Positions 1-64,000 of a DNA stretch of 64,000 bases are shown here, piece after piece (within the stretch, counting starts at the first letter, position 1; the number at the start of each line of letters is the position of its first letter). The position numbers were made by a program, and so were the translations under genes. The notes under the pieces were generated by a model. That model ran no database searches, was not told the DNA's origin, and saw nothing but the letters and a program-made list of their open reading frames with translations. Location of the stretch: positions 10,148,146 through 10,212,145 of the forward strand of contig CAJINV010000002.1 in NCBI GenBank assembly GCA_905178155.1. The letters run 5' to 3'. Source of the DNA: Amoebophrya sp. A120. Its lineage: Eukaryota; Protista; Dinoflagellata.

Positions 1-200
1 CCATTATGGAAGCCGTTTGTCATGCTGTTTGGCCTAAAGGGGAGCTGTTTGCCATGCTGAACAACTAGACCCAGACGCCTCTGCCTAGGCTGGGTATCTG
101 GCCGCAGTGCCTTCTTGCAATACAAAGCGCATTTGTGTACACAAATCCAGCATCAGAAGTTCCGTTTTGATATGGGGAGGGGGGATTTTTCATTTTGATA
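1..200. mobile_element. Introner-like TIR element, family B (left end outside window), inside PRMT gene
   Basis: Ends TTCCGTTTTGATATGGGGAGGGGGGATTTTTCATTTTGATA, the same terminus as elements 27358-27668 and 42821-43152; PRMT coding (ILAMFAVQAGA) resumes right after. Confidence 0.85.
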
Positions 201-1957
201 GAATCCTCGCCATGTTCGCCGTGCAGGCCGGCGCGGCCAAGGTCTACGCGGTGGAGATGTTATCAAATGTAAAAATGTCTGGGTCTGGAAGAATGCAGCC
301 TGTCATGCTAAGTCTGCAACAAGCAAGAATCTGTGTTGCATGATTACCAAAAGTCGTCCAGTTTTGACCAAGTCGGGAAGGAGTTTCTCATGCAGGATAG
401 GCATGAGAGACATCGCACAGAATCTGTCATGCTAGGTCCTGCATTCCAGACCTCATGGGTCATGGAAAAGCTGCATGACAAACCGCTCACTCTTCCAGAC
501 CCAGACATTTTTACAATTGATAGATGTCGGATATCATCGAGATTGGAAAGGAGATAGTCGAGCTCAATTCAAGCAAAACCTATGAAGAGGGCGACTCGAG
601 GAACCAGTTTCAAGAAAGCGGGAATTATCGAATGCCGAGCGGTAGAAAAAGAAGGAGGAAGAAGGCGAAAAGCCAATACGACACAACATCATCACCCCTG
701 CACCACGATTATCGGTCGAAGATCGAGTTCTTCAAGTGCGATGCGCAGAAGCTACCGATCGATCGAAATTCCGTGGACATCATCATAAGCGAATGGATGG
801 GCTACCTGCTGCTGTACGAGAGCATGTGTGACGTGATTGTGAATTGCCGGGATCTGTACCTGAAGCCAGACGGCCTGATGTTTCCGGACCGGTGCTGCAT
901 CTACCTGGCCGGCTGCGACGACGCGAAAAAGTACCATGAGCAGGTCCAAAAGAAGTTCCCTTTGTCAGAAGCTTTGGAGAAAAATCAGCCAAGCCAAGCC
1001 AAGTTTATTTCTGACGACAAGAACAGTGCGAGACCGTTCACTGGACGAAAGGAAGGCGAAGTACATCAAGAATTTTCGAAGCTGCACCTTGAAGACCCCA
1101 CTCCCATCTCCTTTGCGCCTTTCACCTCCGAGCTGGTTTTCAAAAACGCGATCGTGGCGGAAGTGGAGCACCGGGAGCTGATTTCGACGCCCGCGCGAGT
1201 GTTCGACATCGATTTGCGGACGGTAACGGTGCCGGAGCTCGATTTCAAAACCGCCTTTGAACTGCAGGTCGTCGCTCCGACAAGCAGCAGCGAGCATGAC
1301 GAAAAGCACAAAACGCGCCACTTGCGCAGCTTTTGCGCCTGGTTCTCTTGCGGGTACAGCTGTTTGCCGAGGAAAATCGCAGAGGCAGAACCTTTCGCAG
1401 GGTCGAGTAGCAAAATAAAGGCGGGGAGCGGTAGAAAAGCGAAAAACGAAACGCGCGACATCATGCGCACGACGTCGGTTGTGGAGGAGGCGTTTTTGCA
1501 CGGCCCGATCTTCGACGACGAGGCTTTATTCGAAACGGATTTGGCCAACGTCGCGCTGCTCGGCGAGATCGAAACTGGTCTGGAGCAAGTGGAGGTGGAC
1601 CCACACGACGAAGCATCTAACAAACAGGATGCCGGGCCGGGTTCCGTTACTAGCAGGTCAACATCATCGTCCACCAAAGAGCCTCTCGTGCACCAGGAGA
1701 TACTTAACACATCGCCGCTCACACCGATGTCGCATTGGCGTCAGGTCTTGTTCTTCTTGGACCACGGACCCGCAAGGGCAAGCCTGGCCTTGCCGGAGAA
1801 GACCTTGATCAGGGGAAGTTTTTCTTTGCGGAAATTTTACGAGAACAACTACCGCGATCTGGTCATAGACATCGAGTATGAAGTTAGTGGCGTTGAGGTG
1901 GAGAAGTTAGAGGAGGATGTTGTTCGTAAGCGAAGTCAGCAGTTTTTTCTGCGATAA
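201..1957 (+). CDS. Type I protein arginine methyltransferase (PRMT1/3-like), 5' partial; exons ~201-260 and 528-1957
   Basis: Joined sequence ILAMFAVQAGAAKVYAVEMSDIIEIGKEIV; double-E loop VDIIISEWMGYLLLYESM; YLKPDGLMFPD; THW-like loop SHWRQ. Confidence 0.9.
261..522. mobile_element. Introner-like TIR element, family A (subfamily A1), 262 bp
   Basis: TIR TATCAAATGTAAAAATGTCTGGGTCTGGAAGA ... TCTTCCAGACCCAGACATTTTTACAATTGATA; direct repeat GATGT at 256-260 and 523-527; removal restores VEMSDI. Confidence 0.95.
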
Positions 1958-2269
1958 AATGTTTTAGCGACTGGCCGTGGTCAATTCGACTAAGGATGAT
2001 CGATTATGGTCTGAGCGTGTATGGCAATCAAGCTCCTGCTCGTCAAGATGCAGAAAGCGCATCCTGTGTATACGAATGAATCGGAAAACAAAGAGGAGGC
2101 CAAACAGCTCGACCTCTTCAACATGACATTCGGGAGGTCGTATGGCGATGCCGTTGTGTTCGTATCTCTGACCCGTTTGACCTTCGTGACTGTTTACCGA
2201 CGTCGGCGAATGCACTTCTCTGGCGCAATTCCATGCCAGTACGAGCATGCTCGGTCCACCTTTTCCAGA

Positions 2270-4440
2270 AAAGGCGCCGCCGTGGATTGCCTTGGCGTCG
2301 GTGGAAATTTGCCTGCGGGCGCTCTGATTGCCCTGGCCCGGCGGGCCGGGTGGCGGAGCGAAGCCCTTGCGCTTTGGGATCCCCAGGCCGTTGCCCCGGA
2401 GTAGGCTGGCGCAGTTTCAGCCTTGCGCGGTAGGAAGAGACGGAGGCGGGCGAGGTCTTGGAATCGCTGCAAAAAGCGGCCACCGATGGGAGAGCGACCG
2501 CCGAGAACGCGCCCCAAAAAGAAGGCGGCCGGGCGCGGCGGCCCCAGGCACAGGGGGCGCGGTGGCCTGCTGTGGTCGTCGCGCCTGCCCGCGCGCTTGC
2601 ACTCATAGGTCCCGGGCGCATGAAAAGCATGCGGCTCGTTGTGGAGTGTTTGTTCTGCAGCCGTATGGCCACGCACTTCGCCGGCCGGGCCGGAGTAGGC
2701 GCTTCGTCCGGCGCCGGGCCCTATGGGGGCAGCGCGGGAAGGACCGAAGACGGCGGGCAGCGCCCGGCCCTTTCCGGAAGAAGAGCTTACCGGGCCTGAA
2801 AGCGGTAGCGCAGAGTATTCCGATGAAATTCGGGACACTGGGCGCGCGTATTTTCTGCGTTTCTCCCCTGCGGAAGCCTGGGGATGTCGCCCGCAATGCC
2901 TCGGGCAGCCACCCGTGGAGCGAGCTCGCAGGGGGCGCTCCGGGTGGCCCCGGCAACGAACGGACCGGGGCCAAAGCTGGAGAAAAGCGACGACCGCACA
3001 CGCAGGGCCCGACCGAGAGGGGAAGCGTTGCCCGGCGGGGCCGGGGGAAGGCAGGGAGGTGGGCCAGGGAAGCGGCCCAGCGGGCGCGCGACATTGTATC
3101 CAATGACCATGCCCGCGCCCTGCCCAAGTGGCGACGGCAGCAAGGGAGGGGGCCCAGGGCCGGGCGGGCTGCGACATTGCTCGCGGGCCATAAAGCAGCA
3201 AGCGGTAGGCAGAACAAGGCGCCGGCCGGCCAGGCAGGCGCGCGCCGCGAGTGCTTCGCGCCGGCAGATGCCCGCTTCGCGCGCTGGTCCATCTCGTACA
3301 AATGCCGCTGGGGCCGCACCCTTGCGGACGGGGCGCGCCGTCTGGCCTTCTCCCCCAAGGCCGCCCGCCGGCGATTTCCCAGCCACCAATGGCAAGCGGC
3401 CAGCGCTTTGGTGTGTCCTTTTTTTCTCCGGGGTGCCCCGCACAGTGCTGGCACGCGATGGCAGCATGGAGCGCGATTGCTACAGAAAGAAGGGCGCTCG
3501 CGGATAATGGCGGGCGCCGATTGGAGGCGCGGGAAGGCGGCCAGCCCCGCGGGCTGCGCGTAGCAGAGTAAAAGCCCCGGACGAGGTTCCCGCTCCCGCC
3601 ACTGCGCCGGAAAGAGCCGGCGCGTATTATGGGGCCCGCCCGCGCTGGGCTTGCGCCTGGGCCGGCCCCTCGGGCCGCGCGCGTGCCCCCCCGAAGCAAG
3701 GCCCGCGGGCGGAGTACTTCGCCCGCGTAACCTTCGCCCTCATCGGGACAGCCTTCGTCCTCATCCGGTCCGCCCGATGTTCCTCCAGCAATCCGAGATC
3801 CTGCTCGTGTTTCTTTGCTTTAGCCGACCAGAGGGACTTCTTCGATCGCGGCGAAAAGATCGCGATGAGCGCGAACCGCTGCGGCTAGGATACTTACGTC
3901 GACGCGGCGGCGTGGAAAAGAAGATGGTAGGGGAGATGGTGGAGGCGGCGGCGGCGGGGAAGGTGAACGGAAAAGAAAAGGCCGAGGCACTGCGCTGCGG
4001 CGCCGCAATCCACTTGGTCTGCTCGGCTCGCTTCCTCGCCGGCCGAGAAATGGCCCGCCTTTGAAAAGGTTGGCAAAATTGGTAAAGGGCGGACCCGGAG
4101 GCGGGGGAGGCCCCAGCTCTTCCGGGGGTTGCCCGCGCCCATTTCTTGCACGCAGCAGGCGGCCGCCCGCTCGGGCGCCGCCGCCCGATCCGCGCCCGCC
4201 CGGATATTCCCCTCCGGGGCGCCATGCCGCCGGCCGGAGGGGGGTTGGTGCTCTGCTCATGTGCCGCAGTGCGCCGCGACTACCATGGTGTGGGTGCCCG
4301 TGTGGTGCGCGGCTTAGCGCTTTACTTTGCTCTTTCCACATTGAGTGATCTGCGTGTCTCTCTGTTTGCAGGGTGGCGCGGCGGTTCAGCTTATCTGCGC
4401 GCAACATATAGTGGACGGGCGCCTCTTCCTGGGGGGCAAG
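2270..4440. other. GC-rich, homopolymer-rich island of unknown nature
   Basis: Abrupt shift to very high GC; overlapping Arg/Gly/Pro/Ala ORFs in most frames with no recognisable domain; boundaries approximate. Confidence 0.5.
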
Positions 4441-4591
4441 TGTTCTAATTCGCGTTTCTTTTGCAGTGCTGCGTGTTTTTTTCGAAATGCCCCAGCAAGC
4501 GCATAGCCGAACATGAGCAGCGTACGGAGTTGATTGACGGTGCGCAGTTGCGTGTCGACTCGGTTCTTGTGCAGAAATAATAATATTGCCG

Positions 4592-6007
4592 ATGTCGCAG
4601 TTCTCCCACTTTCGTGCGACTCTGAGACATGGCGTCAATCGTTTGGACAAGCTTGCGGACGGGTTGTCCATCGTTGCTCCTTGCTGGGCAATCAGTTCTG
4701 TTGCCTTTGCTGGTTTGTACTTGAAGCGAAAGCGAGACGTGGTTCTTCAGGGGCATTTGCTGCTTGCTGAGCACTCGAGCAGCAGCGATCCCGAACAGAC
4801 TTTCACGGGATTCGGATCTGCAGAAGATAGGCCTTCATTGCTGCCCTTCTGGTCACAAATTCTCACAGGACCTTATCCCCGCTTCGCAACTCTAACCGAC
4901 GGCGCGGGCGCGCGCACGGGTGTCTGGACGTTCAGCAATGGAGTCCGACTGTTTGCCGAAGAGAGCATCCGAGTCGCGAATGAGGATCCCGGCAAAAGAG
5001 GAAAAGGAGAGGAGCGTGGCAGTCTGAATGCGGAAAACGCAACATCTACTTCATACCCTCGCGACTCTCGACTGCTTGCGATTCGCAGGACATCGGACGC
5101 CGAATGGAATACCCGCGGAACCACTTTCTGGGGATCTCGTTTTGGCTTTTTTCTGAGAAACGAATTGCTTCCAGAATCACTCTTACCGAAGACGCCAGCA
5201 GCCTTTTTGGTTGCGGACTGGAAAGTAAAAAAAGTGGAAAGTAGAACTACGGAGAGCACGGCGGTACCGTCGGGACAGCAGCATGCGAGAGATGAGTCTT
5301 CTACAGCTGTTTCTACAGCTCCACTCACCTCGAGTTCTAAGTTGGCGCTTCTCTGCTCTTCCCTCGCAGTGGGAGCCATGGCATTCGCGTGGGGCTCAGT
5401 GCTGCGGGATGCGTGGGCGCGACGGCAGGCGTTGCTGTTCGTAAAGGAGTATCTGCGGAAGACAAACGTGATACAGGAGATAGCACCTCCGTTGACCAAA
5501 AGCAATCTCGGCAAAAATCTAGCTTCTACTTTTGGTCACACTCCCCCCGGTGCTGTTGGAGCCTCAACATCCCTCGGTGCTGGCGCACCATCTGGAGCAG
5601 CGCTTAATTCAAGGTCACGCGTGTCAGCAAGGTCGAGGTTTCTTCCGCTCGACTTTGCCGAGGAAATGGGGAAGAGAAATTACGACCAAGGATCGAACTT
5701 TTCTTCGTCCCTTTTTTCCACTCGGAAAGCGGCGGATTTAGCAAGCGGAATGTTGTCGAGAAAAGCTGCTGTTGCTGGTGGCGCACCAGTTCCGACGTCA
5801 CACCAGGAAGATGCAGATGGCGCAAGTGATAAATTCCAACTTATACTCGAGTCGGGAAGCTTGCAGAAGGATCGCATTCAGGCCGTGTTTAGAATAAAGC
5901 TAGCAGGAGCTACAACTACTCGCAGGAGCCACTTTTACCGGTGCGCCGCCTGGCGGCACCCGTTCGACCAACAATGGATGGTGACCGAGGGAAAACTTGT
6001 CCTGTGA
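4592..6007 (+). CDS. Hypothetical protein with hydrophobic (probable transmembrane) segments
   Basis: Uninterrupted ~471-aa ORF, co-oriented with neighbours; hydrophobic stretch LALLCSSLAVGAMAFAWGSVL. Confidence 0.65.
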   Translation: MSQFSHFRATLRHGVNRLDKLADGLSIVAPCWAISSVAFAGLYLKRKRDVVLQGHLLLAEHSSSSDPEQTFTGFGSAEDRPSLLPFWSQILTGPYPRFATLTDGAGARTGVWTFSNGVRLFAEESIRVANEDPGKRGKGEERGSLNAENATSTSYPRDSRLLAIRRTSDAEWNTRGTTFWGSRFGFFLRNELLPESLLPKTPAAFLVADWKVKKVESRTTESTAVPSGQQHARDESSTAVSTAPLTSSSKLALLCSSLAVGAMAFAWGSVLRDAWARRQALLFVKEYLRKTNVIQEIAPPLTKSNLGKNLASTFGHTPPGAVGASTSLGAGAPSGAALNSRSRVSARSRFLPLDFAEEMGKRNYDQGSNFSSSLFSTRKAADLASGMLSRKAAVAGGAPVPTSHQEDADGASDKFQLILESGSLQKDRIQAVFRIKLAGATTTRRSHFYRCAAWRHPFDQQWMVTEGKLVL

Positions 6008-6562
6008 CCGATATTTTTGGTGATAAGAAAAAGACACAACATGATCATGTGACTATTCATCTCACTCTTCGCCTTTTCTGTTTTATTTTGTCACACACAG
6101 CACAACGAGCGTTGCCTCTAGTCGTCGACTGGAGATGGTTCTACTTCTGCAATTTCTGTAAGGTCGTTCTGTTTTATCGGTGTCGTCGTCGTTCAACTGT
6201 TCAATCGTGAAGATAGCTTTGGTTTCTTAATAAGAAGTCGTGCGTTGGACTCTGCTTTCACAAATTCGGGGATGGCGCATCGTACAGAATGTCGTTTTGA
6301 ATGCTGTGTCCTGCTTGTTGGTTTTCGCGCTATAATAAGCACCAACGTTTCTCCTGTTCGCTTGTTTATCGTTCGTCAGGCTTTACTTCCTCTCCCGGCA
6401 AGCATTCCCCTCGTTCCTGCGTAGTAACAAGATTTCCTTCTGCCAACCAACCATTATGTCATCCCATCAAAAGAGTTGCTGGTAATTCGACTTGGCTGGG
6501 TTTCATCACATCCTCTGAATCATATCACAGCTCAGAACGGCCTACAGACCTTAGTATTTCGA

Positions 6563-7530
6563 ATGGGCGCCCAGTGCTGCTGCGAGGGTCGAGGAAACAA
6601 ATCTTTCCGCAGCGATTCTTTCTTTTCCGCCGCTCCGACCGCTGGCGCGGAGTCTGCGCACCAGGGTTTTAACGCGCAGCAAACCATAGTGCCAGCGAAT
6701 GAGGCAAGAACGCAGAAAAACCAGGACCGAAAACAAGCGGTTCTCGCCGAGCAACAGGTGGTCGCTCCGCGCGGCTTGAAACACCAGGCGACCCTCCCGG
6801 TCACGGGGAAAAAGGGAAGCAAGGGAACGTCGTCTTTCAGAGTAGACAAAGCAACGACGTCCGCGCAGACACCGAGCCCGAACGCCTCCATGTGGCCGCA
6901 ACAATACGAGTCGGGAAGGGCGACTGCGCCAGTTTCCACGATGTCTTCGCAGAACTTCATCACTCAGAAAGGAGGAAAGATCAGTAGCATGATGACCGCC
7001 GGCGTCGACGTTCCTAACCGCAGAGATTTCGGCGAGACACAGTTTATGGTTGCCGACATGGCGATGCACGAGCCGGAATTGGCTAAGCAATGGGGCGTGG
7101 CCGGGGAACAGACGATAAGGTTTATGCACCCCTCGATGTACACCACGATGGGGGCAACGAAACGAAACTTCCTATCAACTGTAAAAATGTCTGGGCCTGG
7201 AAGATTCTGACACTTGTCATGCACGTTTTGCATGAGCCATGATGTCTGTGATGCGTACCCTAGCAATACAGATTTTTTGAGGGCTTTTTGATGCGTATTC
7301 CGCATGACAAATGCCTCCTCAGCGTAGCAAAAATTGCTTTTCCTTTCCTTTGGTACTCATGCAATACAAATTTTTTTGGAATCCAAATGCAGCATGACAA
7401 GTTGCAATCTTCCAGACCCAGACACTTTTACATTTGATACTTCCCGGGCGAGGACAACGCTAGGCTTCCGGCCGGAGAGTCCCGAGGGCAAGTAGAACTC
7501 GATAATTTTGCTGGCGGACAGAAACAGTAG
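6563..7530 (+). CDS. Hypothetical protein with probable N-myristoylation/palmitoylation start; exons 6563-7172 and 7445-7530
   Basis: Starts MGAQCCC; after removing the element the frame continues KRNFPGEDNARLPAGESRGQVELDNFAGGQKQ*. Confidence 0.7.
7173..7439. mobile_element. Introner-like TIR element, family A, 267 bp
   Basis: TATCAACTGTAAAAATGTCTGGGCCTGGAAGA ... TCTTCCAGACCCAGACACTTTTACATTTGATA; direct repeat CTTCC at 7168-7172 and 7440-7444; interior similar to 43219-43478. Confidence 0.93.
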
Positions 7531-8015
7531 ATGAGTGAAATTGTGAACAGATAAGTTCTTCTTGTCGCGCAACGCCCTTTCATCTTTCTACTTTATCTTC
7601 TTCTTCGGCAGTTTGAGAACGAAAGACTCGACAAGCAGAGTTCTCTATATTCATATGCTCTTTCTTGGGGTTCACCATGGGACGAGCAGCGATAGTGTTC
7701 TGATCTTCACAAGCAACAAGCACTTCTCACTTGGGCAAGGCTTTAGAGAGATTCCAAAGTAGAGATGGGAGTGATGAAAGATGCGGGTGCAACAATTGAA
7801 TCTGAATGGGTGATAGTCCGACGATTCTGTACGGTCTTTTTGCGTTGTTATGCGATAAAAGACGTGTCTCGTACTACCCGTTTTTACTAGCAAGTGTTGC
7901 AACGGTCCCGCAGCCTTGTTTCTGCTTAGAGGGTATAGTGGCACTTCAACTCCACCGTAAGTAACTCGGTGCAAAAGAAGGCCTTTCCTTGTCGAACAAA
8001 AAAGCAGAAGAAAAA

Positions 8016-9383
8016 ATGACTCACATCGTCAATGGCACCCGGTTTCCCCTGTGGGAGGTTCCGGGGCTGTGGGACCCAAGCGAGGACCAGGTGCCGCGGA
8101 AGAAGTTTTTCTCCCCTTTCGACGGGCAGTGCGCGGTCACATACAAGATCGACCCAGCTGAGGTGGACGCAGAGTTGCGACGGATCGAACTGCTGAAGCA
8201 GAAGGAAAAGAGCGCCGCTGTGGCTACCTCCGAGAAGAAAAACAAGGAGTTTCTGAAGTTGCAGAGGGTCGAAGCGGAAAAGCAGGCGAAACGCGACGCG
8301 AGCTCGTCGCTCCTGGCTTCCGCGGTTGGGGCGGCTAATACCGGTGGAGCAGAGGGAGGAGATGGTGAGCACGATGAAAACAAGATGGATCTTTCAGGTG
8401 CGACACCATCTGCTACTGCGGGTTTGCTTTCCGAGAGCGGGAATAGCAAGCCTATGAAAACCGCAGGAGCATCATCTTCATCATCCAAAGCAGGCACAGC
8501 GACAAAGATGAACAAAATGAAATCCGCCTCTACTTCCGAAAAAGTCCTCGACAAGAACCCTGCATCGCCATCAACGGTAGCCATGAAAGCCGCGAAAAAG
8601 CGGAAGCTAGAGAATCAAGCGATTACCGCTGGGAGGAAAAGTGACTCGAAGATGCCCGCGGCCACATTGCTGCCGTTCGTACCCGAGCAGCAGGGGCCGA
8701 TGATTGCAGACGCGGGGACAGCATCAAAGAAGAAGAACTCTTCCTCTACGTCGGCGGCACTGGCATCGCCGATGATCATGTCAAATCCGGACGAAAATGA
8801 AAATGATCCCGAACATGTTCTTGAGAACGACGATCTTGCAATGCAGAGCCCGGTGCTTAGCAAAGAAAAACCTGGTACTGTGGACAAGCATCCACTGAAA
8901 TTGAAGATGCGAACGAAGAACACGTCCATGATGAACGGTTTCGCCAACGCGGAGCCGCAGTCGCCCAGCGCCGTGAAGATTAACCCGAACGTGAATCTGC
9001 TGAAGAACAAGGCGCAGTTTGTCAAGCGGCGCGACCCCTGGGCGGAGAAGCGGTTTTGCGTGCCCACGGCGTGCTTCAAGCGGATGCTGAAAAACTCCAT
9101 TCTGAAGGAGACGAAAAACACCAAACTGTACAAGCTGAATTTGGAGGCCGTTCTGATGCTGCAGGAGGCGGGAGAGAGGTTTCTAACCGGTGTGATGGAG
9201 GACTGCAACGTGTGCGCGAAACACGGAAAGCGGAAGACGGTCATGTCCCGGGACCTCATGCTCACCATGCGGATTCGCGGACAGTTTGGTTGGGCCGCCA
9301 ACAAAGACGTGAATCGCACCTACGGGAAGGATCAAGGTACTTATACACATACTAAGATCTTCAGATCCTACTTTTCGGAGTAG
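8016..9383 (+). CDS. Divergent histone H3-fold protein with long N-terminal extension (CenH3 candidate)
   Basis: C-terminal CFKRMLKNS...AVLMLQEAGERFLTGVMEDCNVCAKHGKRKTVMSRDLMLTMRIRG aligns with H3 PFQRLVREI...[45 protein letters not shown]. Confidence 0.8.
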   Translation: MTHIVNGTRFPLWEVPGLWDPSEDQVPRKKFFSPFDGQCAVTYKIDPAEVDAELRRIELLKQKEKSAAVATSEKKNKEFLKLQRVEAEKQAKRDASSSLLASAVGAANTGGAEGGDGEHDENKMDLSGATPSATAGLLSESGNSKPMKTAGASSSSSKAGTATKMNKMKSASTSEKVLDKNPASPSTVAMKAAKKRKLENQAITAGRKSDSKMPAATLLPFVPEQQGPMIADAGTASKKKNSSSTSAALASPMIMSNPDENENDPEHVLENDDLAMQSPVLSKEKPGTVDKHPLKLKMRTKNTSMMNGFANAEPQSPSAVKINPNVNLLKNKAQFVKRRDPWAEKRFCVPTACFKRMLKNSILKETKNTKLYKLNLEAVLMLQEAGERFLTGVMEDCNVCAKHGKRKTVMSRDLMLTMRIRGQFGWAANKDVNRTYGKDQGTYTHTKIFRSYFSE

Positions 9384-9497
9384 ATAATTTTCTACGATTC
9401 TGTGCGGAAAAAAGTAGGACTTCAGTAGAGAACACTTTATTGCGATAAACAAGACATTCCGAGACACATAAAATCTATCACTCACAAAACAGCGAAC

Positions 9498-10475
9498 ATG
9501 TTCCTGAAGCCCCCGTCCGCGTCGCAACCCCCGAAGGGGAACGTCGCGCAACTACAGGAACAGGATGTATTTGGCGCTGTCACGAGTTCCACGTCCGTTG
9601 GGCAACAAGGGTTGACCGGTCTTTTCGACTTCAACGTGACCCCCGGCATGACTGCGGGTGCGACTCCGGGCGCGACCCCTGGCATGGAGTCCGCTGGCGG
9701 TCGCGGTACTAGCACTGGTGCTGTTGTAGTTCTTGATAGCGATCAGGAGCGGGCGGTCACGCCGGCGGGATTGAACAACGTGAAGAGGCAGGACATGATC
9801 AGCGGCACTGAGGTGAACCTGATGTTGAATCACCCTCCAGCTGTGATAAAGACTTCCTCATCCAGGACGAATCACATGCAGAGTAATACGATGCAGTCCA
9901 GCCCTTTCCAAGTAGACCAAAGCAGCGCAGTTATGGCCGCACCGAGACCTGTGCGTGGACCGCGTCAACATCTACCTGAATCGTCCGTCGAAATCTTCAA
10001 TTCGACGGAAAACTTCTTGCAAAATTTGAAATCCTCCAACTCCGGAACCTCAACTTCGGCCGCTTTAGATAAAAACAAGACGAACAAGCATGCGACCTAC
10101 CATTCGTCCTCGTCTGCCTCTGCTGCCTCGGCGTCGGGTTCTGCCTCGGCGGGTGCCGCTGCGCTGCACCGAGGACGCCAGCACTCCGGGGGCGGGTCGA
10201 GCAACACTAATAATGTGGACCTCGAGGGGGATTTCGTGGGTTCTCTGGGTGCACCAGACGGGGGGAGCAAAAGAGGTAGCGACATCGGTTTCAAAAACGG
10301 ATTGAGCCGAAGTAAACCGCAGCCGTCGTTCCTCGATACGCTGAACAGGCAGGAAAGCGGGTTCAGTACGAGCGAGACACCGAGAAGTCTGTCGCAGATC
10401 TCGGCTATTGACGAAAATGAGAAGTACGAACAAGATGGAAACCTGGACGACGTGGAGTCGCCGAGTTTCCGGTAG
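9498..10475 (+). CDS. Hypothetical Ser-rich low-complexity protein
   Basis: 325-aa ATG-initiated ORF, composition like other genes here, followed by AT-rich spacer. Confidence 0.65.
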   Translation: MFLKPPSASQPPKGNVAQLQEQDVFGAVTSSTSVGQQGLTGLFDFNVTPGMTAGATPGATPGMESAGGRGTSTGAVVVLDSDQERAVTPAGLNNVKRQDMISGTEVNLMLNHPPAVIKTSSSRTNHMQSNTMQSSPFQVDQSSAVMAAPRPVRGPRQHLPESSVEIFNSTENFLQNLKSSNSGTSTSAALDKNKTNKHATYHSSSSASAASASGSASAGAAALHRGRQHSGGGSSNTNNVDLEGDFVGSLGAPDGGSKRGSDIGFKNGLSRSKPQPSFLDTLNRQESGFSTSETPRSLSQISAIDENEKYEQDGNLDDVESPSFR

Positions 10476-11383
10476 TGGAAAAGACGACAGCTTTCGAAGA
10501 AAGCAGAAAGGTGTGTTTTCGGTTTCCGGTTTAGCTTAACGGGGTAAAAAGTTGCAAATGAATTGCACGCATTCGCATCAGAAGCATTCGATAACATATT
10601 CTATCATAAATTATGAATCCCATGTATATTGTCTCTTATTTTTTCGTATGGTCCTCATGAACATGATCACCTCATTTCATCCTTTTTTTTCAAAAAAAAA
10701 AAACATCCTGCCGAAATTTTGCCTTCAGTGACAGCTGAGCGTAAGGGTGCTCCACATTGCAGCGAAGAAGAAATCAACACAACAGAAACTCGGTCTCATC
10801 ACATGCGAAACAGGCATCTAATGAACGCATGCGAAAATAAAATTGACGCGATGCTGCATTCTACCAAGTAATGCTGCATGCACCACGAGGACCACTGTTT
10901 CTCGGCCTATTGCTTCTGAACTATTGTTCATGAATGTTGAATAGGTTGTGAGTTTTCTAGGAGGAGGCACCTGTATCAAGGTTTTGCCATGAAGCTTCTT
11001 TCGTAGCAAAACGAAGACTGGAGTGATTTTTGAGCCGCAGCAACAGCAACAACTTTGAAAGGACATGCTTTTATCTGAAGATATCGTAAAAACGGTTTAC
11101 ATGCGAGAGAACCACGTCTTGCAGCACTGCCTTATTCATACATGATGGGTTTTCTTGATTTAGTTTCAGATAAAACACTAGGAAGCCACACATTTTTGAG
11201 ACGTTTTGCAAATGTAGAATGAGAAAACTATTGAAGTGATCTTCGAAAAGCTGTAACTAGAAGACAGAGAAAGTCTGCTACTGAAAATGTATGAACTGAA
11301 GCGGAAATAATAAAACCAGCAAAATATCCCGGAAGGCGGAAGCGGAGAAGCGGAAGTCTAAAATACTTTACGTTTACAGCATT

Positions 11384-13496
11384 ATGTACCGATTTTGGAC
11401 GAGTTTATCACGAGCCAAGCAACCAGGTGTGGCAGAGGTAGAGGAAGGCGCAACTGCTACGAGCAGCAATGTAGACCTCCACGACCAAGAGGCCGCTACC
11501 GGTTTTACGGAGCTGCAGGAGGTTTATGACGAAGTGCCATCCGCACCAGACGAGCAGGACTCAGAGTCAACATCTTCATCAGAAGATGAGGAGCACTTCA
11601 CCAGTGTGGACGACGGCGAGCAGAGTATAATATCTTCCGCCCACAGCAATCCCTTCGTGGACATACCATCGGCGATACCTCCTGCTTCGCCTGGAAAAAA
11701 TGAAAAACGAGCAGATGGTAGTGGTACAGCGGCACGAGGTGGAGGACATCAACAAGCGAAGACATCTTCGTCTTCGTCTTCGAGTTCGTACTTTTTTTTT
11801 GGCGGGTCCCAACCGGTCATAAAGGAAGAGGCGGAGTCTGTGATAGAAGCGACGCCGGTCGATGAAAATAAAGCTTTTTCGAAAAGTCCAGACGCAGCAG
11901 TTTTGGCAGACCATGGCATGAAGCTGATACCTGTTCTCGACAATGACTTTTCAACATCCTCATCGTCGAGTCACTTGAGAAGAGGCCAGCCGCCCGGGCC
12001 ACCAGCACCTGCTAATTTCGAGCTGCGCCGCACGACCTCAAGCTCGAGCAGGAGAAGCCACGGGGACGGAAATAATCTGGTGGATGACGTCGACACTGGC
12101 GACGTCGTCCCTCCAGTAGAGCGGCGGAAGTCGAGCGCGTCGAAATTGCACGAGCTCCTTTCGCCTGTGTTGCCAAAAACGTCGTTGCTTTCGAGGGCGA
12201 GCAGCAGCAGCACGCGGAATGCCACCACTAGTACTAGAAACGGGTGCTCAGGGCGGAAACAGAAGGCAGAACATCAAAGCGCAACATCGCCGCAAAAGTT
12301 CTCTCCACGAATCGCAGGAGCTACAAGTGGTAGTGCGTCCTCATCCAGCACCAGCAGGCCCTCCGCCGCTAGGAATACTGAGGGGTTTCGCGACCACGGT
12401 AAAATCGACGAGAAAATAAGCTGCAACCAGCCACAAGACTTCGCCGATGACACCACTTCGGCGGGATCGACAGCGACATTGTCGAAGAAAACCGTCTCGA
12501 AGGACTCCTCTGCTAGTCACAACAGCAATGCGACAACAAGCTCCTCCGAGGGGGATCTTGGGCCGGGAAAACTTCTGTCTTGCTCCTCGTGGAAGGAAGT
12601 CAGTCGGGGGGTGAAAATAGCCTGCGCCGTCGCAGTTTCAGGCGATCTAGGTACTGGTGCTGTTTGGCCGCGTTTTGAGATTCTGTGAAACAGCAAACTG
12701 AAAGCATACCCTTCTTGCAGACGGCGCGAGCGCAGCTAGATCCACTCTTTACGCGGAGGAGGAACAACGTCCAATCAACTTTGATGACGATGATGATGAT
12801 ATGTTTGATCATGCTTCAAGCACAGCGCGATGAATTTGATAACAGGCGCCACCGTCCAGGAGTACGGCGTTCAAGTCTCCCTGATTGCGATTATCACCCT
12901 GTCCGCGGTGGTGTCCGTGCAGATCCTGCGCAACCTCGCAACGTTTTGGAAAATCTACCAGGAGCCGGGGTTTCAGGCTATCGTGTTTTGCCTGTATTTG
13001 GGTGTCTACCTGATGACCAGTTTCTGCGTGCAGACCTACTTCTTTCTGCTGTACGAGGTGTTCCACGGCATCTACCTGATTCTGACCACATTTGCGGCGG
13101 AGTCGGGGGAGCTGGCGCTCAGCTTCTTTCCGGTGAGCTACGTGCTGGTCGTGCTCGCGTGGCTGCTCATCGTGCCGGGACTGCTGCCAGGTATACTTGA
13201 ATTGGATGAGATGAAGCAAGAGGACGACACAGGTTTGTACTTGTAGTCATGTGTCAGCTGCATGTCGTTCATGCGCATGCCTCTTTGGCTCCTTCGAATG
13301 TGAGGAAATCCAAACCCACTCACCCGACTCGTCAGGTACTCTCGTTGTGGTTCTGATCCTGGCGTTTGTCGTTGCCATGTGGGCCATGTGGGTCTTCCAA
13401 GCCGCATGCACGTCGGTGATGAAGCTGGAGCGCAAGTACGAGGCCTTCCAGAAGCGCCGGAATCGAGCTGCGGCCGCGAATGCAGCGAAGTCATGA
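11384..13496 (+). CDS. Hypothetical multi-exon membrane protein (disordered N-terminus, polytopic C-terminus); junctions unresolved
   Basis: ORFs 11384-12688, 12830-13246 (several hydrophobic helices) and 13251-13496 in series with intron-like spacers. Confidence 0.6.
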
Positions 13497-14227
13497 CGAG
13501 TCGCTTTGTAGCCCTACTTGTACTTTCTACTTCTGGTCACAGCGACCTGCGGGACGAGATAGAAATGCTGAGCAGACTCACTGCATGTTGCGTCGATTCG
13601 CGCTCCTTGAGCTGCTTTGGCTGTGCTGAAGAAACATGTACATGGATATTTTCCGGCCCTCGGGCGTTTTCGCTTCGTACTGCGAAAAGATTTTTGCTGA
13701 GTGGCGTTTACAAATGTTACAACGTATATCATGGATGTGTGAGGACCTAGGATGAAACATTTGCTTCTGGATGTAGGAGTCCTGCCTCTGATCCTCGATC
13801 ATACCCCTGTCCGTACTAATGAACATCAGACCGGAAGAACCGCCGTAGCATATCGCATGGATGACAATCATGCTGAAGATGGAAACGAAAGTTTGCTTAG
13901 TGTCGCGTACTTGTGTTCTTTCTTCACATGGCAAATATAGAGAAAGCCGCGTAAAAAGTGGATTCTGCTTCTCACGGTCAAAGCGCAATGCAAAGGCTCT
14001 ACGTACAAGTATACACTCTTGGCACAGGCTGACTAGGCGTCATTTCCAACTACGATGGAAGACTACGAGTTTTTCGATCCGATTATGAATTCGGAAAAAA
14101 CCAAGATTGACGGCTACTTACTTAGTTTGATTTGTTGAAGACCGAAGTTCAGAATTAGAGACACATTTTCCGAACAAAAACTGAACTACATCCACTCTGA
14201 AACTTGAAATCGACACTTGAGCTCTCA

Positions 14228-16042
14228 ATGGCCATGTCGCACCTGAAAAGCATGAGCGTGCAGAAGGTGGGCTTGCGGATTCGTAATATGGGCGGAAAGG
14301 AGCATGTGCTCGCAGTCGATCCTGAAAAAGTAAAGACGGTCGCGGACCTGTACAGCCCGGAGTTGCTGGAGTTGTTTTACGACGTTGAAAAGGATTTGCT
14401 TCCGCCCGCGTCGCTCTTTAAGTGGCTTCTGGTGAGCGACGATGAGGATGACGCGAAAGGGGAAAAGGGCGCAGTGGAGAGCGACGAAGAGGCCGCCAGC
14501 ACTCATGGCGAAGAATTGTTGCAGGCCGACGTGAACGACCGAGAGAGCCAGCACGAGAAAAATACCGAAGGCAAAGACTCCGAAAACAGCAAAAAGGGCG
14601 ACCATCCAGGCGAGTTTTTGCCCGCAGATGCTCCGCTCGAGCTTCAGAATGCGAAAATTTCCTACCAGTTTGCAGTAGTCCAGAGACAATTTGGAGACCT
14701 GGAGCAATTACCGGGGGAAGGGCGTGCTGAGTACAGGCGCCGCGTCTCGCGAATTTTATCGATGTCGCTGAACTCTCCCGAGCGAGCACAGGAGTTCTTC
14801 TATCAACAGTGCTACCTTTCCGTGCCGGAGGATTCTCGCGCAAACATTTTCGGAGATACTGCAGCGCCGTTCAAAATGTTTCCCCCTGACACTCCGTTGA
14901 CCAAAAGAGTAATTGAGAGAGCGACTCTTCTCGAATGTGCTGCGCAGGCACTTTCAGCCGCGGACTGGTTAAAGCACGAAGCGCGCAGCTCTGGGCAGGC
15001 GTTTGCCGTCTCGTTCCGAGAGAGGTTTCCTTGGAGCGTCGTTCAGTTTGTTTACCAATGGAGTGGCGCCAAGCAGAAGCAATTGCAGCTTCTCGAACAG
15101 GCCCTGCGCATCTACCCGGTCACAAGCGAGGACGTCTCAAAACTGATTTCGCAAGCCATAAGCATCTGGAGGAAGGACGAGAGCGAAAGGATTGCGGACC
15201 ACGACGGGGAAACAGTATTGAGTCTCTTCCAAGTCGGCTGTCTGAAAATGTTTATGGAACATCTGGCCAGCCGTGACTCCAAATCCAAAGCTGAAATCTT
15301 GGAGCTTGCGCGACCTTTAGCGGAGGCCTTTCTCTTTCGCGACTTCGAGCGGTTTTGGCGGAAGGCAATGCAACTCGAAGCCGAAGTGACGGTAGACGAC
15401 CTCATCGATTCTGGTTGGGAGTACCCGGAAAACAACGGCTTTTATCCGGACCTGACTGAAGCACCCCTACAATACCTATATCGCACTCGGAAGCGGCTTG
15501 ACAGGTCTTTCAACGGGTTCGCTAGAGAAATCCGGGACGGTCTGAAGAGCGGTGTGGCGTTTTGGCGAATGATGCGAAAATTCATCAAGGAATGGGAAAG
15601 TCCCATGGGTGAAATACAGCCCTCGAAGATGCTCAAGAAATTTCAGGATGCTGCACGGTGCGAAACCAGAGCATCACTGTTTCAACATCTAGGGCTTGAT
15701 GACAGTTTCTATAACGAGATAAGCAGCAAGGTAAACCGCAAAGTCTTCAAGCAAAAATTTTCTGAAGCTTTCAATTGTGAAGCTGCTTGGGTGCCGGACC
15801 GTACAGATTTCACCAATCTATTTACCGACAAAACAAGCGATGAAGAGGATGCAAGCGATGAAGAGGATGCAAGCGATGAAGAGGATGCAAGCGATGAAGA
15901 GGATGCAAGCGATGAAGAGGATGCAAGCGATGAAGAGGAGGCAGGCGATGAGAAAGAGGTGGGCAGCGCTGGTGGAGAGCAGGAAAGCGAAAGCGACGCT
16001 GGTGACGTGTATGCGAATGTCCCAGTCGTTGATGAGGCCTGA
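14228..16042 (+). CDS. Hypothetical protein, possible ubiquitin-like N-terminus, acidic repeat tail
   Basis: ~600-aa ORF; LRIRNMGGKEHVLAVDPEKVKTVADL resembles the start of a ubiquitin-like fold (weak). Confidence 0.7.
   Translation: MAMSHLKSMSVQKVGLRIRNMGGKEHVLAVDPEKVKTVADLYSPELLELFYDVEKDLLPPASLFKWLLVSDDEDDAKGEKGAVESDEEAASTHGEELLQADVNDRESQHEKNTEGKDSENSKKGDHPGEFLPADAPLELQNAKISYQFAVVQRQFGDLEQLPGEGRAEYRRRVSRILSMSLNSPERAQEFFYQQCYLSVPEDSRANIFGDTAAPFKMFPPDTPLTKRVIERATLLECAAQALSAADWLKHEARSSGQAFAVSFRERFPWSVVQFVYQWSGAKQKQLQLLEQALRIYPVTSEDVSKLISQAISIWRKDESERIADHDGETVLSLFQVGCLKMFMEHLASRDSKSKAEILELARPLAEAFLFRDFERFWRKAMQLEAEVTVDDLIDSGWEYPENNGFYPDLTEAPLQYLYRTRKRLDRSFNGFAREIRDGLKSGVAFWRMMRKFIKEWESPMGEIQPSKMLKKFQDAARCETRASLFQHLGLDDSFYNEISSKVNRKVFKQKFSEAFNCEAAWVPDRTDFTNLFTDKTSDEEDASDEEDASDEEDASDEEDASDEEDASDEEEAGDEKEVGSAGGEQESESDAGDVYANVPVVDEA
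15834..15951 (+). repeat. 18-bp coding tandem repeat (GCAAGCGATGAAGAGGAT), ~6.5 copies, encoding ASDEED
   Basis: Directly visible; last units degenerate. Confidence 0.95.
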
Positions 16043-16926
16043 GCGCAACCGCACCTTTACGCTTCTTGGAAAGCCGCGCAACGTCGCGCCACCCTCAGGC
16101 GCAGTTGAAGCGGAGAACAAGTCTTACGATGGGTTGGTGTCTTGCTGCAGGCGACGCTAGCAAGTGTGTCTGTGGGACTGGCAGACGAAATTCGCTAATT
16201 GCGAAAGGCTCGCTATTTCTATTGCGGATGTTGCGACTCATCGTCAAAGAATGGAAAGTATTTGCAATTTCACTGCAGCTTTTATATCCATCCTTTAAGA
16301 CCCATTGATAAAGATGAAACTACACTCGATTTTTAGAGCATTCTATTCTCATTTGCGCGAAACTGACAAGATACTGCTTTTGCTGCTTGTGTCGCATCTG
16401 TGCTCTGCGTCTGCAGCAACCACCGGTTTGGATCTTTCATTCCGATTACGGTTTCGCGTTCCTTGATGACGAAGCTCGACCGCACTTTTTTACCCTTTGT
16501 TTGACATTCGTCTCACTTTACCCTTTGTTTTCTGCCATTTTTTTCAGAGCGATGGCGGGATTAGGTACTGATTAAGTTTTTGCAACGAAGCTGCAGAATT
16601 GCCCCAGTTTCTTACCCAGTGCGAGAGTGACGACAGTTTTTGCAGATGATGGAACGAGAACTAAGCGAAACGTCTTCTCCGTTGTGTCTGAATGTCGTGT
16701 CTGCGTTTCTGTTGCGGAGGGTTTCTTTTCGCATTGATTCGTGACGCAATGGGAGGTGTCCACTCATATTTCCGTGCATTGTGCTGTGAAACGAATCTAG
16801 CAATCTGCAGATAGATTCATTTATCGTCCGAATGCAAAAATTCAGGATAAGATAAATCCACCTTCTTTCCTGTCTGTGTTAATATGGTGATATCATAGAA
16901 GCACCGGGCGTCATCAGCAAGAAAGG

Positions 16927-19900
16927 ATGCCGCGGCAGCTGCTCGCCGCGAGCGAGCTGACATCGGAGCTGGCTGGGCAGAACGAAGATGGTTTTTCTCC
17001 CGTGTCGCCGACCCAAAATGGCAATAACCTGCTTCTCGGGGTTGACAACACGCTTCTGGCAGGTCGTGGTCTGCAGGGTTCGCGAGCGAACAGCAAACAG
17101 TCGCAGCGTCCTTCGGTAGGGGAAGACCAGCTGAAGGCGAAAATCGACATATTGGCGGCCAAAAACGCGGAGTCCCACCAGTTCGCGCCGGAGGTCACAC
17201 ACGAGTACGACGGGCACACGGCCAGGAGGGACAATGTTTTTTTCGGAAAGTCGGAATCCGCGTTCTTGATGCGGCGGGTGACTATCAAACACAGAAAAGC
17301 CACCAGCCTGTTTATGTATGGCGTGTCTAGTCTAGTACTGTCATGCAAAGAAAGCTTTTAGATGGAACAAGTTGAAATAAAGCGACAACGAGACCCGGCA
17401 CTTGGTAAGTAGTGAAACAACTACTAGCGTGCGCGGTTCATTCGAAGACCCTAGGACCACAGGCAACTCATTCATGCCGCCGACTGTACGAGCATACCGT
17501 AGAATTTCTGTTTGATAGCATTGAAGCATTTGTTTAAGCTGATTCTCTACATTTTCTTCATCGTGCTAATCTACTGCCTGATCCGCAATCCGGTCTCTAG
17601 TCCCAATTGTGACCAAATACCAAGAATCTACGTACATCTGGTATGGCCCGTTGAGATGTTGCAAGCTCTAGGGTTACTGACGTTTGTGATGCGAGGGTTA
17701 TTCGAGAAGCAAGGTATGAGATCGCTTTACATGTGGAATCAATTGGTCATGCGCTGTGGGTACGAAAGATCGTTCAGTACTCTTCACATTTTACAAACTG
17801 CCTCAGAAAGAATTGTGCACATCGATCTAGCACCTTGTAACACCTGCGCGGACCATAAATGGTGATCGATTATTTGCTGAAGGGTTTTGCGGTGGTCAAC
17901 TCGTTCGTCGTCAGCATATACACGATCAATCGCCCGCAAGTGCGGTTAAACAGCATGAAAAACATCGCGATTTTTATTGGCAGCTTCATGATCCCCTTCG
18001 GAGCCATGTCCAGCGTCGGAGTGCTATCAAAAGGAAAAGCGTCCCCGTGGTCCTCGCGCCAGAATGTAGACGATAAGTATTCCTCCGCAAGGCCGCCGTT
18101 GTATACGTTATGTAGTCTTGCATGAAGAAGGACAAAAGCACGTCGATGTGTGTCAGAACCTCACTATGCGATGTGGTAAATTTCTCAAGTTTGCATCGAT
18201 TCACAAAGCCAAGCCTTTTTTTTCTGCTGCCGGGAGGACATCATCAGAGCTTTCCGTTTCCATAGGCGATGCTGACCGGGAAACCGGACGCCGATGCCGC
18301 TTTCGGTCTGCCCTTCGTCTTTTTCATGTTCGGGTTCGGCGCTTATCTGCTCCACAGGGAAGGTAAAAGAGTCAAATGCCCCCGCGGCGTGGATCCACCA
18401 CTCTTCCGGAGACACAACAAAATACAGGCGCTGCTGTTTATCAAGGTAAAGACAGACAGCAATTGTTGCGGACACGACTTCAGATTTTCTAAACTTTGTA
18501 AGTACATTAGCACCGATTTTATTGATGATGAAATGAACAAAAACGTCACCGCAAAAAAAGTATAAAATGATGAACAACACGACAGATTGGGATAACGGCG
18601 TTTGCAGGGTACATGGCATGCATGATCTTTGCGGACAGATACGAGACGTGGACCAACGCCGTGAAGGATTCCTACAGGGAGGGGTTTGTCCTCATGTTCG
18701 CGGAGTGCCTTTTGGCGCTTCTGTTTTTCAGCATCATCATCCCCATCTACCAGCGGTCTTTGGCAAAAACCCTCACCCACTACTGGCACCTATACGAAGT
18801 GGACGGGAGGAGAAATCTGGCGCAGTAGAATTTTTGCTGCCTTTCTTCTATCTACCAAAAAAGAAAAAACTATTCAACATCAGACCAGATGACGATATTC
18901 GTATTGCATAATGGCAAAATATTGTTTAAGCCCAGACTTTGCAAGAACATGCAAAAATCCTCTCAGGTACGACCGCATTATGATCCAGTGGAACTTTTTT
19001 TTCGACGTGCTGAAGTTCTCATACGGACGCATGGTCCTGTTTAACGTGTCCAGCTACCTGGTGTTCTTCGGGATTATGTGGAAGGACATTTGCTACGCGC
19101 TGTGGCACTTCATGCTGAAGTTCGACCGGTGGGTGATCGCGCTGATTGTGAAGATTTTCAACAAAAACGGCGGGAATTCCTTCGCGGACGCGAACCTGTC
19201 GCCCACCTACAAGTACATGATCAAGACCATCGAGAGCACCGTGTACCTGATGGGCGTGCCGCGCATGCTGGTGCGGCAGTGGGAGCCGCTGTGCGACTTC
19301 ACGCATTTGGAGGTGGATCAGTCCATGCTGGACGACGAGGAGGACATGCTGCAGGTGTCCAATTTCATGCAAGGCAAGCAAAGCCCCCTGGAAATCGGCA
19401 AGCGTACGAGCATGGCGGAGGCCCTCGGGGCCTCGATGGGCGGGAAGCTGGTGAAGGCCCCGGACCCGACCGGGTTGGGACTAAGGCTCACGTTCGCGAA
19501 TGTCTCGGTCTGCATCCACAACCTGCCGGCGGAACTGAAGCAGGACATGCAGGATTTCAAGGTCGACAAAATGGACGAGGTATACGACGAGCGGGGGGAC
19601 GACAAATTCGGCGTGTACTCCGATCGGGATCAGGAAAGGAAGGAGAAGGCGGGCTCTTTGTTCGGGCGGGGGGCCAGCAGCGGCAGCGGAAACAACAAGA
19701 AAAAGAACAAACCCATGCCCGGGACCGGGACCATCCTCGAGCCAATTTACGAGGAGCCGGTCGCGCCGAGCGAGATGGTGCGCCTACAGTACGTGATCTC
19801 TTTCGTGCAAACCCAGGTCTTCATGCGCTTCCAAGTGCGAGCTGCGGCCAAACTTTTGACAAGGTATCTATTCGCTTCTTGTTGTGCAGTTTTGTTCCCC

Positions 19901-21350
19901 CGCATGGGCTGCTAAGATGCTGAACCCTAACATCCTGTCCATCTCATGGAGCAATATTGAGGCAAAAATAGCAGCATCTATAACGCGCAACAAGAACAAT
20001 CAAGTACCGTTTGTGAATAAAAATTCACAGCCTGGTGTTTGTCTTCATCCCGCTGATTTGCGAGGTCCTCGGGAATACGAAAAATAGTCCGAATTTTGTG
20101 TCGCTGTTCGAGACAGACGAGCCGGGCTACATCGGCAAGAAATCCGAGAAGTACGTGGTTGCCGGCATTTCGTTTCTCTTCGTGGACATTGTGGAATATC
20201 CCACAGAAAAAGACCGACAGGTCATATTTGTAATGCAGAAATAAATACACAGGAAAATCTGTCATGGGCGAAGCCATAACATCCTGTTTAGGGCATGCAA
20301 TACAGATTTTTTTGTCTATTTATTTTTGCATTACAAATATGACCTGTCGGTCTTTTTCTGGGGGATATGGAATGGATCGCAATCACGTACTTCGCCGCGC
20401 GGAGCTGTCAAGGCGGAATCGTCCAGAAATTGCGCTACTTCTACTATTTGCTGGTGAAGGATCCGAAACTATGCAAATGAAAACTACACTCGTTGTTTTC
20501 CTTTTCTCCCTCTGGCTGATTTGCTTTCGGGTGGGTTTTGAACGGCGATTGTCATTTCAGAGGTTGCCTTTCTGCGCTGCGTGTGGCATCATGATATCAA
20601 GGTGCAAAATGTGAGTAGTACCAATCTCAAGTTGTCTTGCACTCGCAGCTACAAAGCTCCGGATTTGTTGCGTTTTGTTGAAGTGTCCCACTATACCAGC
20701 AGGGGAAGAAGGAAATTGTTTGGTTCCATAGGAGACGAGCTATGCGATCATTTCCTACGGCCTGTTCATAGGGCTGTTTGCCGTGCAGTTTAAGTTCAAG
20801 CCGTTCCAGGGCGTGCAGAAGTTGAACTACCCCCACGGCACGGTGCAGGCGGGACAGGACCCGGAGGTGTGGCGCCGGAATTTCGACGGCCAGCTGCGTC
20901 CCTTCGGGTCCGTGGGGGTTTCCGCGGCCGCGGCGGCGGCGTCGAATGGGGCGTACGAGTACGTGCTCCCCATCGGGGACGGGCACAGCCCGGACACCAG
21001 CGTCGGCTGTATGGCTTGCTCAGCTGTTACAATCTCAACTCAAACGTTATAATAGAATCTGGAATTTTTCTTGCATGAACAGCATGAGTACCATACAGAG
21101 ACTTGGGCTTTTCGCAATACAAATTTCGCCAGATTCTGATGGGGTTTGGAGCTCCGAAACTTGTCATGCGCGCTCCAGTGGGAGTAGGCCAGATGTTGCG
21201 GATTTTGCAACACAAATTCCAAATTCTATTGTAACGTTTGAGATTGTAACACCTGAGCGGGTTATAGGCTGGAAACAGATGTTCTACTACTGTTTCGACA
21301 GCGGAAGTTTGGAACCCTGGGAAGACGTGCTAAAGACCCCGATTGTGTGA
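16927..21350 (+). CDS. Large multi-exon polytopic membrane protein, function unknown (possibly more than one gene)
   Basis: Series of GC3-rich hydrophobic exons (e.g. ~18968-19825); two TIR elements whose removal gives DIVEWIAITYF and TSVGWKQMFYYCFD...KTPIV*. Confidence 0.6.
20197..20367. mobile_element. Introner-like TIR element, family H, 171 bp, mostly hairpin
   Basis: TATCCCACAGAAAAAGACCGACAGGTCATATTTGTAATGCA ... TGCATTACAAATATGACCTGTCGGTCTTTTTCTGGGGGATA; direct repeat TGGAA at 20192-20196 and 20368-20372. Confidence 0.93.
21010..21266. mobile_element. Introner-like TIR element, family I, 257 bp
   Basis: TATGGCTTGCTCAGCTGTTACAATCTCAA ... TTGAGATTGTAACACCTGAGCGGGTTATA; direct repeat GGCTG at 21005-21009 and 21267-21271; frame restored. 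Confidence 0.92.
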
Positions 21351-22920
21351 GGTGAAGGAGGGCCATCTCCGATGCTTATTTCTTCAACGAGGTTTGCTAT
21401 CAATATAATTAATGGGGGATGACTGAAAGTGTTTGTTTGTTTGTTTGTTCATATTGGATACACGGAATCCGGGTGAAGGTTTTCTTCTCTCGTGTGATTC
21501 TAGCGCTATTTCAATAAAAATACCAGTTAGATAGAGCATCTTTGAGCTCTTTCTTGAGAAAAACAGAACTGCTTTTACTCTAACCTTCTCGTTTTTTCTA
21601 AAAGATGAAATCGGAGGCGAAAGTCTAAAAATTGAGAACTTGCCTGTTTGTAAAAGTTTAGTGGTAAGCGTCGCTGAGTGAAAGAAAAATGAAAGAGTGA
21701 CAAAGAGCTTGAGCTGGTTTATCAAAGGAAGAGAAAAATAAGCTGTCGCTGTGAAAAGCTGGCTTTGTGAAGAGAAAGCTTCCAGTTAAAGTCATCGAAA
21801 GATCTTGTTGCACTTAGTCGAAAAGTGTAAAAAGGAAGGTTGTGTTTTTTTTTCCATTTTTACTTTTTTGAACTTTTTCGTTGTTGTTCACCTCTTGGTC
21901 TTTTCTTACGCTGCAGTGCTGCGTGAGCCTGTCTTACGCTAGTTAAGAACGAATTCTTACGTGCTTGCTGTGGCTGAGTTTCAGTTTTTTTTTGTCGAGG
22001 AGCTTAGGAAGGAACGAACGGACTGAAAGTGAAATTCAATTTCAATACAGAACAAGTTCGTAGTGTAGGATGTTTTCCATCTAATTTATATGCCGTGATT
22101 GCCCGACGTGAAACAGCTGAAAGGAAGGAGCTATGAACTGCGACAGTTTTGAGGCAAATTCTTGTGCTGCAAAAGCACGACCTACAAATTATGCTTTGAA
22201 AACTACGAAACAGTCATCAATATCCATCGAAACCCAGATTTCTGGGCGATGAGACGAAAAGCTGAAAGGTAAAGGATACAAAGGAAAATATTCGAGAAGT
22301 AAGAGCTGCAGTGACCACGACAAGATTCATTCTATCACATGGAAGACGAGAATCAATTATGTGAGCGCTTGATTGCACCAGTAATCAGTAAGTTGTGTGT
22401 CATAATGATCAGTGACTTGAAGCAAGTTCCGGTAAAGGACAAGTTTCCACGCGTAAAGATGTGCATATGGCAAACAAAGTACAGGTAAGTAGTTTGTCGT
22501 GCGCTTTGTACGATTCACTATGAGATCAAATTCGGTGCAGGCCCCACTACAGTGAAGACGCCTCTTGTTCTTCTTTTTGTACCTCCCCGAGATCCTCCCA
22601 TTTTGCTGAAGCATAATGAAGAGCAGTTTATAATTCGGTGTTCTACCAAATCCAAACAGAATAGCTCTTTCTCTCGTTCGGTTCCCTCGAAGCACGTAGT
22701 CGCTTCTTAAAACGCTGAAACATAATCCTGATCAAATTGGTAGCTTTCTTTTGCTGAGCTGTACCACTCGAAAAATAACCGAGGAAACCTGAAGGTCAAG
22801 CTCACTCAACCCAGTTGGTTTCGCAACGCGTTTTCTTTCGGAATATTTCTCGATCTGGTTTTTCTTGGAGCACCTCTTGATCTGATTTCGGATCACGTTC
22901 TAGAAAGCGGGCAAAAGATC

Positions 22921-23610
22921 ATGTCCAACATTACTGGTTCCGCGAGTTGGACCCCGGCTAGCTCGAGCTCGTTATGAAAGTGCACACTTCTCCGCCTCCC
23001 CGTGATTTGTGTTGCATGAACAGCAATACAAGCGTCAGCAAGAATACAGGTTTTGCATCACAAATTTGGACAGGCGTGTAGTGCTATTTGGGCTGCCAGA
23101 ACTTGTCATGCAAACAGTGCCAAGAGCCCAGGCCAGGCGTAAATTAGGCATTTTGCGCGACAAATGAGGGGGAGGGGGAGTTGTGCACTCTCATACCCGT
23201 CTCCTCCAGCGTACAAACCTGTGCACCAAAAAATGGATACAGCGACGGAGAGCAGCGAAATGATGAGAAACGCGAACAATCTTGAGCCAGTGCCAGCTGC
23301 TAGTGAACGAATTGACCGCGGTACTGGGACTGGAAGGCATGATCCTGGTCGTGTGACGGCTCAAAATACTACATCAACCACAGGCAACTACAGATTCTAC
23401 CCACCCCGCAACACGCTCCGCGGGAAAATATGGGAGTTGCTGGAAATCCGCACACGACAGGAAGAGAGTATGCTTCTGCTCTCTTTCTTCGCCGCCTTTG
23501 TCGGGATAAGCGTTATGATTATCACGACGTATTTCCTGGACGACATGGGGCTCACCGCGGAAGAACACGACTCGCTGAGACAAGAATTGTTCCATTTACA
23601 CCATATCTGA
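22921..23610 (+). CDS. Hypothetical small single-pass membrane protein; exons 22921-22972 and 23201-23610 (3' end may splice further)
   Basis: ATG at 22921 joins in frame to ORF 23164-23610 after element removal (MSNITGSASWTPASSSSSPPAYKPV); TM segment MLLLSFFAAFVGISVMIITTYFL. Confidence 0.65.
22973..23195. mobile_element. Introner-like TIR element, family J, 223 bp
   Basis: TATGAAAGTGCACACTTCTCCGCCTCCCC ... GGGGGAGGGGGAGTTGTGCACTCTCATA; imperfect direct repeat CTCGT (22968-22972) / CCCGT (23196-23200). Confidence 0.85.
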
Positions 23611-24178
23611 TACATACGCAAATCAAAAAAACAATTAGACTGCAGCTGCATGATGCAACCAAAGCCGCTAAGCGACGCCATCTTCAATGCGTTCGGAAAA
23701 AAGCACGATATCGAAGTTCCTGCATCGATCTTAGAAGCAGCTGACAACAGAAAGCTCGATGTTCTGGTTGTTTCTTCCTTGTCGTCCGTGGAGACTGAGA
23801 GGCCTGATGTTTGCAAAGATTTCTCTGAGGCGATACGCCTTTGAAGGAGAGGTGGCCCCACGACGTATGCTTTCGTAGAGAATGAGAGCACGGAGATGAG
23901 CGCCTGTGCGACTGACGAGGTTGGGTTCGCAGAGGCAATGTGGTCACAGAGTCGAGGGAACAACCTCTCTTGCTGGCCTGTACTGAGATTTGACGTGCCG
24001 CGCTTGCAGTCTACAACAGATGTTACCATGGCAGACACTGAAATACAGAACACATCAAACTTGACTTCTCGCCTCGTGTGGTATATATAAATTACCAGTT
24101 TCAAAAATATGAATATCAGAATTGAGCGGGCAAATTGTAATTGCATAATTGACAGAGACAGAGAGCAAAAACTACATC

Positions 24179-27100
24179 ATGCCAGCCTCCGACGGAAGTG
24201 ACTTCACGGTCACTGTGCCGGATGTCAAGGCACAGAAAATCGCAGTGAAAGTTCCGAGCACGGGAGAAAAGTTGCGGCTACAGGTGAGAAGTTCGTTTCT
24301 CATGCAGAAAGATAAAAGTGGGAATGGATGCTTTTTCCTTTTTGGTAGAATCAGAATCAGAACTGCCACGACTTTGCGATTTTTGCGTTTGCACTCTGCG
24401 TCTGTTCAAGCACACTGCAATCTTCTCGTCCGCAGGTCCCAGTCGGGGTTCCCCCGGGTGCGAAGCTCCACCTGGCTATGCGCGACGGTAAGTGGCGGTG
24501 CGTAGCGACCTGGCCCAACACGAGCGATACGGACTTGGAGGTGACGCTGGGCGCGAGCGGGCAGCATGCGGCGCAGAGCTTCGTGCAGCAGGAGATGGTA
24601 ACGGCGACTGCTGGAGGAAGTTCGTCGTCTCCGGAAGACGGAAATAACACGATTTCCGTGGAGTCCATGCACGAACAAACCGCTACGTCGCCGCAAGCAG
24701 CCCCGGAGCAACATCAACCGCCATTCTTAAACAAGCCGGAGAGGTCCGGTACGGTCAGTTCCATGAACTCCGTGAATGAACAGGAATTACGGGAGTGTTT
24801 GGAGAAACAACTCCCACTGACCGTCGTCCAGAATGTGCCGAACGGAACCACCGCCCCGCGTTGCAGCGCCGCGATCATTGGGGCCGAAAGTGTGTTTCCT
24901 GTGGACCCAGCTGGAGCTGGAGTATCAAATGCAAAAATGTCTGGGTCTGAAAGATTGCGAGATTTGTCATGCTTGTCTGGCATGACTCGAGGCTCTGTGT
25001 TGCATAGGCACGAAAAGGACCTCTTACCTGTTGCGCAAAAACGCCGTTTGCCATGCGGAATACGTAAGACATGGCAGCCAAAAAATTTGTCATGCATAGC
25101 TGCGTATTGCAGTGCGTCTATGATTCACTTTCAGCATTACAAGTTTCCAGACCCAGACATATTTGCAATCCATATGGAGCGGAACAGAACGACGCGACGC
25201 TGATCTTCCAGGACGCAAGCGAACAGGAGATGGGGCCGGAAGAGGAAGAAGATGCTGGTCGTGCTGCTGTCGGAGAACATTCTTCCAGCTCTGGAGGTGA
25301 CTCGGTGTCGCAGGAGAACCAGGCGTGCGAGATTCTGGCGCAACTGTACGGAGACTGCAGCAACGAGATTGTTTCCTCCATTGTCGAGCAGGAACAGCAG
25401 AACTACGTGCACAACCGCGCGCGGGACTCTATCGCGACGATAGAAAATACGTCCAGCAGCCCGATGGCGTTTATTCACCCACCTCTTCCGGCTGGAGGGC
25501 AACTTTTACAACCGGGAGCAAGTGGTCAAACGACGATTTTGACGCAGCAGTTGCAGCAGCAAATAGCACACCAGCAGCAACTGCTGAGCCAGACGAACAG
25601 CTCCACGGAGGGACTGCCGAAGACCAGCTCGGCTTCCTCCCCCTCGCCCTTTGAGAACAAAATCGAGGCGTATGCAAATTTGACCGACAAACTGAGTCAG
25701 AAGTACCAGCAATCGAAGCAGAACCGGATGAGCATTTTGGATCGGAAGAACGCGAGTGTCGCGAACACGCTGCAGTCGCAGTTGCGGGAACTGGAGGCGC
25801 TGCAGAGAAAAGTGCAGGAAAAGCGGTTTCTGTTTAGCAGTCCGAAAGAGATGAGCGCGGAGGAGAAAAGCTTTCATCAACAGGAACTGCAGCAGCACCA
25901 ACAACCTTCCGCGGAGGATTTCGGGTTGGACTCCTATCGTTCGCTTTCACAACCCAGAACACATCAGAATAGTGCGGTGGCCGCTCCACCCGCGCAGGAA
26001 CACCAGCAGCAGGTCGTGCAAGGCAAGCCTATTTGGACGTCGACGGGCACCAAAACTTTTCCGCCGAGTATGCTGCCGAACTACATGCAGGACCAATTTT
26101 TAAGCTCGGGCCCCTCATTTGGGGCACAACCACACCAGCTGCCGGCGCCTGCATTTTTAGTTCCTCATTTACACCAGGCTAACGCCAACCCAAATGGGGA
26201 AGGTGAAGCAAACCAAATAAGCACGACTTTTCCGCCGGCCGAGGAAGATGATTTTGCCGCGATGAAAAAGCTCCCGAACCTTTCCTCCACCAGCACGGCA
26301 ATCACAACCGCGGACAATAGCAAGCGGCCGACGCCGACGTCCCAAGTCAATTCCAGTTTGATGCTGAGCTCGGTGTGCGGGGTTGGGCAGCTGAATATGA
26401 TGAACGAGTTCAATAAGGGCAGTAGTAAAATCCACGGCAGTTGTGGTAGCGGTCTTTTTGGATTCAGTAGCAACGCCACCACGCCGATCCAACAAGAGGA
26501 CCCAGCAGCGGCGGCGAGAAGTGCCAGCTGCGCGACCCGGTTGGGACAAGACGCGGCAATGGAACGATTTCAGCGCTGCCGGGGACAGGTTCTCAAAGTC
26601 TTGCTGTTGTGCTGGTTTTCTTTTCGGCACACACGAGGTAGGCATCGCTTTTGACTACTTAATTTCAAAATCGAAACGTATCGATACAACTATGCTTTAA
26701 ATCTCCTCACTAGGTTGCACAGCCAGCTCCGCAAAAGCTAATGGAGCAGCAAAGTTTCGTGCCCGCGCAGCCCCCGCAGTTTGTTGTGCAGCAGACCCAA
26801 CTGCAGCAAGCACCCGTGTTTCACCAGCCACAGGTCCCAGAGCAACAGCAACAAAAGTTTTTTTTTCCCGCCGCCCCGGCGCCGTCCACCGTTTTGCCAG
26901 AGCAGGAAAGAAAAATGTTCGTGCAGGCCAGCGGACAGCACCAAAAGACGCCACCGCTGAACTTTGACCAGATGGTTGAATCGCAGCAGCCCGCCGCCGC
27001 GCCGGAAGCATATCTGCACACGGCGCCAGAAGCGAACTTTGCGAACATGGCAGTCGAGTCTATCAAGTCGTTAAAAGCGCCGATGATCCGATTTGCGAGT

Positions 27101-30100
27101 CCACTGAAAACCAGAGCACCGCCGCCACGAATGGTATGTGATAAAGTACTTTCATCCAATCTTCGTTGTTCTCACTTGTGGTAGTGTACTGCTTGATCTA
27201 GACCGTTATTTTTCGTTGTGCTGCTTTTCGTTTAGTAGTCATACTCAAAATCGATAAGGATCGATCGGAACTACACTCTTGAAAGCAAAAGTCATTTCCT
27301 GCTCCTTGCAGATCGACGAGTCCCAACAGAAGCAGTTTCCCACGGTGGAGCAGCAGCTATCAAACGGAAAAATCCCCCCTCCCCATATCGAAGTGGAAAT
27401 CTGTGATGCAGGATTTGAGTTACCAAATCGACTTGTAATGCTAGAAGGCCAAGAGCCGCAGTCGTGGTCTCGTCTGCAGGCAATTTGTCATGCTGTTTCC
27501 CACTCTCAGCTGCCTCCTATCATGCTGAAGATGCAAGGCTCCCCCACGCCACCCAGCACTACAGTCCGCATCTTTTCCCGTGTAGCATGACAAAGCTGAT
27601 TTGTGACAACAAATCTGCATCACAGATTTCCGTTTTGATATGGGGAGGGGGGATTTTTCCTTTTGATAGCAGCAGGTGACGAACATCCCGGTGCACATGG
27701 CCGCCATGATGCACGCGTGTGACATATCCTGAGGAAAAACGTCCCCACACCAGAGTCAAGATGGGGATTCTGCAACACAAACCTGAAAGTTTTGGGAGCC
27801 ACGCATGACAAGTTGCAGGCTGTAGTGTAATGCAGGTTCTTAGCAAGGGAAGCCGCATAAGAAATCCATCTCCTCATCCTGTTGACAGCATTACAACTTC
27901 CAAAACACGATGGGAAATGTCTCCCATGGGGATGCGCATCACAAATGCTCTTGTGCTTGCAGATCTGCATGACAACTCTGGGGTGGGCATGTTTTTGCAC
28001 AGGATATGACAACCATCGGCTCTTCAAGCAGAAGCCCAAAAAGATCGGGACCCGGATTCTCGGCGGAGACGAGAATTATTACGGTCAGAAAGTCCGCTAT
28101 GGGAGTGTCAGGATCGAAATCGTCAAAGTTGAAACAATCTGCAATGCAAGAAAGCGATGCCAGCTGGCGCCCAGTTTGCAAGTGGCGCATGACAAATTTT
28201 GGCAGCATGGAAATCCAATTTGTCGCGCTGTTTGAGCAGAGAAGACTGCTTTTTTCATGCTATTTTAGCAGCTCTATCTCACAATCCAAACAGGCTTATA
28301 ATCGGCCTCAGTTGCGTGCTCTGCAAGACAGGCACTTTGCGTCTAGCATTTTATATATGCATCACAAACTAGTTCAACTTTGACGATTTCAATCCTGACG
28401 CTTCCATATCCGCGACTTGGTGGACGAGGTCGAGCTGACGCAGGACGGCGCGGCCATCTCGGAAAACGTGAAATCTCTGCGGAAACAATTGAAGGCCGCA
28501 ACGGGAATCGGCATGACAGAAGCAAGGGCACGCTCCCGGTCCACAACCCCGCACCAGCTGATTGGGGCAGGTTCTGGCCCGGCGCTCAGCTGTCCGGTGG
28601 GGTGCTTCATGCCAAACTTCGGCGGTGCCACTGGTGACGGCGAAACGGAGACGGGGAGCAATTATGGACCGCAAATGCTGCTGATGCCGCCCACAACGTC
28701 GATGTTTACAAACGGTGTGAATCCGCAGTCGTTACTCCCAAAAACCAAGCGAAGTCTAACGCCGCCGGCTTTGACAGTACATACTTTCTCCTGAAGATGT
28801 TGAACAAATATTTGCCGACTTTGAACAATAAAGTCGTCTAGCCAACATACTAGACCTAGAAATGTCACAACCAATGCTTCACATTTTTGCTGGCGTTTTT
28901 TAACAACAGCAGAAATAGAGCCTATGTATACTTACTCAAATAACGTAGTTCTGCCGCGATCTGGCCAGGGGCAACAACGCAGCTGCCCGTGGCGCTTCCG
29001 CGCGAATTTCCGGCAGCGCCGTGACCGTACAGACCGTCATGGACCAGCAGAACCAAAATAACTCCGCCGTCCAGCGCGGCCGCTCGCGGTCCGGGCAACA
29101 GAACCCCTTCCTGGCCGGCCAGATGCAGACCCGTGGAAGAGATCACAGTGGGCGAAGCAACGTAAACGTCGACGCCTCGGCCTTGCTGGGAAGATCGATG
29201 GAAGACATCTTCGAGTCCTCTTTTCTCGAAAACGGTGACTTGGAACTTTTGCCGGACTGCACCAGTACGGTCAAGGAATTTAACCCAGACTTTTTCACGA
29301 CCTGGTCCGAACAGATCCCGCTACCCGAGGATTTACAGCAGGAGCAGCAGAAGCTGATCGAGCAGCACTTTCTGAAAAGGCAGGAACAGCTGAAACTGAA
29401 AAAATTGAGGAGCGACGTGATCGCGGAAATCGAGCCCATTAAGGACCAGCACGTTCCGGACCTGATGGCCTCAAAAATCGCAAGGGTGCCAAACGTGGCG
29501 CAAGCGTTCTCAAAGAGGTAAAGAAGTTTACAATGACAGAATTAAAGTTTTACACTTGCGCCGCACTGAAAGTGTTGCTCCGATGTAGAAGTGAGTAGAA
29601 AACACTTGTGTCTCATCCGCAATTATCTCGTTGATGACGCATTATACCTATCAATCTAAGCACACCTTTACGTCCCTCGCACAAAATACTCTTTCAGGAT
29701 GGCCCGAACTCCGCGGGGTTGCTTGAACCGAGCAGCAAGCCAGCCGATGATGGCCCGCCAACTCCCGGAACTTGTCCATCCCTTGGTCGCACCGCCCGCG
29801 CCGCAGCAAGTGTCATTGGCCTCCCACATCCAAGACCACTTCAAGTAGAAAGTTTTGCGTCCTCGTTCTAAGTGATGTTGAGGTTTGTGGTTGATTCTGA
29901 GGATTCCGATTTGTAGGAGGAGCGCCAGAGCTTTCTTGCATATTGATTCATTGACATTGGGGCCTGGCGACATGATTGTTGTTCCTGTATGTTATCATTT
30001 TGCATCAAGATGATCACGTTCACAACAGGTCGGTCTACCGTACAGATTGGTACCAGACGCCGAACATTCAACCGGTGAGGGGCATTCCCGAGGCGATCAG

Positions 30101-30242
30101 CAGTCAGCAACCCAAGCCGTTGCAGCAGTCGGATCTGATCGCCAGTGTCCAAGTGCGAGCGCCGTGCGTCCTGACGAGCATTCCGCCAGCAACGGTTGTC
30201 GGGAAATACGTGGGGGATCGACCCGCGTTTTACCAGCTGTGA
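24179..30242 (+). CDS. Large Gln/Pro-rich multi-exon hypothetical protein
   Basis: GT-AG intron 24284-24435 joins in frame; four TIR elements each restore frame (PAGAGAEQND; VEQQQVTNI; ACDNHRLF; QKVRDLVDEV); later exon limits and 3' end approximate. Confidence 0.65.
24923..25174. mobile_element. Introner-like TIR element, family A (subfamily A2), 252 bp
   Basis: TATCAAATGCAAAAATGTCTGGGTCTG ... CAGACCCAGACATATTTGCAATCCATA; direct repeat TGGAG at 24918-24922 and 25175-25179; reverse-complement relative of 48394-48647. Confidence 0.95.
27358..27668. mobile_element. Introner-like TIR element, family B, 311 bp
   Basis: TATCAAACGGAAAAATCCCCCCTCCCCATATC ... GATATGGGGAGGGGGGATTTTTCCTTTTGATA; direct repeat GCAGC at 27353-27357 and 27669-27673. 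Confidence 0.93.
27725..28006. mobile_element. Introner-like TIR element, family C, 282 bp
   Basis: TATCCTGAGGAAAAACGTCCCCACACCAGAGT ... ACTCTGGGGTGGGCATGTTTTTGCACAGGATA; direct repeat TGACA at 27720-27724 and 28007-28011; close full-length copy at 51858-52139. Confidence 0.95.
28098..28408. mobile_element. Introner-like TIR element, family D, 311 bp
   Basis: TATGGGAGTGTCAGGATCGAAATCGTCAAAGTTGAA ... TTCAACTTTGACGATTTCAATCCTGACGCTTCCATA; direct repeat TCCGC at 28093-28097 and 28409-28413. Confidence 0.93.
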
Positions 30243-31281
30243 ATCAATTCGAAGTTTTTAGTTCATCACCTGGACTTCCTTGTACCAGCAAGTGTCATCC
30301 AGCAGCGAAAGAAACAGCAATACCTGTGAACTAATGTACGTACGCCGAAAACATAAACAAGCACGTCCCCTTTATCGGTTTCTTCAGTCGAGAATATAGC
30401 GAGAGAATTTTTACACATCCTCTTCTCTACGAATAACTACAGTTTATTTTAGGCTACCCTAGTACTGAAAATGCTTCACAGCTACCCATTGTAAAATGTG
30501 CGGTCAACTACGTAACACTTCTTTACTCAAAAATGTGAATCATACCTTTTCGCTCGTTTCAAAAGGAATACCTACATCAATTTCCCTGCGCTACCATCGT
30601 GACATAGCCCCCTCAGAGATTCAATCGATTTTTCAAGGATAGCCATACAGCAGCTCTGCCCTGGACTGCGCTGGCTATCACCTGTTGTTGTGAGTTTCGA
30701 CTGACACCAACTGGTTGTGAAGATAAGTTTGACCATCTACATTAGCAGGAAGGATGAACTTCCTCGACTCGGCCCTCGTCTCTCTATACCCCAGAAAGCT
30801 GACGTACAACGCAAGTCTTACCCGCCACCTGCCTACCCTGCCACGATATTTTCCCTGAATGAAGATAGAGAAGCTCCGATTATATGACAGCAAACTATGA
30901 TCCAAAAACGAACTTTTTGTACGTGTAATGATTGTAAAATCAAGCGACGGTCATAGTCATTGTGCCAAAATAAGGAAAGCAAGATGGAGTAAAGTTTTAT
31001 CCTTGTCGTCGTTCTTCGTAGCCCAGGATGAGACCCTCGACTGTAGAAGCCGACCAGGAGCTGCTTAATATCGTGTTCAGACCAGGACTCTTCTTCTTCA
31101 GTCGTGTTGAATTTGAACCGAACCAGCACGCAATTTATTTGATAAGATCTTTTTAGCGGACGTCCGCGTTAATCTTGATCCTGAATGATATTCACCTTTT
31201 TTTGATCTTGTTTTCTATTGCGAGCCATCAAAGGCGCCATTTCGGTTTTCGGTGTCACAGATCGACGGTTTTCTGTCCAAA

Positions 31282-31868
31282 ATGGTGATGTCCTCCGTAA
31301 AGGAGGGGCTTTCGTTCATCAAGAAATGGGGCCCGGTAGGGTTTTGCACGCATTACGCTGTTTCTTTCACGGCACTGGGCTTGATTTACTACGCGGTGTA
31401 CAGCAACCGAGAGCAATTGCTCAGCTACTTGCCCAGCTACGTGCCGCAACAAGGTTCTTCGGTGCTGTCCTCAGCGATTTATTTCATGCAACTATAGCTC
31501 CGACACCTACGCATATGTTATCACAACTTCTTCGTCTATCTCTCTACAGGGACAACATGCTTTTCTTTACACTTACAGATCTGTGGATTACAGATTACAC
31601 TTACAGATTGTCCCCTTCAAGGATACAGAAATTATATCACCCAACAGGTACTGACTTCGTTGTTGCCCTCGCCATACACAAGCTGAGCCTTCCTGTGAGG
31701 GTTCCACTCACCCTCGCCCTGGTCCCAATTGTACACCGCACACTCGCGAAAACGGGCGTCCTGAAGGCGGTGGAAAAGATCGTTTCCAAATCTTCGGCTA
31801 CCTCGGCCGCTGTGGTAGCAGATGAAATGAACGCAGCAGACAGCACTGCGGACAAAAAAACGGACTGA
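31282..31868 (+). CDS. DUF1279/FAM210-family protein; GT-AG intron 31454-31647
   Basis: FIKKWGPVGFCTHYAVSFTALGLIYYAV ... GTDFVVALAIHKLSLPVRVPLTLALVP matches the family pattern; start uncertain. Confidence 0.75.
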
Positions 31869-32473
31869 TTTATCAGGCCTACAAGCAGACCAACATTCAG
31901 TTTAACTTTAAGATAACAGCTTTCGATGGCGCAATTGCAGTTGATTGCAGAGTCCCGCTTGTGGCAAGTCCGCATGTGCTGGCAGGATTCCCTTTTCGCG
32001 GGGTGTTAGGGCGATCGAAGATCTTTAGCTGTTGACGGCCTGTCTTGTGTGACCGTTCTTTTGTAGCACAAAGACCAGCACCAGGTGAGATCCCGAGCTA
32101 CTTTTTGAAAAGCTGTACTCGATGTGCACTGACCTTTTCAAACAGAAATTCTTCCTTTTTCGCCCAACGGTCTGCTACAACAAAATTAAGATCTCCTCAT
32201 TGCATTGGCATATTTTACACAAAACAATGATGAACGTGAAGATCCTTCTGTTTCGGCTACAGCACTTTTTTGTCCTGACACCGACAAGTATTACTTCTTT
32301 ACTTTTTTGATACGTAATTTTCTCAGGCGAATCGACAAGTTGTGAAAATTCAAATTCGTGACAAAGTTGCTGATACGAGGCATCATGTAGATTCAACTTG
32401 GACATTTTTAGTCGCCGCGACCTCGCGCAGTCTTGCCTGAAAATCTTTTTTATCACTCTTCGGTTTGAAAAAA

Positions 32474-35400
32474 ATGCTGGGCCACGGCCGGAAAAAGGAG
32501 CAGCAATCCGAGGAGCAACTCCTCGAGGAGCGGAAGATGGTGCAGAAGGGCCGGGAGCTGTTCAACATTGTCCTGTCCCGGAATCTCCCCGTGGAAAAGA
32601 TGCTGGAGGTCACGAAGAAGGCGGTGATGCTGCACCCGGAGTTTGGGACTTTGTGGAACATCAGACGGGAAACCTTTTACTCCAATAACCGGAATAAGCG
32701 TCCCAGTTCGAAATAAGCATTGCGGTGATGCTATGAAACAGGTTAGGGGGTGGCAAACCAGGCGAGTCCGGCAGGCTTTTTTTTTGTTTTCAGTGTGTAT
32801 CTCTTGCTGCTCTAAGTAGGAATGCGAATGAGGAATGCGAGTGATGAACTCAAATGATGAATGCGAATGATGAATGAGAATAACAAGCCAACTGGTTTCG
32901 GCTTTCAAGAAGGGGGCGGGGCGCGACTACTCCTCACCCGATGCAAAAACATGCTTTATGTTTATCGTTTTGTATTTGTATGGATGCAGCTGCAGCAAGA
33001 ACGAACACGAAGTAAGTGTATAAAGATAAAGACGCGTTTAGTTTTTTCGTCGCATAGGAAAACTCGCACTCTACCAGGGCGTATAGGTGGGCCCTCGTAG
33101 TGTTCGGCAAAGACTACGTGGGACCCCCGGGGTTTTTGGGAGCAAGTGAACCGTGGCGCCGCCTGCCCCCGAGGGGGGTAGGCCTGCCTGCCCCCGGTCT
33201 CCCGGTAGGCTGACTTTGCAGCTTTGCCGGCGGGTGGGGGCACTAGAGTCGCCGCGACCCCGAGCCGAGTCGGCGCAGCACACGGTGCGCGGGCGGCGAT
33301 GGAGTTTGGCGCCGGACGAAGGGATGCGCGCCAGGCCCTGGCCACCGGTCGGGTGTGTTTCCCGGGTGTCCGGGTGGCAGAAGTTTTTCTGCTGTTGCCC
33401 GGTCGCGGCAAAAAATGACCGTGGACGCGCGTCCATCTGCATTTTATCGGTCGAGCCGAAAACCGCTCTGAAAGAAATTGATCACGGAAACTTTTCGGCG
33501 GCCAATAAAATGCAGATGGACGCGCCTCCACCGGCAGTTTTCCCCGTGGCACCTCGCCAGCTGCAACGGGGCGCGGGGTGGGGCCGCGGTCGCGGCGCGG
33601 GGCCCTTGGCGGGTTTTTTTTTGTTGAGGGCGTAGGATTTGGGGATTCGGGTTTTGGGTTTGGACTGAGGGAGGGGAGGTTTTTTTCGCCACCCCCCGGC
33701 AGCTCTGCAGGGTTTGGGGATTTGGGGCGGCCTGTTGCCAAATCTTGCATGCCCGCCCCCCGACCGTGTTTGAAAAAATAAAACGGCCGGAGCGCGCGGA
33801 TCTTCGCCCCGCGAGATCCCGCCCCCGCGCCTTGCGCCCCGCGGCGGGCCCCTGCTCGCCCGGCCGATGCATCCTGGCCGGCCGGTGGTGGCCCCCCTTC
33901 GTTTTTTCGTTTTCAGGGGAAGTGGCGTTTTTTCTGTTCTCGAAAGAACCGACGTTGCGGGCACCCTTCGGGCGCGATTGCGGTATACGGGAGCACACGG
34001 CGCGGGAAGGGTGCCAAGATAGAGCTTCCCCGGTCGCGTCGCCTTTTCACCGCGGAAATTAATGCGTAGGCCCCGTTTCCCCACTGGCCTGCGTTAATAT
34101 ATAAAACCAACAATGCTCCCGCTGCCTATCCTGTTGCCTGAACGAAAAGAAAAATGTTCAAAAATTCGTCGAGTTTTTAGAACGCATGAGCATAACCTTG
34201 GCCGCTTAAATCTGTTATTTCGAACTGGGACGCTTAATCCGGTATATCGAGTACAAGCTCGAGTTCGGGACTTTGTGGAACATCAGACGGGAAACCTTTT
34301 ACAAGCTCGAGAAGATGGCCAGCAGCGCGACAAGTAGCGATAAGAAAGGGCAAGAAGGAACAACTACTCCGAGCAGCGACAATTTAAGATCTCCTACTAA
34401 AGCAGAGATAGATTCTGGGTCAGAACCGCATCAACCCCAAAATGTTAAACCTCCTTCTGTGATCGTGGAGGCCCTAAATAACGAGCTTCTGCTCCTGGAC
34501 AAGGCGATGCAGCAGGGGCGGAAGTGCTACTGCCTGTGGACGCACCGCAGGTGGGTCGTGGACGAGATCTTAAAGCGGAAAACGGCTGAGAAGATGGAAC
34601 TGCCTGGTGAAGAACAAAATATTGACCTGATTTTGGCCGAGAAAAAGAAGATTCGACAATTCTTTCAGCTCGACGCGCGGAACTTCCACGCGTGGAATTA
34701 CCGGCAGTGGCTTCTGGAGAAGGAAGAAGTGTACTTGTACACTAGATCCTTGACAGGAGAAGATTCTGCACAGAAAAGCGCAAACCACGACGGCACCAAA
34801 AGCCACGACGAGCAGCAAAAGGAGGAAGACCTTGCACTTTCCGAGGAGCTGATTTTGGAGAATTTTAGCAACTACTCGGCCTGGTACCTGCGGGGGAAGG
34901 TGGTTGCGAGCGGTTTCGATTTTGACCTGGAGTCGGAACTCGAGTGGCTCCAGCAGGCGATTTTTACGGAGCCGAACGACCAGTCGATTTGGTTCTACCA
35001 CGAGTTTCTACTGCTGAAAAACAGAGAGATGCAGGTGCTGCACTGCGAAGTTTTTCCCAATAACAAAGCGGCGATGTTGTCCGACTGTGCTAAAAGTGGA
35101 GCGGCGCGGAGGACATTATTTTCTTGCTGTCTGCTGTGCTCAGATTCTCTGAGTAAGGAGGATTTCGAAGAAAGGTTTCTGCCACCGGAGCTGTTAGTTG
35201 GCAAGGATGGAGGAGGTTCTTTCGCTGAAATAAAGGTGATCGATGTAAGAGCTGCGCGTGTGGTCGAAGCAGCGATGGAGAATATGCAAGCTGCCGATCA
35301 TCCATTGACCAAGCCTGGACCTCCGGGTGAAGAGAAACAAGACGAGTCGCTTGACTACGTGTTTTGCGTAGATTTGGAATTCACGAGTGTAGTTGATTCC

Positions 35401-35940
35401 GGCACCGAGACGACACAACTAGCGGAACAACAAGTGAGAAACCTGTTCCAGACCACTTCCTCCTCTGCAGAAAGCAGCCGTGAAATAAAACCGCAGCAAT
35501 CGAAATTTTTCGCCCGAAACGTGTCTTCCCAGATTGTTCAGACCGAAATCGAACGGATAGACGAGCTGCTGGAGCTCGAACCGGATTGCTACTTGGCCGT
35601 TCTGGCGAAGGCAAGGCTGTTAGAGGCTCTGTGGGAGGAGAAGAACTGTAAAAGCAGTGCGCAACTGCAGGCGGAACCGGCGACTAGCGAAAAAGGGCGT
35701 CAAAGCGGACCTCCTAATATATCGACCGAAGACGTGGCAAGCCTGTATAGAAAACTCGCTTCTGAGTTGGATCCAATGCGCAGGGGCTACTATTTGGACC
35801 AGATCAAGCGGGTTGAAAGCAGCTTTGGAAGTAGAAGTGTTGACAAGAGCGAACATCAGACAATGAGAACAGCGACAGAAGAACGGTTTCAACGCATCGC
35901 TGCGTTGTTAAAAACGGAATCCTCAGGTGCACCTTCATAG
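32474..35940 (+). CDS. RABGGTA: Rab geranylgeranyltransferase alpha subunit, interrupted by a 1.57-kb insertion
   Basis: N-terminal HGRKK; prenyltransferase alpha repeats HPEFGTLWNIRR, KCYCLWTHRRW, LDARNFHAWNYRQ, ENFSNYSAWYLR, FTEPNDQSIWFYH; C-terminal LDPMRRGYYLD. Confidence 0.9.
32680..34251. mobile_element. Non-autonomous TIR element, 1572 bp, TA target duplication (Tc1/mariner-like geometry)
   Basis: TA|CTCCAATAACCGGAATAAGCGTCCCAGTTCGAAATAA ... TTATTTCGAACTGGGACGCTTAATCCGGTATATCGAG|TA; GC-rich core; no recognisable transposase ORF. Confidence 0.8.
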
Positions 35941-36727
35941 CGACATCGAACAGCAATCCTATGGCTTCGCAAGTAGACCAAGCCACAACGCAGTAAGTAC
36001 CACATTGATGTAAAAATCGTATGTACGCTCCGTGGCCGACGTTCCAGGCTCCGCTAACACGCAGAAATATGGTCGACAACTTGTTCTGGTCCTTGCACGA
36101 GGATTTAAAGATGATGCCCGCCAGGTTCATAATTTTCATCGTCTTTACACTAGTCTGTCCCGATCCATAAGTATTCACCGTCAAGAATCAACCGTCTCAG
36201 AGATCCCACACTCCACAGTCGCCTCAGGCGTTCGTCCACCAGCGTGTGTGTGGATGTGATCTTGTTTTTTGTCCTGGAGCTGCGCACCAGTTCTCCTACT
36301 TACGTCGCATATTCTTTCCAGACCTAGCAGCGCGTGTCGCGATCTCTCGGCGTGGCGCCAGCGGCTCTACTTGCGTTTGGTTCTTTTTCGATCACGACCG
36401 AACTTTCTGCACTTTTTTGATGAAAGTTTCTACTTCGCCACAGATCTATTCATCGGTTCCTTTGCGTGCGGACGTGCATGATCGATCCAAAAAAGTGGAG
36501 TCTGAGTTGATGTCAACCTCGATAGATTTTGCCTTGTATTCTCCAAATCCAAACAGGTTTTGCGTTTTGGTTTCCTAATAATGCAGCAGCGTCTTGTGGC
36601 GTATAGCTACAGTATCACTTTGTGCTAGTCACAGCCTGCTCCAGGAAGCCGAAGCAACGAAAAAATATGGTGCGTTCGATGTACAAAACTCACAAAATGT
36701 CCAACGACTAAGGCTTTGCATTTCATC

Positions 36728-39256
36728 ATGGGTCTTCAACGGGAGTTTTGTCTGCCCAAAGGTCCCCCGCCCAAAGGACCGCCGTCGTCGTCGCCCCCCT
36801 CTGCGCCACCGTATTTGCAGCCGCCCCCTGCGATAGAGACTGTGAAAAATGCAGCGGGTCCGGCCGCTGGCCATCCGTCGTCGCCGGCTCAGGTCCAGGA
36901 GATAACTGAATCCGTTGGTAGCAAGACCGCTGATGCTAGTAACATGAATCGCCCGGTAAAAAAAATTGAAGCTACTTCCGCCACCACCATGGCCAGCTCT
37001 TTAGTGGATGTGGAGGTAGGGGGAGAGGCAAAAGAATCTGACCTGGCTCCCATCAGCCTCTCTGCCGAGCAGTGGACGAAAAACCGGCGCGGTAGCAAAA
37101 GCAAAAAAACGGCTCGCAAAAGCAGCAAGAAGAAGAGTGCAGACCTTGTCGAGAAGAGTACAACTCGTGCGGTTGGTCAGGATGAAGATAATGAGATCAC
37201 ATATGTTGACATCAAAAGCAGAAATAGTCAAGGAGGACGCGGCACGTCGGCGGATGCAGATACAACTGTCTTACCAAACAAAGCAGCGAAGGAAGACGAA
37301 GAGGAGTTAGAACGAAGCGGAAGTTTTGCAACTACTACCCATTATACCCTACAGTCGTTGTCCCTCGGGTTCGATTTAGACACACTGGATATCGATTTGA
37401 ATGCGCCGCACACTCTTGCTGACAAGTTTTGCAGAAACGGGAGCAAAGCTAAAAGAGTAAGAAATGCGCTCAGTGGTGAAGATGATCGCAATTTAATCGC
37501 CGCGGAGGAAAATCCTACAGAAGAAGGCGAGAGAGGGCTGCGGACCGACGTTGCAGACGGGAAATGTGGGCAGTCGGAGCGAGACTGTGGTGGCAATGTG
37601 AAGAAGGAATCTGTTCCTGAGCAAGTTCAAGCTACTCCAAGACTCGAGGTAAAAATTTGTGCTTCTAATTTACTCATTTCCATTACGAAGTATCAGAGAA
37701 TTCGGTCAACAACTACGGCGCACCTATCTGAAGAGATGAGGAGTTTTTGGGGCAAAGAGAGAGAGATGATCCATGATTTCTAAAACACTTCAGCCCGTAC
37801 TGTCAGAACATTGTGATGTCTCTTTGATAAAAAATCCCGCCAGCTTCCGCTGCCATACACCACACGTTCGTTTCCGGAATCCAACGAGCTGCAAAACGTG
37901 GCTTGCTACGAAAACTATCATCCCGACGCCGTCCTGCCGTGGTCGTACACTAGTATGGCCGCAACGTCTTCCACCGCGAATAATCACATAGTGAACACAA
38001 GCAGTCGCGAACGCGATGTGGTTTTCTCGTCGACGAGTACTTCGGCTGTTCTCTCCGATCATACCACGACCACTGGCAACAACAAGACTGGCAACAACCT
38101 GCAGATCAGTGGCCCCAGTAGCTCTATCTCCACGTCCGCGCGGCACTCCCAAAAGTCGCAATCGAGCACCGCATCCATGCTCATGTTTGAGGAACAGGAA
38201 GCAGCACACGAAAATCTTCGCAACCATTCGCAACCAACTGGTTGTACTTCGCAAAACACAAGGAACTGCTCTGGAGGCAGTACACAACAACAGCATCAGC
38301 GCAGCGACGGTGGACCACTACAACACGCATACGATTTATTGCCAAATTACAACAAGTACAATTCTAACCCCGGAGGTAGTTGTACGACGGGTGGCCCCGC
38401 AACATCCTTCTCCCGCACGGGCTCGAGTAGTGGCGCAGATTTCGAGGACACAGTGCGGACGCTCTGGAAGTGGCAACAGCAGGTCAGCAAATTTTCTCTG
38501 GAGACGCTGTTTTACGTGTTTTACCAATTGGTCGACGACATTATGCAGGCGTACGCGGCGGAGGAACTGTATAATCGCGGTTGGAAATACCACGTCGAAC
38601 GAGAGCGGTGGTTTTTCAAGCGAAAAACCGTGAAAAACAGCGTCGTCAGAAACGACTTTCGGGATGAGGATTCTGCCATGGTGCACGATGACCAAAATCA
38701 ACAATATCCGTACAACCAAATGCAGGAGCACCAGCGCACTTTTGCTGCTTCTGCTTGTTCATCATCTTTCTCTAGTGCTACAAGCTGGGAAATACATCAT
38801 TGTGCTCAACAGCATCAGACAAACCAACAGCAGCAAATGCGCAGGGGCTTTGGTTCAGCATCGCAGCCGCTAAACGTGAGCTACAGCAGTAGCTCGTTTG
38901 GAAGCGCCGTGGCAAAGGAGCAGCAGGAGTGGGAGTGGATTACGTGGGATTACTTAAACTGGTGCGAGCAGAAGGTCCTAGTGTACGAGAAGTACGTGGA
39001 GAGATTTGTCAATTACAGCGGTGAAGAAGACGAAAACGAAAATTCTGCCACAACTACAGCACTACACCCGCCCGGAGTAGACAGAAAACTGGCAAATCAA
39101 GAGCAAAATCCTACTTCTAGTAGCCGTAGTACAACCACCAGTAGGAAAGATAAGCCCCACCAAGCCACGCACTTCTACGTTATCCCCAACACGATGCAGG
39201 AGTTCGTGAGAGAATTTTTGCCGGCAGAAGCCACGCGCGTCGGCGCGGTCGTATAA
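36728..39256 (+). CDS. CNOT2: CCR4-NOT subunit NOT2-like; GT-AG intron 37649-37843
   Basis: LSLGFDLDTLDIDLN motif in exon 1 and NOT-box KFSLETLFYVFY...QAYAAEELYNRGWKYH...WF in exon 2; intron joins in phase 0. Confidence 0.85.
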
Positions 39257-39364
39257 GGGAATTTTGTGGAAAGGCGCGGTGCTACTTTGTGGCCTCGATA
39301 GCGGCATCCTACTGCCTCGTTGGACGTGGTCCGTCTATGTCAAAATTTAGTGATTACAACTGTC

Positions 39365-39423
39365 AGAAACTATATCTCCTTTGAATTTTTATCAGATAAA
39401 AATTCAAAGGAGATATAGTTTCT
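39365..39423. repeat. Perfect palindrome, 29-bp arms with 1-nt loop
   Basis: AGAAACTATATCTCCTTTGAATTTTTATC-A-GATAAAAATTCAAAGGAGATATAGTTTCT. Confidence 0.95.
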
Positions 39424-40246
39424 TGTTCTCTTTGGCCGAAACCGAATCGATAACGAAACAAACGGCGCAAACCTAACAAAGTAAAGAGTTGATATCTAGT
39501 GATTCGGAAATACTCAATCCAGTGTAATGCTGCCCCGCGAACTTTTTTTCATACTAGAGAAACTTCCACGCTCGTAGATGAACAGACAACTGCACACACC
39601 TATTCTGCGCAACAATTGACTTTCTTAGAAACCGCACAATCTTCCAGTATTCTGCAATCGCGTTTTGAAAAGAATAAAGAATCAATTTACTCGCCCAAGT
39701 ATTTGAATTTTCTTACTGCTAAGCGAATGATCGGCGAAGTCTATCATGCCTGTCCGATTTGCATTTTTGTTCCAAGATTCTTCTCTGGTTGCGGATGCGA
39801 TCATCGTACTTGTTTTGTTCACCTACGGCACTTCGTTCATCGTGGTCATCGTTCTTCGTTGTTGTCCTCGTACTTCGTTGCTGTGCTCGTACATTTTCTC
39901 GCGCTCTTTTCCTCGTCCTCCCTGTCTGTTATGCAGTGGTCTGCTTTGTATTCAACACGTAATCGCTCTCTTCTCGTGCTTCTCCTGTCCACGTCGTACT
40001 TGCAGCTGGTGCTGGGTGAGTGATTTTGGTCCATACTTCATTCCACTACACAAGAGCGCAGGCATCCCTTCACTGCACACTGCTTTCCTGTTTCGGTATA
40101 AGTATATTTGAAAGTAGAAGTATAATTCTACCCACTGGTGCTGTATCGTGATGAGGTCGAGGTCACGCGAAAGTATCCATGAATCATAAATACTCAGATG
40201 ATACATCGGTGCAGCTAAAAAAAGTTGAAGTTTGCGACAAATAAAG

Positions 40247-43200
40247 ATGGGCCAGGAGCAAATCCCGACGTCAGAGTTTACCAAAAACATCAGCACGCCG
40301 ATGGAAAACGAAAAGCAAGGGTCCTCGGAGAGTCTCCTTCCCTTGCAGGAGGATCCTCAAACGGCCATGCACGGTGCGGATTCTAAAAATCACGATATCA
40401 ATATCTCACATAATTCCACCGCGATTCTGATTCCCCCCTCCTTTCGTGTGTCCGTCGCGAATATGGTTACCGGGGACCTACTGCCCAATGTAGAGGAAAA
40501 GGTCTGGGAAAGCTCTGCCACTACTGTTAAGGACCTGCGGCACTTTATCGCCGAGGAGCTGAACCGCCGGAATGCGCTGCTCGACTTGGAAGAGGAAAAA
40601 GCGCAGCAGCAGCTCCGGGTCACGCAAGGAAAAGAGTTTTCACCGACGTGTTCCCCGAGTGCTAGCACTTCTTCACCGAGTGGCCGCTGGCAGCGATCCT
40701 CGACTCCGCTTGAGGATACCAGTACCTTTCAGACCGTGGCTCCTACTTCCACTGAAACCAACACGAGCTGCTCCAGCGTGTCAAGTCCACCAATAACTAC
40801 CACTCCGTCCTCTCGTCCGGCTTCGGGAGGATTTTTTTCCTCGTCTGTACGGGCGACGACGGGGCAAATGCAGGATTGTCCGGCCGGCACCGATGTTGAG
40901 CAGTCTTGTGCGTACAAGAAGCGACAAATCCACTGGGAGCACATAATTTTGCTCATGGCTCCACCCGGTTCTGCGGAAGGAAGTGAGGACCAGGATGACA
41001 CGGAACAGGTGGAAGATGGGGATGTTGACGAAGATTTCTCTGAAAATGAGGATATCTCCTCGGTCTTCTCCTCGGAAAAAGAAGACCAACAGATCACGAG
41101 TAGTTCTCTGCCCAGACGTGCCGTCGACGACGCTGGCGACCTCGGATCATTCATAACGCCTTGTGACGGCGCTCTCGAAAGCGGCGGGCCAAAAGCGGCT
41201 CATGCAGGGACCACAAGTGACAGTCCTGCCTCTGCAAGCGACGAGGTAGGCTCGGCATTGCGGCAACTCGGAGAACAGGAGGCGATGGATGCTGAGAAAA
41301 GCAATTGCAAGCTGCTTGACTGGATTTTATCGTGGACAACAACGACTTCATCTTCAAAGAGCAAGGGTGCAGCGGTACAACTGCCATCGATAGATTGTTC
41401 TGACGTGCGAATGAAGGTGGCACGTCACAAGAGCTCCAGCGTCGTCGACTCTATGGAAGTGGATTCCACCGCGGTCGGTGAGCTTTCTCTGAGTGGTTCA
41501 GTTTGTCAACTACATCAGGCTAAGAACAACCCAGGAGCGGACATATCGGCGGCAACCGAGAAGAACGTACTGCACTCTGGAGCCGTCGCCGTGTCGTGTT
41601 TGCTACTTGAGCCCGACACAAATTTTGCAGCGCCAGAAAGAAAAAACGAGGTTCGGGCATTGAAAAAGTTCTCGGAGCCGTGGTCCTGCTCGACGAAGTG
41701 TGGTTCTTCAAGCGAGGGTGCTGCAACATGCACCACCAGTGCTGGCACTAGCTCCGGCAGCAGCCCGAAGACTGCTATCGTGGAAGCGTCGTCGTTGACT
41801 AAAGTTTCTCCATCCTCCTCGCTCACGCTTTCGAGCGAGGAAGAATTAGATCCCGTCGACGGCGCGCGGACAGAAAGAACGACCACCGGCGACGCCTTGC
41901 GCAAGAGAAAACAAGACGAGTCTGGAAGTACCAAGGACGCGCTTGTCGGCACCTCCGAGAAGAAGAACAAGACAGAGGAGTTGGCCGGTGGTCGGGCTGC
42001 AGAGAAAGCCTCCCGTTCTTGCAACATCCTCCTCGCGCCGTCAGTTGCGCAGACGGACGCAGAGCGGAGAGAAATAGAAATCGAAATCGAAAACAACAAG
42101 CAGACTTCAAGACTGGCTGCTGGATCATTGAAAGACACAAGTGCAATAGTTGCATCAGCGTCGTCTACTGTTCCTCCTCCTGCTGTACTGTCACCCGCAC
42201 GACAATTAGGACCACCTCCCGTTTTCCATCTGTCTTACTGCGTCCGTCAGTGGAAGGAGTTTGAATCCTATCGCAAGAAAAAGGTGTTACAGTTACACAT
42301 TGTGTTGCAAGACCGGCAACACAGACAACCAGTCGCATGCAGGAAATGCTTGGGAGGCTCGTTTCCTTCCTGTTTTCCCTTATGATCTTCGCATTACAAG
42401 TTTTCTCTGCCACACAGAGAAAATCTGTGGTGCAGAAACTCCAACAAGTGTGTAACTGTATCACTTTTTTCTCGTGATAAGTCCCGGGCGGAGCTGAATG
42501 CCGCCCTCGAACCCTTCCGTGGTCCCTGGGACCCCATGGAGCCCTATTGGGACCGCGAGGACCCCGTGGACTTGATGCAGCAGCGGGTGGACGAATACTC
42601 GGAGGAGGAGAAGCGGAAGATTGAGGAGGAAAAAGCGAAATTTCAACAGATCTACGGGCCGCTCCGCGTGTGGGACGTGTCCAAGATCCAGAACTTCGCC
42701 TCCCTGTTCTCCCGCCGGCCCTTGTTCAACTGCGACATCAGCGGGTGGGACACCAGCAGCGCCGTGGACATGCACTGCATGTTCTCCCGGGCGTTCAGCT
42801 TCAACCGGCCGCTGAACGATTATCAAAAGGAAAAATCCCCCCTCCCCATACTGAAAAGGTATGTTTCTAAAGAATTTGTGATGCTGATTTGTGACCACAA
42901 ATCCTGTCTCTCTTGCAAGAGGGCAAACTCAGAGACTCCGCCACGGTATGCAGGCGATTTGTAATGCTGCAAGGCCGATAGGGCAGACGTCTGCCATGCT
43001 AGGCCCCTCCACTAAGAGGCCCCCCCTTAGGCTTGTTACGATCTGCGTGCAGTCCTTTACTGCAAGACAAACGTGATTTGTGTACTCAAATACAGCAACA
43101 CAGATTAAGATTTCCGTTTTGATATGGGGAGGGGGGATTTTTCTTCTTGATAACGACTGGGACGTGTCCAAGGTGGTGGACATGGCGGGCATGTTCCACG

Positions 43201-44027
43201 AGGCGCTGCGGTTCAACCTATGGATTGCAAAAATGTCTGGGTCTGGAAGAGTCGGGACTTGTCATGCACATTTTGCATGACCCGTGAGGTCTGTGATGCT
43301 GGTGCTAGCATCACAGATTTTTTGAGAGCTTCTTGATGCTAATTACGCATGAGAAATTCCCTCTTCGCGTGCCAAGAACTGACTCCTCTTGCTGCTCATG
43401 CAACACAGATATTTTGAGAATCCGCAGACAGCATTACAAGCTGCATTCTTCCATACCCAGACATTTTTACATTTGATACAACCAGGACCTGTCCAATTGG
43501 GACGTTTCCTCGGTGGAAACGATGAAGGCCATGTTCATGGCCGCGGAGAAGTTCGACCAGAAAGTCAGCTCCTACAGCTGGGACGTGAGCTATCAAAAGT
43601 AAAAATGTCTGGGTCTGGGAACTGGTGATGCTGGGTAGCGTCTCAGGATGAGGCTACAAATGCTGGCTCAGCATGACAAGTTTCTGAGCTCCTAGGCGTT
43701 GCCTATTGTGCATGACACACTGCGCTTCTGCATCACAGAAAAGCGGAGCTTTTGGGTAACGTGCATGACAGATTTAAGAGTCATGCCAGACAAACATGAA
43801 TTCTTCCAGACCCAGACATTTTTACATTTGATATGAGCCGGGTGCAAACGATGCAGTACATGTTCAACGACGCGTACGCCTTCCACGACGGGGACCTGCT
43901 GGAGCAGTGGGAGCCCCACTTTCTGCGCCTCTTCGGAAACTGCACCCAGAAGGCGATCGGGGACGTCTTCCACGGCTCCAAGATCTACTGGACCCGCATT
44001 CAGTTTCTCACCGTCGGCCACGCCTGA
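40247..44027 (+). CDS. Protein with C-terminal DUF285/BspA-type surface repeats, interrupted by four TIR elements
   Basis: Reconstructed repeats FNCDISGWDTSSAVDMHCMF, FNRPLNDWDVSKVVDMAGMF, FNQDLSNWDVSSVETMKAMF, WDVSRVQTMQYMF. Confidence 0.85.
42269..42479. mobile_element. Introner-like TIR element, family E, 211 bp
   Basis: TATCGCAAGAAAAAGGTGTTACAGTTACACA ... TGTGTAACTGTATCACTTTTTTCTCGTGATA; imperfect direct repeat AATCC (42264-42268) / AGTCC (42480-42484); frame restored to KEFESRAEL. Confidence 0.9.
42821..43152. mobile_element. Introner-like TIR element, family B, 332 bp
   Basis: TATCAAAAGGAAAAATCCCCCCTCCCCATA ... TATGGGGAGGGGGGATTTTTCTTCTTGATA; imperfect direct repeat ACGAT (42816-42820) / ACGAC (43153-43157); frame restored to PLNDWDVS. 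Confidence 0.92.
43219..43478. mobile_element. Introner-like TIR element, family A, 260 bp
   Basis: TATGGATTGCAAAAATGTCTGGGTCTGGAAGA ... ACCCAGACATTTTTACATTTGATA; direct repeat CAACC at 43214-43218 and 43479-43483; restores FNQDLSNW. Confidence 0.95.
43591..43833. mobile_element. Introner-like TIR element, family A, 243 bp
   Basis: TATCAAAAGTAAAAATGTCTGGGTCTGG ... CCAGACCCAGACATTTTTACATTTGATA; direct repeat TGAGC at 43586-43590 and 43834-43838; restores WDVSRVQTM. Confidence 0.95.
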
Positions 44028-44936
44028 GCCCGGGGGTCGTCGTCGTGTGCAGGAGCAGGCTACAAGTTTATATGCGCTATCCTTTTATCAAGCTATTTTT
44101 CTCTGTTGTCTACCTTGTTTCGATCATCGTTTCCGTTGTAAATCTTCCATGATGTCTGTTAGTTGAAGTTCCTGCTTCTGCTGAGAGGCAGCTTCTCGTC
44201 GTGCCCGTCAACTCGGAATAGATATGCATGCCTGGAGCATGTTTAAGCCCGTGCGTACGGTTTTTTTTTCTTTCACGAAGCTGCGCGAACATATTTCAAA
44301 ACAGCGCTCAATGTGCATAATAAAGCACCCAGCAGACCAGTTGCGTTCTTTCGTTTCTGTTCTTGAGTTGGGGGGTCTCTGTTGCTTGTCAGTCTCCACG
44401 ACACTTTTACGACGGGTGCGCAAATCTAGCGAGAGTGTCGAGCGAAGATTAGCGTCCAGCTCCAGAAGTGCTGCTGCGCGTGCGACAGGGCAGGTTTCTG
44501 AGTCGATTTTGCGATAGTGGTGAGCGAGCATATTAATTTGGATCCCAGTGAGGGTCGCTTACAGAATACACATGATCAGTGAGGGAGAATAGAAGATAAG
44601 TACCAAACTGTATGACTGTGAAAGATCATTTCAAGAACGTCTCCATCGCGAATCTAGCTTTGATGAATGCTCGCCACTGGCAATCGAAAAAATGTCAGTG
44701 GCCCCCGAATTTCTTTCGTCCAGTCGAGGACCGAAGCGCCGGTCAGGTCTGCCGCCCGACCGGGTAGTTGGCTGTCGGATGGTTGCTTGCGGAAGACAGT
44801 AGAACTACTTTACTTTCTCCAACCGTAAGGATGCGGTGCGAGGCAGCGAAACCACTATCCGCACCAGAACAGCCTTTCCTAGTTGCACCCTAGTCGCGTC
44901 CGCAGCCGCTCCCGCCGGAGAGACGTACGGAACAGC

Positions 44937-47900
44937 ATGGGGAATGCGGCGGCGCAAGCGAACCGCACCGCCAGCGCGGCGGCCAAGAAAATGCTGGCGC
45001 CGGAGCTGGTCCAGGCGCTCGAGGAGAATGCCAACGATTTAAACTACTGGAACGGTCTGTGGCAGGGTGTGGAGGACCGGCGGTCGGAATTCTTCGATCT
45101 CCAGCTGCTCGAAGAGGGGGTCATGAAACTCCTGGAACACAAGTACCACTCGCCTGAGCTGGAGTGGCGCGTGACGGGCGTGGCCATCGCGCGTACCTTT
45201 TTCCCGTACGAGCTGGCCCGAAAGAAGCTGATCCGGGCGGATTTTGTCTCCGCCGTGCTGATTCTGACCATGGAAACCACCAGCGACACGGTCAGCCAGC
45301 AGAAGGTCGACGAGCTGCAGATTTTCGCGGCAAAGCTGTTCTGCGAGATGGCGGACTACCAGGACTTCGAGCCCGACCTGTGCAGCGGGTCGGTGCTGAA
45401 CTTTCTCTGCATCGTGTTGAACCAGCTGGAGGAGGCGGAGCAGCTGGTCACGCTCACCTTCAAGAAGCTCTCCCGCCGCACCGAGAACCTGATCATCCTG
45501 ATGGAGGGCTCGGTGGGCGACATTCTGGAGTCCTACTTCAAATTGTCGTTTGCGCAACTGGAAAAGGAAACCGAGGCGGACGTGGCCGCGGACCAGTCCA
45601 AGGCCTTCGCCAACTGCGCCTTCACGCTCGGACAGTTTTTGAAGTTCGGTTTCGAAATGCAACTCGACTACGACATCGTGCTTTCCCTGATGCAGGCCGC
45701 CGTGTACCACGACGCCGGCCGGCAGGGCGAGCTGGACACCATGTTGGCCTACTGGGTCTCCGAAAAGCTGATGGCGGAGTGTGTGCGGCTGTTCTACTGG
45801 CACTGCCGCAATTCCACGCGGGGCATCGTGGACATCATCGAGGAGGCCGCGCCAGACCGACAATTGGGCACGGGGATACAAATACTCGTATTTGATTTAT
45901 ACTTTTTTATCGATTTGCATTTGATTTCATCTGAAGAACTGCTTCTTGAGCGGGCACCTTTTCCCGCACAGAAGTGCCACGCGGTCTTGTGCCTCCGGAG
46001 TTTCGTCCGCACGGTACTTGTTACAGTTGTGATTACAGTGTGGCTGTGCGTTCTAGCTCAGACATGCATTTACGTACAGAGGTGTTTCCTCTGCTACTCT
46101 TCTTCGTGCACTTTTTCGGGATGTTATCATTGTCACAGGTGTCCTACTGGCGACAGCACTGCATTCCGTCGTTCGAGATGCTGCGGGACTTCGACAAGCT
46201 TCCTGCGGCCCAGAAGCAGCAGCTCATCAAGAAAGAGGATGGGGAATCAGAACAGGCGCAGCGCAAAGAGGTGGTGTGCAACATGAACATCCTGTTTTGG
46301 ATCCTGATCCCCGACTCGCAGCTCCGCTGGTTGATGAAGCGAAACTCGCTGGAGCGCCAGGACTTGATATTTGAGCTGCTTTACATCGAACCACCTCCCA
46401 TGGTTAAACTTGAGATCAAAGACAACCCGTCCGCATCGTCGAGTGCGAGTGCGGATACAGGGGGCGGTGGGGAACCAACGACTGCCATAGCAGCAGCGGC
46501 CACGGTATGCTGTTTTGCAGTAGGTGGGTGCCATGCATCAACGGGTTTTTGTAAAAATTAGGCAAGAAATGACGAAAAAGCCTGCGTTGATTTGTGCACC
46601 AGCTTGTTGACTTAATCACAGTGGAGACAGAACGACAGTGAAGTATCAAAACTTGAAAACAGCGCGTGGTTACCGTCGTAGACCACCTCGCTCTTTTTAA
46701 CACGAGTCTGTGCGACCGCACGCTTCGAACCGCCAAATTTGTCCTCGACAGTTCGGAATGCGAGCCGCTGGCACGCAGGCTGGCGGAGCGGCTGCTGCAG
46801 ATGTTTGTCTATTTAGTCGACAAGCACGCAGAGTTGTCCGCCGTCGTGAAGCCAAAATTAGAATCCGGGACTACTGGTGCCTCCTCCAGCAGTAGAGGAG
46901 GGCAGCAGCAACAGGACCCGAGCGCTCTCGGCGAAGGGGCGGCGGCAGCTGGGTCGCAGCAGCAACCGGGCGGTGCAGCAGCCTCGGCGCGCTCCGCCTC
47001 TGCGGCATCTTCCCGAGCCAGTGGTTCGGCAAGAGATCCACTTCAACCCGGCGGACCACTGGCGTCAAAGGAGAAGAAGGGGCCGAAGAGAATCAACTTG
47101 GACAAGTACGCGCGGTTTCCGATCACTGTCTGCGACCAGCTGTTGGAGTCCATTTCGTTGGCCGCCTTCCGGCGCGACGTGTGCGCGTCATTCGCACAGC
47201 AAGATTTGTTCGCGAAGCTGTGTTACTTCCAGGATGTGATCATCGAAGCGAATTTTAATCCTGGCGCGCTGAGGGCGAAGACTGGCCTCGGGTCCATCGG
47301 CCGCTCGCTGCTCGCGAGCACGCGGCTGATGACGCTGCTCGCCAGCCACCCGGGGCACCGGCTGCCTTGGTGTGTGGCCTCGGAGTCGGTGGGGGGCGAA
47401 AACAATCACTACCCGCCCCCGGAAGACTTTGACCGCACCGTGGACAAGCTGGCGGACTATCGAACGCGGCTGAAGCAGCTCGCGAGCCAGGACCAGGCGA
47501 CCGACAGCGCCGGGGGTGGTGGGAGTACTAGTAGCAAGCCCGCGAAGGCCCGTCAGCTCACGCCGGCGCAGGTCCGGGAGGAAGCTTTTGGGAACAATTT
47601 GGACACGATCCTGACCTTGACCCGCTCGGCGATCCTCCAGAAGGACACGCTTTTCGGTGCGTTCACGGGTGAGATCATCGAGAAATTCCTCGGCATCCTG
47701 CACTGGTGGCGAGAAAACTCCAGTCTCCGCTACGCGGAGGAAAAGGAGCTGATCGCGACGGGAGGCGAGCAGAGCAACGAGGACGGCACCACCGGGCTGA
47801 ACGTGTACGACGTGGACCACGTTTTGGCGGACTTCTTCGGCAAACGCAATCTGATGGCCGCGGAAGATCCCACCGAGGCGGACGATATGCTGGAAAAGAT

Positions 47901-50328
47901 GCAGCGCGTCTCCGTGCAGACGCTGCAAAATCGGTTTATCGATGGCAAGCACGTCCCCGCGCCCACCGTGCAGGACAGCTTCCGGTTCACGAGCGTGTTC
48001 GAATCGCTCTTGATTCTGCAACTGCTCTCCCGGCTGGTGTTGGAGCCGAGGTGGAAGCGCATCTTTCTCTTCGAGCCGCGGTACCACGCCATCATACCCA
48101 ACAGCCTGCACGGCACGAATTTCGTGCGGTTGCTCCTCTGCGCTGTCGCCACGGCCACGTGGCCCGAGGCCCGCGAGGCTGCGGCGACGCTCGCGAACCT
48201 GTGCTGGATGGGCGACATGCGGTGCGAGCGCCTGTTCTGCTGGCTGAAGTTCGACTCTCCCACCAACGTCGGCGTGGACAGTAGCGGGGTGTTGAATCCA
48301 CTCACCATTGGCCAGCCGCGGCCACTGGAGCTCGGCCGGGGCATGTACCGGCGGTCGTGGGGCACGGAGTTCGTTGAGGGCTCGGCGATCATATATGCAT
48401 TGCAAAAATGTCTGGGTCTGGAAACTTCTCATGCTAAAAGTGAATGGGAGACGCACTGCAATACGCAGCTATGCATGACAAATTTTTTGGCTCCCATGTC
48501 TTACGTATTCCGCATGGCAAACTGCGCTTTTGCATGACAGGTAAGAGGGCCCCCTCTTCGTGCCTATGCAACACAGATTCTCGAGTCATGCCAGACAAAC
48601 ATGACAAACTTGCATTCTTCCAGACCCAGACATTTTTGCATTTGATATCATACTGCACCCCACCACGGTGTCGCCCACGAAAATTCCCGCGGCCCTAACG
48701 TCGGCCAGCCCCGGGTCTACCTTTACGAACTCAAACGGCAGCTTTGGAACGCTCCTCCAGGCGAACCTGAAAACGGCGCACCTGGCCAACCGGCACTGGA
48801 CCCTGCACTGCTGGTTCTACTGGGACCCGGTGGACATGCTGCGCGACGCCGGCCCGCCGCAGGGTGCGGACGACGGTCCGGAGGAAGCGGGTGGTGCAGC
48901 CACAACGGCGCAGGGAGGTAGTAATCCTGGTGGCGCAACTACTACAACCACTGCAGGCAATTATCTTCTGACCATGGTGCTGCTCCAAACGCACCCGAAG
49001 CAACACCAGACGCTGATAAAATTTGCGATCGCGAAAGAATCCACCGGGTTGCAAACGTCGAGCAGCTTCTTTGGGTTCGGGTCCTCCCGCGCTGGCAACC
49101 AGCAGCCCGAGCAGCAGTACCAGCTGAAAATCGTTCTGAAAGACGTCCGCGGGGGCGAGCAAGTGGTCGATGTGCAGCCGAAATTGACGCAAGGGTGGCA
49201 CCGATTTGCGCTGGTGTCCTCTATATGGATTGCAAAAGTGTCTGGGTCTGGAAGATTGCAACTTGTCATGCTAAATCCGAATCATGCAAAAATGAAAATC
49301 TGTGTTGCATGGGTGCCAAAAGCTGTCCACTTTCGACCAAGTTGGGAGGGAGTTTCCCATGCAGGATAGGCATGATAGAGACCCCACAGACTCTGTCATG
49401 CTAGGTCCCGCATTCCAGACCTCAAGGGTCATGGAAAACCTGCATGTCAAGATTACACTCTTCCAGACCCAGACATATTTGCAATCCATACTCTACCCCC
49501 GACGCGTACGCGAACGCGTACAACGGGTGCACGATCTACATCGACGATTGGACGCAAAAATTGTCGCCGCAGACGTTTCTGCGCAACGACTTTTATCTGC
49601 TGGGGAACGACACCGCGGGACAGGAGCCGTTTGGCGGACTGGCCGATTTCCGGATCTACGCGCGCACCCTGAAGGAAGCGGAGTTGGAACTTCTGCTGCA
49701 TCCGCCGCTGTTCGGAAGTAAAACCGAGAAGTCCATCGCGGTCGACAGCCGAGGGAAGCAACCGCAGCCGGAGCTGGATCCACCGAAGGGCGTGCCGACC
49801 GATGTGCCTGCGGAGAACTACTTTCCCGACCAGATTGTGCGGATGTTGCGGGACTGCGGCAGCGTGAAAATTCTCGCCAGCCGGCTGAACGTCGCGGACA
49901 CTGCGGCCGAATGCTTACGGGTGTTGTATCAAATGCAAAAATGTCTGGGTCTGGAAGAATGGGCGACTTGTCATGCAGCTTTTCCATGAGCCATGAGGTC
50001 TGTAATGCAGGACCTAGCATGACATATTCTGTGCGATCTCTCTCATGCCTATCCTGCATGAGAAACTCCCTCCCGACTTGGTCAAAACTGGACGACTTTT
50101 GGTAATCATTCAACACAGACTTTTGCATGCTTCAGATTTAGCATGACAGGTTGCATTCTTCCAGACCCAGACATTTTTCCGTTTGATATGTTGGGCACGC
50201 TCGCGACGTTGCAAGAAGCGCGGAGCGAGATCTTCGGTATCTGTGGACCGAAAATCCTCGAGCTCAGCGAGTCCCCCCTGCCCATGATAAAACGCCAAGC
50301 TGCTCGGGTTCTTCACAATTTGAGATGA
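44937..50328 (+). CDS. Large protein: probable N-myristoylation, helical (ARM-like) region, C-terminal concanavalin A/LamG-like domain
   Basis: Starts MGNAAA; GT-AG introns 45888-46138 and 46505-46662 in phase 0; three TIR elements; LamG-like motifs WTLHCWF, WHRFALV, TIYIDD, LLGN, FGGLADFRIYARTLKEAEL. Confidence 0.75.
48394..48647. mobile_element. Introner-like TIR element, family A (A2, inverted relative to 24923-25174), 254 bp
   Basis: TATGCATTGCAAAAATGTCTGGGTCTGGAA ... TTCCAGACCCAGACATTTTTGCATTTGATA; direct repeat TCATA at 48389-48393 and 48648-48652; restores SAIILHPTTVSPT. Confidence 0.95.
49224..49490. mobile_element. Introner-like TIR element, family A (A1, same orientation as 261-522), 267 bp
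   Basis: TATGGATTGCAAAAGTGTCTGGGTCTGGAAGA ... TCTTCCAGACCCAGACATATTTGCAATCCATA; direct repeat CTCTA at 49219-49223 and 49491-49495; restores LVSSTPDAY. Confidence 0.95.
49927..50188. mobile_element. Introner-like TIR element, family A (A1, inverted relative to 261-522), 262 bp
   Basis: TATCAAATGCAAAAATGTCTGGGTCTGGAAGA ... CCAGACCCAGACATTTTTCCGTTTGATA; direct repeat TGTTG at 49922-49926 and 50189-50193; restores LRVLGTLATL. Confidence 0.95.
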
Positions 50329-51606
50329 TCATGATTGTAAATGATCACGTCGTGCGCGGAAACCGATGCTCCTTTCTGCCATCCCTTAGTTAGTATGTTT
50401 TCTTTTCCGCATGAAACGCTGCGCGCATGGGCATGATATTTTTCACTTCACACTTTCACAGCAAGAATTTAGATATTTATACAAAAATACGAATCATTGG
50501 ATCAAGCAGATCAAGACTAGGTGTTTCCATTCGCTCAACGCTTGAATACTTCAAACAAAAATCCAGATATACTTCGCTAGATCAGAAAGTCTTCTATTGG
50601 TATTGCCTTGCTTGATCGAAATAAAATAACACTCACTCACAGAAATGGAAGTAAAAAGCACAGAAAAATGGCTTCGATAAACTTTGGATGCACCATCGAG
50701 ACTCCGTGTAATTAACATTTGGCGCAACTAACAAGTTCCAACTGCAAAACTTGTGCGGATAAGAATGAAAATTCAGATCTTCAGCCGGCGATCCTTCACA
50801 ATCGGCTTATTGCGGGTCCCAGCATACGACGGATTCTTGTTCTTTTCCAATGTCTGACGACTCCGATCATTCAAGGTGTAGATTCTCAACGTCGCTGGGA
50901 TCTACTTCCTGGAAAGAACAAGATTGAATTTAGTTTTAGTGGAAATCGGAATACTAGAAGCTAAAATAAACCCCTATACTGTGATGTTGACGCCAGGCAC
51001 CAAGAGATGCAGAGACATCAAGATTCCTCGCAAACATGTACGATGATTTAAGGTGGACCTGTATCCTCAAATGAAACTCATTGTCATGCTCCTCTAGAGG
51101 CAAATTGCGGAAAACGAAAAGCCACGACCGCGACCGATTGCGCCCCGGACCTAGTTGTTGCGCCTGCTCTGCCCGACGCGGAGAGATCAACATCCAGACG
51201 AGGAGAGCAAAAAAAGCGACAAGGATAATGTGTGTGGCTACGGGACCGAAAGCGAATCTGAGCTTTGTTTAGCACCAGGCGATCGACCTCAAAAACAACG
51301 AAGCAAGTCGGCGAAAGATATTCAATCGTCAGCAGTAGAGTACTAGGAAGCAAGTTTTCATTCTCAACAGCCGGCGCAATTCTCGAAATATCTTCGCCAA
51401 GCTTGTCCGCCGACTTCCGTCGTCCAAGCAGTAGCAGCAGAAGTGCAGTTCTTGCGGTTCGACAAATTGATCCCGCGCTACTGCGAGCAAGCTAAACTTG
51501 AGTACTTGCGACGTGTCTCTCACCAGTGTAACAAGTAGTCACCCGCCTAGTAGACGAAGAACGCTCCTCCTAGTAGCCCCCCGCGACGACGACGACCAAG
51601 TCCAAG

Positions 51607-54545
51607 ATGTCTCCGCCCCTCGCTCCCCCCCACAACATCCACCTGTTCGAGTCGATATGCATTGCAAAAGCATCGTACTCGTATAAATGCATTACAAATT
51701 TCCTCAGCATGAGAAATATAATTTGTGATGCAGATTTGCCTTGGAAACAAGATTTGTATTGCAAGACTTGCATTTGTACGAGTACGATACTTTCGCACAG
51801 GATAGTCGAGCTACAAGGTCGACTACGACGATGTGGATGTGAAAATCACAAGTGTGATATCCTAAGGAAAAACATCCCCACCCCAAAGTCAAGATGGGGA
51901 TTTTGCAACACAAACCTGGAAGTTTTGGGAGCCACGCATGACAAATTGCAGGCTGTATTGTAGTGCAGTTTAGCAAGGGAAGTCGCATTACAAATCCAGC
52001 TGCTTTATGCAGTTTACAGCATTACAAGTCCGAAACACGATTGGAAATGCCTATCATGGTGATGCGCATTACAAATGCTCTTGTGCTTGCAGATCTGCAT
52101 GACAAGAACTCATAGGTGGGGATGTCTTTACACAGGATATGTGAACGACAAGACGATCACGTTCACGCTCGAGGGCTGCGACACCAGCACGGCCAACGCG
52201 CTGCGCAGGATACTGATGGCGGAAATCTACACCATGGCAATAGATCTGGTCACCATCTACGAAAACAATTCGGTCCTGTTCGACGAATTCATAGCGCACC
52301 GGCTCGGCCTGATCCCGCTCGAGTCCAACGGGATCGGCGACATCCTCTCCGACCACGGCGAGGAGCGAAAACGGATCACACAAAAAATACACAACAGCAT
52401 GAATCTGAGTATTCAAATGTTAAATTGATTCAGACCTTTGTCCTTCATTCGATTACGTTTATGTCGTTGCTTTGCATTAATCCAAGTACCATGGAATGGT
52501 CGTGTTCCGGCAATTATGCACTTTCTGACATGTCATGGTTAACGCCTGCGTCTTTACAACCATCACTTCAAAACACGACAATGAGCCGCGCACCTGAAAC
52601 ATAAAGATGAAAATATTAAAAACAGCTGCAGAACAGAAAGCCTTTGAGAGCGCGCGTAACGATCTCGGGATTACTTATGCGGTTGCATCCATCGATGACC
52701 CAAGCAGGGGCGGTTGTGACTGCAGCGGTGGGTGCCCAAGGTGTGAAGTGAAGTTTGAGATCGACGTGGAGAATTTTTCGGGGCACCCGATGGACGTCAC
52801 GCACTTCGACCTGAAACTGGTGCACAATCCTGCAGAGGACGAGACAAGCCTCAGACCGTATAGAGAAGACATTTAACTGTTCGCGTTCAACCTCAGACCG
52901 TTTTGGAGATATGTTCACCTGTTCCCTAACACAGTAAATGAGATTTGTTTGAAGTGTTCTTTGCATCTTTTTTCGGCATTACGAACAACCGTCAAGGAGT
53001 GTGGAAAGAGACCTGATGCTTATTTACAGAAAAAATTGATTTCAAAACAGCCAGCGGGCATTCCAAGTCCTTCCAATGCCGCAAAGGGATCCCCTCTACA
53101 GTGAAGAAGATGACAGAAAAAGAAACGGTAAGTCGTACAATTTTTTTGCACCTACCACTTCATGTGCAATGACAAAGCAGCGGTTTTTTTGATAGATGAG
53201 TGTTACGCCCAGCTTCAACACAAAGCTCCTTGAATTCCCTATCTTACCAAAAACTACAGGCATCAAAATCGTGAAGCTCCAACACGGGCAGAAGTTGAAG
53301 CTGGAAGCCACGGCCATCAAGAATAACGCCAAATTCCACGCCAAGCACAATCCAACAGGGACAGTGTGTATGAAGCAGGACGCCGACGTCAGAATAAATG
53401 AGAACACAAAGGTATAGAGCTTTGTTTCATTTTTTCACGACGGCGCGCGATCCAAGTTCGTGATCGTGGAAAAATAAATGAATTAAGTACAGCGATGGAA
53501 TGAACCAACTAGATGCGCTGTAGAGTAAGTAGTTCGCCATAACCGTGAGGGCGAAGTGTGGGGTTGTATGAAGAGTTTCAAAAGCCGAAAATTCTCTCAC
53601 AGTTCCACCCTACTCTGGAGCAGAAGCGCGACATTGCAAAGTCCTGCCCGCAAGGGGTCTTCGACTTGGAAGATATGGGAAAATTGGTTGTCGCTAACGA
53701 GGACCGGTGTATCCACTGCGACAGTTGCACGGACTACTGTACAGAAAACAACATAAAAGGCTACGTCACGATTGACCACCACCCCAGGAGGTTCCATTTC
53801 GAGGTCGAATCCACGGGCGCGAAGCATCCCGCTGCCATAGTCAAAGCAGGTACTTAGTGTGTTTTTTAGAAGAAAATACTATCCACGACGAAGATCTAGA
53901 TCATTTCGATTTTTTCTTCTGCAAGAACTTTTATTCGTTCTCGTCGTAGAAAGCGGTCTAATTGATATAAGTAGTAATTTGCAAGAGGAAGAACAATCCG
54001 ACTCAAACCTCCACAGGCCTGCGCATCTGGAAGGACAAGCTTTTCCACTTCAAGAGGGACATCAAGCGCCTTCATTCAGACATTGCGGATCTTGGTACCG
54101 AGGGTATGCCATTAGGCTTCGCCATTATGGACCAGAGTGCGCAGGGCGGATCGGCACGAGGCGACGAAAATATGTCCTCTCAAGGAATGGAATTCACTTC
54201 GATGGGCACAGCATCGCAGGGCACCGGCGCTCCAATAAACGTCTCTCAGGCTCCCTCCGTCGTCGAGAGCAGCGCGCACAGGCAGAGGGTTCGCCCACGA
54301 TTTGGACCGCCGGGGAGCGCTGGCATGGAGAGCGAGTATTTTGATTTGATTTTTTAATTAATATGAAAATTTATTAACCTTCGTGCATTTTCTCAATACC
54401 AATACTTAGACTTACAAGACACCACATGTCGTTTTCATTCGATGAAAGAACATATGCAGAATACGAAAAAAAAATCGAATTGACTAACAGCGCGGGCTCC
54501 CAGGCTATGGACATCGACGACGACGTCGACGACGACGAGATTTAA
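51607..54545 (+). CDS. RPB3: RNA polymerase II subunit RPB3; two TIR elements plus several GT-AG introns
   Basis: FTLEGCDTSTANALRRILMAEIYTMAIDLV, NNSVLFDEFIAHRLGLIPL, Zn loop CDCSGGCPRC, IVKLQHGQKL, HAKHNP, FHFEVESTGA; some internal junctions and the last exon inferred. Confidence 0.9.
51656..51804. mobile_element. Introner-like TIR element, family F, 149 bp
   Basis: TATGCATTGCAAAAGCATCGTACTCGTATAAATGCA ... TGCATTTGTACGAGTACGATACTTTCGCACAGGATA; direct repeat GTCGA at 51651-51655 and 51805-51809; restores LFESSYKVDY. Confidence 0.92.
51858..52139. mobile_element. Introner-like TIR element, family C, 282 bp
   Basis: TATCCTAAGGAAAAACATCCCCACC ... GGTGGGGATGTCTTTACACAGGATA; direct repeat TGTGA at 51853-51857 and 52140-52144; restores KITSVNDKTITF. 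Confidence 0.95.
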
Positions 54546-56024
54546 AACTACAGCTTCCTCCAGGCTGCACCAGTTTTCTGAGCCAAGATCACAAGTTTTT
54601 TTCACCGACCGAAAGGGAAAGAGTGTAATAGAGCTGCAGCAAAGCCTGCTCGTGCTCTACTTCCGACGATGAAGATGCGCGACATCTTCTGCGCGACCCG
54701 ACGTTCTTTAATCCATCATCAAGATGCTCTATGTTCATCCGTTTATTGCTCCGCGTAGTTCATCACAAGACAAGATTTTTACGGAAAGTTCACAAAAACG
54801 ACTGTCCAGCTAGTAGGACAGAAAGCACAACAGATTTACTTATTAAGTTTCAGGTTTACATCATCGTCAGTATCGCAGGAGCTCAGGCGGAAAACAAAAA
54901 CAATTAGACGAAGGCGAAGCCGCGCATTTGTTAGTGAATACTATCGCTGCGGTCGTCTCATGGAATTTTTTAAAGTAAGTCGAGGGAACGGGACGCCGAG
55001 AGTAATACTCGCGGAATTTTCAGAAGCTGTGTGCTGCGGAATGCACAAACGGATTGATTTCCAGCCTGAATTATGATCAAAGTATACTATTTCTGCGCTG
55101 GAAGCAGAGCAGCTTTCGTTTCTCTTTCTTCACGCTGCGGTGACGAGCGAACTGAGGTTCGAGGTTTTCTTTTTGAATAGCCGACGACAAGTTCTTTGCT
55201 GATGATTCCACAACTTTTGCCAGTTTTCAGCCGAAGCCGTACCATTGGACCTCGAAGGAGAAGATGAAAACGAAAAGAAAATCAGGGAAGAAAAAGAAAG
55301 AACAATCTAAGTAGAACCTACGGCATTGTCAGCTTGGTGGCCAGGGGCCGCGGCCCACATTCTTCGACCCGGCCAGGAGTTCCCCTGCTTCTACAGGAAA
55401 AAAGGAAAAGTTCAAGTTGTGAAACCTTAAAGAAAATGGCTTGTTCGGCCGCAATCTCCATTCTATCTTTCAGGGAAAGAGTTCGGAAGATTCAGATCAA
55501 CGAATGATATTGTAGTTCCCGAATGCAAGCCGTGATCATGGATCGCAAAATGTAAGCGAAAATGGCGCTACAAGAATCAGAAGTGGTGATCAGTACATCT
55601 GTTGCCCCGCATTCAACCATTTTGGTGGAAGGGCAGTTTCTTCTGTGCCGAATGTTGCTCACCTTTGCGTATGCCTTTCAAACATACAACAGCAGTCGAG
55701 TAAATAAGATTTCAACTCTGTAGCTTCGTCTTGTTCTACGATAGGCAGTTTGATTTTGTCGAAGACACACCAATTTTACCTCACCAACCTTTTCTCATAT
55801 CACCTTCTTTATTGGCTCATCATCAATAAAAGTTGTTGGTGCCCCAAGGACAAGGTGGTTCTTTGTATACTTCTTCACCATCTAACGAATAAGCGTCGCT
55901 TGACAACTACGACAAAGTAAGTAACCTGATTCATCAAGTAGTAACTCGATTTCATTTGTATATTGGTTTGGAGCGGTCCACGACCAGGAGCAGCAAAACG
56001 TCACTCGGCGGGAAAAACCAGAAA

Positions 56025-58080
56025 ATGTTGTTGGGTGAGCAGCAAACCGAAAGGGACGACGACATAGTTGTCACGGACAAGAAGTCGTTCGAAACTTCCA
56101 AGGAACAACCAGCTCCGCAAAAGAAGGTTTCGAAGGGCGTTCTTTCCGAGGCGTCCACCACCGCGAGCGCCGACGACGGCTTGGAAGATCCGGAACCCTT
56201 CACCTGGGTGGACTGGGTGTGCTGGTACGTGGTCAGCTGGGGATTTCTGCTGCGGTTCCAGAAGGGGTTCTTGAAGATCCGGATGCCGAACGGCGTCCTC
56301 CACACCTTCGGGGACCACCGCAGCGATTTGCAGTGCGAGTTGCAGGTGTTCCGCCCCCGGCTGTTCCGCCGGTTTTTGTTGGGGGAAAGCATCGGCATGG
56401 CGGAGTCCTACATGGACGGGGACTGGACGTGCGAGGATTTGACGTCCTTCGTGGCGCTGGTGCTCGAGCAGGACAAGGCGGGCGTCCTCGTCGGGCTGCC
56501 CTACGTGAAGGAGATCGAGATCAAGGTGCGCTCCCTGTACAACTACCTCTTCCGCGCGGGCTACCACTTCGAGTTCTCGCTTGCCAACGTGCAGCAGCAC
56601 TACGACATTGGGAATGACCTGTACGAGCGGATGCTGGACCCGTCCACCTTCAGCTACACCTGCGCACTGTACCGCAACCCCTTCGCGGACCAGCATTTTA
56701 TCGCCGCCTCGCAGTTCGGCAAGGACATGTCCGGGAAGAACGAATTAACCCACCAGGCCTACAAGTCCATTTCGCTGGACCAGGCGCAGCTGAACAAGAT
56801 CCATTTATTGATCAAGAAGGGCAACATATCCAGGAAAAAAACTGTGTAAGTGTAACTTTCTTTGAGGAACAGCATCACAAATTTGCTCCGAGTGTGATGG
56901 TGATGGCTTCGGTCCGCCTGACTCCGCGACCCGGTGGCCTGACCATCTGCGGAAAGGTGCCCTATGGGTTGCGTTTGTGGTTTCGGTCGGTTTAGCATCA
57001 CAAATTTGCTCTACATGACAGAGAAAACCTGTCATGCATGGTTTGTAAGGGAAAATACACATGAAAAGAGGACTTCATGGCTGTCTGGGATGACAGGCGT
57101 AACTCTGTTGCATCTTCTGCAACACAAATTTACACTTACACAGTTTTTTTCTTGCATACAACATCCAGAGGCACCACCGCGTGCTGGAGCTCGGGTGCGG
57201 GTTCGGCGGGTTCTCCTGCGAACTGGCCAAGCAGGTGGGCTGTCGCGTGGACTGCTACAACCTCTCGGTGGAGCAACTCGCACTCGCGCGCGCCCGCGCG
57301 AAGAAAGCGGGCGTGGAGCACCTGATCAACTACATGCACGACGACTACCGCGCCTGCGTGCACTACTACCCGACCAAGGAGGACGAGGTACTGCGGGACG
57401 GCGTCAAGTCGGAACTGTCGGACCGCCGCAAGACGGGGAGCGCGCGCAATCTGTGGAACCAGTACGACGTGATCGTGTCCATCGGTATGCTGGAGCACGT
57501 GGGGCACAACGACCTGGTGGTGTTCTTCGAGACCTGTGACCGCATGCTGAAGCCGGGCGGCACGGCGGTGGTCCACACCATCACGTCCAACGATTTCGGG
57601 TACGAGCACCACAAGGTGACCTACGGTTTCATCCAGAAGTACATCTTCCCGGGCGCCTGCATTCCGGCGGTCGGGGCCATCGTGGCGGCCGCCACCGGTC
57701 ATTCCAAGTTTGAGCTGCAACACTTCGAGAACATTGGCCAGCACTACGCGCCGACGCTGCGCCACTGGCGGGAGAATTTCTACCGCAACTTGGACGAGAT
57801 TATGGCACTGAAGGACGAGAACACGGGCAAGCCGAAGTACGACAGCAAGTTTATCCGCATGTGGGACTTCTACCTGTGCAACTGCGAGGCGGAGTTCATC
57901 ACGGGGCACTTCGGACTGGGCCAGTTCGTGTGGAAACGCCCCAGTTCGGAGTACACCGACAAGGCGGCGCGCGACCGCATCATCCCGGTGCTGCCCTCGC
58001 TGTCTGCGCTCCCGGATGACGAGGTTGACACCTACGGAAACGTCGTGGCATCACTGTCTGGTTCCAAGAAAACGGAGTAG
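56025..58080 (+). CDS. Cyclopropane-fatty-acyl-phospholipid synthase family methyltransferase; exons 56025-56826 and 57164-58080
   Basis: GESIGMAESYMDGDW, NVQQHYDIGNDLY, SYTCA, VLELGCGFGG, IVSIGMLEHVG, FIQKYIFPG, HYAPTLRHW, RMWDFYL. Confidence 0.92.
56827..57158. mobile_element. Introner-like TIR element, family G, 332 bp
   Basis: TATCCAGGAAAAAAACTGTGTAAGTGTAA ... TTACACTTACACAGTTTTTTTCTTGCATA; direct repeat CAACA at 56822-56826 and 57159-57163; restores KKGNIQRHHRVLELGCG. Confidence 0.95.
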
Positions 58081-59941
58081 AGACGAAACCAGTTGACGTC
58101 AGAAAATTATGATGACAACGGCGGAAGAACATCAAGAATAAATGAAGACAAAAAAATACTTACGCAGTTGTACACGAAATAAGCGTTTGATGATGATGTT
58201 CTAGTACACGTACACGAAAATTACGCGCGGCGCATGTTGTGCTCTACTATTCGCAGCTCTTGTTTACTTTTGATTCGCTCTCTCTTGATTACTTTTGATT
58301 GTCAACATGTTCTCTCTCTTGATTACTTTTGATTCGCTCTACAGTCTCGTACAAGTATGGAGTGGCTACAGTTGTTGAAGTACTAGCTTTTGTCCGCGGT
58401 TGTAGTAGTGTCGCATCGGCTATCGACACAATTTGTCGCAGCTCGGCGCAGCTCTATGAGAACAGGATTTTTTTAGTATCAGAAACCCGAATTATCCTGA
58501 TGGCTCTATATGAGTTGGCTATTCTGGATGCTCATCTTTCGCTGCAGCCAATCGCTTTACTTATTTACTCCGCGCAAAGTAGTAAAGTATGTGGCTCACG
58601 CTCACCAAGTAGTTCTGTATTTGCTGTAGCCGCCCAAACAACCAGATCAAGAACGCGGTTGCGACGTTTGTAACCTCCAGTTCGCACGGGCACGTTTTTT
58701 TTTGCTATTAATCTGTATAGGACAGGCATCTCCATCGTGCCAATTTTATCGCAGGATACGAGTAAGACTTGAGGCGTGAAGGAGGAGGAGAAGTGCCGGC
58801 TGCGCAGAACGTCCCTCCATCGGAACGGTCACAGTTCTGACGGAGACCACCAAAATAAACCGTAGAGGTAGATGTCGTCATCTGTTTACCCTGCAAGATA
58901 AAAATGAAAAAAATATTGCGCAACAGCTACGCAGCTCTCTGGTCGTTGAAGTTTTTGTGAAAAAGCTGCTGTTCAGAGAGATTTGCTTTGTAAAAAGCTC
59001 GGTAAACTTAGTATGGATTCATTCTCGAGAGGGAAAGAGAGCCAAGGCCCGCTGCCAGCAGAGAGAGGACCTATCATAATTGTATGTTGAACAGACCGAG
59101 CGATATTAAACTTAAAGTATTTTTTGCAGCTGCATCTACACCACGTCCAAGCAAGGGCTAGTCGGGAATTGTGACCAAACAAATCGGGAATGTAGCTCTC
59201 TGTGATCTGTTCGTAAATCAAATCCGAGAACATCAAGAGACGGTAAATAAAAATATCAAAACAGATCAAAAGCAGGAAAATGCGCGACCAGAAGATGTCG
59301 TAATCATCGAAGAGCCAGGAAAAAGAAGTAAGTGCTGCATGCAATTGCAATTGCATATGCTAACTTATCACACCAGGGTGCTGTTTTGGCTTTTGCTTTT
59401 CGAATCTACTCTTCGCATACCCCAAACCCAAGATATCGCCTATCGCATCTCTTTTCTCGCACCTTAGCTACACTCTGTATGATTTTACTCGCCGTTGAAG
59501 ACAAGACTGTAGTCGCAGTTGCGTTTATTATGATTAAGAACTGAGCTGTACTAGCCCCTTAGTTACCGCCTCCGCCAAGCACATTCTCGAGAACGAATAG
59601 ATTGCACCATTGTATCCACTTAGCAGGTAATTTTGTCAACGGGCCCGGGAAAGTTTTTTCACTTTGCTGCAGAAGTAATTTTGACTTGCTGAATCATTGT
59701 GAAAATCTGCCTTGGTAAAAATCAACAGTTACTTTTTTTTTTGCCCACCAATTTTCAATATTACGATTACCGTCGTTCGGGGACAAACTTACAGGGGGGC
59801 GTCGAGAAGGCTTATTCGTGGGGCTACCTGCTCCGGCGGACTAGTCCATACAAATCTGCCTGGTGACGATCAGAGAATCATTTTATCATCAGCTTAGCCA
59901 AATTCTAAAGCATATAACCGACGAACAACCGAATTGCAAAA

Positions 59942-60955
59942 ATGGTGGTCTGTAGCTACCTGCACTACCTGCCCGAGCACTTCCTCGCGACGTGGGCGAT
60001 GTTTGGCCTTGCAGGTGCGGTGTTGGTCGCGCTGCTGTCGACCTCGGCCTTCCGGTTTCTGTACATGAACCCGACGTTGACAAAGTGGCAGTACAAGTCG
60101 AGCGGCAAGTTTCCCAGCGCCCACTACGTCCGAGAGGAGATCTACCAGACGTTCAAGGGGGTATTTTTCGCGACATTCTTTCCGGCCTTGTCGATGCACT
60201 TGCGCAAGGAGAGCTACATGAAGGGCTACTGCCCGGCGGACGTCACGGGGGAAGCGGACCAGGAGTATTACTTCTCCGTTCTCCGCTACTGCTGGGAATT
60301 CGTCCTGATCGTCGGCATCACGGACTTTTACGAGTTTTTCTACCACTGGTGCGGGCACAAGTTCGACCACGCCTGGAACATACACAGGCATCACCACAAG
60401 TACTGCAACCCGACGCCCTTCGCGGTGATCGCCGACGAGCCGTTCGACAACTGCGTGCGCGCGTCGCCGCTGTTCTTCCTCCCGCTCTTTCTCACCCTGA
60501 ACTTGAACACGCTGTTCCTCACCTTTACCCTCTTCTTCTACAGCTGGGGCATCTACCTGCACTGCGGGTACGAGGCGGACTGGATTTTTCCGTCGGACCA
60601 CCCGTGGATCAACACCTCGTTTCAGCACTACGTGCACCACGCTAAGGGGACGCGGTCGCGGCCCTACCACTGCGGATTCTTCATCAAGCTCTGGGACCAG
60701 CTCTTCAAGGCCTGCTACGACGGCCCGCCCTGCGACGCCAAGTCCGACCGCGAGGCGGGGAAGCGGACCGACAAGCTGTTCCAGGAGCAGGTGCTGAAAA
60801 ACTTCCCGAACTACGGCTTGCTCGCCAACTGGAAGTTTTTGCTTTACGGGGAAACGCACCCGGAGTTCGCGAAGCAGCTCACGCTCGACCTGCGCGACAC
60901 GGACTCCACGACCGCCAGCGAGTCGCCGGCAGGTGAGGGACTGAAGACGGAATAG
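59942..60955 (+). CDS. Sterol desaturase / fatty acid hydroxylase family protein (C-5 sterol desaturase-like)
   Basis: Histidine boxes HWCGH, HRHHH, HYVHH plus TPFA and hydrophobic helices. Confidence 0.85.
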   Translation: MVVCSYLHYLPEHFLATWAMFGLAGAVLVALLSTSAFRFLYMNPTLTKWQYKSSGKFPSAHYVREEIYQTFKGVFFATFFPALSMHLRKESYMKGYCPADVTGEADQEYYFSVLRYCWEFVLIVGITDFYEFFYHWCGHKFDHAWNIHRHHHKYCNPTPFAVIADEPFDNCVRASPLFFLPLFLTLNLNTLFLTFTLFFYSWGIYLHCGYEADWIFPSDHPWINTSFQHYVHHAKGTRSRPYHCGFFIKLWDQLFKACYDGPPCDAKSDREAGKRTDKLFQEQVLKNFPNYGLLANWKFLLYGETHPEFAKQLTLDLRDTDSTTASESPAGEGLKTE

Positions 60956-62458
60956 AGTTCCGAGTTGGGACGATCAAGGACATAGTGGACGAGGCAAGAA
61001 GTCTCAAAAAGAATATATTGGCTCAACGTGTTGATTTTTCTGGCGTATTAACCTGTTTTGAAGACAACTCCATGCTGCTGGACGCTTCAACGAAGTTTTG
61101 AACGGAATTTCTTGCAGAAATAGAAGAAATACAGAGCAGAACAAGTAGCGCTTGCTTCTGTTCTCTGTCCAGCATGCAGATTTTTGTTTTTTTCAGCGAC
61201 TTATGCGAATCTGATACTGATGCTTTCTTTTCCAAATGGTCAATTCTTGGAAGAGAAAGGCAGTACTAGGAGATGCACAGAGTTAGAGCTTTCATGCGAC
61301 GAGGCGCTCTCGAAAGGAGGAGGTGCTGATCTATTGAGACGCTTTCAAAATTTTCCATCTTATTAACAGCGCGACGGAAGAAGGCACTGGACTGACTATA
61401 CAATCAACGTAAGCCGATTGTATGAGCAAAAATTTTTTCATGCACCTGCCCTTCAGAACCCGTTTTTATTCGTTAAGGGACGCTTGTACGGAAAAAGAAA
61501 AACAACCTAACACCTGTTGCTACCCCAAAGAACTGCGCATCAGAGCAAAGGAAATTTTTTCTACTCGTTCCCACTACAACTACGCTCTTTATTACCAGAA
61601 ACGACTCTACTGTACTCGCCAACTACATCTACTACAGCAACATTCTCAGTACCAATTGCGCAACGAACAGTATAAGATTATCAAACCTCTGCGAACCACT
61701 TCGACCCTAAAAATACCGACTTTGGGTTTGGACGCATTTTCTGGGCTGCAAGATGTTATAACTTTCATCCGATTAGCACAAACATGAAGTCACAGAAGTT
61801 GCCCTTTTTTCTCTGCTAAAAATGGTGTGTGCAGCCTGTGTCAAGTTTCAGATGTCCTCGTTTTTGGCGTTGCGGTTGGCGTCGCATGACTACAAGAGGA
61901 GGAATTCCTCGACCTCATGCGGAGACCACTACTACGCAATGCTTCTGTTGAATGTTTAGGTTGGCGTTACCTAATATCTGGCTTCTGCTTGCGGTCATGC
62001 GCTTCAGTACATCACTAAACTTGTCGACGAGAAGAAGTCAGCCTCTCTGAGCCCTCTGTGAAACGTTTTCACGCCATCGGTCCGATGAATTGACGACCTG
62101 TTTCAGTACGTTGTCAGGCCTTTTCGCTCGGTAGAATTTTTTTTTGGAGCAACGATACTTGCATACTCGGTTTTTTTGCCATGTAGTCTTTGACTGCCTG
62201 TTTCTTGCGAGAATTATATGGAACGTTGAGAGTGGTCTGTCTCTCTTCTGTGAGCGAATTTTTTGTCCTGAGCAATACGAACCTTCCTCCCTCTCCCGCA
62301 CAGTGTCCTCCTGGTCATCCTCCCGCATAGCACGGCGAGGTAAAGAGGAACCACGACCACAATAGATCTAGACTGAACATCAGCAGCGTACCGCCCTTTC
62401 TTAGGTTAAGACAAAGTAAGTCTACTTTGACGTCGTAGGGAAAGAAATCACTGAGATA

Positions 62459-64000
62459 ATGAACCGTGCCAACGCGATCGCTAATCAAGTGGTCGCGCCC
62501 AATTCGGTGCACGGTGTCCAGGGGCACGCTTCTGCAAAAGTCGGCGAGAAGAATGACAACGACGCTGTAATCTGTTGCACTTTGCGGACGGCCTTGTGCA
62601 AAAACAAGAAGGGGAGCTTCAAGGTAGGTTTATCAAAAAGCGATATGCAAAACAAAATGGAAAGAAGTTGGTTGCATTAGTACTTCTAGTTTTTCCACCA
62701 TCTACTTCATCATCGATAAAGGATGGATCTCATCAATTTTTCTTAAAACAAATTCTCAGGACACTCCCCCGGAGGAGCTGCTTGCGGCCTGCTACGAGGC
62801 CATCGTGCAAAAGACGAAAATCGATCCGGCGTTGATCCAGGATGCGCAGATCGGGAACGTTTTGCAGGGCGGCGCCGGCGCCATGGCCGCCAGGATTGCG
62901 CAGTTTATGGCGAAGTACCCGGCCAACACTTCCGCGGTGGCGGTCAACCGACAGTGCTCCAGCGGGTTGCAGTGCATCGCCAACGTGTCCGCCGCCATCA
63001 CGGCGGGACACTACGACGTGGCCATCGCTGGGGGCGTGGAGTCCATGAGCATGAACAGCATGATGGACACGATCAACCCCAAGAATTTGTCGGAGAAAAT
63101 CTTCGACACGGAGGGGGCGCAGGCCTGCCTCATTCCCATGGGCATCACGTCCGAAAACGTCGCGGCAAAGTACAACATCCCCCGCGCGAAGCAGGACGCG
63201 CTCGCCTTGAGCAGTCACCAAAAAGCGTTGAAGGCACAGGCGGAAGGTAATTACTACAACAAGGGATGATTTTGATATATGATCATGTGTTCGGTGAAAT
63301 AGAATCAGTGCGTCGAATAGTGAGAAACACATAATTTTCAGCAACATGTGTGGACCACGACTGCAGCTCTGCAGCATCCATCAGTATGCGTTTACAACGA
63401 TTGCGGAAATTTTCGTGCGTCAAAATCGAGTCCTCTGTCATCATCTTCTTGATCATCGTCTCACAATACTATAAACACTAGGTCTCTACGACGAAGAAAT
63501 TATCCCGGTTACGGTGACACTCAAGGACAAGAAGGCTGGCACGGAAAAGCAGATTACGGTCACCAAGGACGAGGGCCCGAGACCGGGCGTCAAGATCGAG
63601 GACCTGGCAAAGCTCGGACCGGCCTTCCAGAAGGGCGGAACTACAACCGCGGGGAACAGTTCCCAGACGACCGACGGGGCCGCGATGTGCCTCATCGCAT
63701 CAAGAAAAAAGGCGAAAGAGTACTTAGATACAGTTTGAATTTATTGCTGTTTCCCCATCACTCATACTAGGCTCTAACAAAGGTGAGTATTCATACATGG
63801 ATGCAGTTCGTAGTTGTGCTGCGAGTAGCTGCAAATTTATTATTTGCAATTCCGAACGGTACAAAAAAACTGCAGACTCGGACTTCCAATCGTTGGCAAG
63901 ATGATTTCTTTCGCCGTAGAGGGTTGTCCCCCGGACATCATGGGAATCGGCCCAGCTGTTGCTATTCCGTCAGCGCTGAAAAAGGCAGGACTCACCGTGA
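62459..64000 (+). CDS. 3-ketoacyl-CoA thiolase, 3' partial; GT-AG introns 62624-62759, 63247-63481, 63720-63875
   Basis: VNRQCSSGLQ, IAGGVESMS, MGITSENVA, TTAGNSSQTTDGAA, GCPPDIMGIGPA; all three introns join in frame. Confidence 0.93.

Follow-up and report, generated by a model that had tools for sequence, protein, structure and literature searches.

The stretch of DNA analysed here, a 64-kb window of the Amoebophrya sp. A120 genome, holds a PRMT gene, a gene which we take, by its resemblance, to be RPB3-like, and a CMAS-like methyltransferase gene, among others, and these are interrupted by short inverted-repeat elements (Table 1). The whole window was scanned for sequences of 60-3000 bp that start with TAT, end with ATA, are flanked by a 5-bp direct repeat with at most one mismatch and have an end match of at least 13/20. 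The scan yielded exactly 19 complete elements, ranging from 149 to 332 bp, of which 16 have perfect flanking repeats and three have repeats with one mismatch; 30 order-3 Markov sequences gave 0-4 matches each. At an end match of at least 15/20, TAT defined 19 elements vs. at most four for any of the other 63 terminal trimers. A partial element at the start of the window resembles elements 27358 and 42821 (elements are designated by their first position). Depending on the threshold, clustering gave 9-11 families, the largest with eight members in the window. The inventory of an earlier note on this sequence (19 complete elements and a partial one, the same sizes and repeat tally, ten families) was thereby reproduced. 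All 19 elements are real, but that list was incomplete, as it lacked one decayed element with RNA support and three likely decayed ones.

Table 1. Complete, partial and decayed elements of the 64-kb window, with the evidence for each
Feature	Position	Flanking repeat	Gene	Evidence
Partial element, right end only	1..200		PRMT gene	Similarity to 27358 and 42821
Element	261..522	GATGT	PRMT gene	Scan and ORF
Element	7173..7439	CTTCC		Scan and ORF
Likely decayed element	17283..17517	GTGAC/GCATT		ORF only; present in related strain too
Likely decayed element	17642..17857	TCTGG/AATGG		ORF only
Likely decayed element	18025..18264	AGTGC/GGCGA		ORF only
Element	20197..20367	TGGAA		Joint 20191>20368, 176 = 171+5, 2/4 runs
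Decayed element	20470..20730	GAAAC/GGAGA		Joint 20468>20735, intron 20469-20734, 3/4 runs
Element	21010..21266	GGCTG		Joint 21004>21267, 262 skipped, 1/4 runs
Element	22973..23195	CTCGT/CCCGT		Joint 22969>23198, 228 skipped, 4/4 runs
Element	24923..25174	TGGAG		Joint, 257 skipped, 4/4 runs
Element	27358..27668	GCAGC		Joint, 316 skipped, 4/4 runs
Element	27725..28006	TGACA		Joint, 287 skipped, 4/4 runs
Element	28098..28408	TCCGC		Joint, 316 skipped, 4/4 runs
Element	42269..42479	AATCC/AGTCC		Contig joint 42265>42482, 216 skipped
Element	42821..43152	ACGAT/ACGAC		Removal from summed length
Element	43219..43478	CAACC		Removal from summed length
Element	43591..43833	TGAGC		Removal from summed length; right boundary read
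Element	48394..48647	TCATA		Scan and ORF
Element	49224..49490	CTCTA		Scan and ORF
Element	49927..50188	TGTTG		Scan and ORF
Element	51656..51804	GTCGA	RPB3-like gene	Scan and ORF
Element	51858..52139	TGTGA	RPB3-like gene	Scan and ORF
Element	56827..57158	CAACA	CMAS-like methyltransferase gene	Proteins continuous across site

Once the element and five nucleotides are deleted, 17 of the 19 sit inside long plus-strand ORFs, and the frame shared by 20197 and 21010 opens after one GT-AG intron and a missed element are deleted as well. If retained, 15 elements would cause a frameshift, and the other four carry stops in all three plus-strand frames. The restoration of the frame by loss of the element and one repeat, claimed previously, therefore holds, and the attribution of the elements to nine genes agrees with a contig linking 24923 with 27358, 27725 and 28098. 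As for the claim that none is intergenic, it is true for the strict scan of the window, whose coding share, delimited by hand, is about 0.59, but not throughout the metagenome loci, where a coding-like frame was found on both sides in 186 of 226 cases and a few of the remaining 40 appear to be non-coding. The exon at 57163-58077 is 100% identical to a deposited Amoebophrya sp. A120 protein. This protein and two orthologues run uninterrupted across the 56827 site, a colinearity seen at the protein level only; no orthologous DNA with an empty insertion site was found among the metagenome loci. Pfam gave no match for the RPB3-like gene product and Rfam none in the window; searches for a spliced protein of the 16927 gene returned only an unspliced read-through from a related strain.

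The internal motif TTGT[CGA]ATGC is present in 19/19 elements (39 copies inside elements and one outside in the window) and in 269/285 metagenome elements. Most elements also have an A-run at positions 11-14 of both ends, which is missing in 21010, 22973 and 28098. Near-full-length relatives were found in the metagenome loci for 18 of the 20 queried elements, and in the metagenome copies, which had been selected for their end match, complementarity at end positions 8-20 amounts to 76-98%. Since all 19 share the TAT start and the internal motif, and most of them the A-run, the notion of unrelated inverted-repeat families is not supported; these features are pointing to one superfamily. The window elements have the traits of MITEs, i.e. 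short size, terminal inverted repeats, target duplication and no ORF in any of them, and they are likely non-autonomous DNA transposons of this superfamily.

The element class itself is already known, as the parts of Farhat et al. 2021 (PMC7789003) considered here describe it in the same strain, and the present finding largely repeats theirs. The identification as Amoebophrya introner elements is secured by the A120 protein and by the inverted-repeat motif, which matches section 11 of that article. A120 introners and window elements both have a TAT start followed by seven variable bases and a run of at least three A, inverted and direct repeats, a size of about 240 nt, no transposase and RNA-supported removal (PMC7789003); TAT, the 5-nt repeat, non-GT-AG removal and repetition in the genome were all found for the window elements. 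They differ in that the published repeats are of 3-5 nt (PMC7789003), whereas the window elements always have 5-nt repeats and, apparently, a fixed cut. The shared internal motif and the independence of orientation are absent from the text sections compared (PMC7789003).

Removal was followed in contigs, presumed to derive from RNA, of runs X3-X5 (one sample) and X9 (a second sample of the same study), rare isoforms being lost in such contigs. Eleven of the 19 complete elements are bridged, eight by joints read directly and three by summed length, and at 11/11 the contigs skip the element plus 5 nt. For six elements in 41500-58000 the contigs listed include no bridging one, which is neutral as to their removal. 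In the 20197-28098 region, 7/7 joints correspond to the element plus 5 nt, and the contigs in question skip GT-AG introns as well; in the 42269-43833 region, one direct joint is accompanied by three summed ones (850 = 835+15). A single removal rule was thus borne out. At the inferred offset (see below), none of the bridged elements is GT-AG, and a U2-type GT-AG intron is rejected on its ends. Removal occurs with same-family copies in either orientation, as with elements 24923 and 43591, which align with each other in reverse and are each lost from the contigs; the metagenome loci, too, contain both orientations. Since the same arithmetic applies to every family tested, to either orientation and to one copy devoid of a repeat, the removal machinery appears to be common. 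The earlier proposal of one machinery for mobilisation and removal is therefore well supported for removal, but the mobiliser is inferred only, none having been found.

Raw RNA runs X11 and X12, with only 10 and 3 matching reads, all on elements, were uninformative for these genes. Template switching typically arises where a hairpin lies next to a short direct repeat, and the elements have this structure. The joints could then be reverse-transcriptase switches between the direct repeats, with the RNA retaining the elements, whose sequence does occur in the presumed-RNA contigs. This is extremely unlikely, as the contigs run mainly through the joined form, whose depth reaches 78, a retained element would in all 19 cases cause a frameshift or a stop, 20470 is joined although it lacks a repeat and its hairpin is weak, and orthologous proteins are colinear across 56827. 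Excision at the DNA level during some stage of the life cycle, as for the internal eliminated sequences of ciliates, can also yield precise loss of an element and one repeat, and would be compatible with the joints. It is nevertheless very unlikely: among the matches listed, 8/8 long contigs of the DNA-like run enter the elements and none jumps, and the asymmetric offset following the transcript strand suits RNA processing.

Within a perfect repeat the position of the cut is ambiguous. In the decayed element 20470, whose repeat is scrambled, the cut falls unambiguously one nucleotide upstream of TAT and four downstream of ATA: the joint carries the left copy's bases at positions 2 and 4 and the right copy's base at position 5, and although it was detected motif-free, TAT and ATA lie at a total offset of 5 nt. 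The joints of 22973 and 42269 keep the left copy at repeat position 2, and that of 42821 keeps the right copy at position 5, as deduced from a piece ending at 42814 and depending on leftmost placement. All three are younger elements whose repeats differ by a mismatch, and they conform to the 20470 offset; alone they allow cut positions 2-4. This placement is thus likely for the cuts in general, the exact offset being given by one element. Element 20470 is old, its intron ends in AG, and it may be atypical.

A cut placed anywhere inside the repeat, with removal of the element plus 5 nt being real, is a less probable reading, which we regard as doubtful. The Fig. 3 and S23 legends of Farhat et al. 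2021 (PMC7789003) give variable positions of 1-5 nt, and the former states that the intron border is unknown; alignment ambiguity within repeats predicts this variability, however, and the six informative positions in four elements are all compatible with one offset. A codon-likelihood test on 43 of 58 metagenome elements with one or two mismatches, after strand and frame filters, gave -5.3 for position 4 vs. +7.1 for position 5; the gap is driven by a single case, contrary to a fixed cut, in which the frame is weak and the right copy holds a stop, and becomes a tie when that case is left out. With a cut after position 4, phases 0/1/2 number 88/45/59 (p = 5e-4), a bias that suits the offset, but a cut after position 1 gives identical phases. 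In the published Table S4, 18/18 predominant non-canonical ends have T at +2, although the mirror offset is compatible with the end counts too, and a choice such as an aligner makes yields a similar pattern.

As to what performs the cut, the reading that we somewhat favour is that these A120 introner elements, likely of one non-autonomous superfamily and missing with one repeat from the contigs, are cut at the above offset, probably by an altered spliceosome. TAT would be read as +2 to +4 of the 5' splice site, with +1 free, and the 3' site would be placed by its distance from the paired end. That GT, AG, a given orientation and an intact repeat are all dispensable for removal is shown by the 11 bridged elements and the decayed copy. 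Five of the seven canonical introns examined begin with GTA(C/T), and the spliceosome may read TAT as a 5' site because it stands at +2 to +4, where the canonical introns of the window mostly carry TA(C/T). A120 has 83 of 89 spliceosomal proteins, and U2, U4, U5 and U6 were found but U1 was not, according to the parts of Farhat et al. 2021 (PMC7789003) considered. Against a spliceosomal reading, the elements lack G+1, AG and a branch point, and TAT would pair with ATA. TAT would in any case be conserved for transposition.

A close rival, to which we would give about one chance in three, keeps the elements and the offset and invokes a dedicated non-spliceosomal endonuclease and ligase, measuring from the paired ends as proposed for Euglena. 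The dispensability of GT, AG and orientation, the failure to find U1 snRNA in A120 and the complementarity of the metagenome ends would suit such a system. So would the analogous asymmetric spacer of Euglena, for which non-spliceosomal factors are favoured (Nomura et al. 2025, PMC12501133). The removal of 20470 speaks against it, since this element has an end-pairing score of 5 vs. 16-28, ends in AG and has a predicted fold that leaves TAT unpaired with ATA, as does the T at +2, which agrees with canonical donors. The Euglena nonconventional introns (PMC12501133) are alike in their proposed MITE-like origin, in the pairing of a terminal triplet, in the fixed and asymmetric distances from it to the two splice sites and in their coexistence with GT-AG introns, but they have CDG/CHG, spacers of 3 and 5-6 nt and a purine at the exon start, vs. 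TAT/ATA and inferred spacers of 1 and 4 nt in A120. Membership is therefore rejected (N1 and N4 around TAT/ATA not being N3-CDG...CHG-N5-6), the lineage being unrelated and the working analogous. In the introners of Polarella and Symbiodinium (Roy et al., bioRxiv 2020.10.14.339549), splice sites likewise arise from target duplications and some classes are bidirectional, but G(T/C/A)-AG ends are retained, whereas A120 elements retain neither.

The scan proposed in the earlier note, for long copies with the same ends encoding a transposase, found none in 480 kb of metagenome loci or in viral contigs, and two end patterns had no match in the latter. Three true longer copies (631, 972 and 1104 bp) were recovered, but the seven open frames of the 972- and 1104-bp copies had no Pfam transposase match. 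A 6.2-kb TAT...ATA sequence with a perfect repeat (L066) was rejected, as the inner repeats of two short elements, which lie on either side of host genes, pair there by chance; other long pairings also enclose separate short elements. Ginger elements end in TGT..ACA, and the TAT..ATA termini of the window elements exclude them from that group. IS3EU termini begin with TAY (TAYGG..CCRTA in rust fungi, PMC12730594) and the window elements satisfy TAY..RTA, but IS3EU needs a 6-bp duplication, whereas theirs is of 5 bp and transcripts lose the element plus five. A120 family 38, described as "Ginger, 5-bp TSD, TA/TA termini" and as lacking Ginger termini (Gozashti et al. 2025, PMC12130899), resembles the window elements, by description, in its 5-bp duplication and TA/TA termini, but is about 810 bp long with Copia/Gypsy integrase-like homology, whereas the window elements have no coding region. 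It is a candidate relative of the mobiliser. Insertion would involve a transposase provided in trans, which may plausibly be related to integrases; it would bind the common ends and the internal motif, and a 5-bp duplication would result.

In A120, N-TAT...ATA-NNNN would form a single sequence-blind splicing code, on balance a slightly better than even proposition. As offsets of 1 and 4 nt sum to the length of the duplication, the original coding sequence would be restored and any exon would tolerate the insertion; an element inserted in either orientation would be an intron from birth, decayed copies would still be spliced, and a spacer-measuring code of the Euglena type would have had a second, independent origin. 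The internal TTGT[CGA]ATGC motif offers a probe for the missing transposase, and the cut offset a rule that can be tested on this type of splicing, which has so far lacked an explanation. If true, a fixed offset would allow tens of thousands of junctions in A120 to be placed to the nucleotide, would indicate where branch points or circle junctions should be sought, a distinction that separates the spliceosome from new machinery, and would explain why insertions into exons are harmless.

The whole window was scanned for TAT...ATA segments flanked by a 5-bp direct repeat, which provided us with 19 elements of 149-332 bp falling into 9-11 clusters, their repeats being perfect in 16 cases and carrying one mismatch in three, exactly as counted and sized in the earlier note. 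Markov control sequences (n = 30) gave 0-4 matches each, and terminal trimers other than TAT at most four. Once an element and five bases (one repeat) are deleted, the forward-strand frames are open at all sites, as had also been claimed, and the same 15 of 19 elements shift the frame if retained; the other four have stops in all three frames. Further features are listed in the table.

Features of the window besides the 19 complete elements
Feature	Position	Remark
Partial element	1-200	
GC-rich stretches	2300-4300, 33000-34000	GC 0.63-0.69; no convincing forward-strand gene
Decayed candidates, gene from 16927	17283-17517; from 17642; from 18025	17283-17517 at the same site in a related strain (ends conserved, interior diverged and longer); exons of its gene ~99% identical between the two
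Decayed element	20470-20730	Flanks GAAAC and GGAGA
Additional TAT...ATA pair 28 bp inward of the ends	20197-20367, 27358-27668	Suggests tandem end units, e.g. repeated transposase sites
Non-coding sequence downstream of the 18893 gene	21434-21544	78% identity over 114 bp to 692-802 of metagenome locus L078, inside a main-family element of 394 bp; captured sequence or small separate repeat
Contig of ~4.7 kb	24068-28776, on to 28949	Unites ORFs that look separate in a single transcript; four introners plus GT-AG introns
DUF285 repeat region	42485-42817	In the four-element gene
Canonical intron	54336-54490	Ends TGACTAACAG, the branch-point consensus abutting AG; not so in the other six examined
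Exon	57163-58077	100% identity to a protein recorded under Amoebophrya sp. A120; A25 orthologue 80%

For A120, Farhat et al. 2021 (PMC7789003) counted 29,850 introner elements, grouped into 1,954 families. Their direct repeats measure 3-5 nt, and their inverted repeats begin with TAT, followed by seven variable positions and a run of three or more A. By that description, the window elements belong to this class, and the strain is the same as well: the feature is real and already known.

The families had been called unrelated, which does not agree with a motif, TTGT[CGA]ATGC, first picked out by eye and present in all 19 elements (39 copies in 4,928 bp vs. one copy in the 57,920 bp outside them), nor with variants of the first nine bases that are common to several families. 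The motif also occurs in 269 of 285 metagenome copies, a set enriched for one family. Judging from these shared sequences, the elements probably form one superfamily, with both orientations occurring within families. As to relatives, Gozashti et al. 2025 (PMC12130899; comparison covering 41 of the 58 A120 rows of Dataset S2) describe family 38 of A120 as a TIR element that has TA/TA at its termini, makes a 5-bp duplication and shows integrase-like homology. The termini of IS3EU, as presented in PMC12730594, are similar too, but its duplication measures 6 bp. The long, transposase-encoding copies suggested in the earlier note were not found in 480 kb of metagenome loci, nor in viral contigs. 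Three loci have longer copies (L016 505-1608, L068 5024-5995 and L044 3862-4492) that share the family ends and are flanked by perfect repeats of 5 bp; their interiors look unrelated, and seven open frames of the first two gave no transposase match in Pfam.

The junction check proposed earlier was run on presumed-RNA contigs (four sets; two samples, one study). Between 19900 and 28900, all seven elements are skipped by exactly their length plus five bases, by contigs that also skip three GT-AG introns. In the region 41500-58000, one contig skips 216 bases (211 + 5) at element 42269 and loses 850 (835 + 15) over the three following elements. Element plus five bases is therefore absent at 11 of 11 bridged elements, out of 19; six had no bridging contig among those listed, and elements 261 and 7173 lie outside the compared regions. 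The 56827 site is crossed without a break by the protein deposited for A120 and by two orthologues. The loss is independent of GT, AG, family and orientation (24923 and 43591, mutually opposite, are both removed), and one element is lost although it has neither an intact repeat nor a strong hairpin. An origin of the joints in template switching is unlikely. Excision of the elements from DNA would leave similar joints and is likewise improbable; among the long contigs listed for a DNA-like run, all eight run into elements rather than jumping.

Perfect repeats do not allow the cut to be placed, so that mismatched ones are informative. At repeat position 2, the transcripts of 22973 and 42269 carry the base of the left copy; in 42821, position 5 would come from the right copy, assuming leftmost placement of a piece ending at 42814. 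An unexpected and unambiguous joint, 20468>20735, skips a stretch in which one base precedes TAT and four follow ATA; in the transcript of this decayed element (20470), positions 1-4 come from the left flank and position 5 from the right one, which gives an intron N-TAT...ATA-NNNN. Six of six informative positions match this form, which points to a fixed offset, with cuts 1 nt before TAT and 4 nt after ATA. The only joint that rules out a cut following position 2 or 3 is that of 20470, an old copy ending in AG.

Independent data test this offset weakly. The metagenome scan (149 stretches; 146 loci and 480 kb compared; the 80 listed ones all from one assembly) gave 320 element calls, 242 with perfect repeats. 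A codon-likelihood test of 43 mismatched copies gave position 4 no advantage (-5.3, vs. +7.1 at position 5); the difference comes from a single weakly framed case, and leaving this out makes the two equal. At position 4, the exon base is more likely that of the left copy in 10 of 12. The phase bias is compatible with the offset without separating it from others. In Table S4 of PMC7789003, T stands at +2 in 18 of 18 predominant non-canonical ends, but these ends are compatible with the mirror offset as well; a choice of the kind that aligners make yields GT/AT and AG/AC ends in a pattern resembling the published family counts, as no single offset does. The Fig. 3 legend of that paper gives the intron border as unknown. 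For the gene that begins at 16927, the three decayed candidates, chosen by motif, leave 312 open codons when length plus five is removed, vs. 119-124 with +3, +4, +6 or +7; the open frame is the support for these candidates.

If the spliceosome removes the elements, the offset would put TAT at intron +2 to +4; five of seven canonical introns examined in the window start with GTA(C/T), A120 retains most spliceosomal parts, U1 snRNA not being found (PMC7789003), and 20470, ending in AG, is a hybrid. Against this, the elements have no G+1, AG or branch point. A dedicated, non-spliceosomal system has a tested analogue in Euglena (N3-CDG...CHG-N5-6), for which the authors favour separate factors (PMC12501133). 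We place the spliceosome slightly above such a system, as a weaker suggestion than the offset itself.

A literature search yielded no title or abstract resolving the removal mechanism in Amoebophrya. A fixed offset is stated nowhere in the available portions of PMC7789003, PMC12130899, PMC12501133, PMC12730594, PMC11282704, PMC9860276, PMC11453091, PMC12787238 and two preprints; the preprint text of Roy 2020 does not mention Amoebophrya. To a known class of introns, the present analysis adds a candidate rule for exact splicing and a motif common to the elements; both can easily be checked genome-wide.

Follow-up and report, generated by a model that had tools for sequence, protein, structure and literature searches.

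Short elements of Amoebophrya sp. A120, including ones that have no interior homology to each other, share one conserved and regularly spaced internal motif, GCAWBACA, in the window (the whole 64,000-nucleotide stretch of DNA analysed) and in related loci. The elements are non-autonomous TAT…ATA DNA transposons acting as introns, and by analogy with other MITEs the motif is probably a subterminal double-stranded-DNA binding site for one shared mobilising protein. This predicted protein would likely be the DNA-binding domain of a transposase or a cofactor. That the same conserved motif recurs from family to family with a helical spacing speaks for a single system with one trans-acting protein.

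Elements in the window and in related loci

An element finder blind to the motif, which uses TAT..ATA, a 5 bp direct repeat and a terminal inverted repeat (TIR), gave 22 candidates in the window, 19 of them with the motif. The other three (18871-20019, 35283-35749 and 53413-53755) were dropped because their TIRs are the weakest of all (9-10 of 16) and they lack both the motif and a match in the element library. A partial element (1-200) is cut by the window start and has motifs at 18 (-) and 117 (+). The introner in a PRMT-like gene (261-522; target-site duplication, TSD, GATGT) has motifs at 301, 332 and 425 on the minus strand and at 473 on the plus strand. Both strands are also used in 7173-7439 (TSD CTTCC; six motifs, --++++) and in 20197-20367 (TSD TGGAA; 20229-, 20297+ and 20328+). 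Three motifs are found in 21010-21266 (TSD GGCTG) and 42269-42479 (AATCC/AGTCC), four in 22973-23195 (CTCGT/CCCGT), 24923-25174 (TGGAG) and 42821-43152 (ACGAT/ACGAC), five in 27358-27668 (GCAGC) and 43219-43478 (CAACC), and six in 27725-28006 (TGACA). The strict motifs are all on the plus strand in 28098-28408 (TCCGC; three motifs) and 43591-43833 (TGAGC; four motifs). The six further introners are described below with their removal from RNA-like contigs.

The fetched related loci contain 391 elements of 109-450 bp, with 71 families among them. The elements are repeated and without coding capacity, and they occur in both orientations in open reading frames (ORFs). Element bins lie at hundreds to thousands of times the unique depth, showing a very high copy number. 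In most termini the TIR consists of TAT, about 7 variable nucleotides and an A run, and some families depart from the A run, e.g. TATGGCGTTCTCA and TATGACAGTGCAC. The commonest TIR is absent from the viral and prokaryotic collections in which it was sought. Two long 'elements' (L042 3333-9529 and L052 6001-10208) are chance pairings of the ends of separate short elements. The interval 476-2934 of locus L071 has matching TSDs and a 415-residue ORF, which gave no Pfam match and no usable atlas match.

These elements fit the published introner elements of A120 (PMC7789003), for which Farhat 2021 gave a total of about 29,850 repeated introns, falling into 1,954 families, and left their spread and splicing unexplained. 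The introners of A25 have ends of another kind. A protein of the window is 100% identical, over 98%, to one that its source assigns to A120. The elements here and the published A120 introners share the organism, TIRs of TAT, 7 nucleotides and an A run, short direct repeats and non-canonical removal (PMC7789003, PMC12130899), and similar family lengths, including 149, 208, 252, 260, 278, 305 and 320 bp in part of the published dataset. The direct repeats of the published introners are 3-5 nucleotides, whereas here they are strictly 5 when measured from TAT/ATA. In the parts considered here, both papers describe only the element ends, and neither an internal motif nor a rule for spacing nor a cross-family signal is mentioned; a search of the searchable literature found no description of the motif.

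Enrichment, shape and conservation of the motif

GCAWBACA occurs 88 times in the window, against 13.2 +/- 3.7 expected from 100 dinucleotide shuffles (shuffle maximum 21). The 19 kept elements, totalling 4,928 bp, hold 77 of these matches, and the partial element accounts for two further ones. The remaining ~58.9 kb has nine, about the chance rate, which agrees with the sequence-only reading, where only isolated matches were noticed outside elements. The motif coordinates quoted there are all correct, '~51081' being precisely 51082. In six RNA-supported GT-AG introns, the 1,055 bp searched contain no match. Among the fetched loci, all 48 elements without a shared local match in their interiors carry the motif (145 matches in 8,368 bp). 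The enrichment also persists after de-duplication of families, with 60 matches in 19 representatives versus 2.2 in their dinucleotide shuffles. Outside called elements the fetched loci show 1.4 matches per kb, which we tentatively ascribe to elements that are partial or were not called. Within the terminal 22 bp, resemblance to the motif is only a little above that of shuffles (mean -4.6 versus -5.1, inside the shuffle range).

The 8 bp motif proposed from the sequence is real but too narrow, as the full motif spans about 12 bp, (T)GCAWBACARRT, in which position 5 drifts freely and ACA is fixed. Mismatches to the consensus occur in 1.6-6.8% of cells at core positions and 16.2% at position 5, compared with 14.0% in the other non-CpG interior and 7.7% in TIRs. 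Relative to the remaining interior, differences from the consensus are ~4 times rarer in the core, and the core has the lower mismatch in all 26 families that have four or more copies. The core is thus slower to decay than its surroundings. Neither of the outcomes named in the sequence-only reading as refuting the motif, loss of enrichment after de-duplication and decay as fast as the interior, was observed. A neutral relic would mean that common descent, duplication within elements or the decay of CpG left CA/TG-rich 8-mers. CpG is depleted in the interiors (o/e 0.73) and CA/TG is in excess (1.45), as such an origin would have it, and all of them link under loose single linkage; this clustering merged nearly everything, and another de-duplication was used for the independent sets. 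However, the excess over dinucleotide shuffles, the fourfold conservation despite a free internal position and the fixed spacing across non-homologous interiors leave a neutral origin scarcely credible and already largely refuted.

The polymorphism within families also sets the core apart. Private and shared changes number 200:47 in the core, 1431:1138 in the other interior and 51:52 at position 5 (p about 1e-15 and 1e-8), and the contrast recurs in 15 families without the searched TIR. Only 17 of 22 families have the higher single:shared ratio in the core, and private changes overall remain at about 0.6 of background. In the older age bins fewer private core changes are seen (0.52-0.69), and protection of the core is absent from the copies with the fewest private changes (ratio 1.29, 95% CI 0.87-1.91).

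Spacing, strand symmetry and removal from RNA

In the 48 independent elements, 30 same-strand pairs lie 31-33 bp apart versus 5.2 expected (maximum of 1,000 placements 15). The best period of the same-strand spacing is 10.5 bp, a signal that is weak once the 31-33 peak is removed (Z 4.2, with another period better). The first outward-facing sites of 26 consensuses lie 36-37, 44-48 and 56-59 bp from the element ends. Outward-facing sites follow a period of 10-11 bp, both in the 48 independent elements (p=0.016) and in two less independent sets (p=0.001), and inward-facing sites show no periodicity in independent sets (p 0.88 and 0.92). A recurring spacing of 39 bp, which is not a whole number of helical turns, is also present, and inverted pairs at 15-16 and at 46-48 bp are no more numerous than the largest null value.

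The motif shows no preference for the transcript strand, with 548 sense versus 569 antisense copies in the 311 of 391 elements that can be oriented. The TIR arms of these elements show no RNA-strand signature either (G-U 211 versus A-C 229). A UGCAUG site of the RBFOX type is ruled out by the lack of strand bias and the free position 5. The sequence-only reading had also suggested intramolecular RNA pairing, and it is indeed seen that folding of the interiors is stronger than that of shuffles (mean z -3.3), that predicted structures join 66 of 126 motifs to another motif and that variable letters are common to 6 of 12 close inverted pairs. However, of 121 pairs of opposite-strand sites 32 agree in their variable letters versus 28% expected, showing no pairing covariation, and in three of the six precisely removed elements all strict motifs are on one strand; both results speak against motif-to-motif pairing. 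The core is conserved equally in 14 mostly one-strand families (3.3% versus 12.2%), and a family with six sites, all on one strand, has a folding z near 0. The folding signal stays when the motifs are held fixed (z -2.7) and therefore stems from other inverted arms, and same-strand spacing of 31-33 bp is no feature of pairing. It is thus very improbable that the motifs pair together in RNA or single-stranded DNA and so fold the element.

Six introners were compared with RNA-like contigs: 48394-48647 (TSD TCATA; three motifs, +++; skip 259), 49224-49490 (CTCTA; three motifs, ---; skip 272), 49927-50188 (TGTTG; skip 267), 51656-51804 (GTCGA; 51689+, 51724- and 51755-; skip 154), 51858-52139 (TGTGA; six motifs, all +; skip 287) and 56827-57158, which splits a CMAS methyltransferase domain (CAACA; 56872+, 56995+, 57030- and 57119+; skip 337). 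Each skip equals the element plus 5, so all six are skipped exactly, leaving one copy of the duplication, in contigs from four runs of one sample whose RNA nature is a software guess and which also join six GT-AG introns. A DNA-like run reads into the elements, and two raw-read RNA runs contribute only 4 and 2 reads. Exact skipping occurs with elements in either orientation; 49927-50188 and 49224-49490 belong to one family and lie in opposite orientations in the same transcript contig. No equivalent cut offers GT-AG in any of the six. Removal of this kind, exact, independent of orientation and without GT-AG, needs a strand-symmetric mark.

The motif might itself be this mark, if a protein bound to it, on the DNA during transcription or on the folded RNA, recruited machinery that cuts the element with one direct repeat; the marking protein might also mobilise the element. 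Beside the skipping itself, the reduced private core changes in the older bins point this way, as does the report that U1 was not found in A120 (Farhat 2021, PMC7789003). In a toy model, moderate host selection gives a private/shared contrast of 0.55/0.14, nearly as good a fit to the observed 0.60/0.18 as a copying filter (0.62/0.16); the age-bin trend is reproduced by neither, and the model separates a copying from a splicing role only weakly. However, the selection model gives 0.49-0.57 for the youngest bin, where core protection is lacking. Coding copies do not exceed unassigned ones in motif density (2.01 versus 2.20 per 100 bp), nor are they poorer in private core changes (0.023 versus 0.019). 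Nineteen coding copies contain at most one strict motif, which would weigh against a marking role if these copies are spliced. Moreover, 15-19 of the first 20 nucleotides pair with the far end in all six skipped elements, and this TIR hairpin is already a symmetric mark. We therefore regard a marking role as rather unlikely. It is likewise unlikely, though it would join both functions, that one DNA-bound domesticated transposase or its partner on the phased arrays both copies the elements and marks them for removal; such a protein would serve tens of thousands of elements, with a non-spliceosomal, orientation-blind removal restoring the pre-insertion message.

A predicted binding site for a mobilising protein

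Its conservation, free central position and fixed spacing support the motif as a predicted family-independent binding site, as first proposed from the sequence, and a double-stranded-DNA-binding factor in transposition is the best fit among the alternatives raised there. Bound protein units would be spaced by about three helical turns and phased to the end, which may help to assemble and pair the element ends; a 5 bp staggered cut would then produce the target duplication. Copies with damaged cores would be copied less often, and we infer that this is why the motif is kept even as the TIRs and interiors drift apart to form many families. With less confidence, removal from RNA may rely on the paired ends and the direct repeat and not on the motif. 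A co-opted host DNA-binding or chromatin protein (e.g. ApiAP2-like) could also bind the motif and aid copying or tolerance indirectly. Family independence suits a host factor, and in the parts of apicomplexan papers considered here TGCATGCA occurs with AP2 factors and resembles the commonest motif variant. However, the TGCATGCA core of the ApiAP2 site is fixed, with G at position 5, whereas here position 5 is free. The chance-level occurrence outside elements in the window is against a host factor, and phasing to the element end is unexpected for a transcription factor site, making this origin quite doubtful.

Binding of a mobilising protein has precedents, since the subterminal repeats of Ac/hAT and En/Spm and the end arrays of Mu and Tn7 are transposase-bound. 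In the Emigrant MITE, Lemi1 proteins bind both the TIRs and the subterminal repeats, according to the part of that study considered (PMC1636448). As in the described subterminal repeats of such MITEs and TIR transposons, several short repeats lie inside the TIRs on both strands and are conserved beyond the remaining interior. In contrast to them, the A120 motif spans many TIR types and the whole interior with a three-turn spacing, its elements are also introns and its binder is putative. The IS3EU/GingerRoot elements have integrase-like transposases and TA..TA termini, similar to TAT..ATA here, as far as the excerpt considered describes them (PMC10045372); however, their TSD is usually 6 bp, whereas here 103 of 116 terminus pairs have a TSD of 5 bp and none has one of 6 bp.

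No transposase family matches any of 121 scanned locus ORFs (from 144 of at least 230 residues, with the shortest left out), and no autonomous copy with an IS3-like DDE transposase was found in about 0.6 Mb of overlapping loci. A recognisable transposase accompanies none of the 21 orphan termini among 329, and integrase signature patterns gave one unconvincing match. Farhat 2021 found no transposase in A120, so general transposase mobilisation was taken as ruled out (PMC7789003), and Gozashti 2025 reported a TIR-flanked, LTR-integrase-like family, family 38, there (PMC12130899).

The elements themselves were already known (Farhat 2021, PMC7789003), and what appears new against the searchable literature is the internal motif with its spacing across families. 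It gives a better detector for A120 introner elements. As bait for finding the predicted mobilising protein, the motif would provide a handle on how these introns spread.

Distribution of the motif among elements

The window contains 88 copies of GCAWBACA, compared with 13.2 ± 3.7 in dinucleotide shuffles, and the positions given in the sequence-only reading are confirmed. An element finder that ignored this motif and relied on TAT..ATA ends and a 5-bp direct repeat gave 22 window candidates, from which three with the weakest TIRs (9–10 of 16) and no motif were excluded. The 19 retained elements (149–332 bp each, 4,928 bp in sum) contain 77 of the 88 matches, at three to six per element. Two more fall in a partial element at 1–200, the only element-library match after masking the 19, and nine in the other 58.9 kb.

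One protein encoded in the window matches, at 100% identity, a protein labelled Amoebophrya sp. A120; for this organism the text of Farhat et al. (2021; PMC7789003) describes introner elements with short direct repeats and TIRs in which TAT is followed by seven variable bases and then a run of A. Deleting the element and one repeat leaves an open plus-strand frame at 19/19 window sites, a partly circular test since the codon model was trained on the window itself. One element splits a methyltransferase domain, and a gene with a DUF285 match (42386–42961) is broken by four introners from 42269 to 43833. The TSD and its surroundings show no base preference beyond local composition in the window and loci. 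In a DNA-like run, reads continue into the elements, where depth exceeds that of unique sequence by a factor of hundreds to thousands.

Scanning one assembly with the commonest TIR, a pattern that biases the sample toward one TIR family, gave 136 loci. There the motif-blind finder called 380 elements, 377 of them carrying one or more strict motifs, whereas 210 kb of shuffled control yielded two calls. Excluding eight elements above 450 bp and adding the 19 from the window left 391 for analysis. The proposal that the motif is independent of family holds after de-duplication: it is present in 48/48 elements sharing no local match of 40 bits (145 matches in 8,368 bp) and in 57/59 with <50% identity. 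Terminus pairs picked irrespective of TSD carry a 5-bp TSD in 103 of 116 cases.

Several other features were observed. L040, a related locus, holds a 1,031-bp stretch (6001–7031) with 12 motifs that resembles nested elements, and in L044 a 972-bp element (6001–6972) adjoins RNA polymerase Rpb1 domains. Across the elements, TIR positions 4–7 often differ between the two ends of one element (window examples: 43219–43478, 48394–48647 and 51656–51804); in 311 elements, position 4 has 106 non-wobble TIR mismatches and position 7 has 96. A few variants of the first ten bases reappear in different families, as if ends were exchanged as modules. CpG o/e is 0.73 in element interiors and 1.06 in the window, and a C-5 cytosine DNA methylase ORF lies at L011 591–2090. 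In the window, 43-bp inverted arms 1.5 kb apart (32674–34257), without TAT ends or motif, lie in a GC-rich stretch; they enclose a palindrome with 48-bp arms (33406–33546), and ORF 32962–33909 has no Pfam match. Positions 2200–4400 (GC 64–69%) have overlapping ORFs on both strands, two of which were scanned and lack a Pfam match. A 472-aa ORF at 7965–9380 has a long N-terminal part followed by a histone fold (H2A/H2B/H3/H4 and CENP-T matches), and ORF 14201–16042 contains an 18-bp tandem repeat (15816–15977).

Conservation and spacing

The refined motif is approximately (T)GCA-W-B-ACA-R-R-T. In the 26 families with at least four copies, divergence from the family consensus is 1.6–6.8% at the six core (GCA/ACA) positions, 6.4% at W, 16.2% at B and 14.0% in the other non-CpG interior. 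The core diverges less than the interior in 26/26 families, so the core does not decay as fast as its surroundings. That it is a neutral relic is scarcely credible.

Spacing is also constrained. Same-strand sites lie 31–33 bp apart in 30 pairs (5.2 expected); among adjacent same-strand gaps in consensus sequences, 42 are of 31–33 bp and eight of 39 bp. Outward-facing first sites group at 36–37, 44–48 and 56–59 bp from the end, whatever the TIR type, and outward-facing sites as a whole have a 10–11 bp periodicity (p = 0.016, independent set). No periodicity was found for inward sites in independent sets, the 10.5-bp signal in same-strand pairs is mostly due to the 31–33 peak, and no inverted-pair spacing exceeds the null maximum.

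Strand symmetry, transcripts and copying

Orientation was assigned to 311/391 elements, and 262/275 agree with the majority of their locus. The motif lies 548 times in sense and 569 times in antisense, and most families have inserted in both directions (one is 0:8). The sequence-only reading had offered intramolecular RNA pairing of the motifs as one option. Opposite-strand sites match in their variable letters in 32/121 cases, which is not above chance (close pairs, 6/12), and the core is equally conserved in families with sites mostly on one strand; TIR mismatches show no G–U excess (211 versus 229). Element interiors do fold better than shuffles, but this persists with motifs held fixed; therefore, structure exists that the motif does not make, and folding by motif–motif pairing is very improbable.

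Contigs from four RNA-like runs of one sample omit exactly the element plus five bases for 6/6 elements in 47200–57700, and also join six GT–AG introns. None of the six skipped elements has GT..AG at any equivalent cut, and two of them belong to one family, in opposite orientations in a single transcript contig.

The motif could mark elements for splicing or serve their copying. Private and shared changes number 200:47 in the core, 1431:1138 elsewhere and 51:52 at position 5; the core is avoided by shared changes and much less by private ones, also without the searched TIR family. No comparable contrast is seen in the TIRs (p = 0.24). In a toy model, a copying filter reproduces the contrast, and moderate host selection, as expected of a splicing mark, does so nearly as well. 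The core is unprotected in copies with the fewest private changes (ratio 1.29, CI 0.87–1.91), a value farther from the selection model (0.49–0.57) than from the copying model (0.62–0.72), and motif density and core protection are no higher in coding copies than in unassigned ones. On balance, copying is modestly favoured, and a splicing mark is unlikely.

A putative binding site

No transposase was found among the 121 of 144 locus ORFs scanned, next to 21 orphan termini or in L071. The last holds a 2.46-kb segment (476–2934) with ends of family A, one of the TIR families, and a matching 5-bp TSD; motifs are absent from its left end, and its 415-aa ORF has no Pfam or atlas match. In the parts of the literature covered, IS3EU/GingerRoot termini match those of A120 elements, but their TSD does not (PMC10045372), and in 21 of the 58 A120 introner rows of Gozashti (2025; PMC12130899) most are classed as TIR DNA, superfamily unknown. 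No internal motif appears in the literature searched, which comprised text of openly available papers (including passages of PMC12005148 and PMC11282704), or in the text of Farhat et al. (2021), whose Figs 3, 4c, S19 and S25 could show one.

Spacing, symmetry and polymorphism suggest that the motif is most likely a double-stranded-DNA binding site of one shared mobilising protein, whose units would occupy sites three turns apart, in phase with the element end. Binding by a co-opted host factor appears quite unlikely. The motif may work similarly to the subterminal repeats of MITEs, as far as these are described in the part of PMC1636448 covered. The elements themselves are already known; the motif and its spacing rule are apparently new to description.

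Follow-up and report, generated by a model that had tools for sequence, protein, structure and literature searches.

Two families of introners in Amoebophrya sp. A120 are each removed in both orientations from transcript-like contigs: family A in the copies at 49224-49490 and 49927-50188, and family B in those at 24923-25174 and 48394-48647. This indifference to orientation is likely due to the mirror-image ends of the elements: the same splice signals would be read from either direction, which places the signals needed for removal in the inverted ends. One decayed copy suggests that the cut lies at N-UAU, a start similar to the GUAY of the host's canonical introns. The analysis was carried out on a window of 64,000 nt of contig CAJINV010000002.1, and all positions are coordinates of this window.

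Introner families and their orientation

Comparison of the window with itself, together with a motif scan, revealed a repeat type with inverted ends that is present in eight copies, each flanked by a perfect 5-bp duplication (8/8), and the element borders proposed in the initial annotation coincide exactly with their TAT...ATA ends. When the window was scanned for TAT...ATA with at least 20 of 30 end positions paired and a perfect 5-bp duplication, 16 elements were found, and 0 in each of 20 shuffles. A wider scan brought the number to 20 elements of several families, with a total length of 5189 bp, and 16 of these 20 have a perfect 5-bp duplication. The elements have TIRs of approximately 30 nt and a target duplication of fixed length, are short and occur in either orientation, which are the features of a MITE or non-autonomous TIR DNA transposon. 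The repeats of A120 introners were described by Farhat et al. 2021 (PMC7789003) as TAT, seven variable nucleotides and at least three A, with direct repeats of 3-5 nt. The left ends of 17 of the 20 elements fit TAT + 7 nt + AAA, among them all five copies of the initial annotation, and the elements share with the published introners the direct repeat (here 5 bp), the non-canonical borders, the removal and the repetition, seen as families within the window. The elements at 28098-28408 and 21010-21266 do not have the AAA required by the published consensus and are removed nevertheless (28098 in a listed joint, 21010 as inferred).

The copies 49224-49490 and 49927-50188 had been proposed to belong to one subfamily, in opposite orientation and about 440 bp apart, and the alignments bear this out. 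The first matches the reverse complement of the second at 222 of 269 positions (82.5%), versus 176/290 (61%) on the same strand, and the two are separated by 436 bp inside a single + strand gene. Both have 28/30 end pairing; the duplication is CTCTA for 49224-49490 (49219-49223 and 49491-49495) and TGTTG for 49927-50188 (49922-49926 and 50189-50193). The orientation call is independent of the inverted ends, because the interiors of the two copies, with 45 nt taken off each end, give a local score of 214 in opposite orientation versus 21 on the same strand (1000 shuffles: mean 15.6, maximum 27). Interior self-comparison found self-complementarity above 40 in no element. For two further pairs, 49927-50188 with 261-522 and 48394-48647 (duplication TCATA) with 24923-25174, the proposed reverse-complement relation holds as to orientation but not as to identity, the matches being 241/262 (92%) and 229/255 (90%), so that the copies are 82-92% alike across the pairs.

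In the window, family A has two copies in orientation 1 (261 and 49224) and three in orientation 2 (49927 and the related elements 7173-7439 and 43219-43478), and family B has one in orientation 1 (24923) and two in orientation 2 (48394 and the related 43591-43833). These counts refer to the window only; six metagenome-contig loci with the same families, where the host strand is not fixed, were left out. The longest frames over the eight copies lie on the + strand, and likewise all ten GT-AG introns seen.

Several side observations concern the anatomy of the elements. In 49224-49490, 24923-25174 and 43219-43478, the outermost 10 bases are of two types (TATCAAATG and TATGGATTG), independent of the internal family. 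The second type occupies both ends of 49224, in contrast to the first type in the related copies 261 and 49927, a hint that ends may have been exchanged. Inside the elements at 27358-27668 and 20197-20367 sit further TAT...ATA elements (27386-27640 and 20225-20339) that have inverted repeats but no duplication of their own, as though newer outer ends had been placed around an older element; both outer elements are removed whole in the joints listed. A second family of about 150 bp, related to 51656-51804, forms an opposite-orientation pair within 380 bp at L004:1076-1225 and L004:1604-1757, where the host strand is not fixed.

Host genes and reading frame

The gene that hosts 48394, 49224 and 49927 extends from 44937 to 50328 on the + strand and encodes 1394 aa. 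In addition to the three introners it has two GT-AG introns, at 45888-46138 and 46505-46662. No Pfam family was found in the four of its exons scanned, and exon 46666-48387 matched one relative, the gene model P0001, labelled Amoebophrya sp. A120. When the two GT-AG introns and the three elements, each with one duplication, are taken out, the resulting protein of 1394 aa is identical to P0001 at all positions. Similarly, the neighbouring gene minus four elements, two of which are 43219-43478 and 43591-43833, gives a protein identical to P0002 (904 aa). Keeping any one of the three elements in the host gene stops the frame early, after 623, 814 or 930 codons versus 954.

The element at 261-522 lies inside a + strand gene for a protein arginine methyltransferase, which also holds, at 5-200, a further element truncated by the start of the window, of which the 3' part is left. 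Once 261-522 is removed together with five bases, the arginine methyltransferase domain reads through without a break and scores 186 bits with a profile of 38 homologues; with three bases fewer or more, the score falls to 180 and 177 bits, and with the element alone removed, a stop follows after 18 codons. The initial annotation had stated that all elements restore the frame, which is correct if one 5-bp duplication leaves as well (259, 272 and 267 nt for 48394, 49224 and 49927) and incorrect for the element alone. Toward the end of a long exon at 7968-9332, Pfam detects a histone fold (Histone, CENP-T_C).

Removal of both orientations from transcript-like contigs

Eleven runs came into question, and none of those that contain the sequence is recorded as RNA. 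Transcripts were represented by four runs, X3-X6, from one sample of one study. These have no recorded library type and are RNA-like by behaviour: the contig sets drop 10 GT-AG introns and hence behave as spliced RNA. As all RNA evidence consists of assembled contigs of one sample, perhaps not independent of the assembly, it reports the presence of a spliced form and not its efficiency. In a raw-read run, X9, four reads matched, all of them partially.

Contig 10 of X3 (2913 nt) covers 46982-48387, 48647-49218, 49491-49921 and 50189-50692 with 0 other letters and 0 gaps. It skips 259, 272 and 267 nt, which correspond to the elements 48394, 49224 and 49927 plus five bases each, and a second X3 contig skips the two GT-AG introns of the same gene. 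In the stretch 9100-29000, eight GT-AG joints and seven element joints, among 15 of 21 joints listed, were present in all four runs, and each element joint removes the element plus five bases. One of these is 24917>25175, by which 257 nt containing 24923-25174 are removed in 4/4 runs of the one sample. Altogether, 14 of the 20 elements lie in stretches that were compared with the runs: ten are removed in listed joins, one (21010) is skipped as judged by depth arithmetic only, and three are in a gene uncovered in X3. To the latter belong 43219-43478 and 43591-43833, whose flanks are without cover in X3 and which are removed in the public model P0002. Both orientations are therefore absent from the transcript-like contigs, contrary to what would be seen if only one of them were removed.

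Position of the cut

A perfect duplication leaves the cut ambiguous among six registers. A GT/GC-AG register is available in only one of the 20 elements, 21010 (GC-AG), and in none of the registers of the other 19; 48394, 49224, 49927 and 24923 are thus without GT/GC-AG borders in any register. The decayed introner at 20470-20730 is informative here. It has 15/30 end pairing, its duplication has decayed to GAAAC / GGAGA, and its joint 20468>20735, present in 4/4 runs, has no repeat ambiguity. The intron removed is 20469-20734, which fits one of the six registers and puts the cuts 1 nt upstream of the left TAT and 4 nt downstream of the right ATA. The joint 22969>23198 of the introner 22973-23195, which has one mismatch in its duplication, is compatible with four of six registers, including the one fixed by 20470. 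P0002 cannot fix the register, because both of its duplication mismatches are synonymous. The fixed register comes from a single junction in a decayed copy that ends in AG, and this copy could be an exception.

In the fixed register, the introns of the host gene are predicted at 48393-48651, 49223-49494 and 49926-50192. An intron in this register starts with N-UAU, and eight of the ten canonical introns in the window start with GTAY. The dinucleotide N-T in 20/20 elements is given by construction, as the scan required TAT. The flanking dinucleotides vary freely, and the first and last intron bases are free. According to Table S4 of PMC7789003, the nine leading non-canonical motifs of A120 are GT-AC, CT-AG, AT-AG, GT-CG, GT-AA, CT-AC, AT-AT, AT-AC and TT-AG, with T at +2 in 9/9 and A at -2 in 8/9, a tally that depends on how the authors placed the junctions within the repeats. 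In the same table, the motifs of strain A25, whose repeats start with TTA, start with TT in 9/9, and the Fig. 3 legend of that paper gives the position as variable. The canonical GT-AG intron at 12651-12845 has an introner-like 3' end plus four bases (TTTGATA-ACAG); it is possibly an old introner turned canonical, or possibly a chance likeness.

Recognition of the ends and mechanism of removal

The initial annotation had explained removal in both orientations by symmetric recognition, through a stem of the inverted repeats or by excision from DNA. An end-to-end stem is indeed predicted in both orientations in all 16 elements folded, with a mean pairing of 0.65-0.96 over 30 nt, and both orientations are removed. 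A motif scan found no shared internal motif and no strong internal branch-point motif; CTRAY occurs in the last 50 nt of 1/20 elements, but also in 0/10 canonical introns, so this is a weak test. Symmetry as such is not required. On the sense strand, opposite-orientation partners are alike at 26-29 of the first 30 and 24-27 of the last 30 nucleotides, and since the inverted ends present nearly the same polar signals either way round, recognition need not be symmetric. Moreover, the one unambiguous junction is asymmetric about its element (1 nt before, 4 nt after). The part of the proposal that concerned DNA is disfavoured by the genomic contigs discussed below.

The mechanism we favour, with an even chance, is that a U2-type spliceosome of relaxed specificity takes the MITE-like introners of A120 out of the pre-mRNA by reading signals in their inverted ends. 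The element would be inserted in either orientation by a DNA transposase or integrase, which would also make the duplication. Owing to the inverted ends, both orientations would give a transcript with N-UAU at the 5' end and U-rich...AUA-NNNN at the 3' end. At the 5' splice site, UAU would stand at +2 to +4, as it does in the host's canonical GUAY, and splicing would have lost its need for a G at +1 and a terminal AG. The end-to-end stem would join the ends and set the 3' cut by distance, and the original coding sequence would be restored from four exon bases on the left duplication plus one on the right. All these steps beyond the exact loss of the element plus five bases are what we infer.

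The relaxed spliceosome is favoured because the likeness to GUAY is found in both strains, A120 and A25, because the copy with 15/30 end pairing is still removed and ends in AG, and because there is a precedent for TIR-derived non-canonical introns in Fritillaria. It is also favoured by the near-complete spliceosome of A120, in which, according to PMC7789003, 83 of 89 spliceosomal proteins plus U2, U4 and U6 were found despite an undetected U1, and by the repeat layout, which the same paper reports for 15% of the canonical A120 introns. Against it, the predicted stem would bury the sites with which U6 and U2 must pair, a GT/GC-AG register and CTRAY are each found in 1/20 elements only, the first and last bases are free, and U1 was not detected in A120. 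The TAT may also have been conserved for the transposase alone.

The same data can be read, with a lower but still appreciable probability, as the work of a non-spliceosomal RNA machinery guided by structure, as proposed for the nonconventional introns of Euglena, which would recognise the end-to-end stem, cut at fixed distances from its base and release a circle. All families share the stem and the terminal TAT/ATA, with inner repeat sequences that differ, and the stem prediction in both orientations of all 16 folded elements and the free flanking dinucleotides would suit such a machinery. Nonconventional introns of Euglena are described as leaving as circles and needing terminal pairing (PMC12501133; PMC11282704). 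The weak pairing of 20470-20730, which is nevertheless removed, speaks against this reading, as does the fixed register, in which positions +4 to +6 do not read CDG, the Euglena signature (+4 is T in 20/20). In addition, Euglena is described as having few hybrid introns, in contrast to the 15% of canonical A120 introns with the repeat layout, and no back-joints were seen among the 15 of 21 joints listed, which is a weak test.

Leaving the enzyme unspecified, a wider statement can be made, which we hold tentatively, at slightly under even confidence. Tens of thousands of Amoebophrya introns would be removed without a first G or a final AG: the transposon end would give only UAU at +2 to +4, the 3' cut would be measured by an RNA stem as four bases beyond the element, and insertions would be erased from mRNA wherever they land and whichever way round they lie, via a U1-less spliceosome or an undescribed RNA cut-and-join enzyme.

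It is improbable that the spliceosome instead depends on internal branch points or enhancers specific to each orientation, with both orientations functional at unequal efficiency. Introners of other algae are biased to one orientation (bioRxiv 10.1101/2020.10.14.339549), and efficiency is not visible in contigs; against this, both orientations are common in the window (2 versus 3 copies in family A, 1 versus 2 in family B) and no shared internal motif was found.

Excision at the DNA level before or during expression, comparable to that of the internal eliminated sequences (IES) of ciliates or to precise transposon excision, would be consistent with the ends and duplications of a transposon, and would yield an identical joined sequence at perfect duplications. 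Ciliate IES are absent from the DNA of the expressed genome, and no germline-soma split is known in Amoebophrya. The X1 contigs, with a depth of 41-46, cross each exon-element border unbroken (43809-48418, 48622-49252, 49464-49951 and 50151 onward), which argues against a common empty allele in this sample. X1, the only genomic-type sample compared, holds introns and intergenic DNA; it is one sample, with other life stages unseen, and contigs drop rare forms. The joints listed in the same comparison (15 of 335) belong to other element copies and do not bear on empty sites in X1. Furthermore, what remains at the joint 20468>20735 is four bases from the left duplication and a single base from the right, whereas a cut at the element ends would leave five from one copy. 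We therefore regard excision from DNA as very improbable.

Just as improbable is that the elements stay in the cell's RNA and the joins are falsitrons, produced when the reverse transcriptase switches template across a hairpin flanked by direct repeats, a known slippage substrate; falsitrons can reach up to 70% of cDNA reads (PMC8240250). The anatomy of the elements is the same and X3-X6 have no recorded library type, but retention would truncate the host frame, the conserved methyltransferase domain needs the removal of 261-522, and at the junction 20468>20735 direct repeats are absent and the stem is weak. Slippage may still inflate the apparent removal efficiency.

Comparison with known systems

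These results bear on the removal of the introns without GT-AG, which make up 65% of the introns of Amoebophrya. Were the cut fixed at N-UAU, the spliceosome would have relaxed both of its most conserved nucleotide rules, and a transposon would be nearly harmless at any coding position. Copies with decayed duplications offer a cheap way to map, across the genome, the real position of the cut, a point that the original study did not settle. The introner class and both gene models (P0001 and P0002) are already public. No statement on the orientation or the excision products of Amoebophrya introners was found in the text of the open-licence literature searched.

The closest system is that of the A120 introners themselves (PMC7789003). 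The organism is the same, P0001 and P0002 are identical to the spliced products, the borders are non-canonical, the families are many, and a hairpin that joins the exons was proposed. The available text of that study leaves orientation undiscussed and the cut position open, and the fixed register and the likeness to GUAY are added here. A120 introners are reported to derive from several transposon classes, and TIR elements with LTR-integrase-like homology are described in A120 (PMC12130899). The symmetrical fungal introns described in PMC8469720 are without duplications and are a different case.

The nonconventional introns of Euglena (PMC12501133; PMC11282704) are alike in terminal base pairing (predicted here), direct repeats at the junctions, non-canonical borders and a likely MITE origin. 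In contrast to them, the elements described here are without the signature N3CDG / CH'GN5-6|R, and circles have been shown in Euglena. The non-canonical introns of Fritillaria borealis (bioRxiv 10.1101/2025.08.15.670264; PMC11282704) resemble them in being derived from MITEs, with splice sites in the inverted repeats and duplications at the borders. In Fritillaria, the need for a U2-type spliceosome was shown and AG-AC/AG-AT borders dominate, whereas here a role of the spliceosome is proposed and only the U at +2 appears fixed.

Introners in either orientation have been described with canonical-type sites in Aureococcus and several Polarella classes (bioRxiv 10.1101/2020.10.14.339549; PMC10228655), and a survey of introners with such sites allowed for opposite-orientation copies (PMC9860276). 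The introners of Aureococcus and Polarella glacialis depend on particular target sequences, because their GT/GC/GA and AG sites are either carried by the element or recruited (Roy et al., bioRxiv 10.1101/2020.10.14.339549), whereas 19 of the 20 elements described here are without a GT/GC-AG register and their targets look free. Two-way introners with canonical sites are thus known from other algae, and what is added here is two-way removal without GT-AG, together with a testable cut position.
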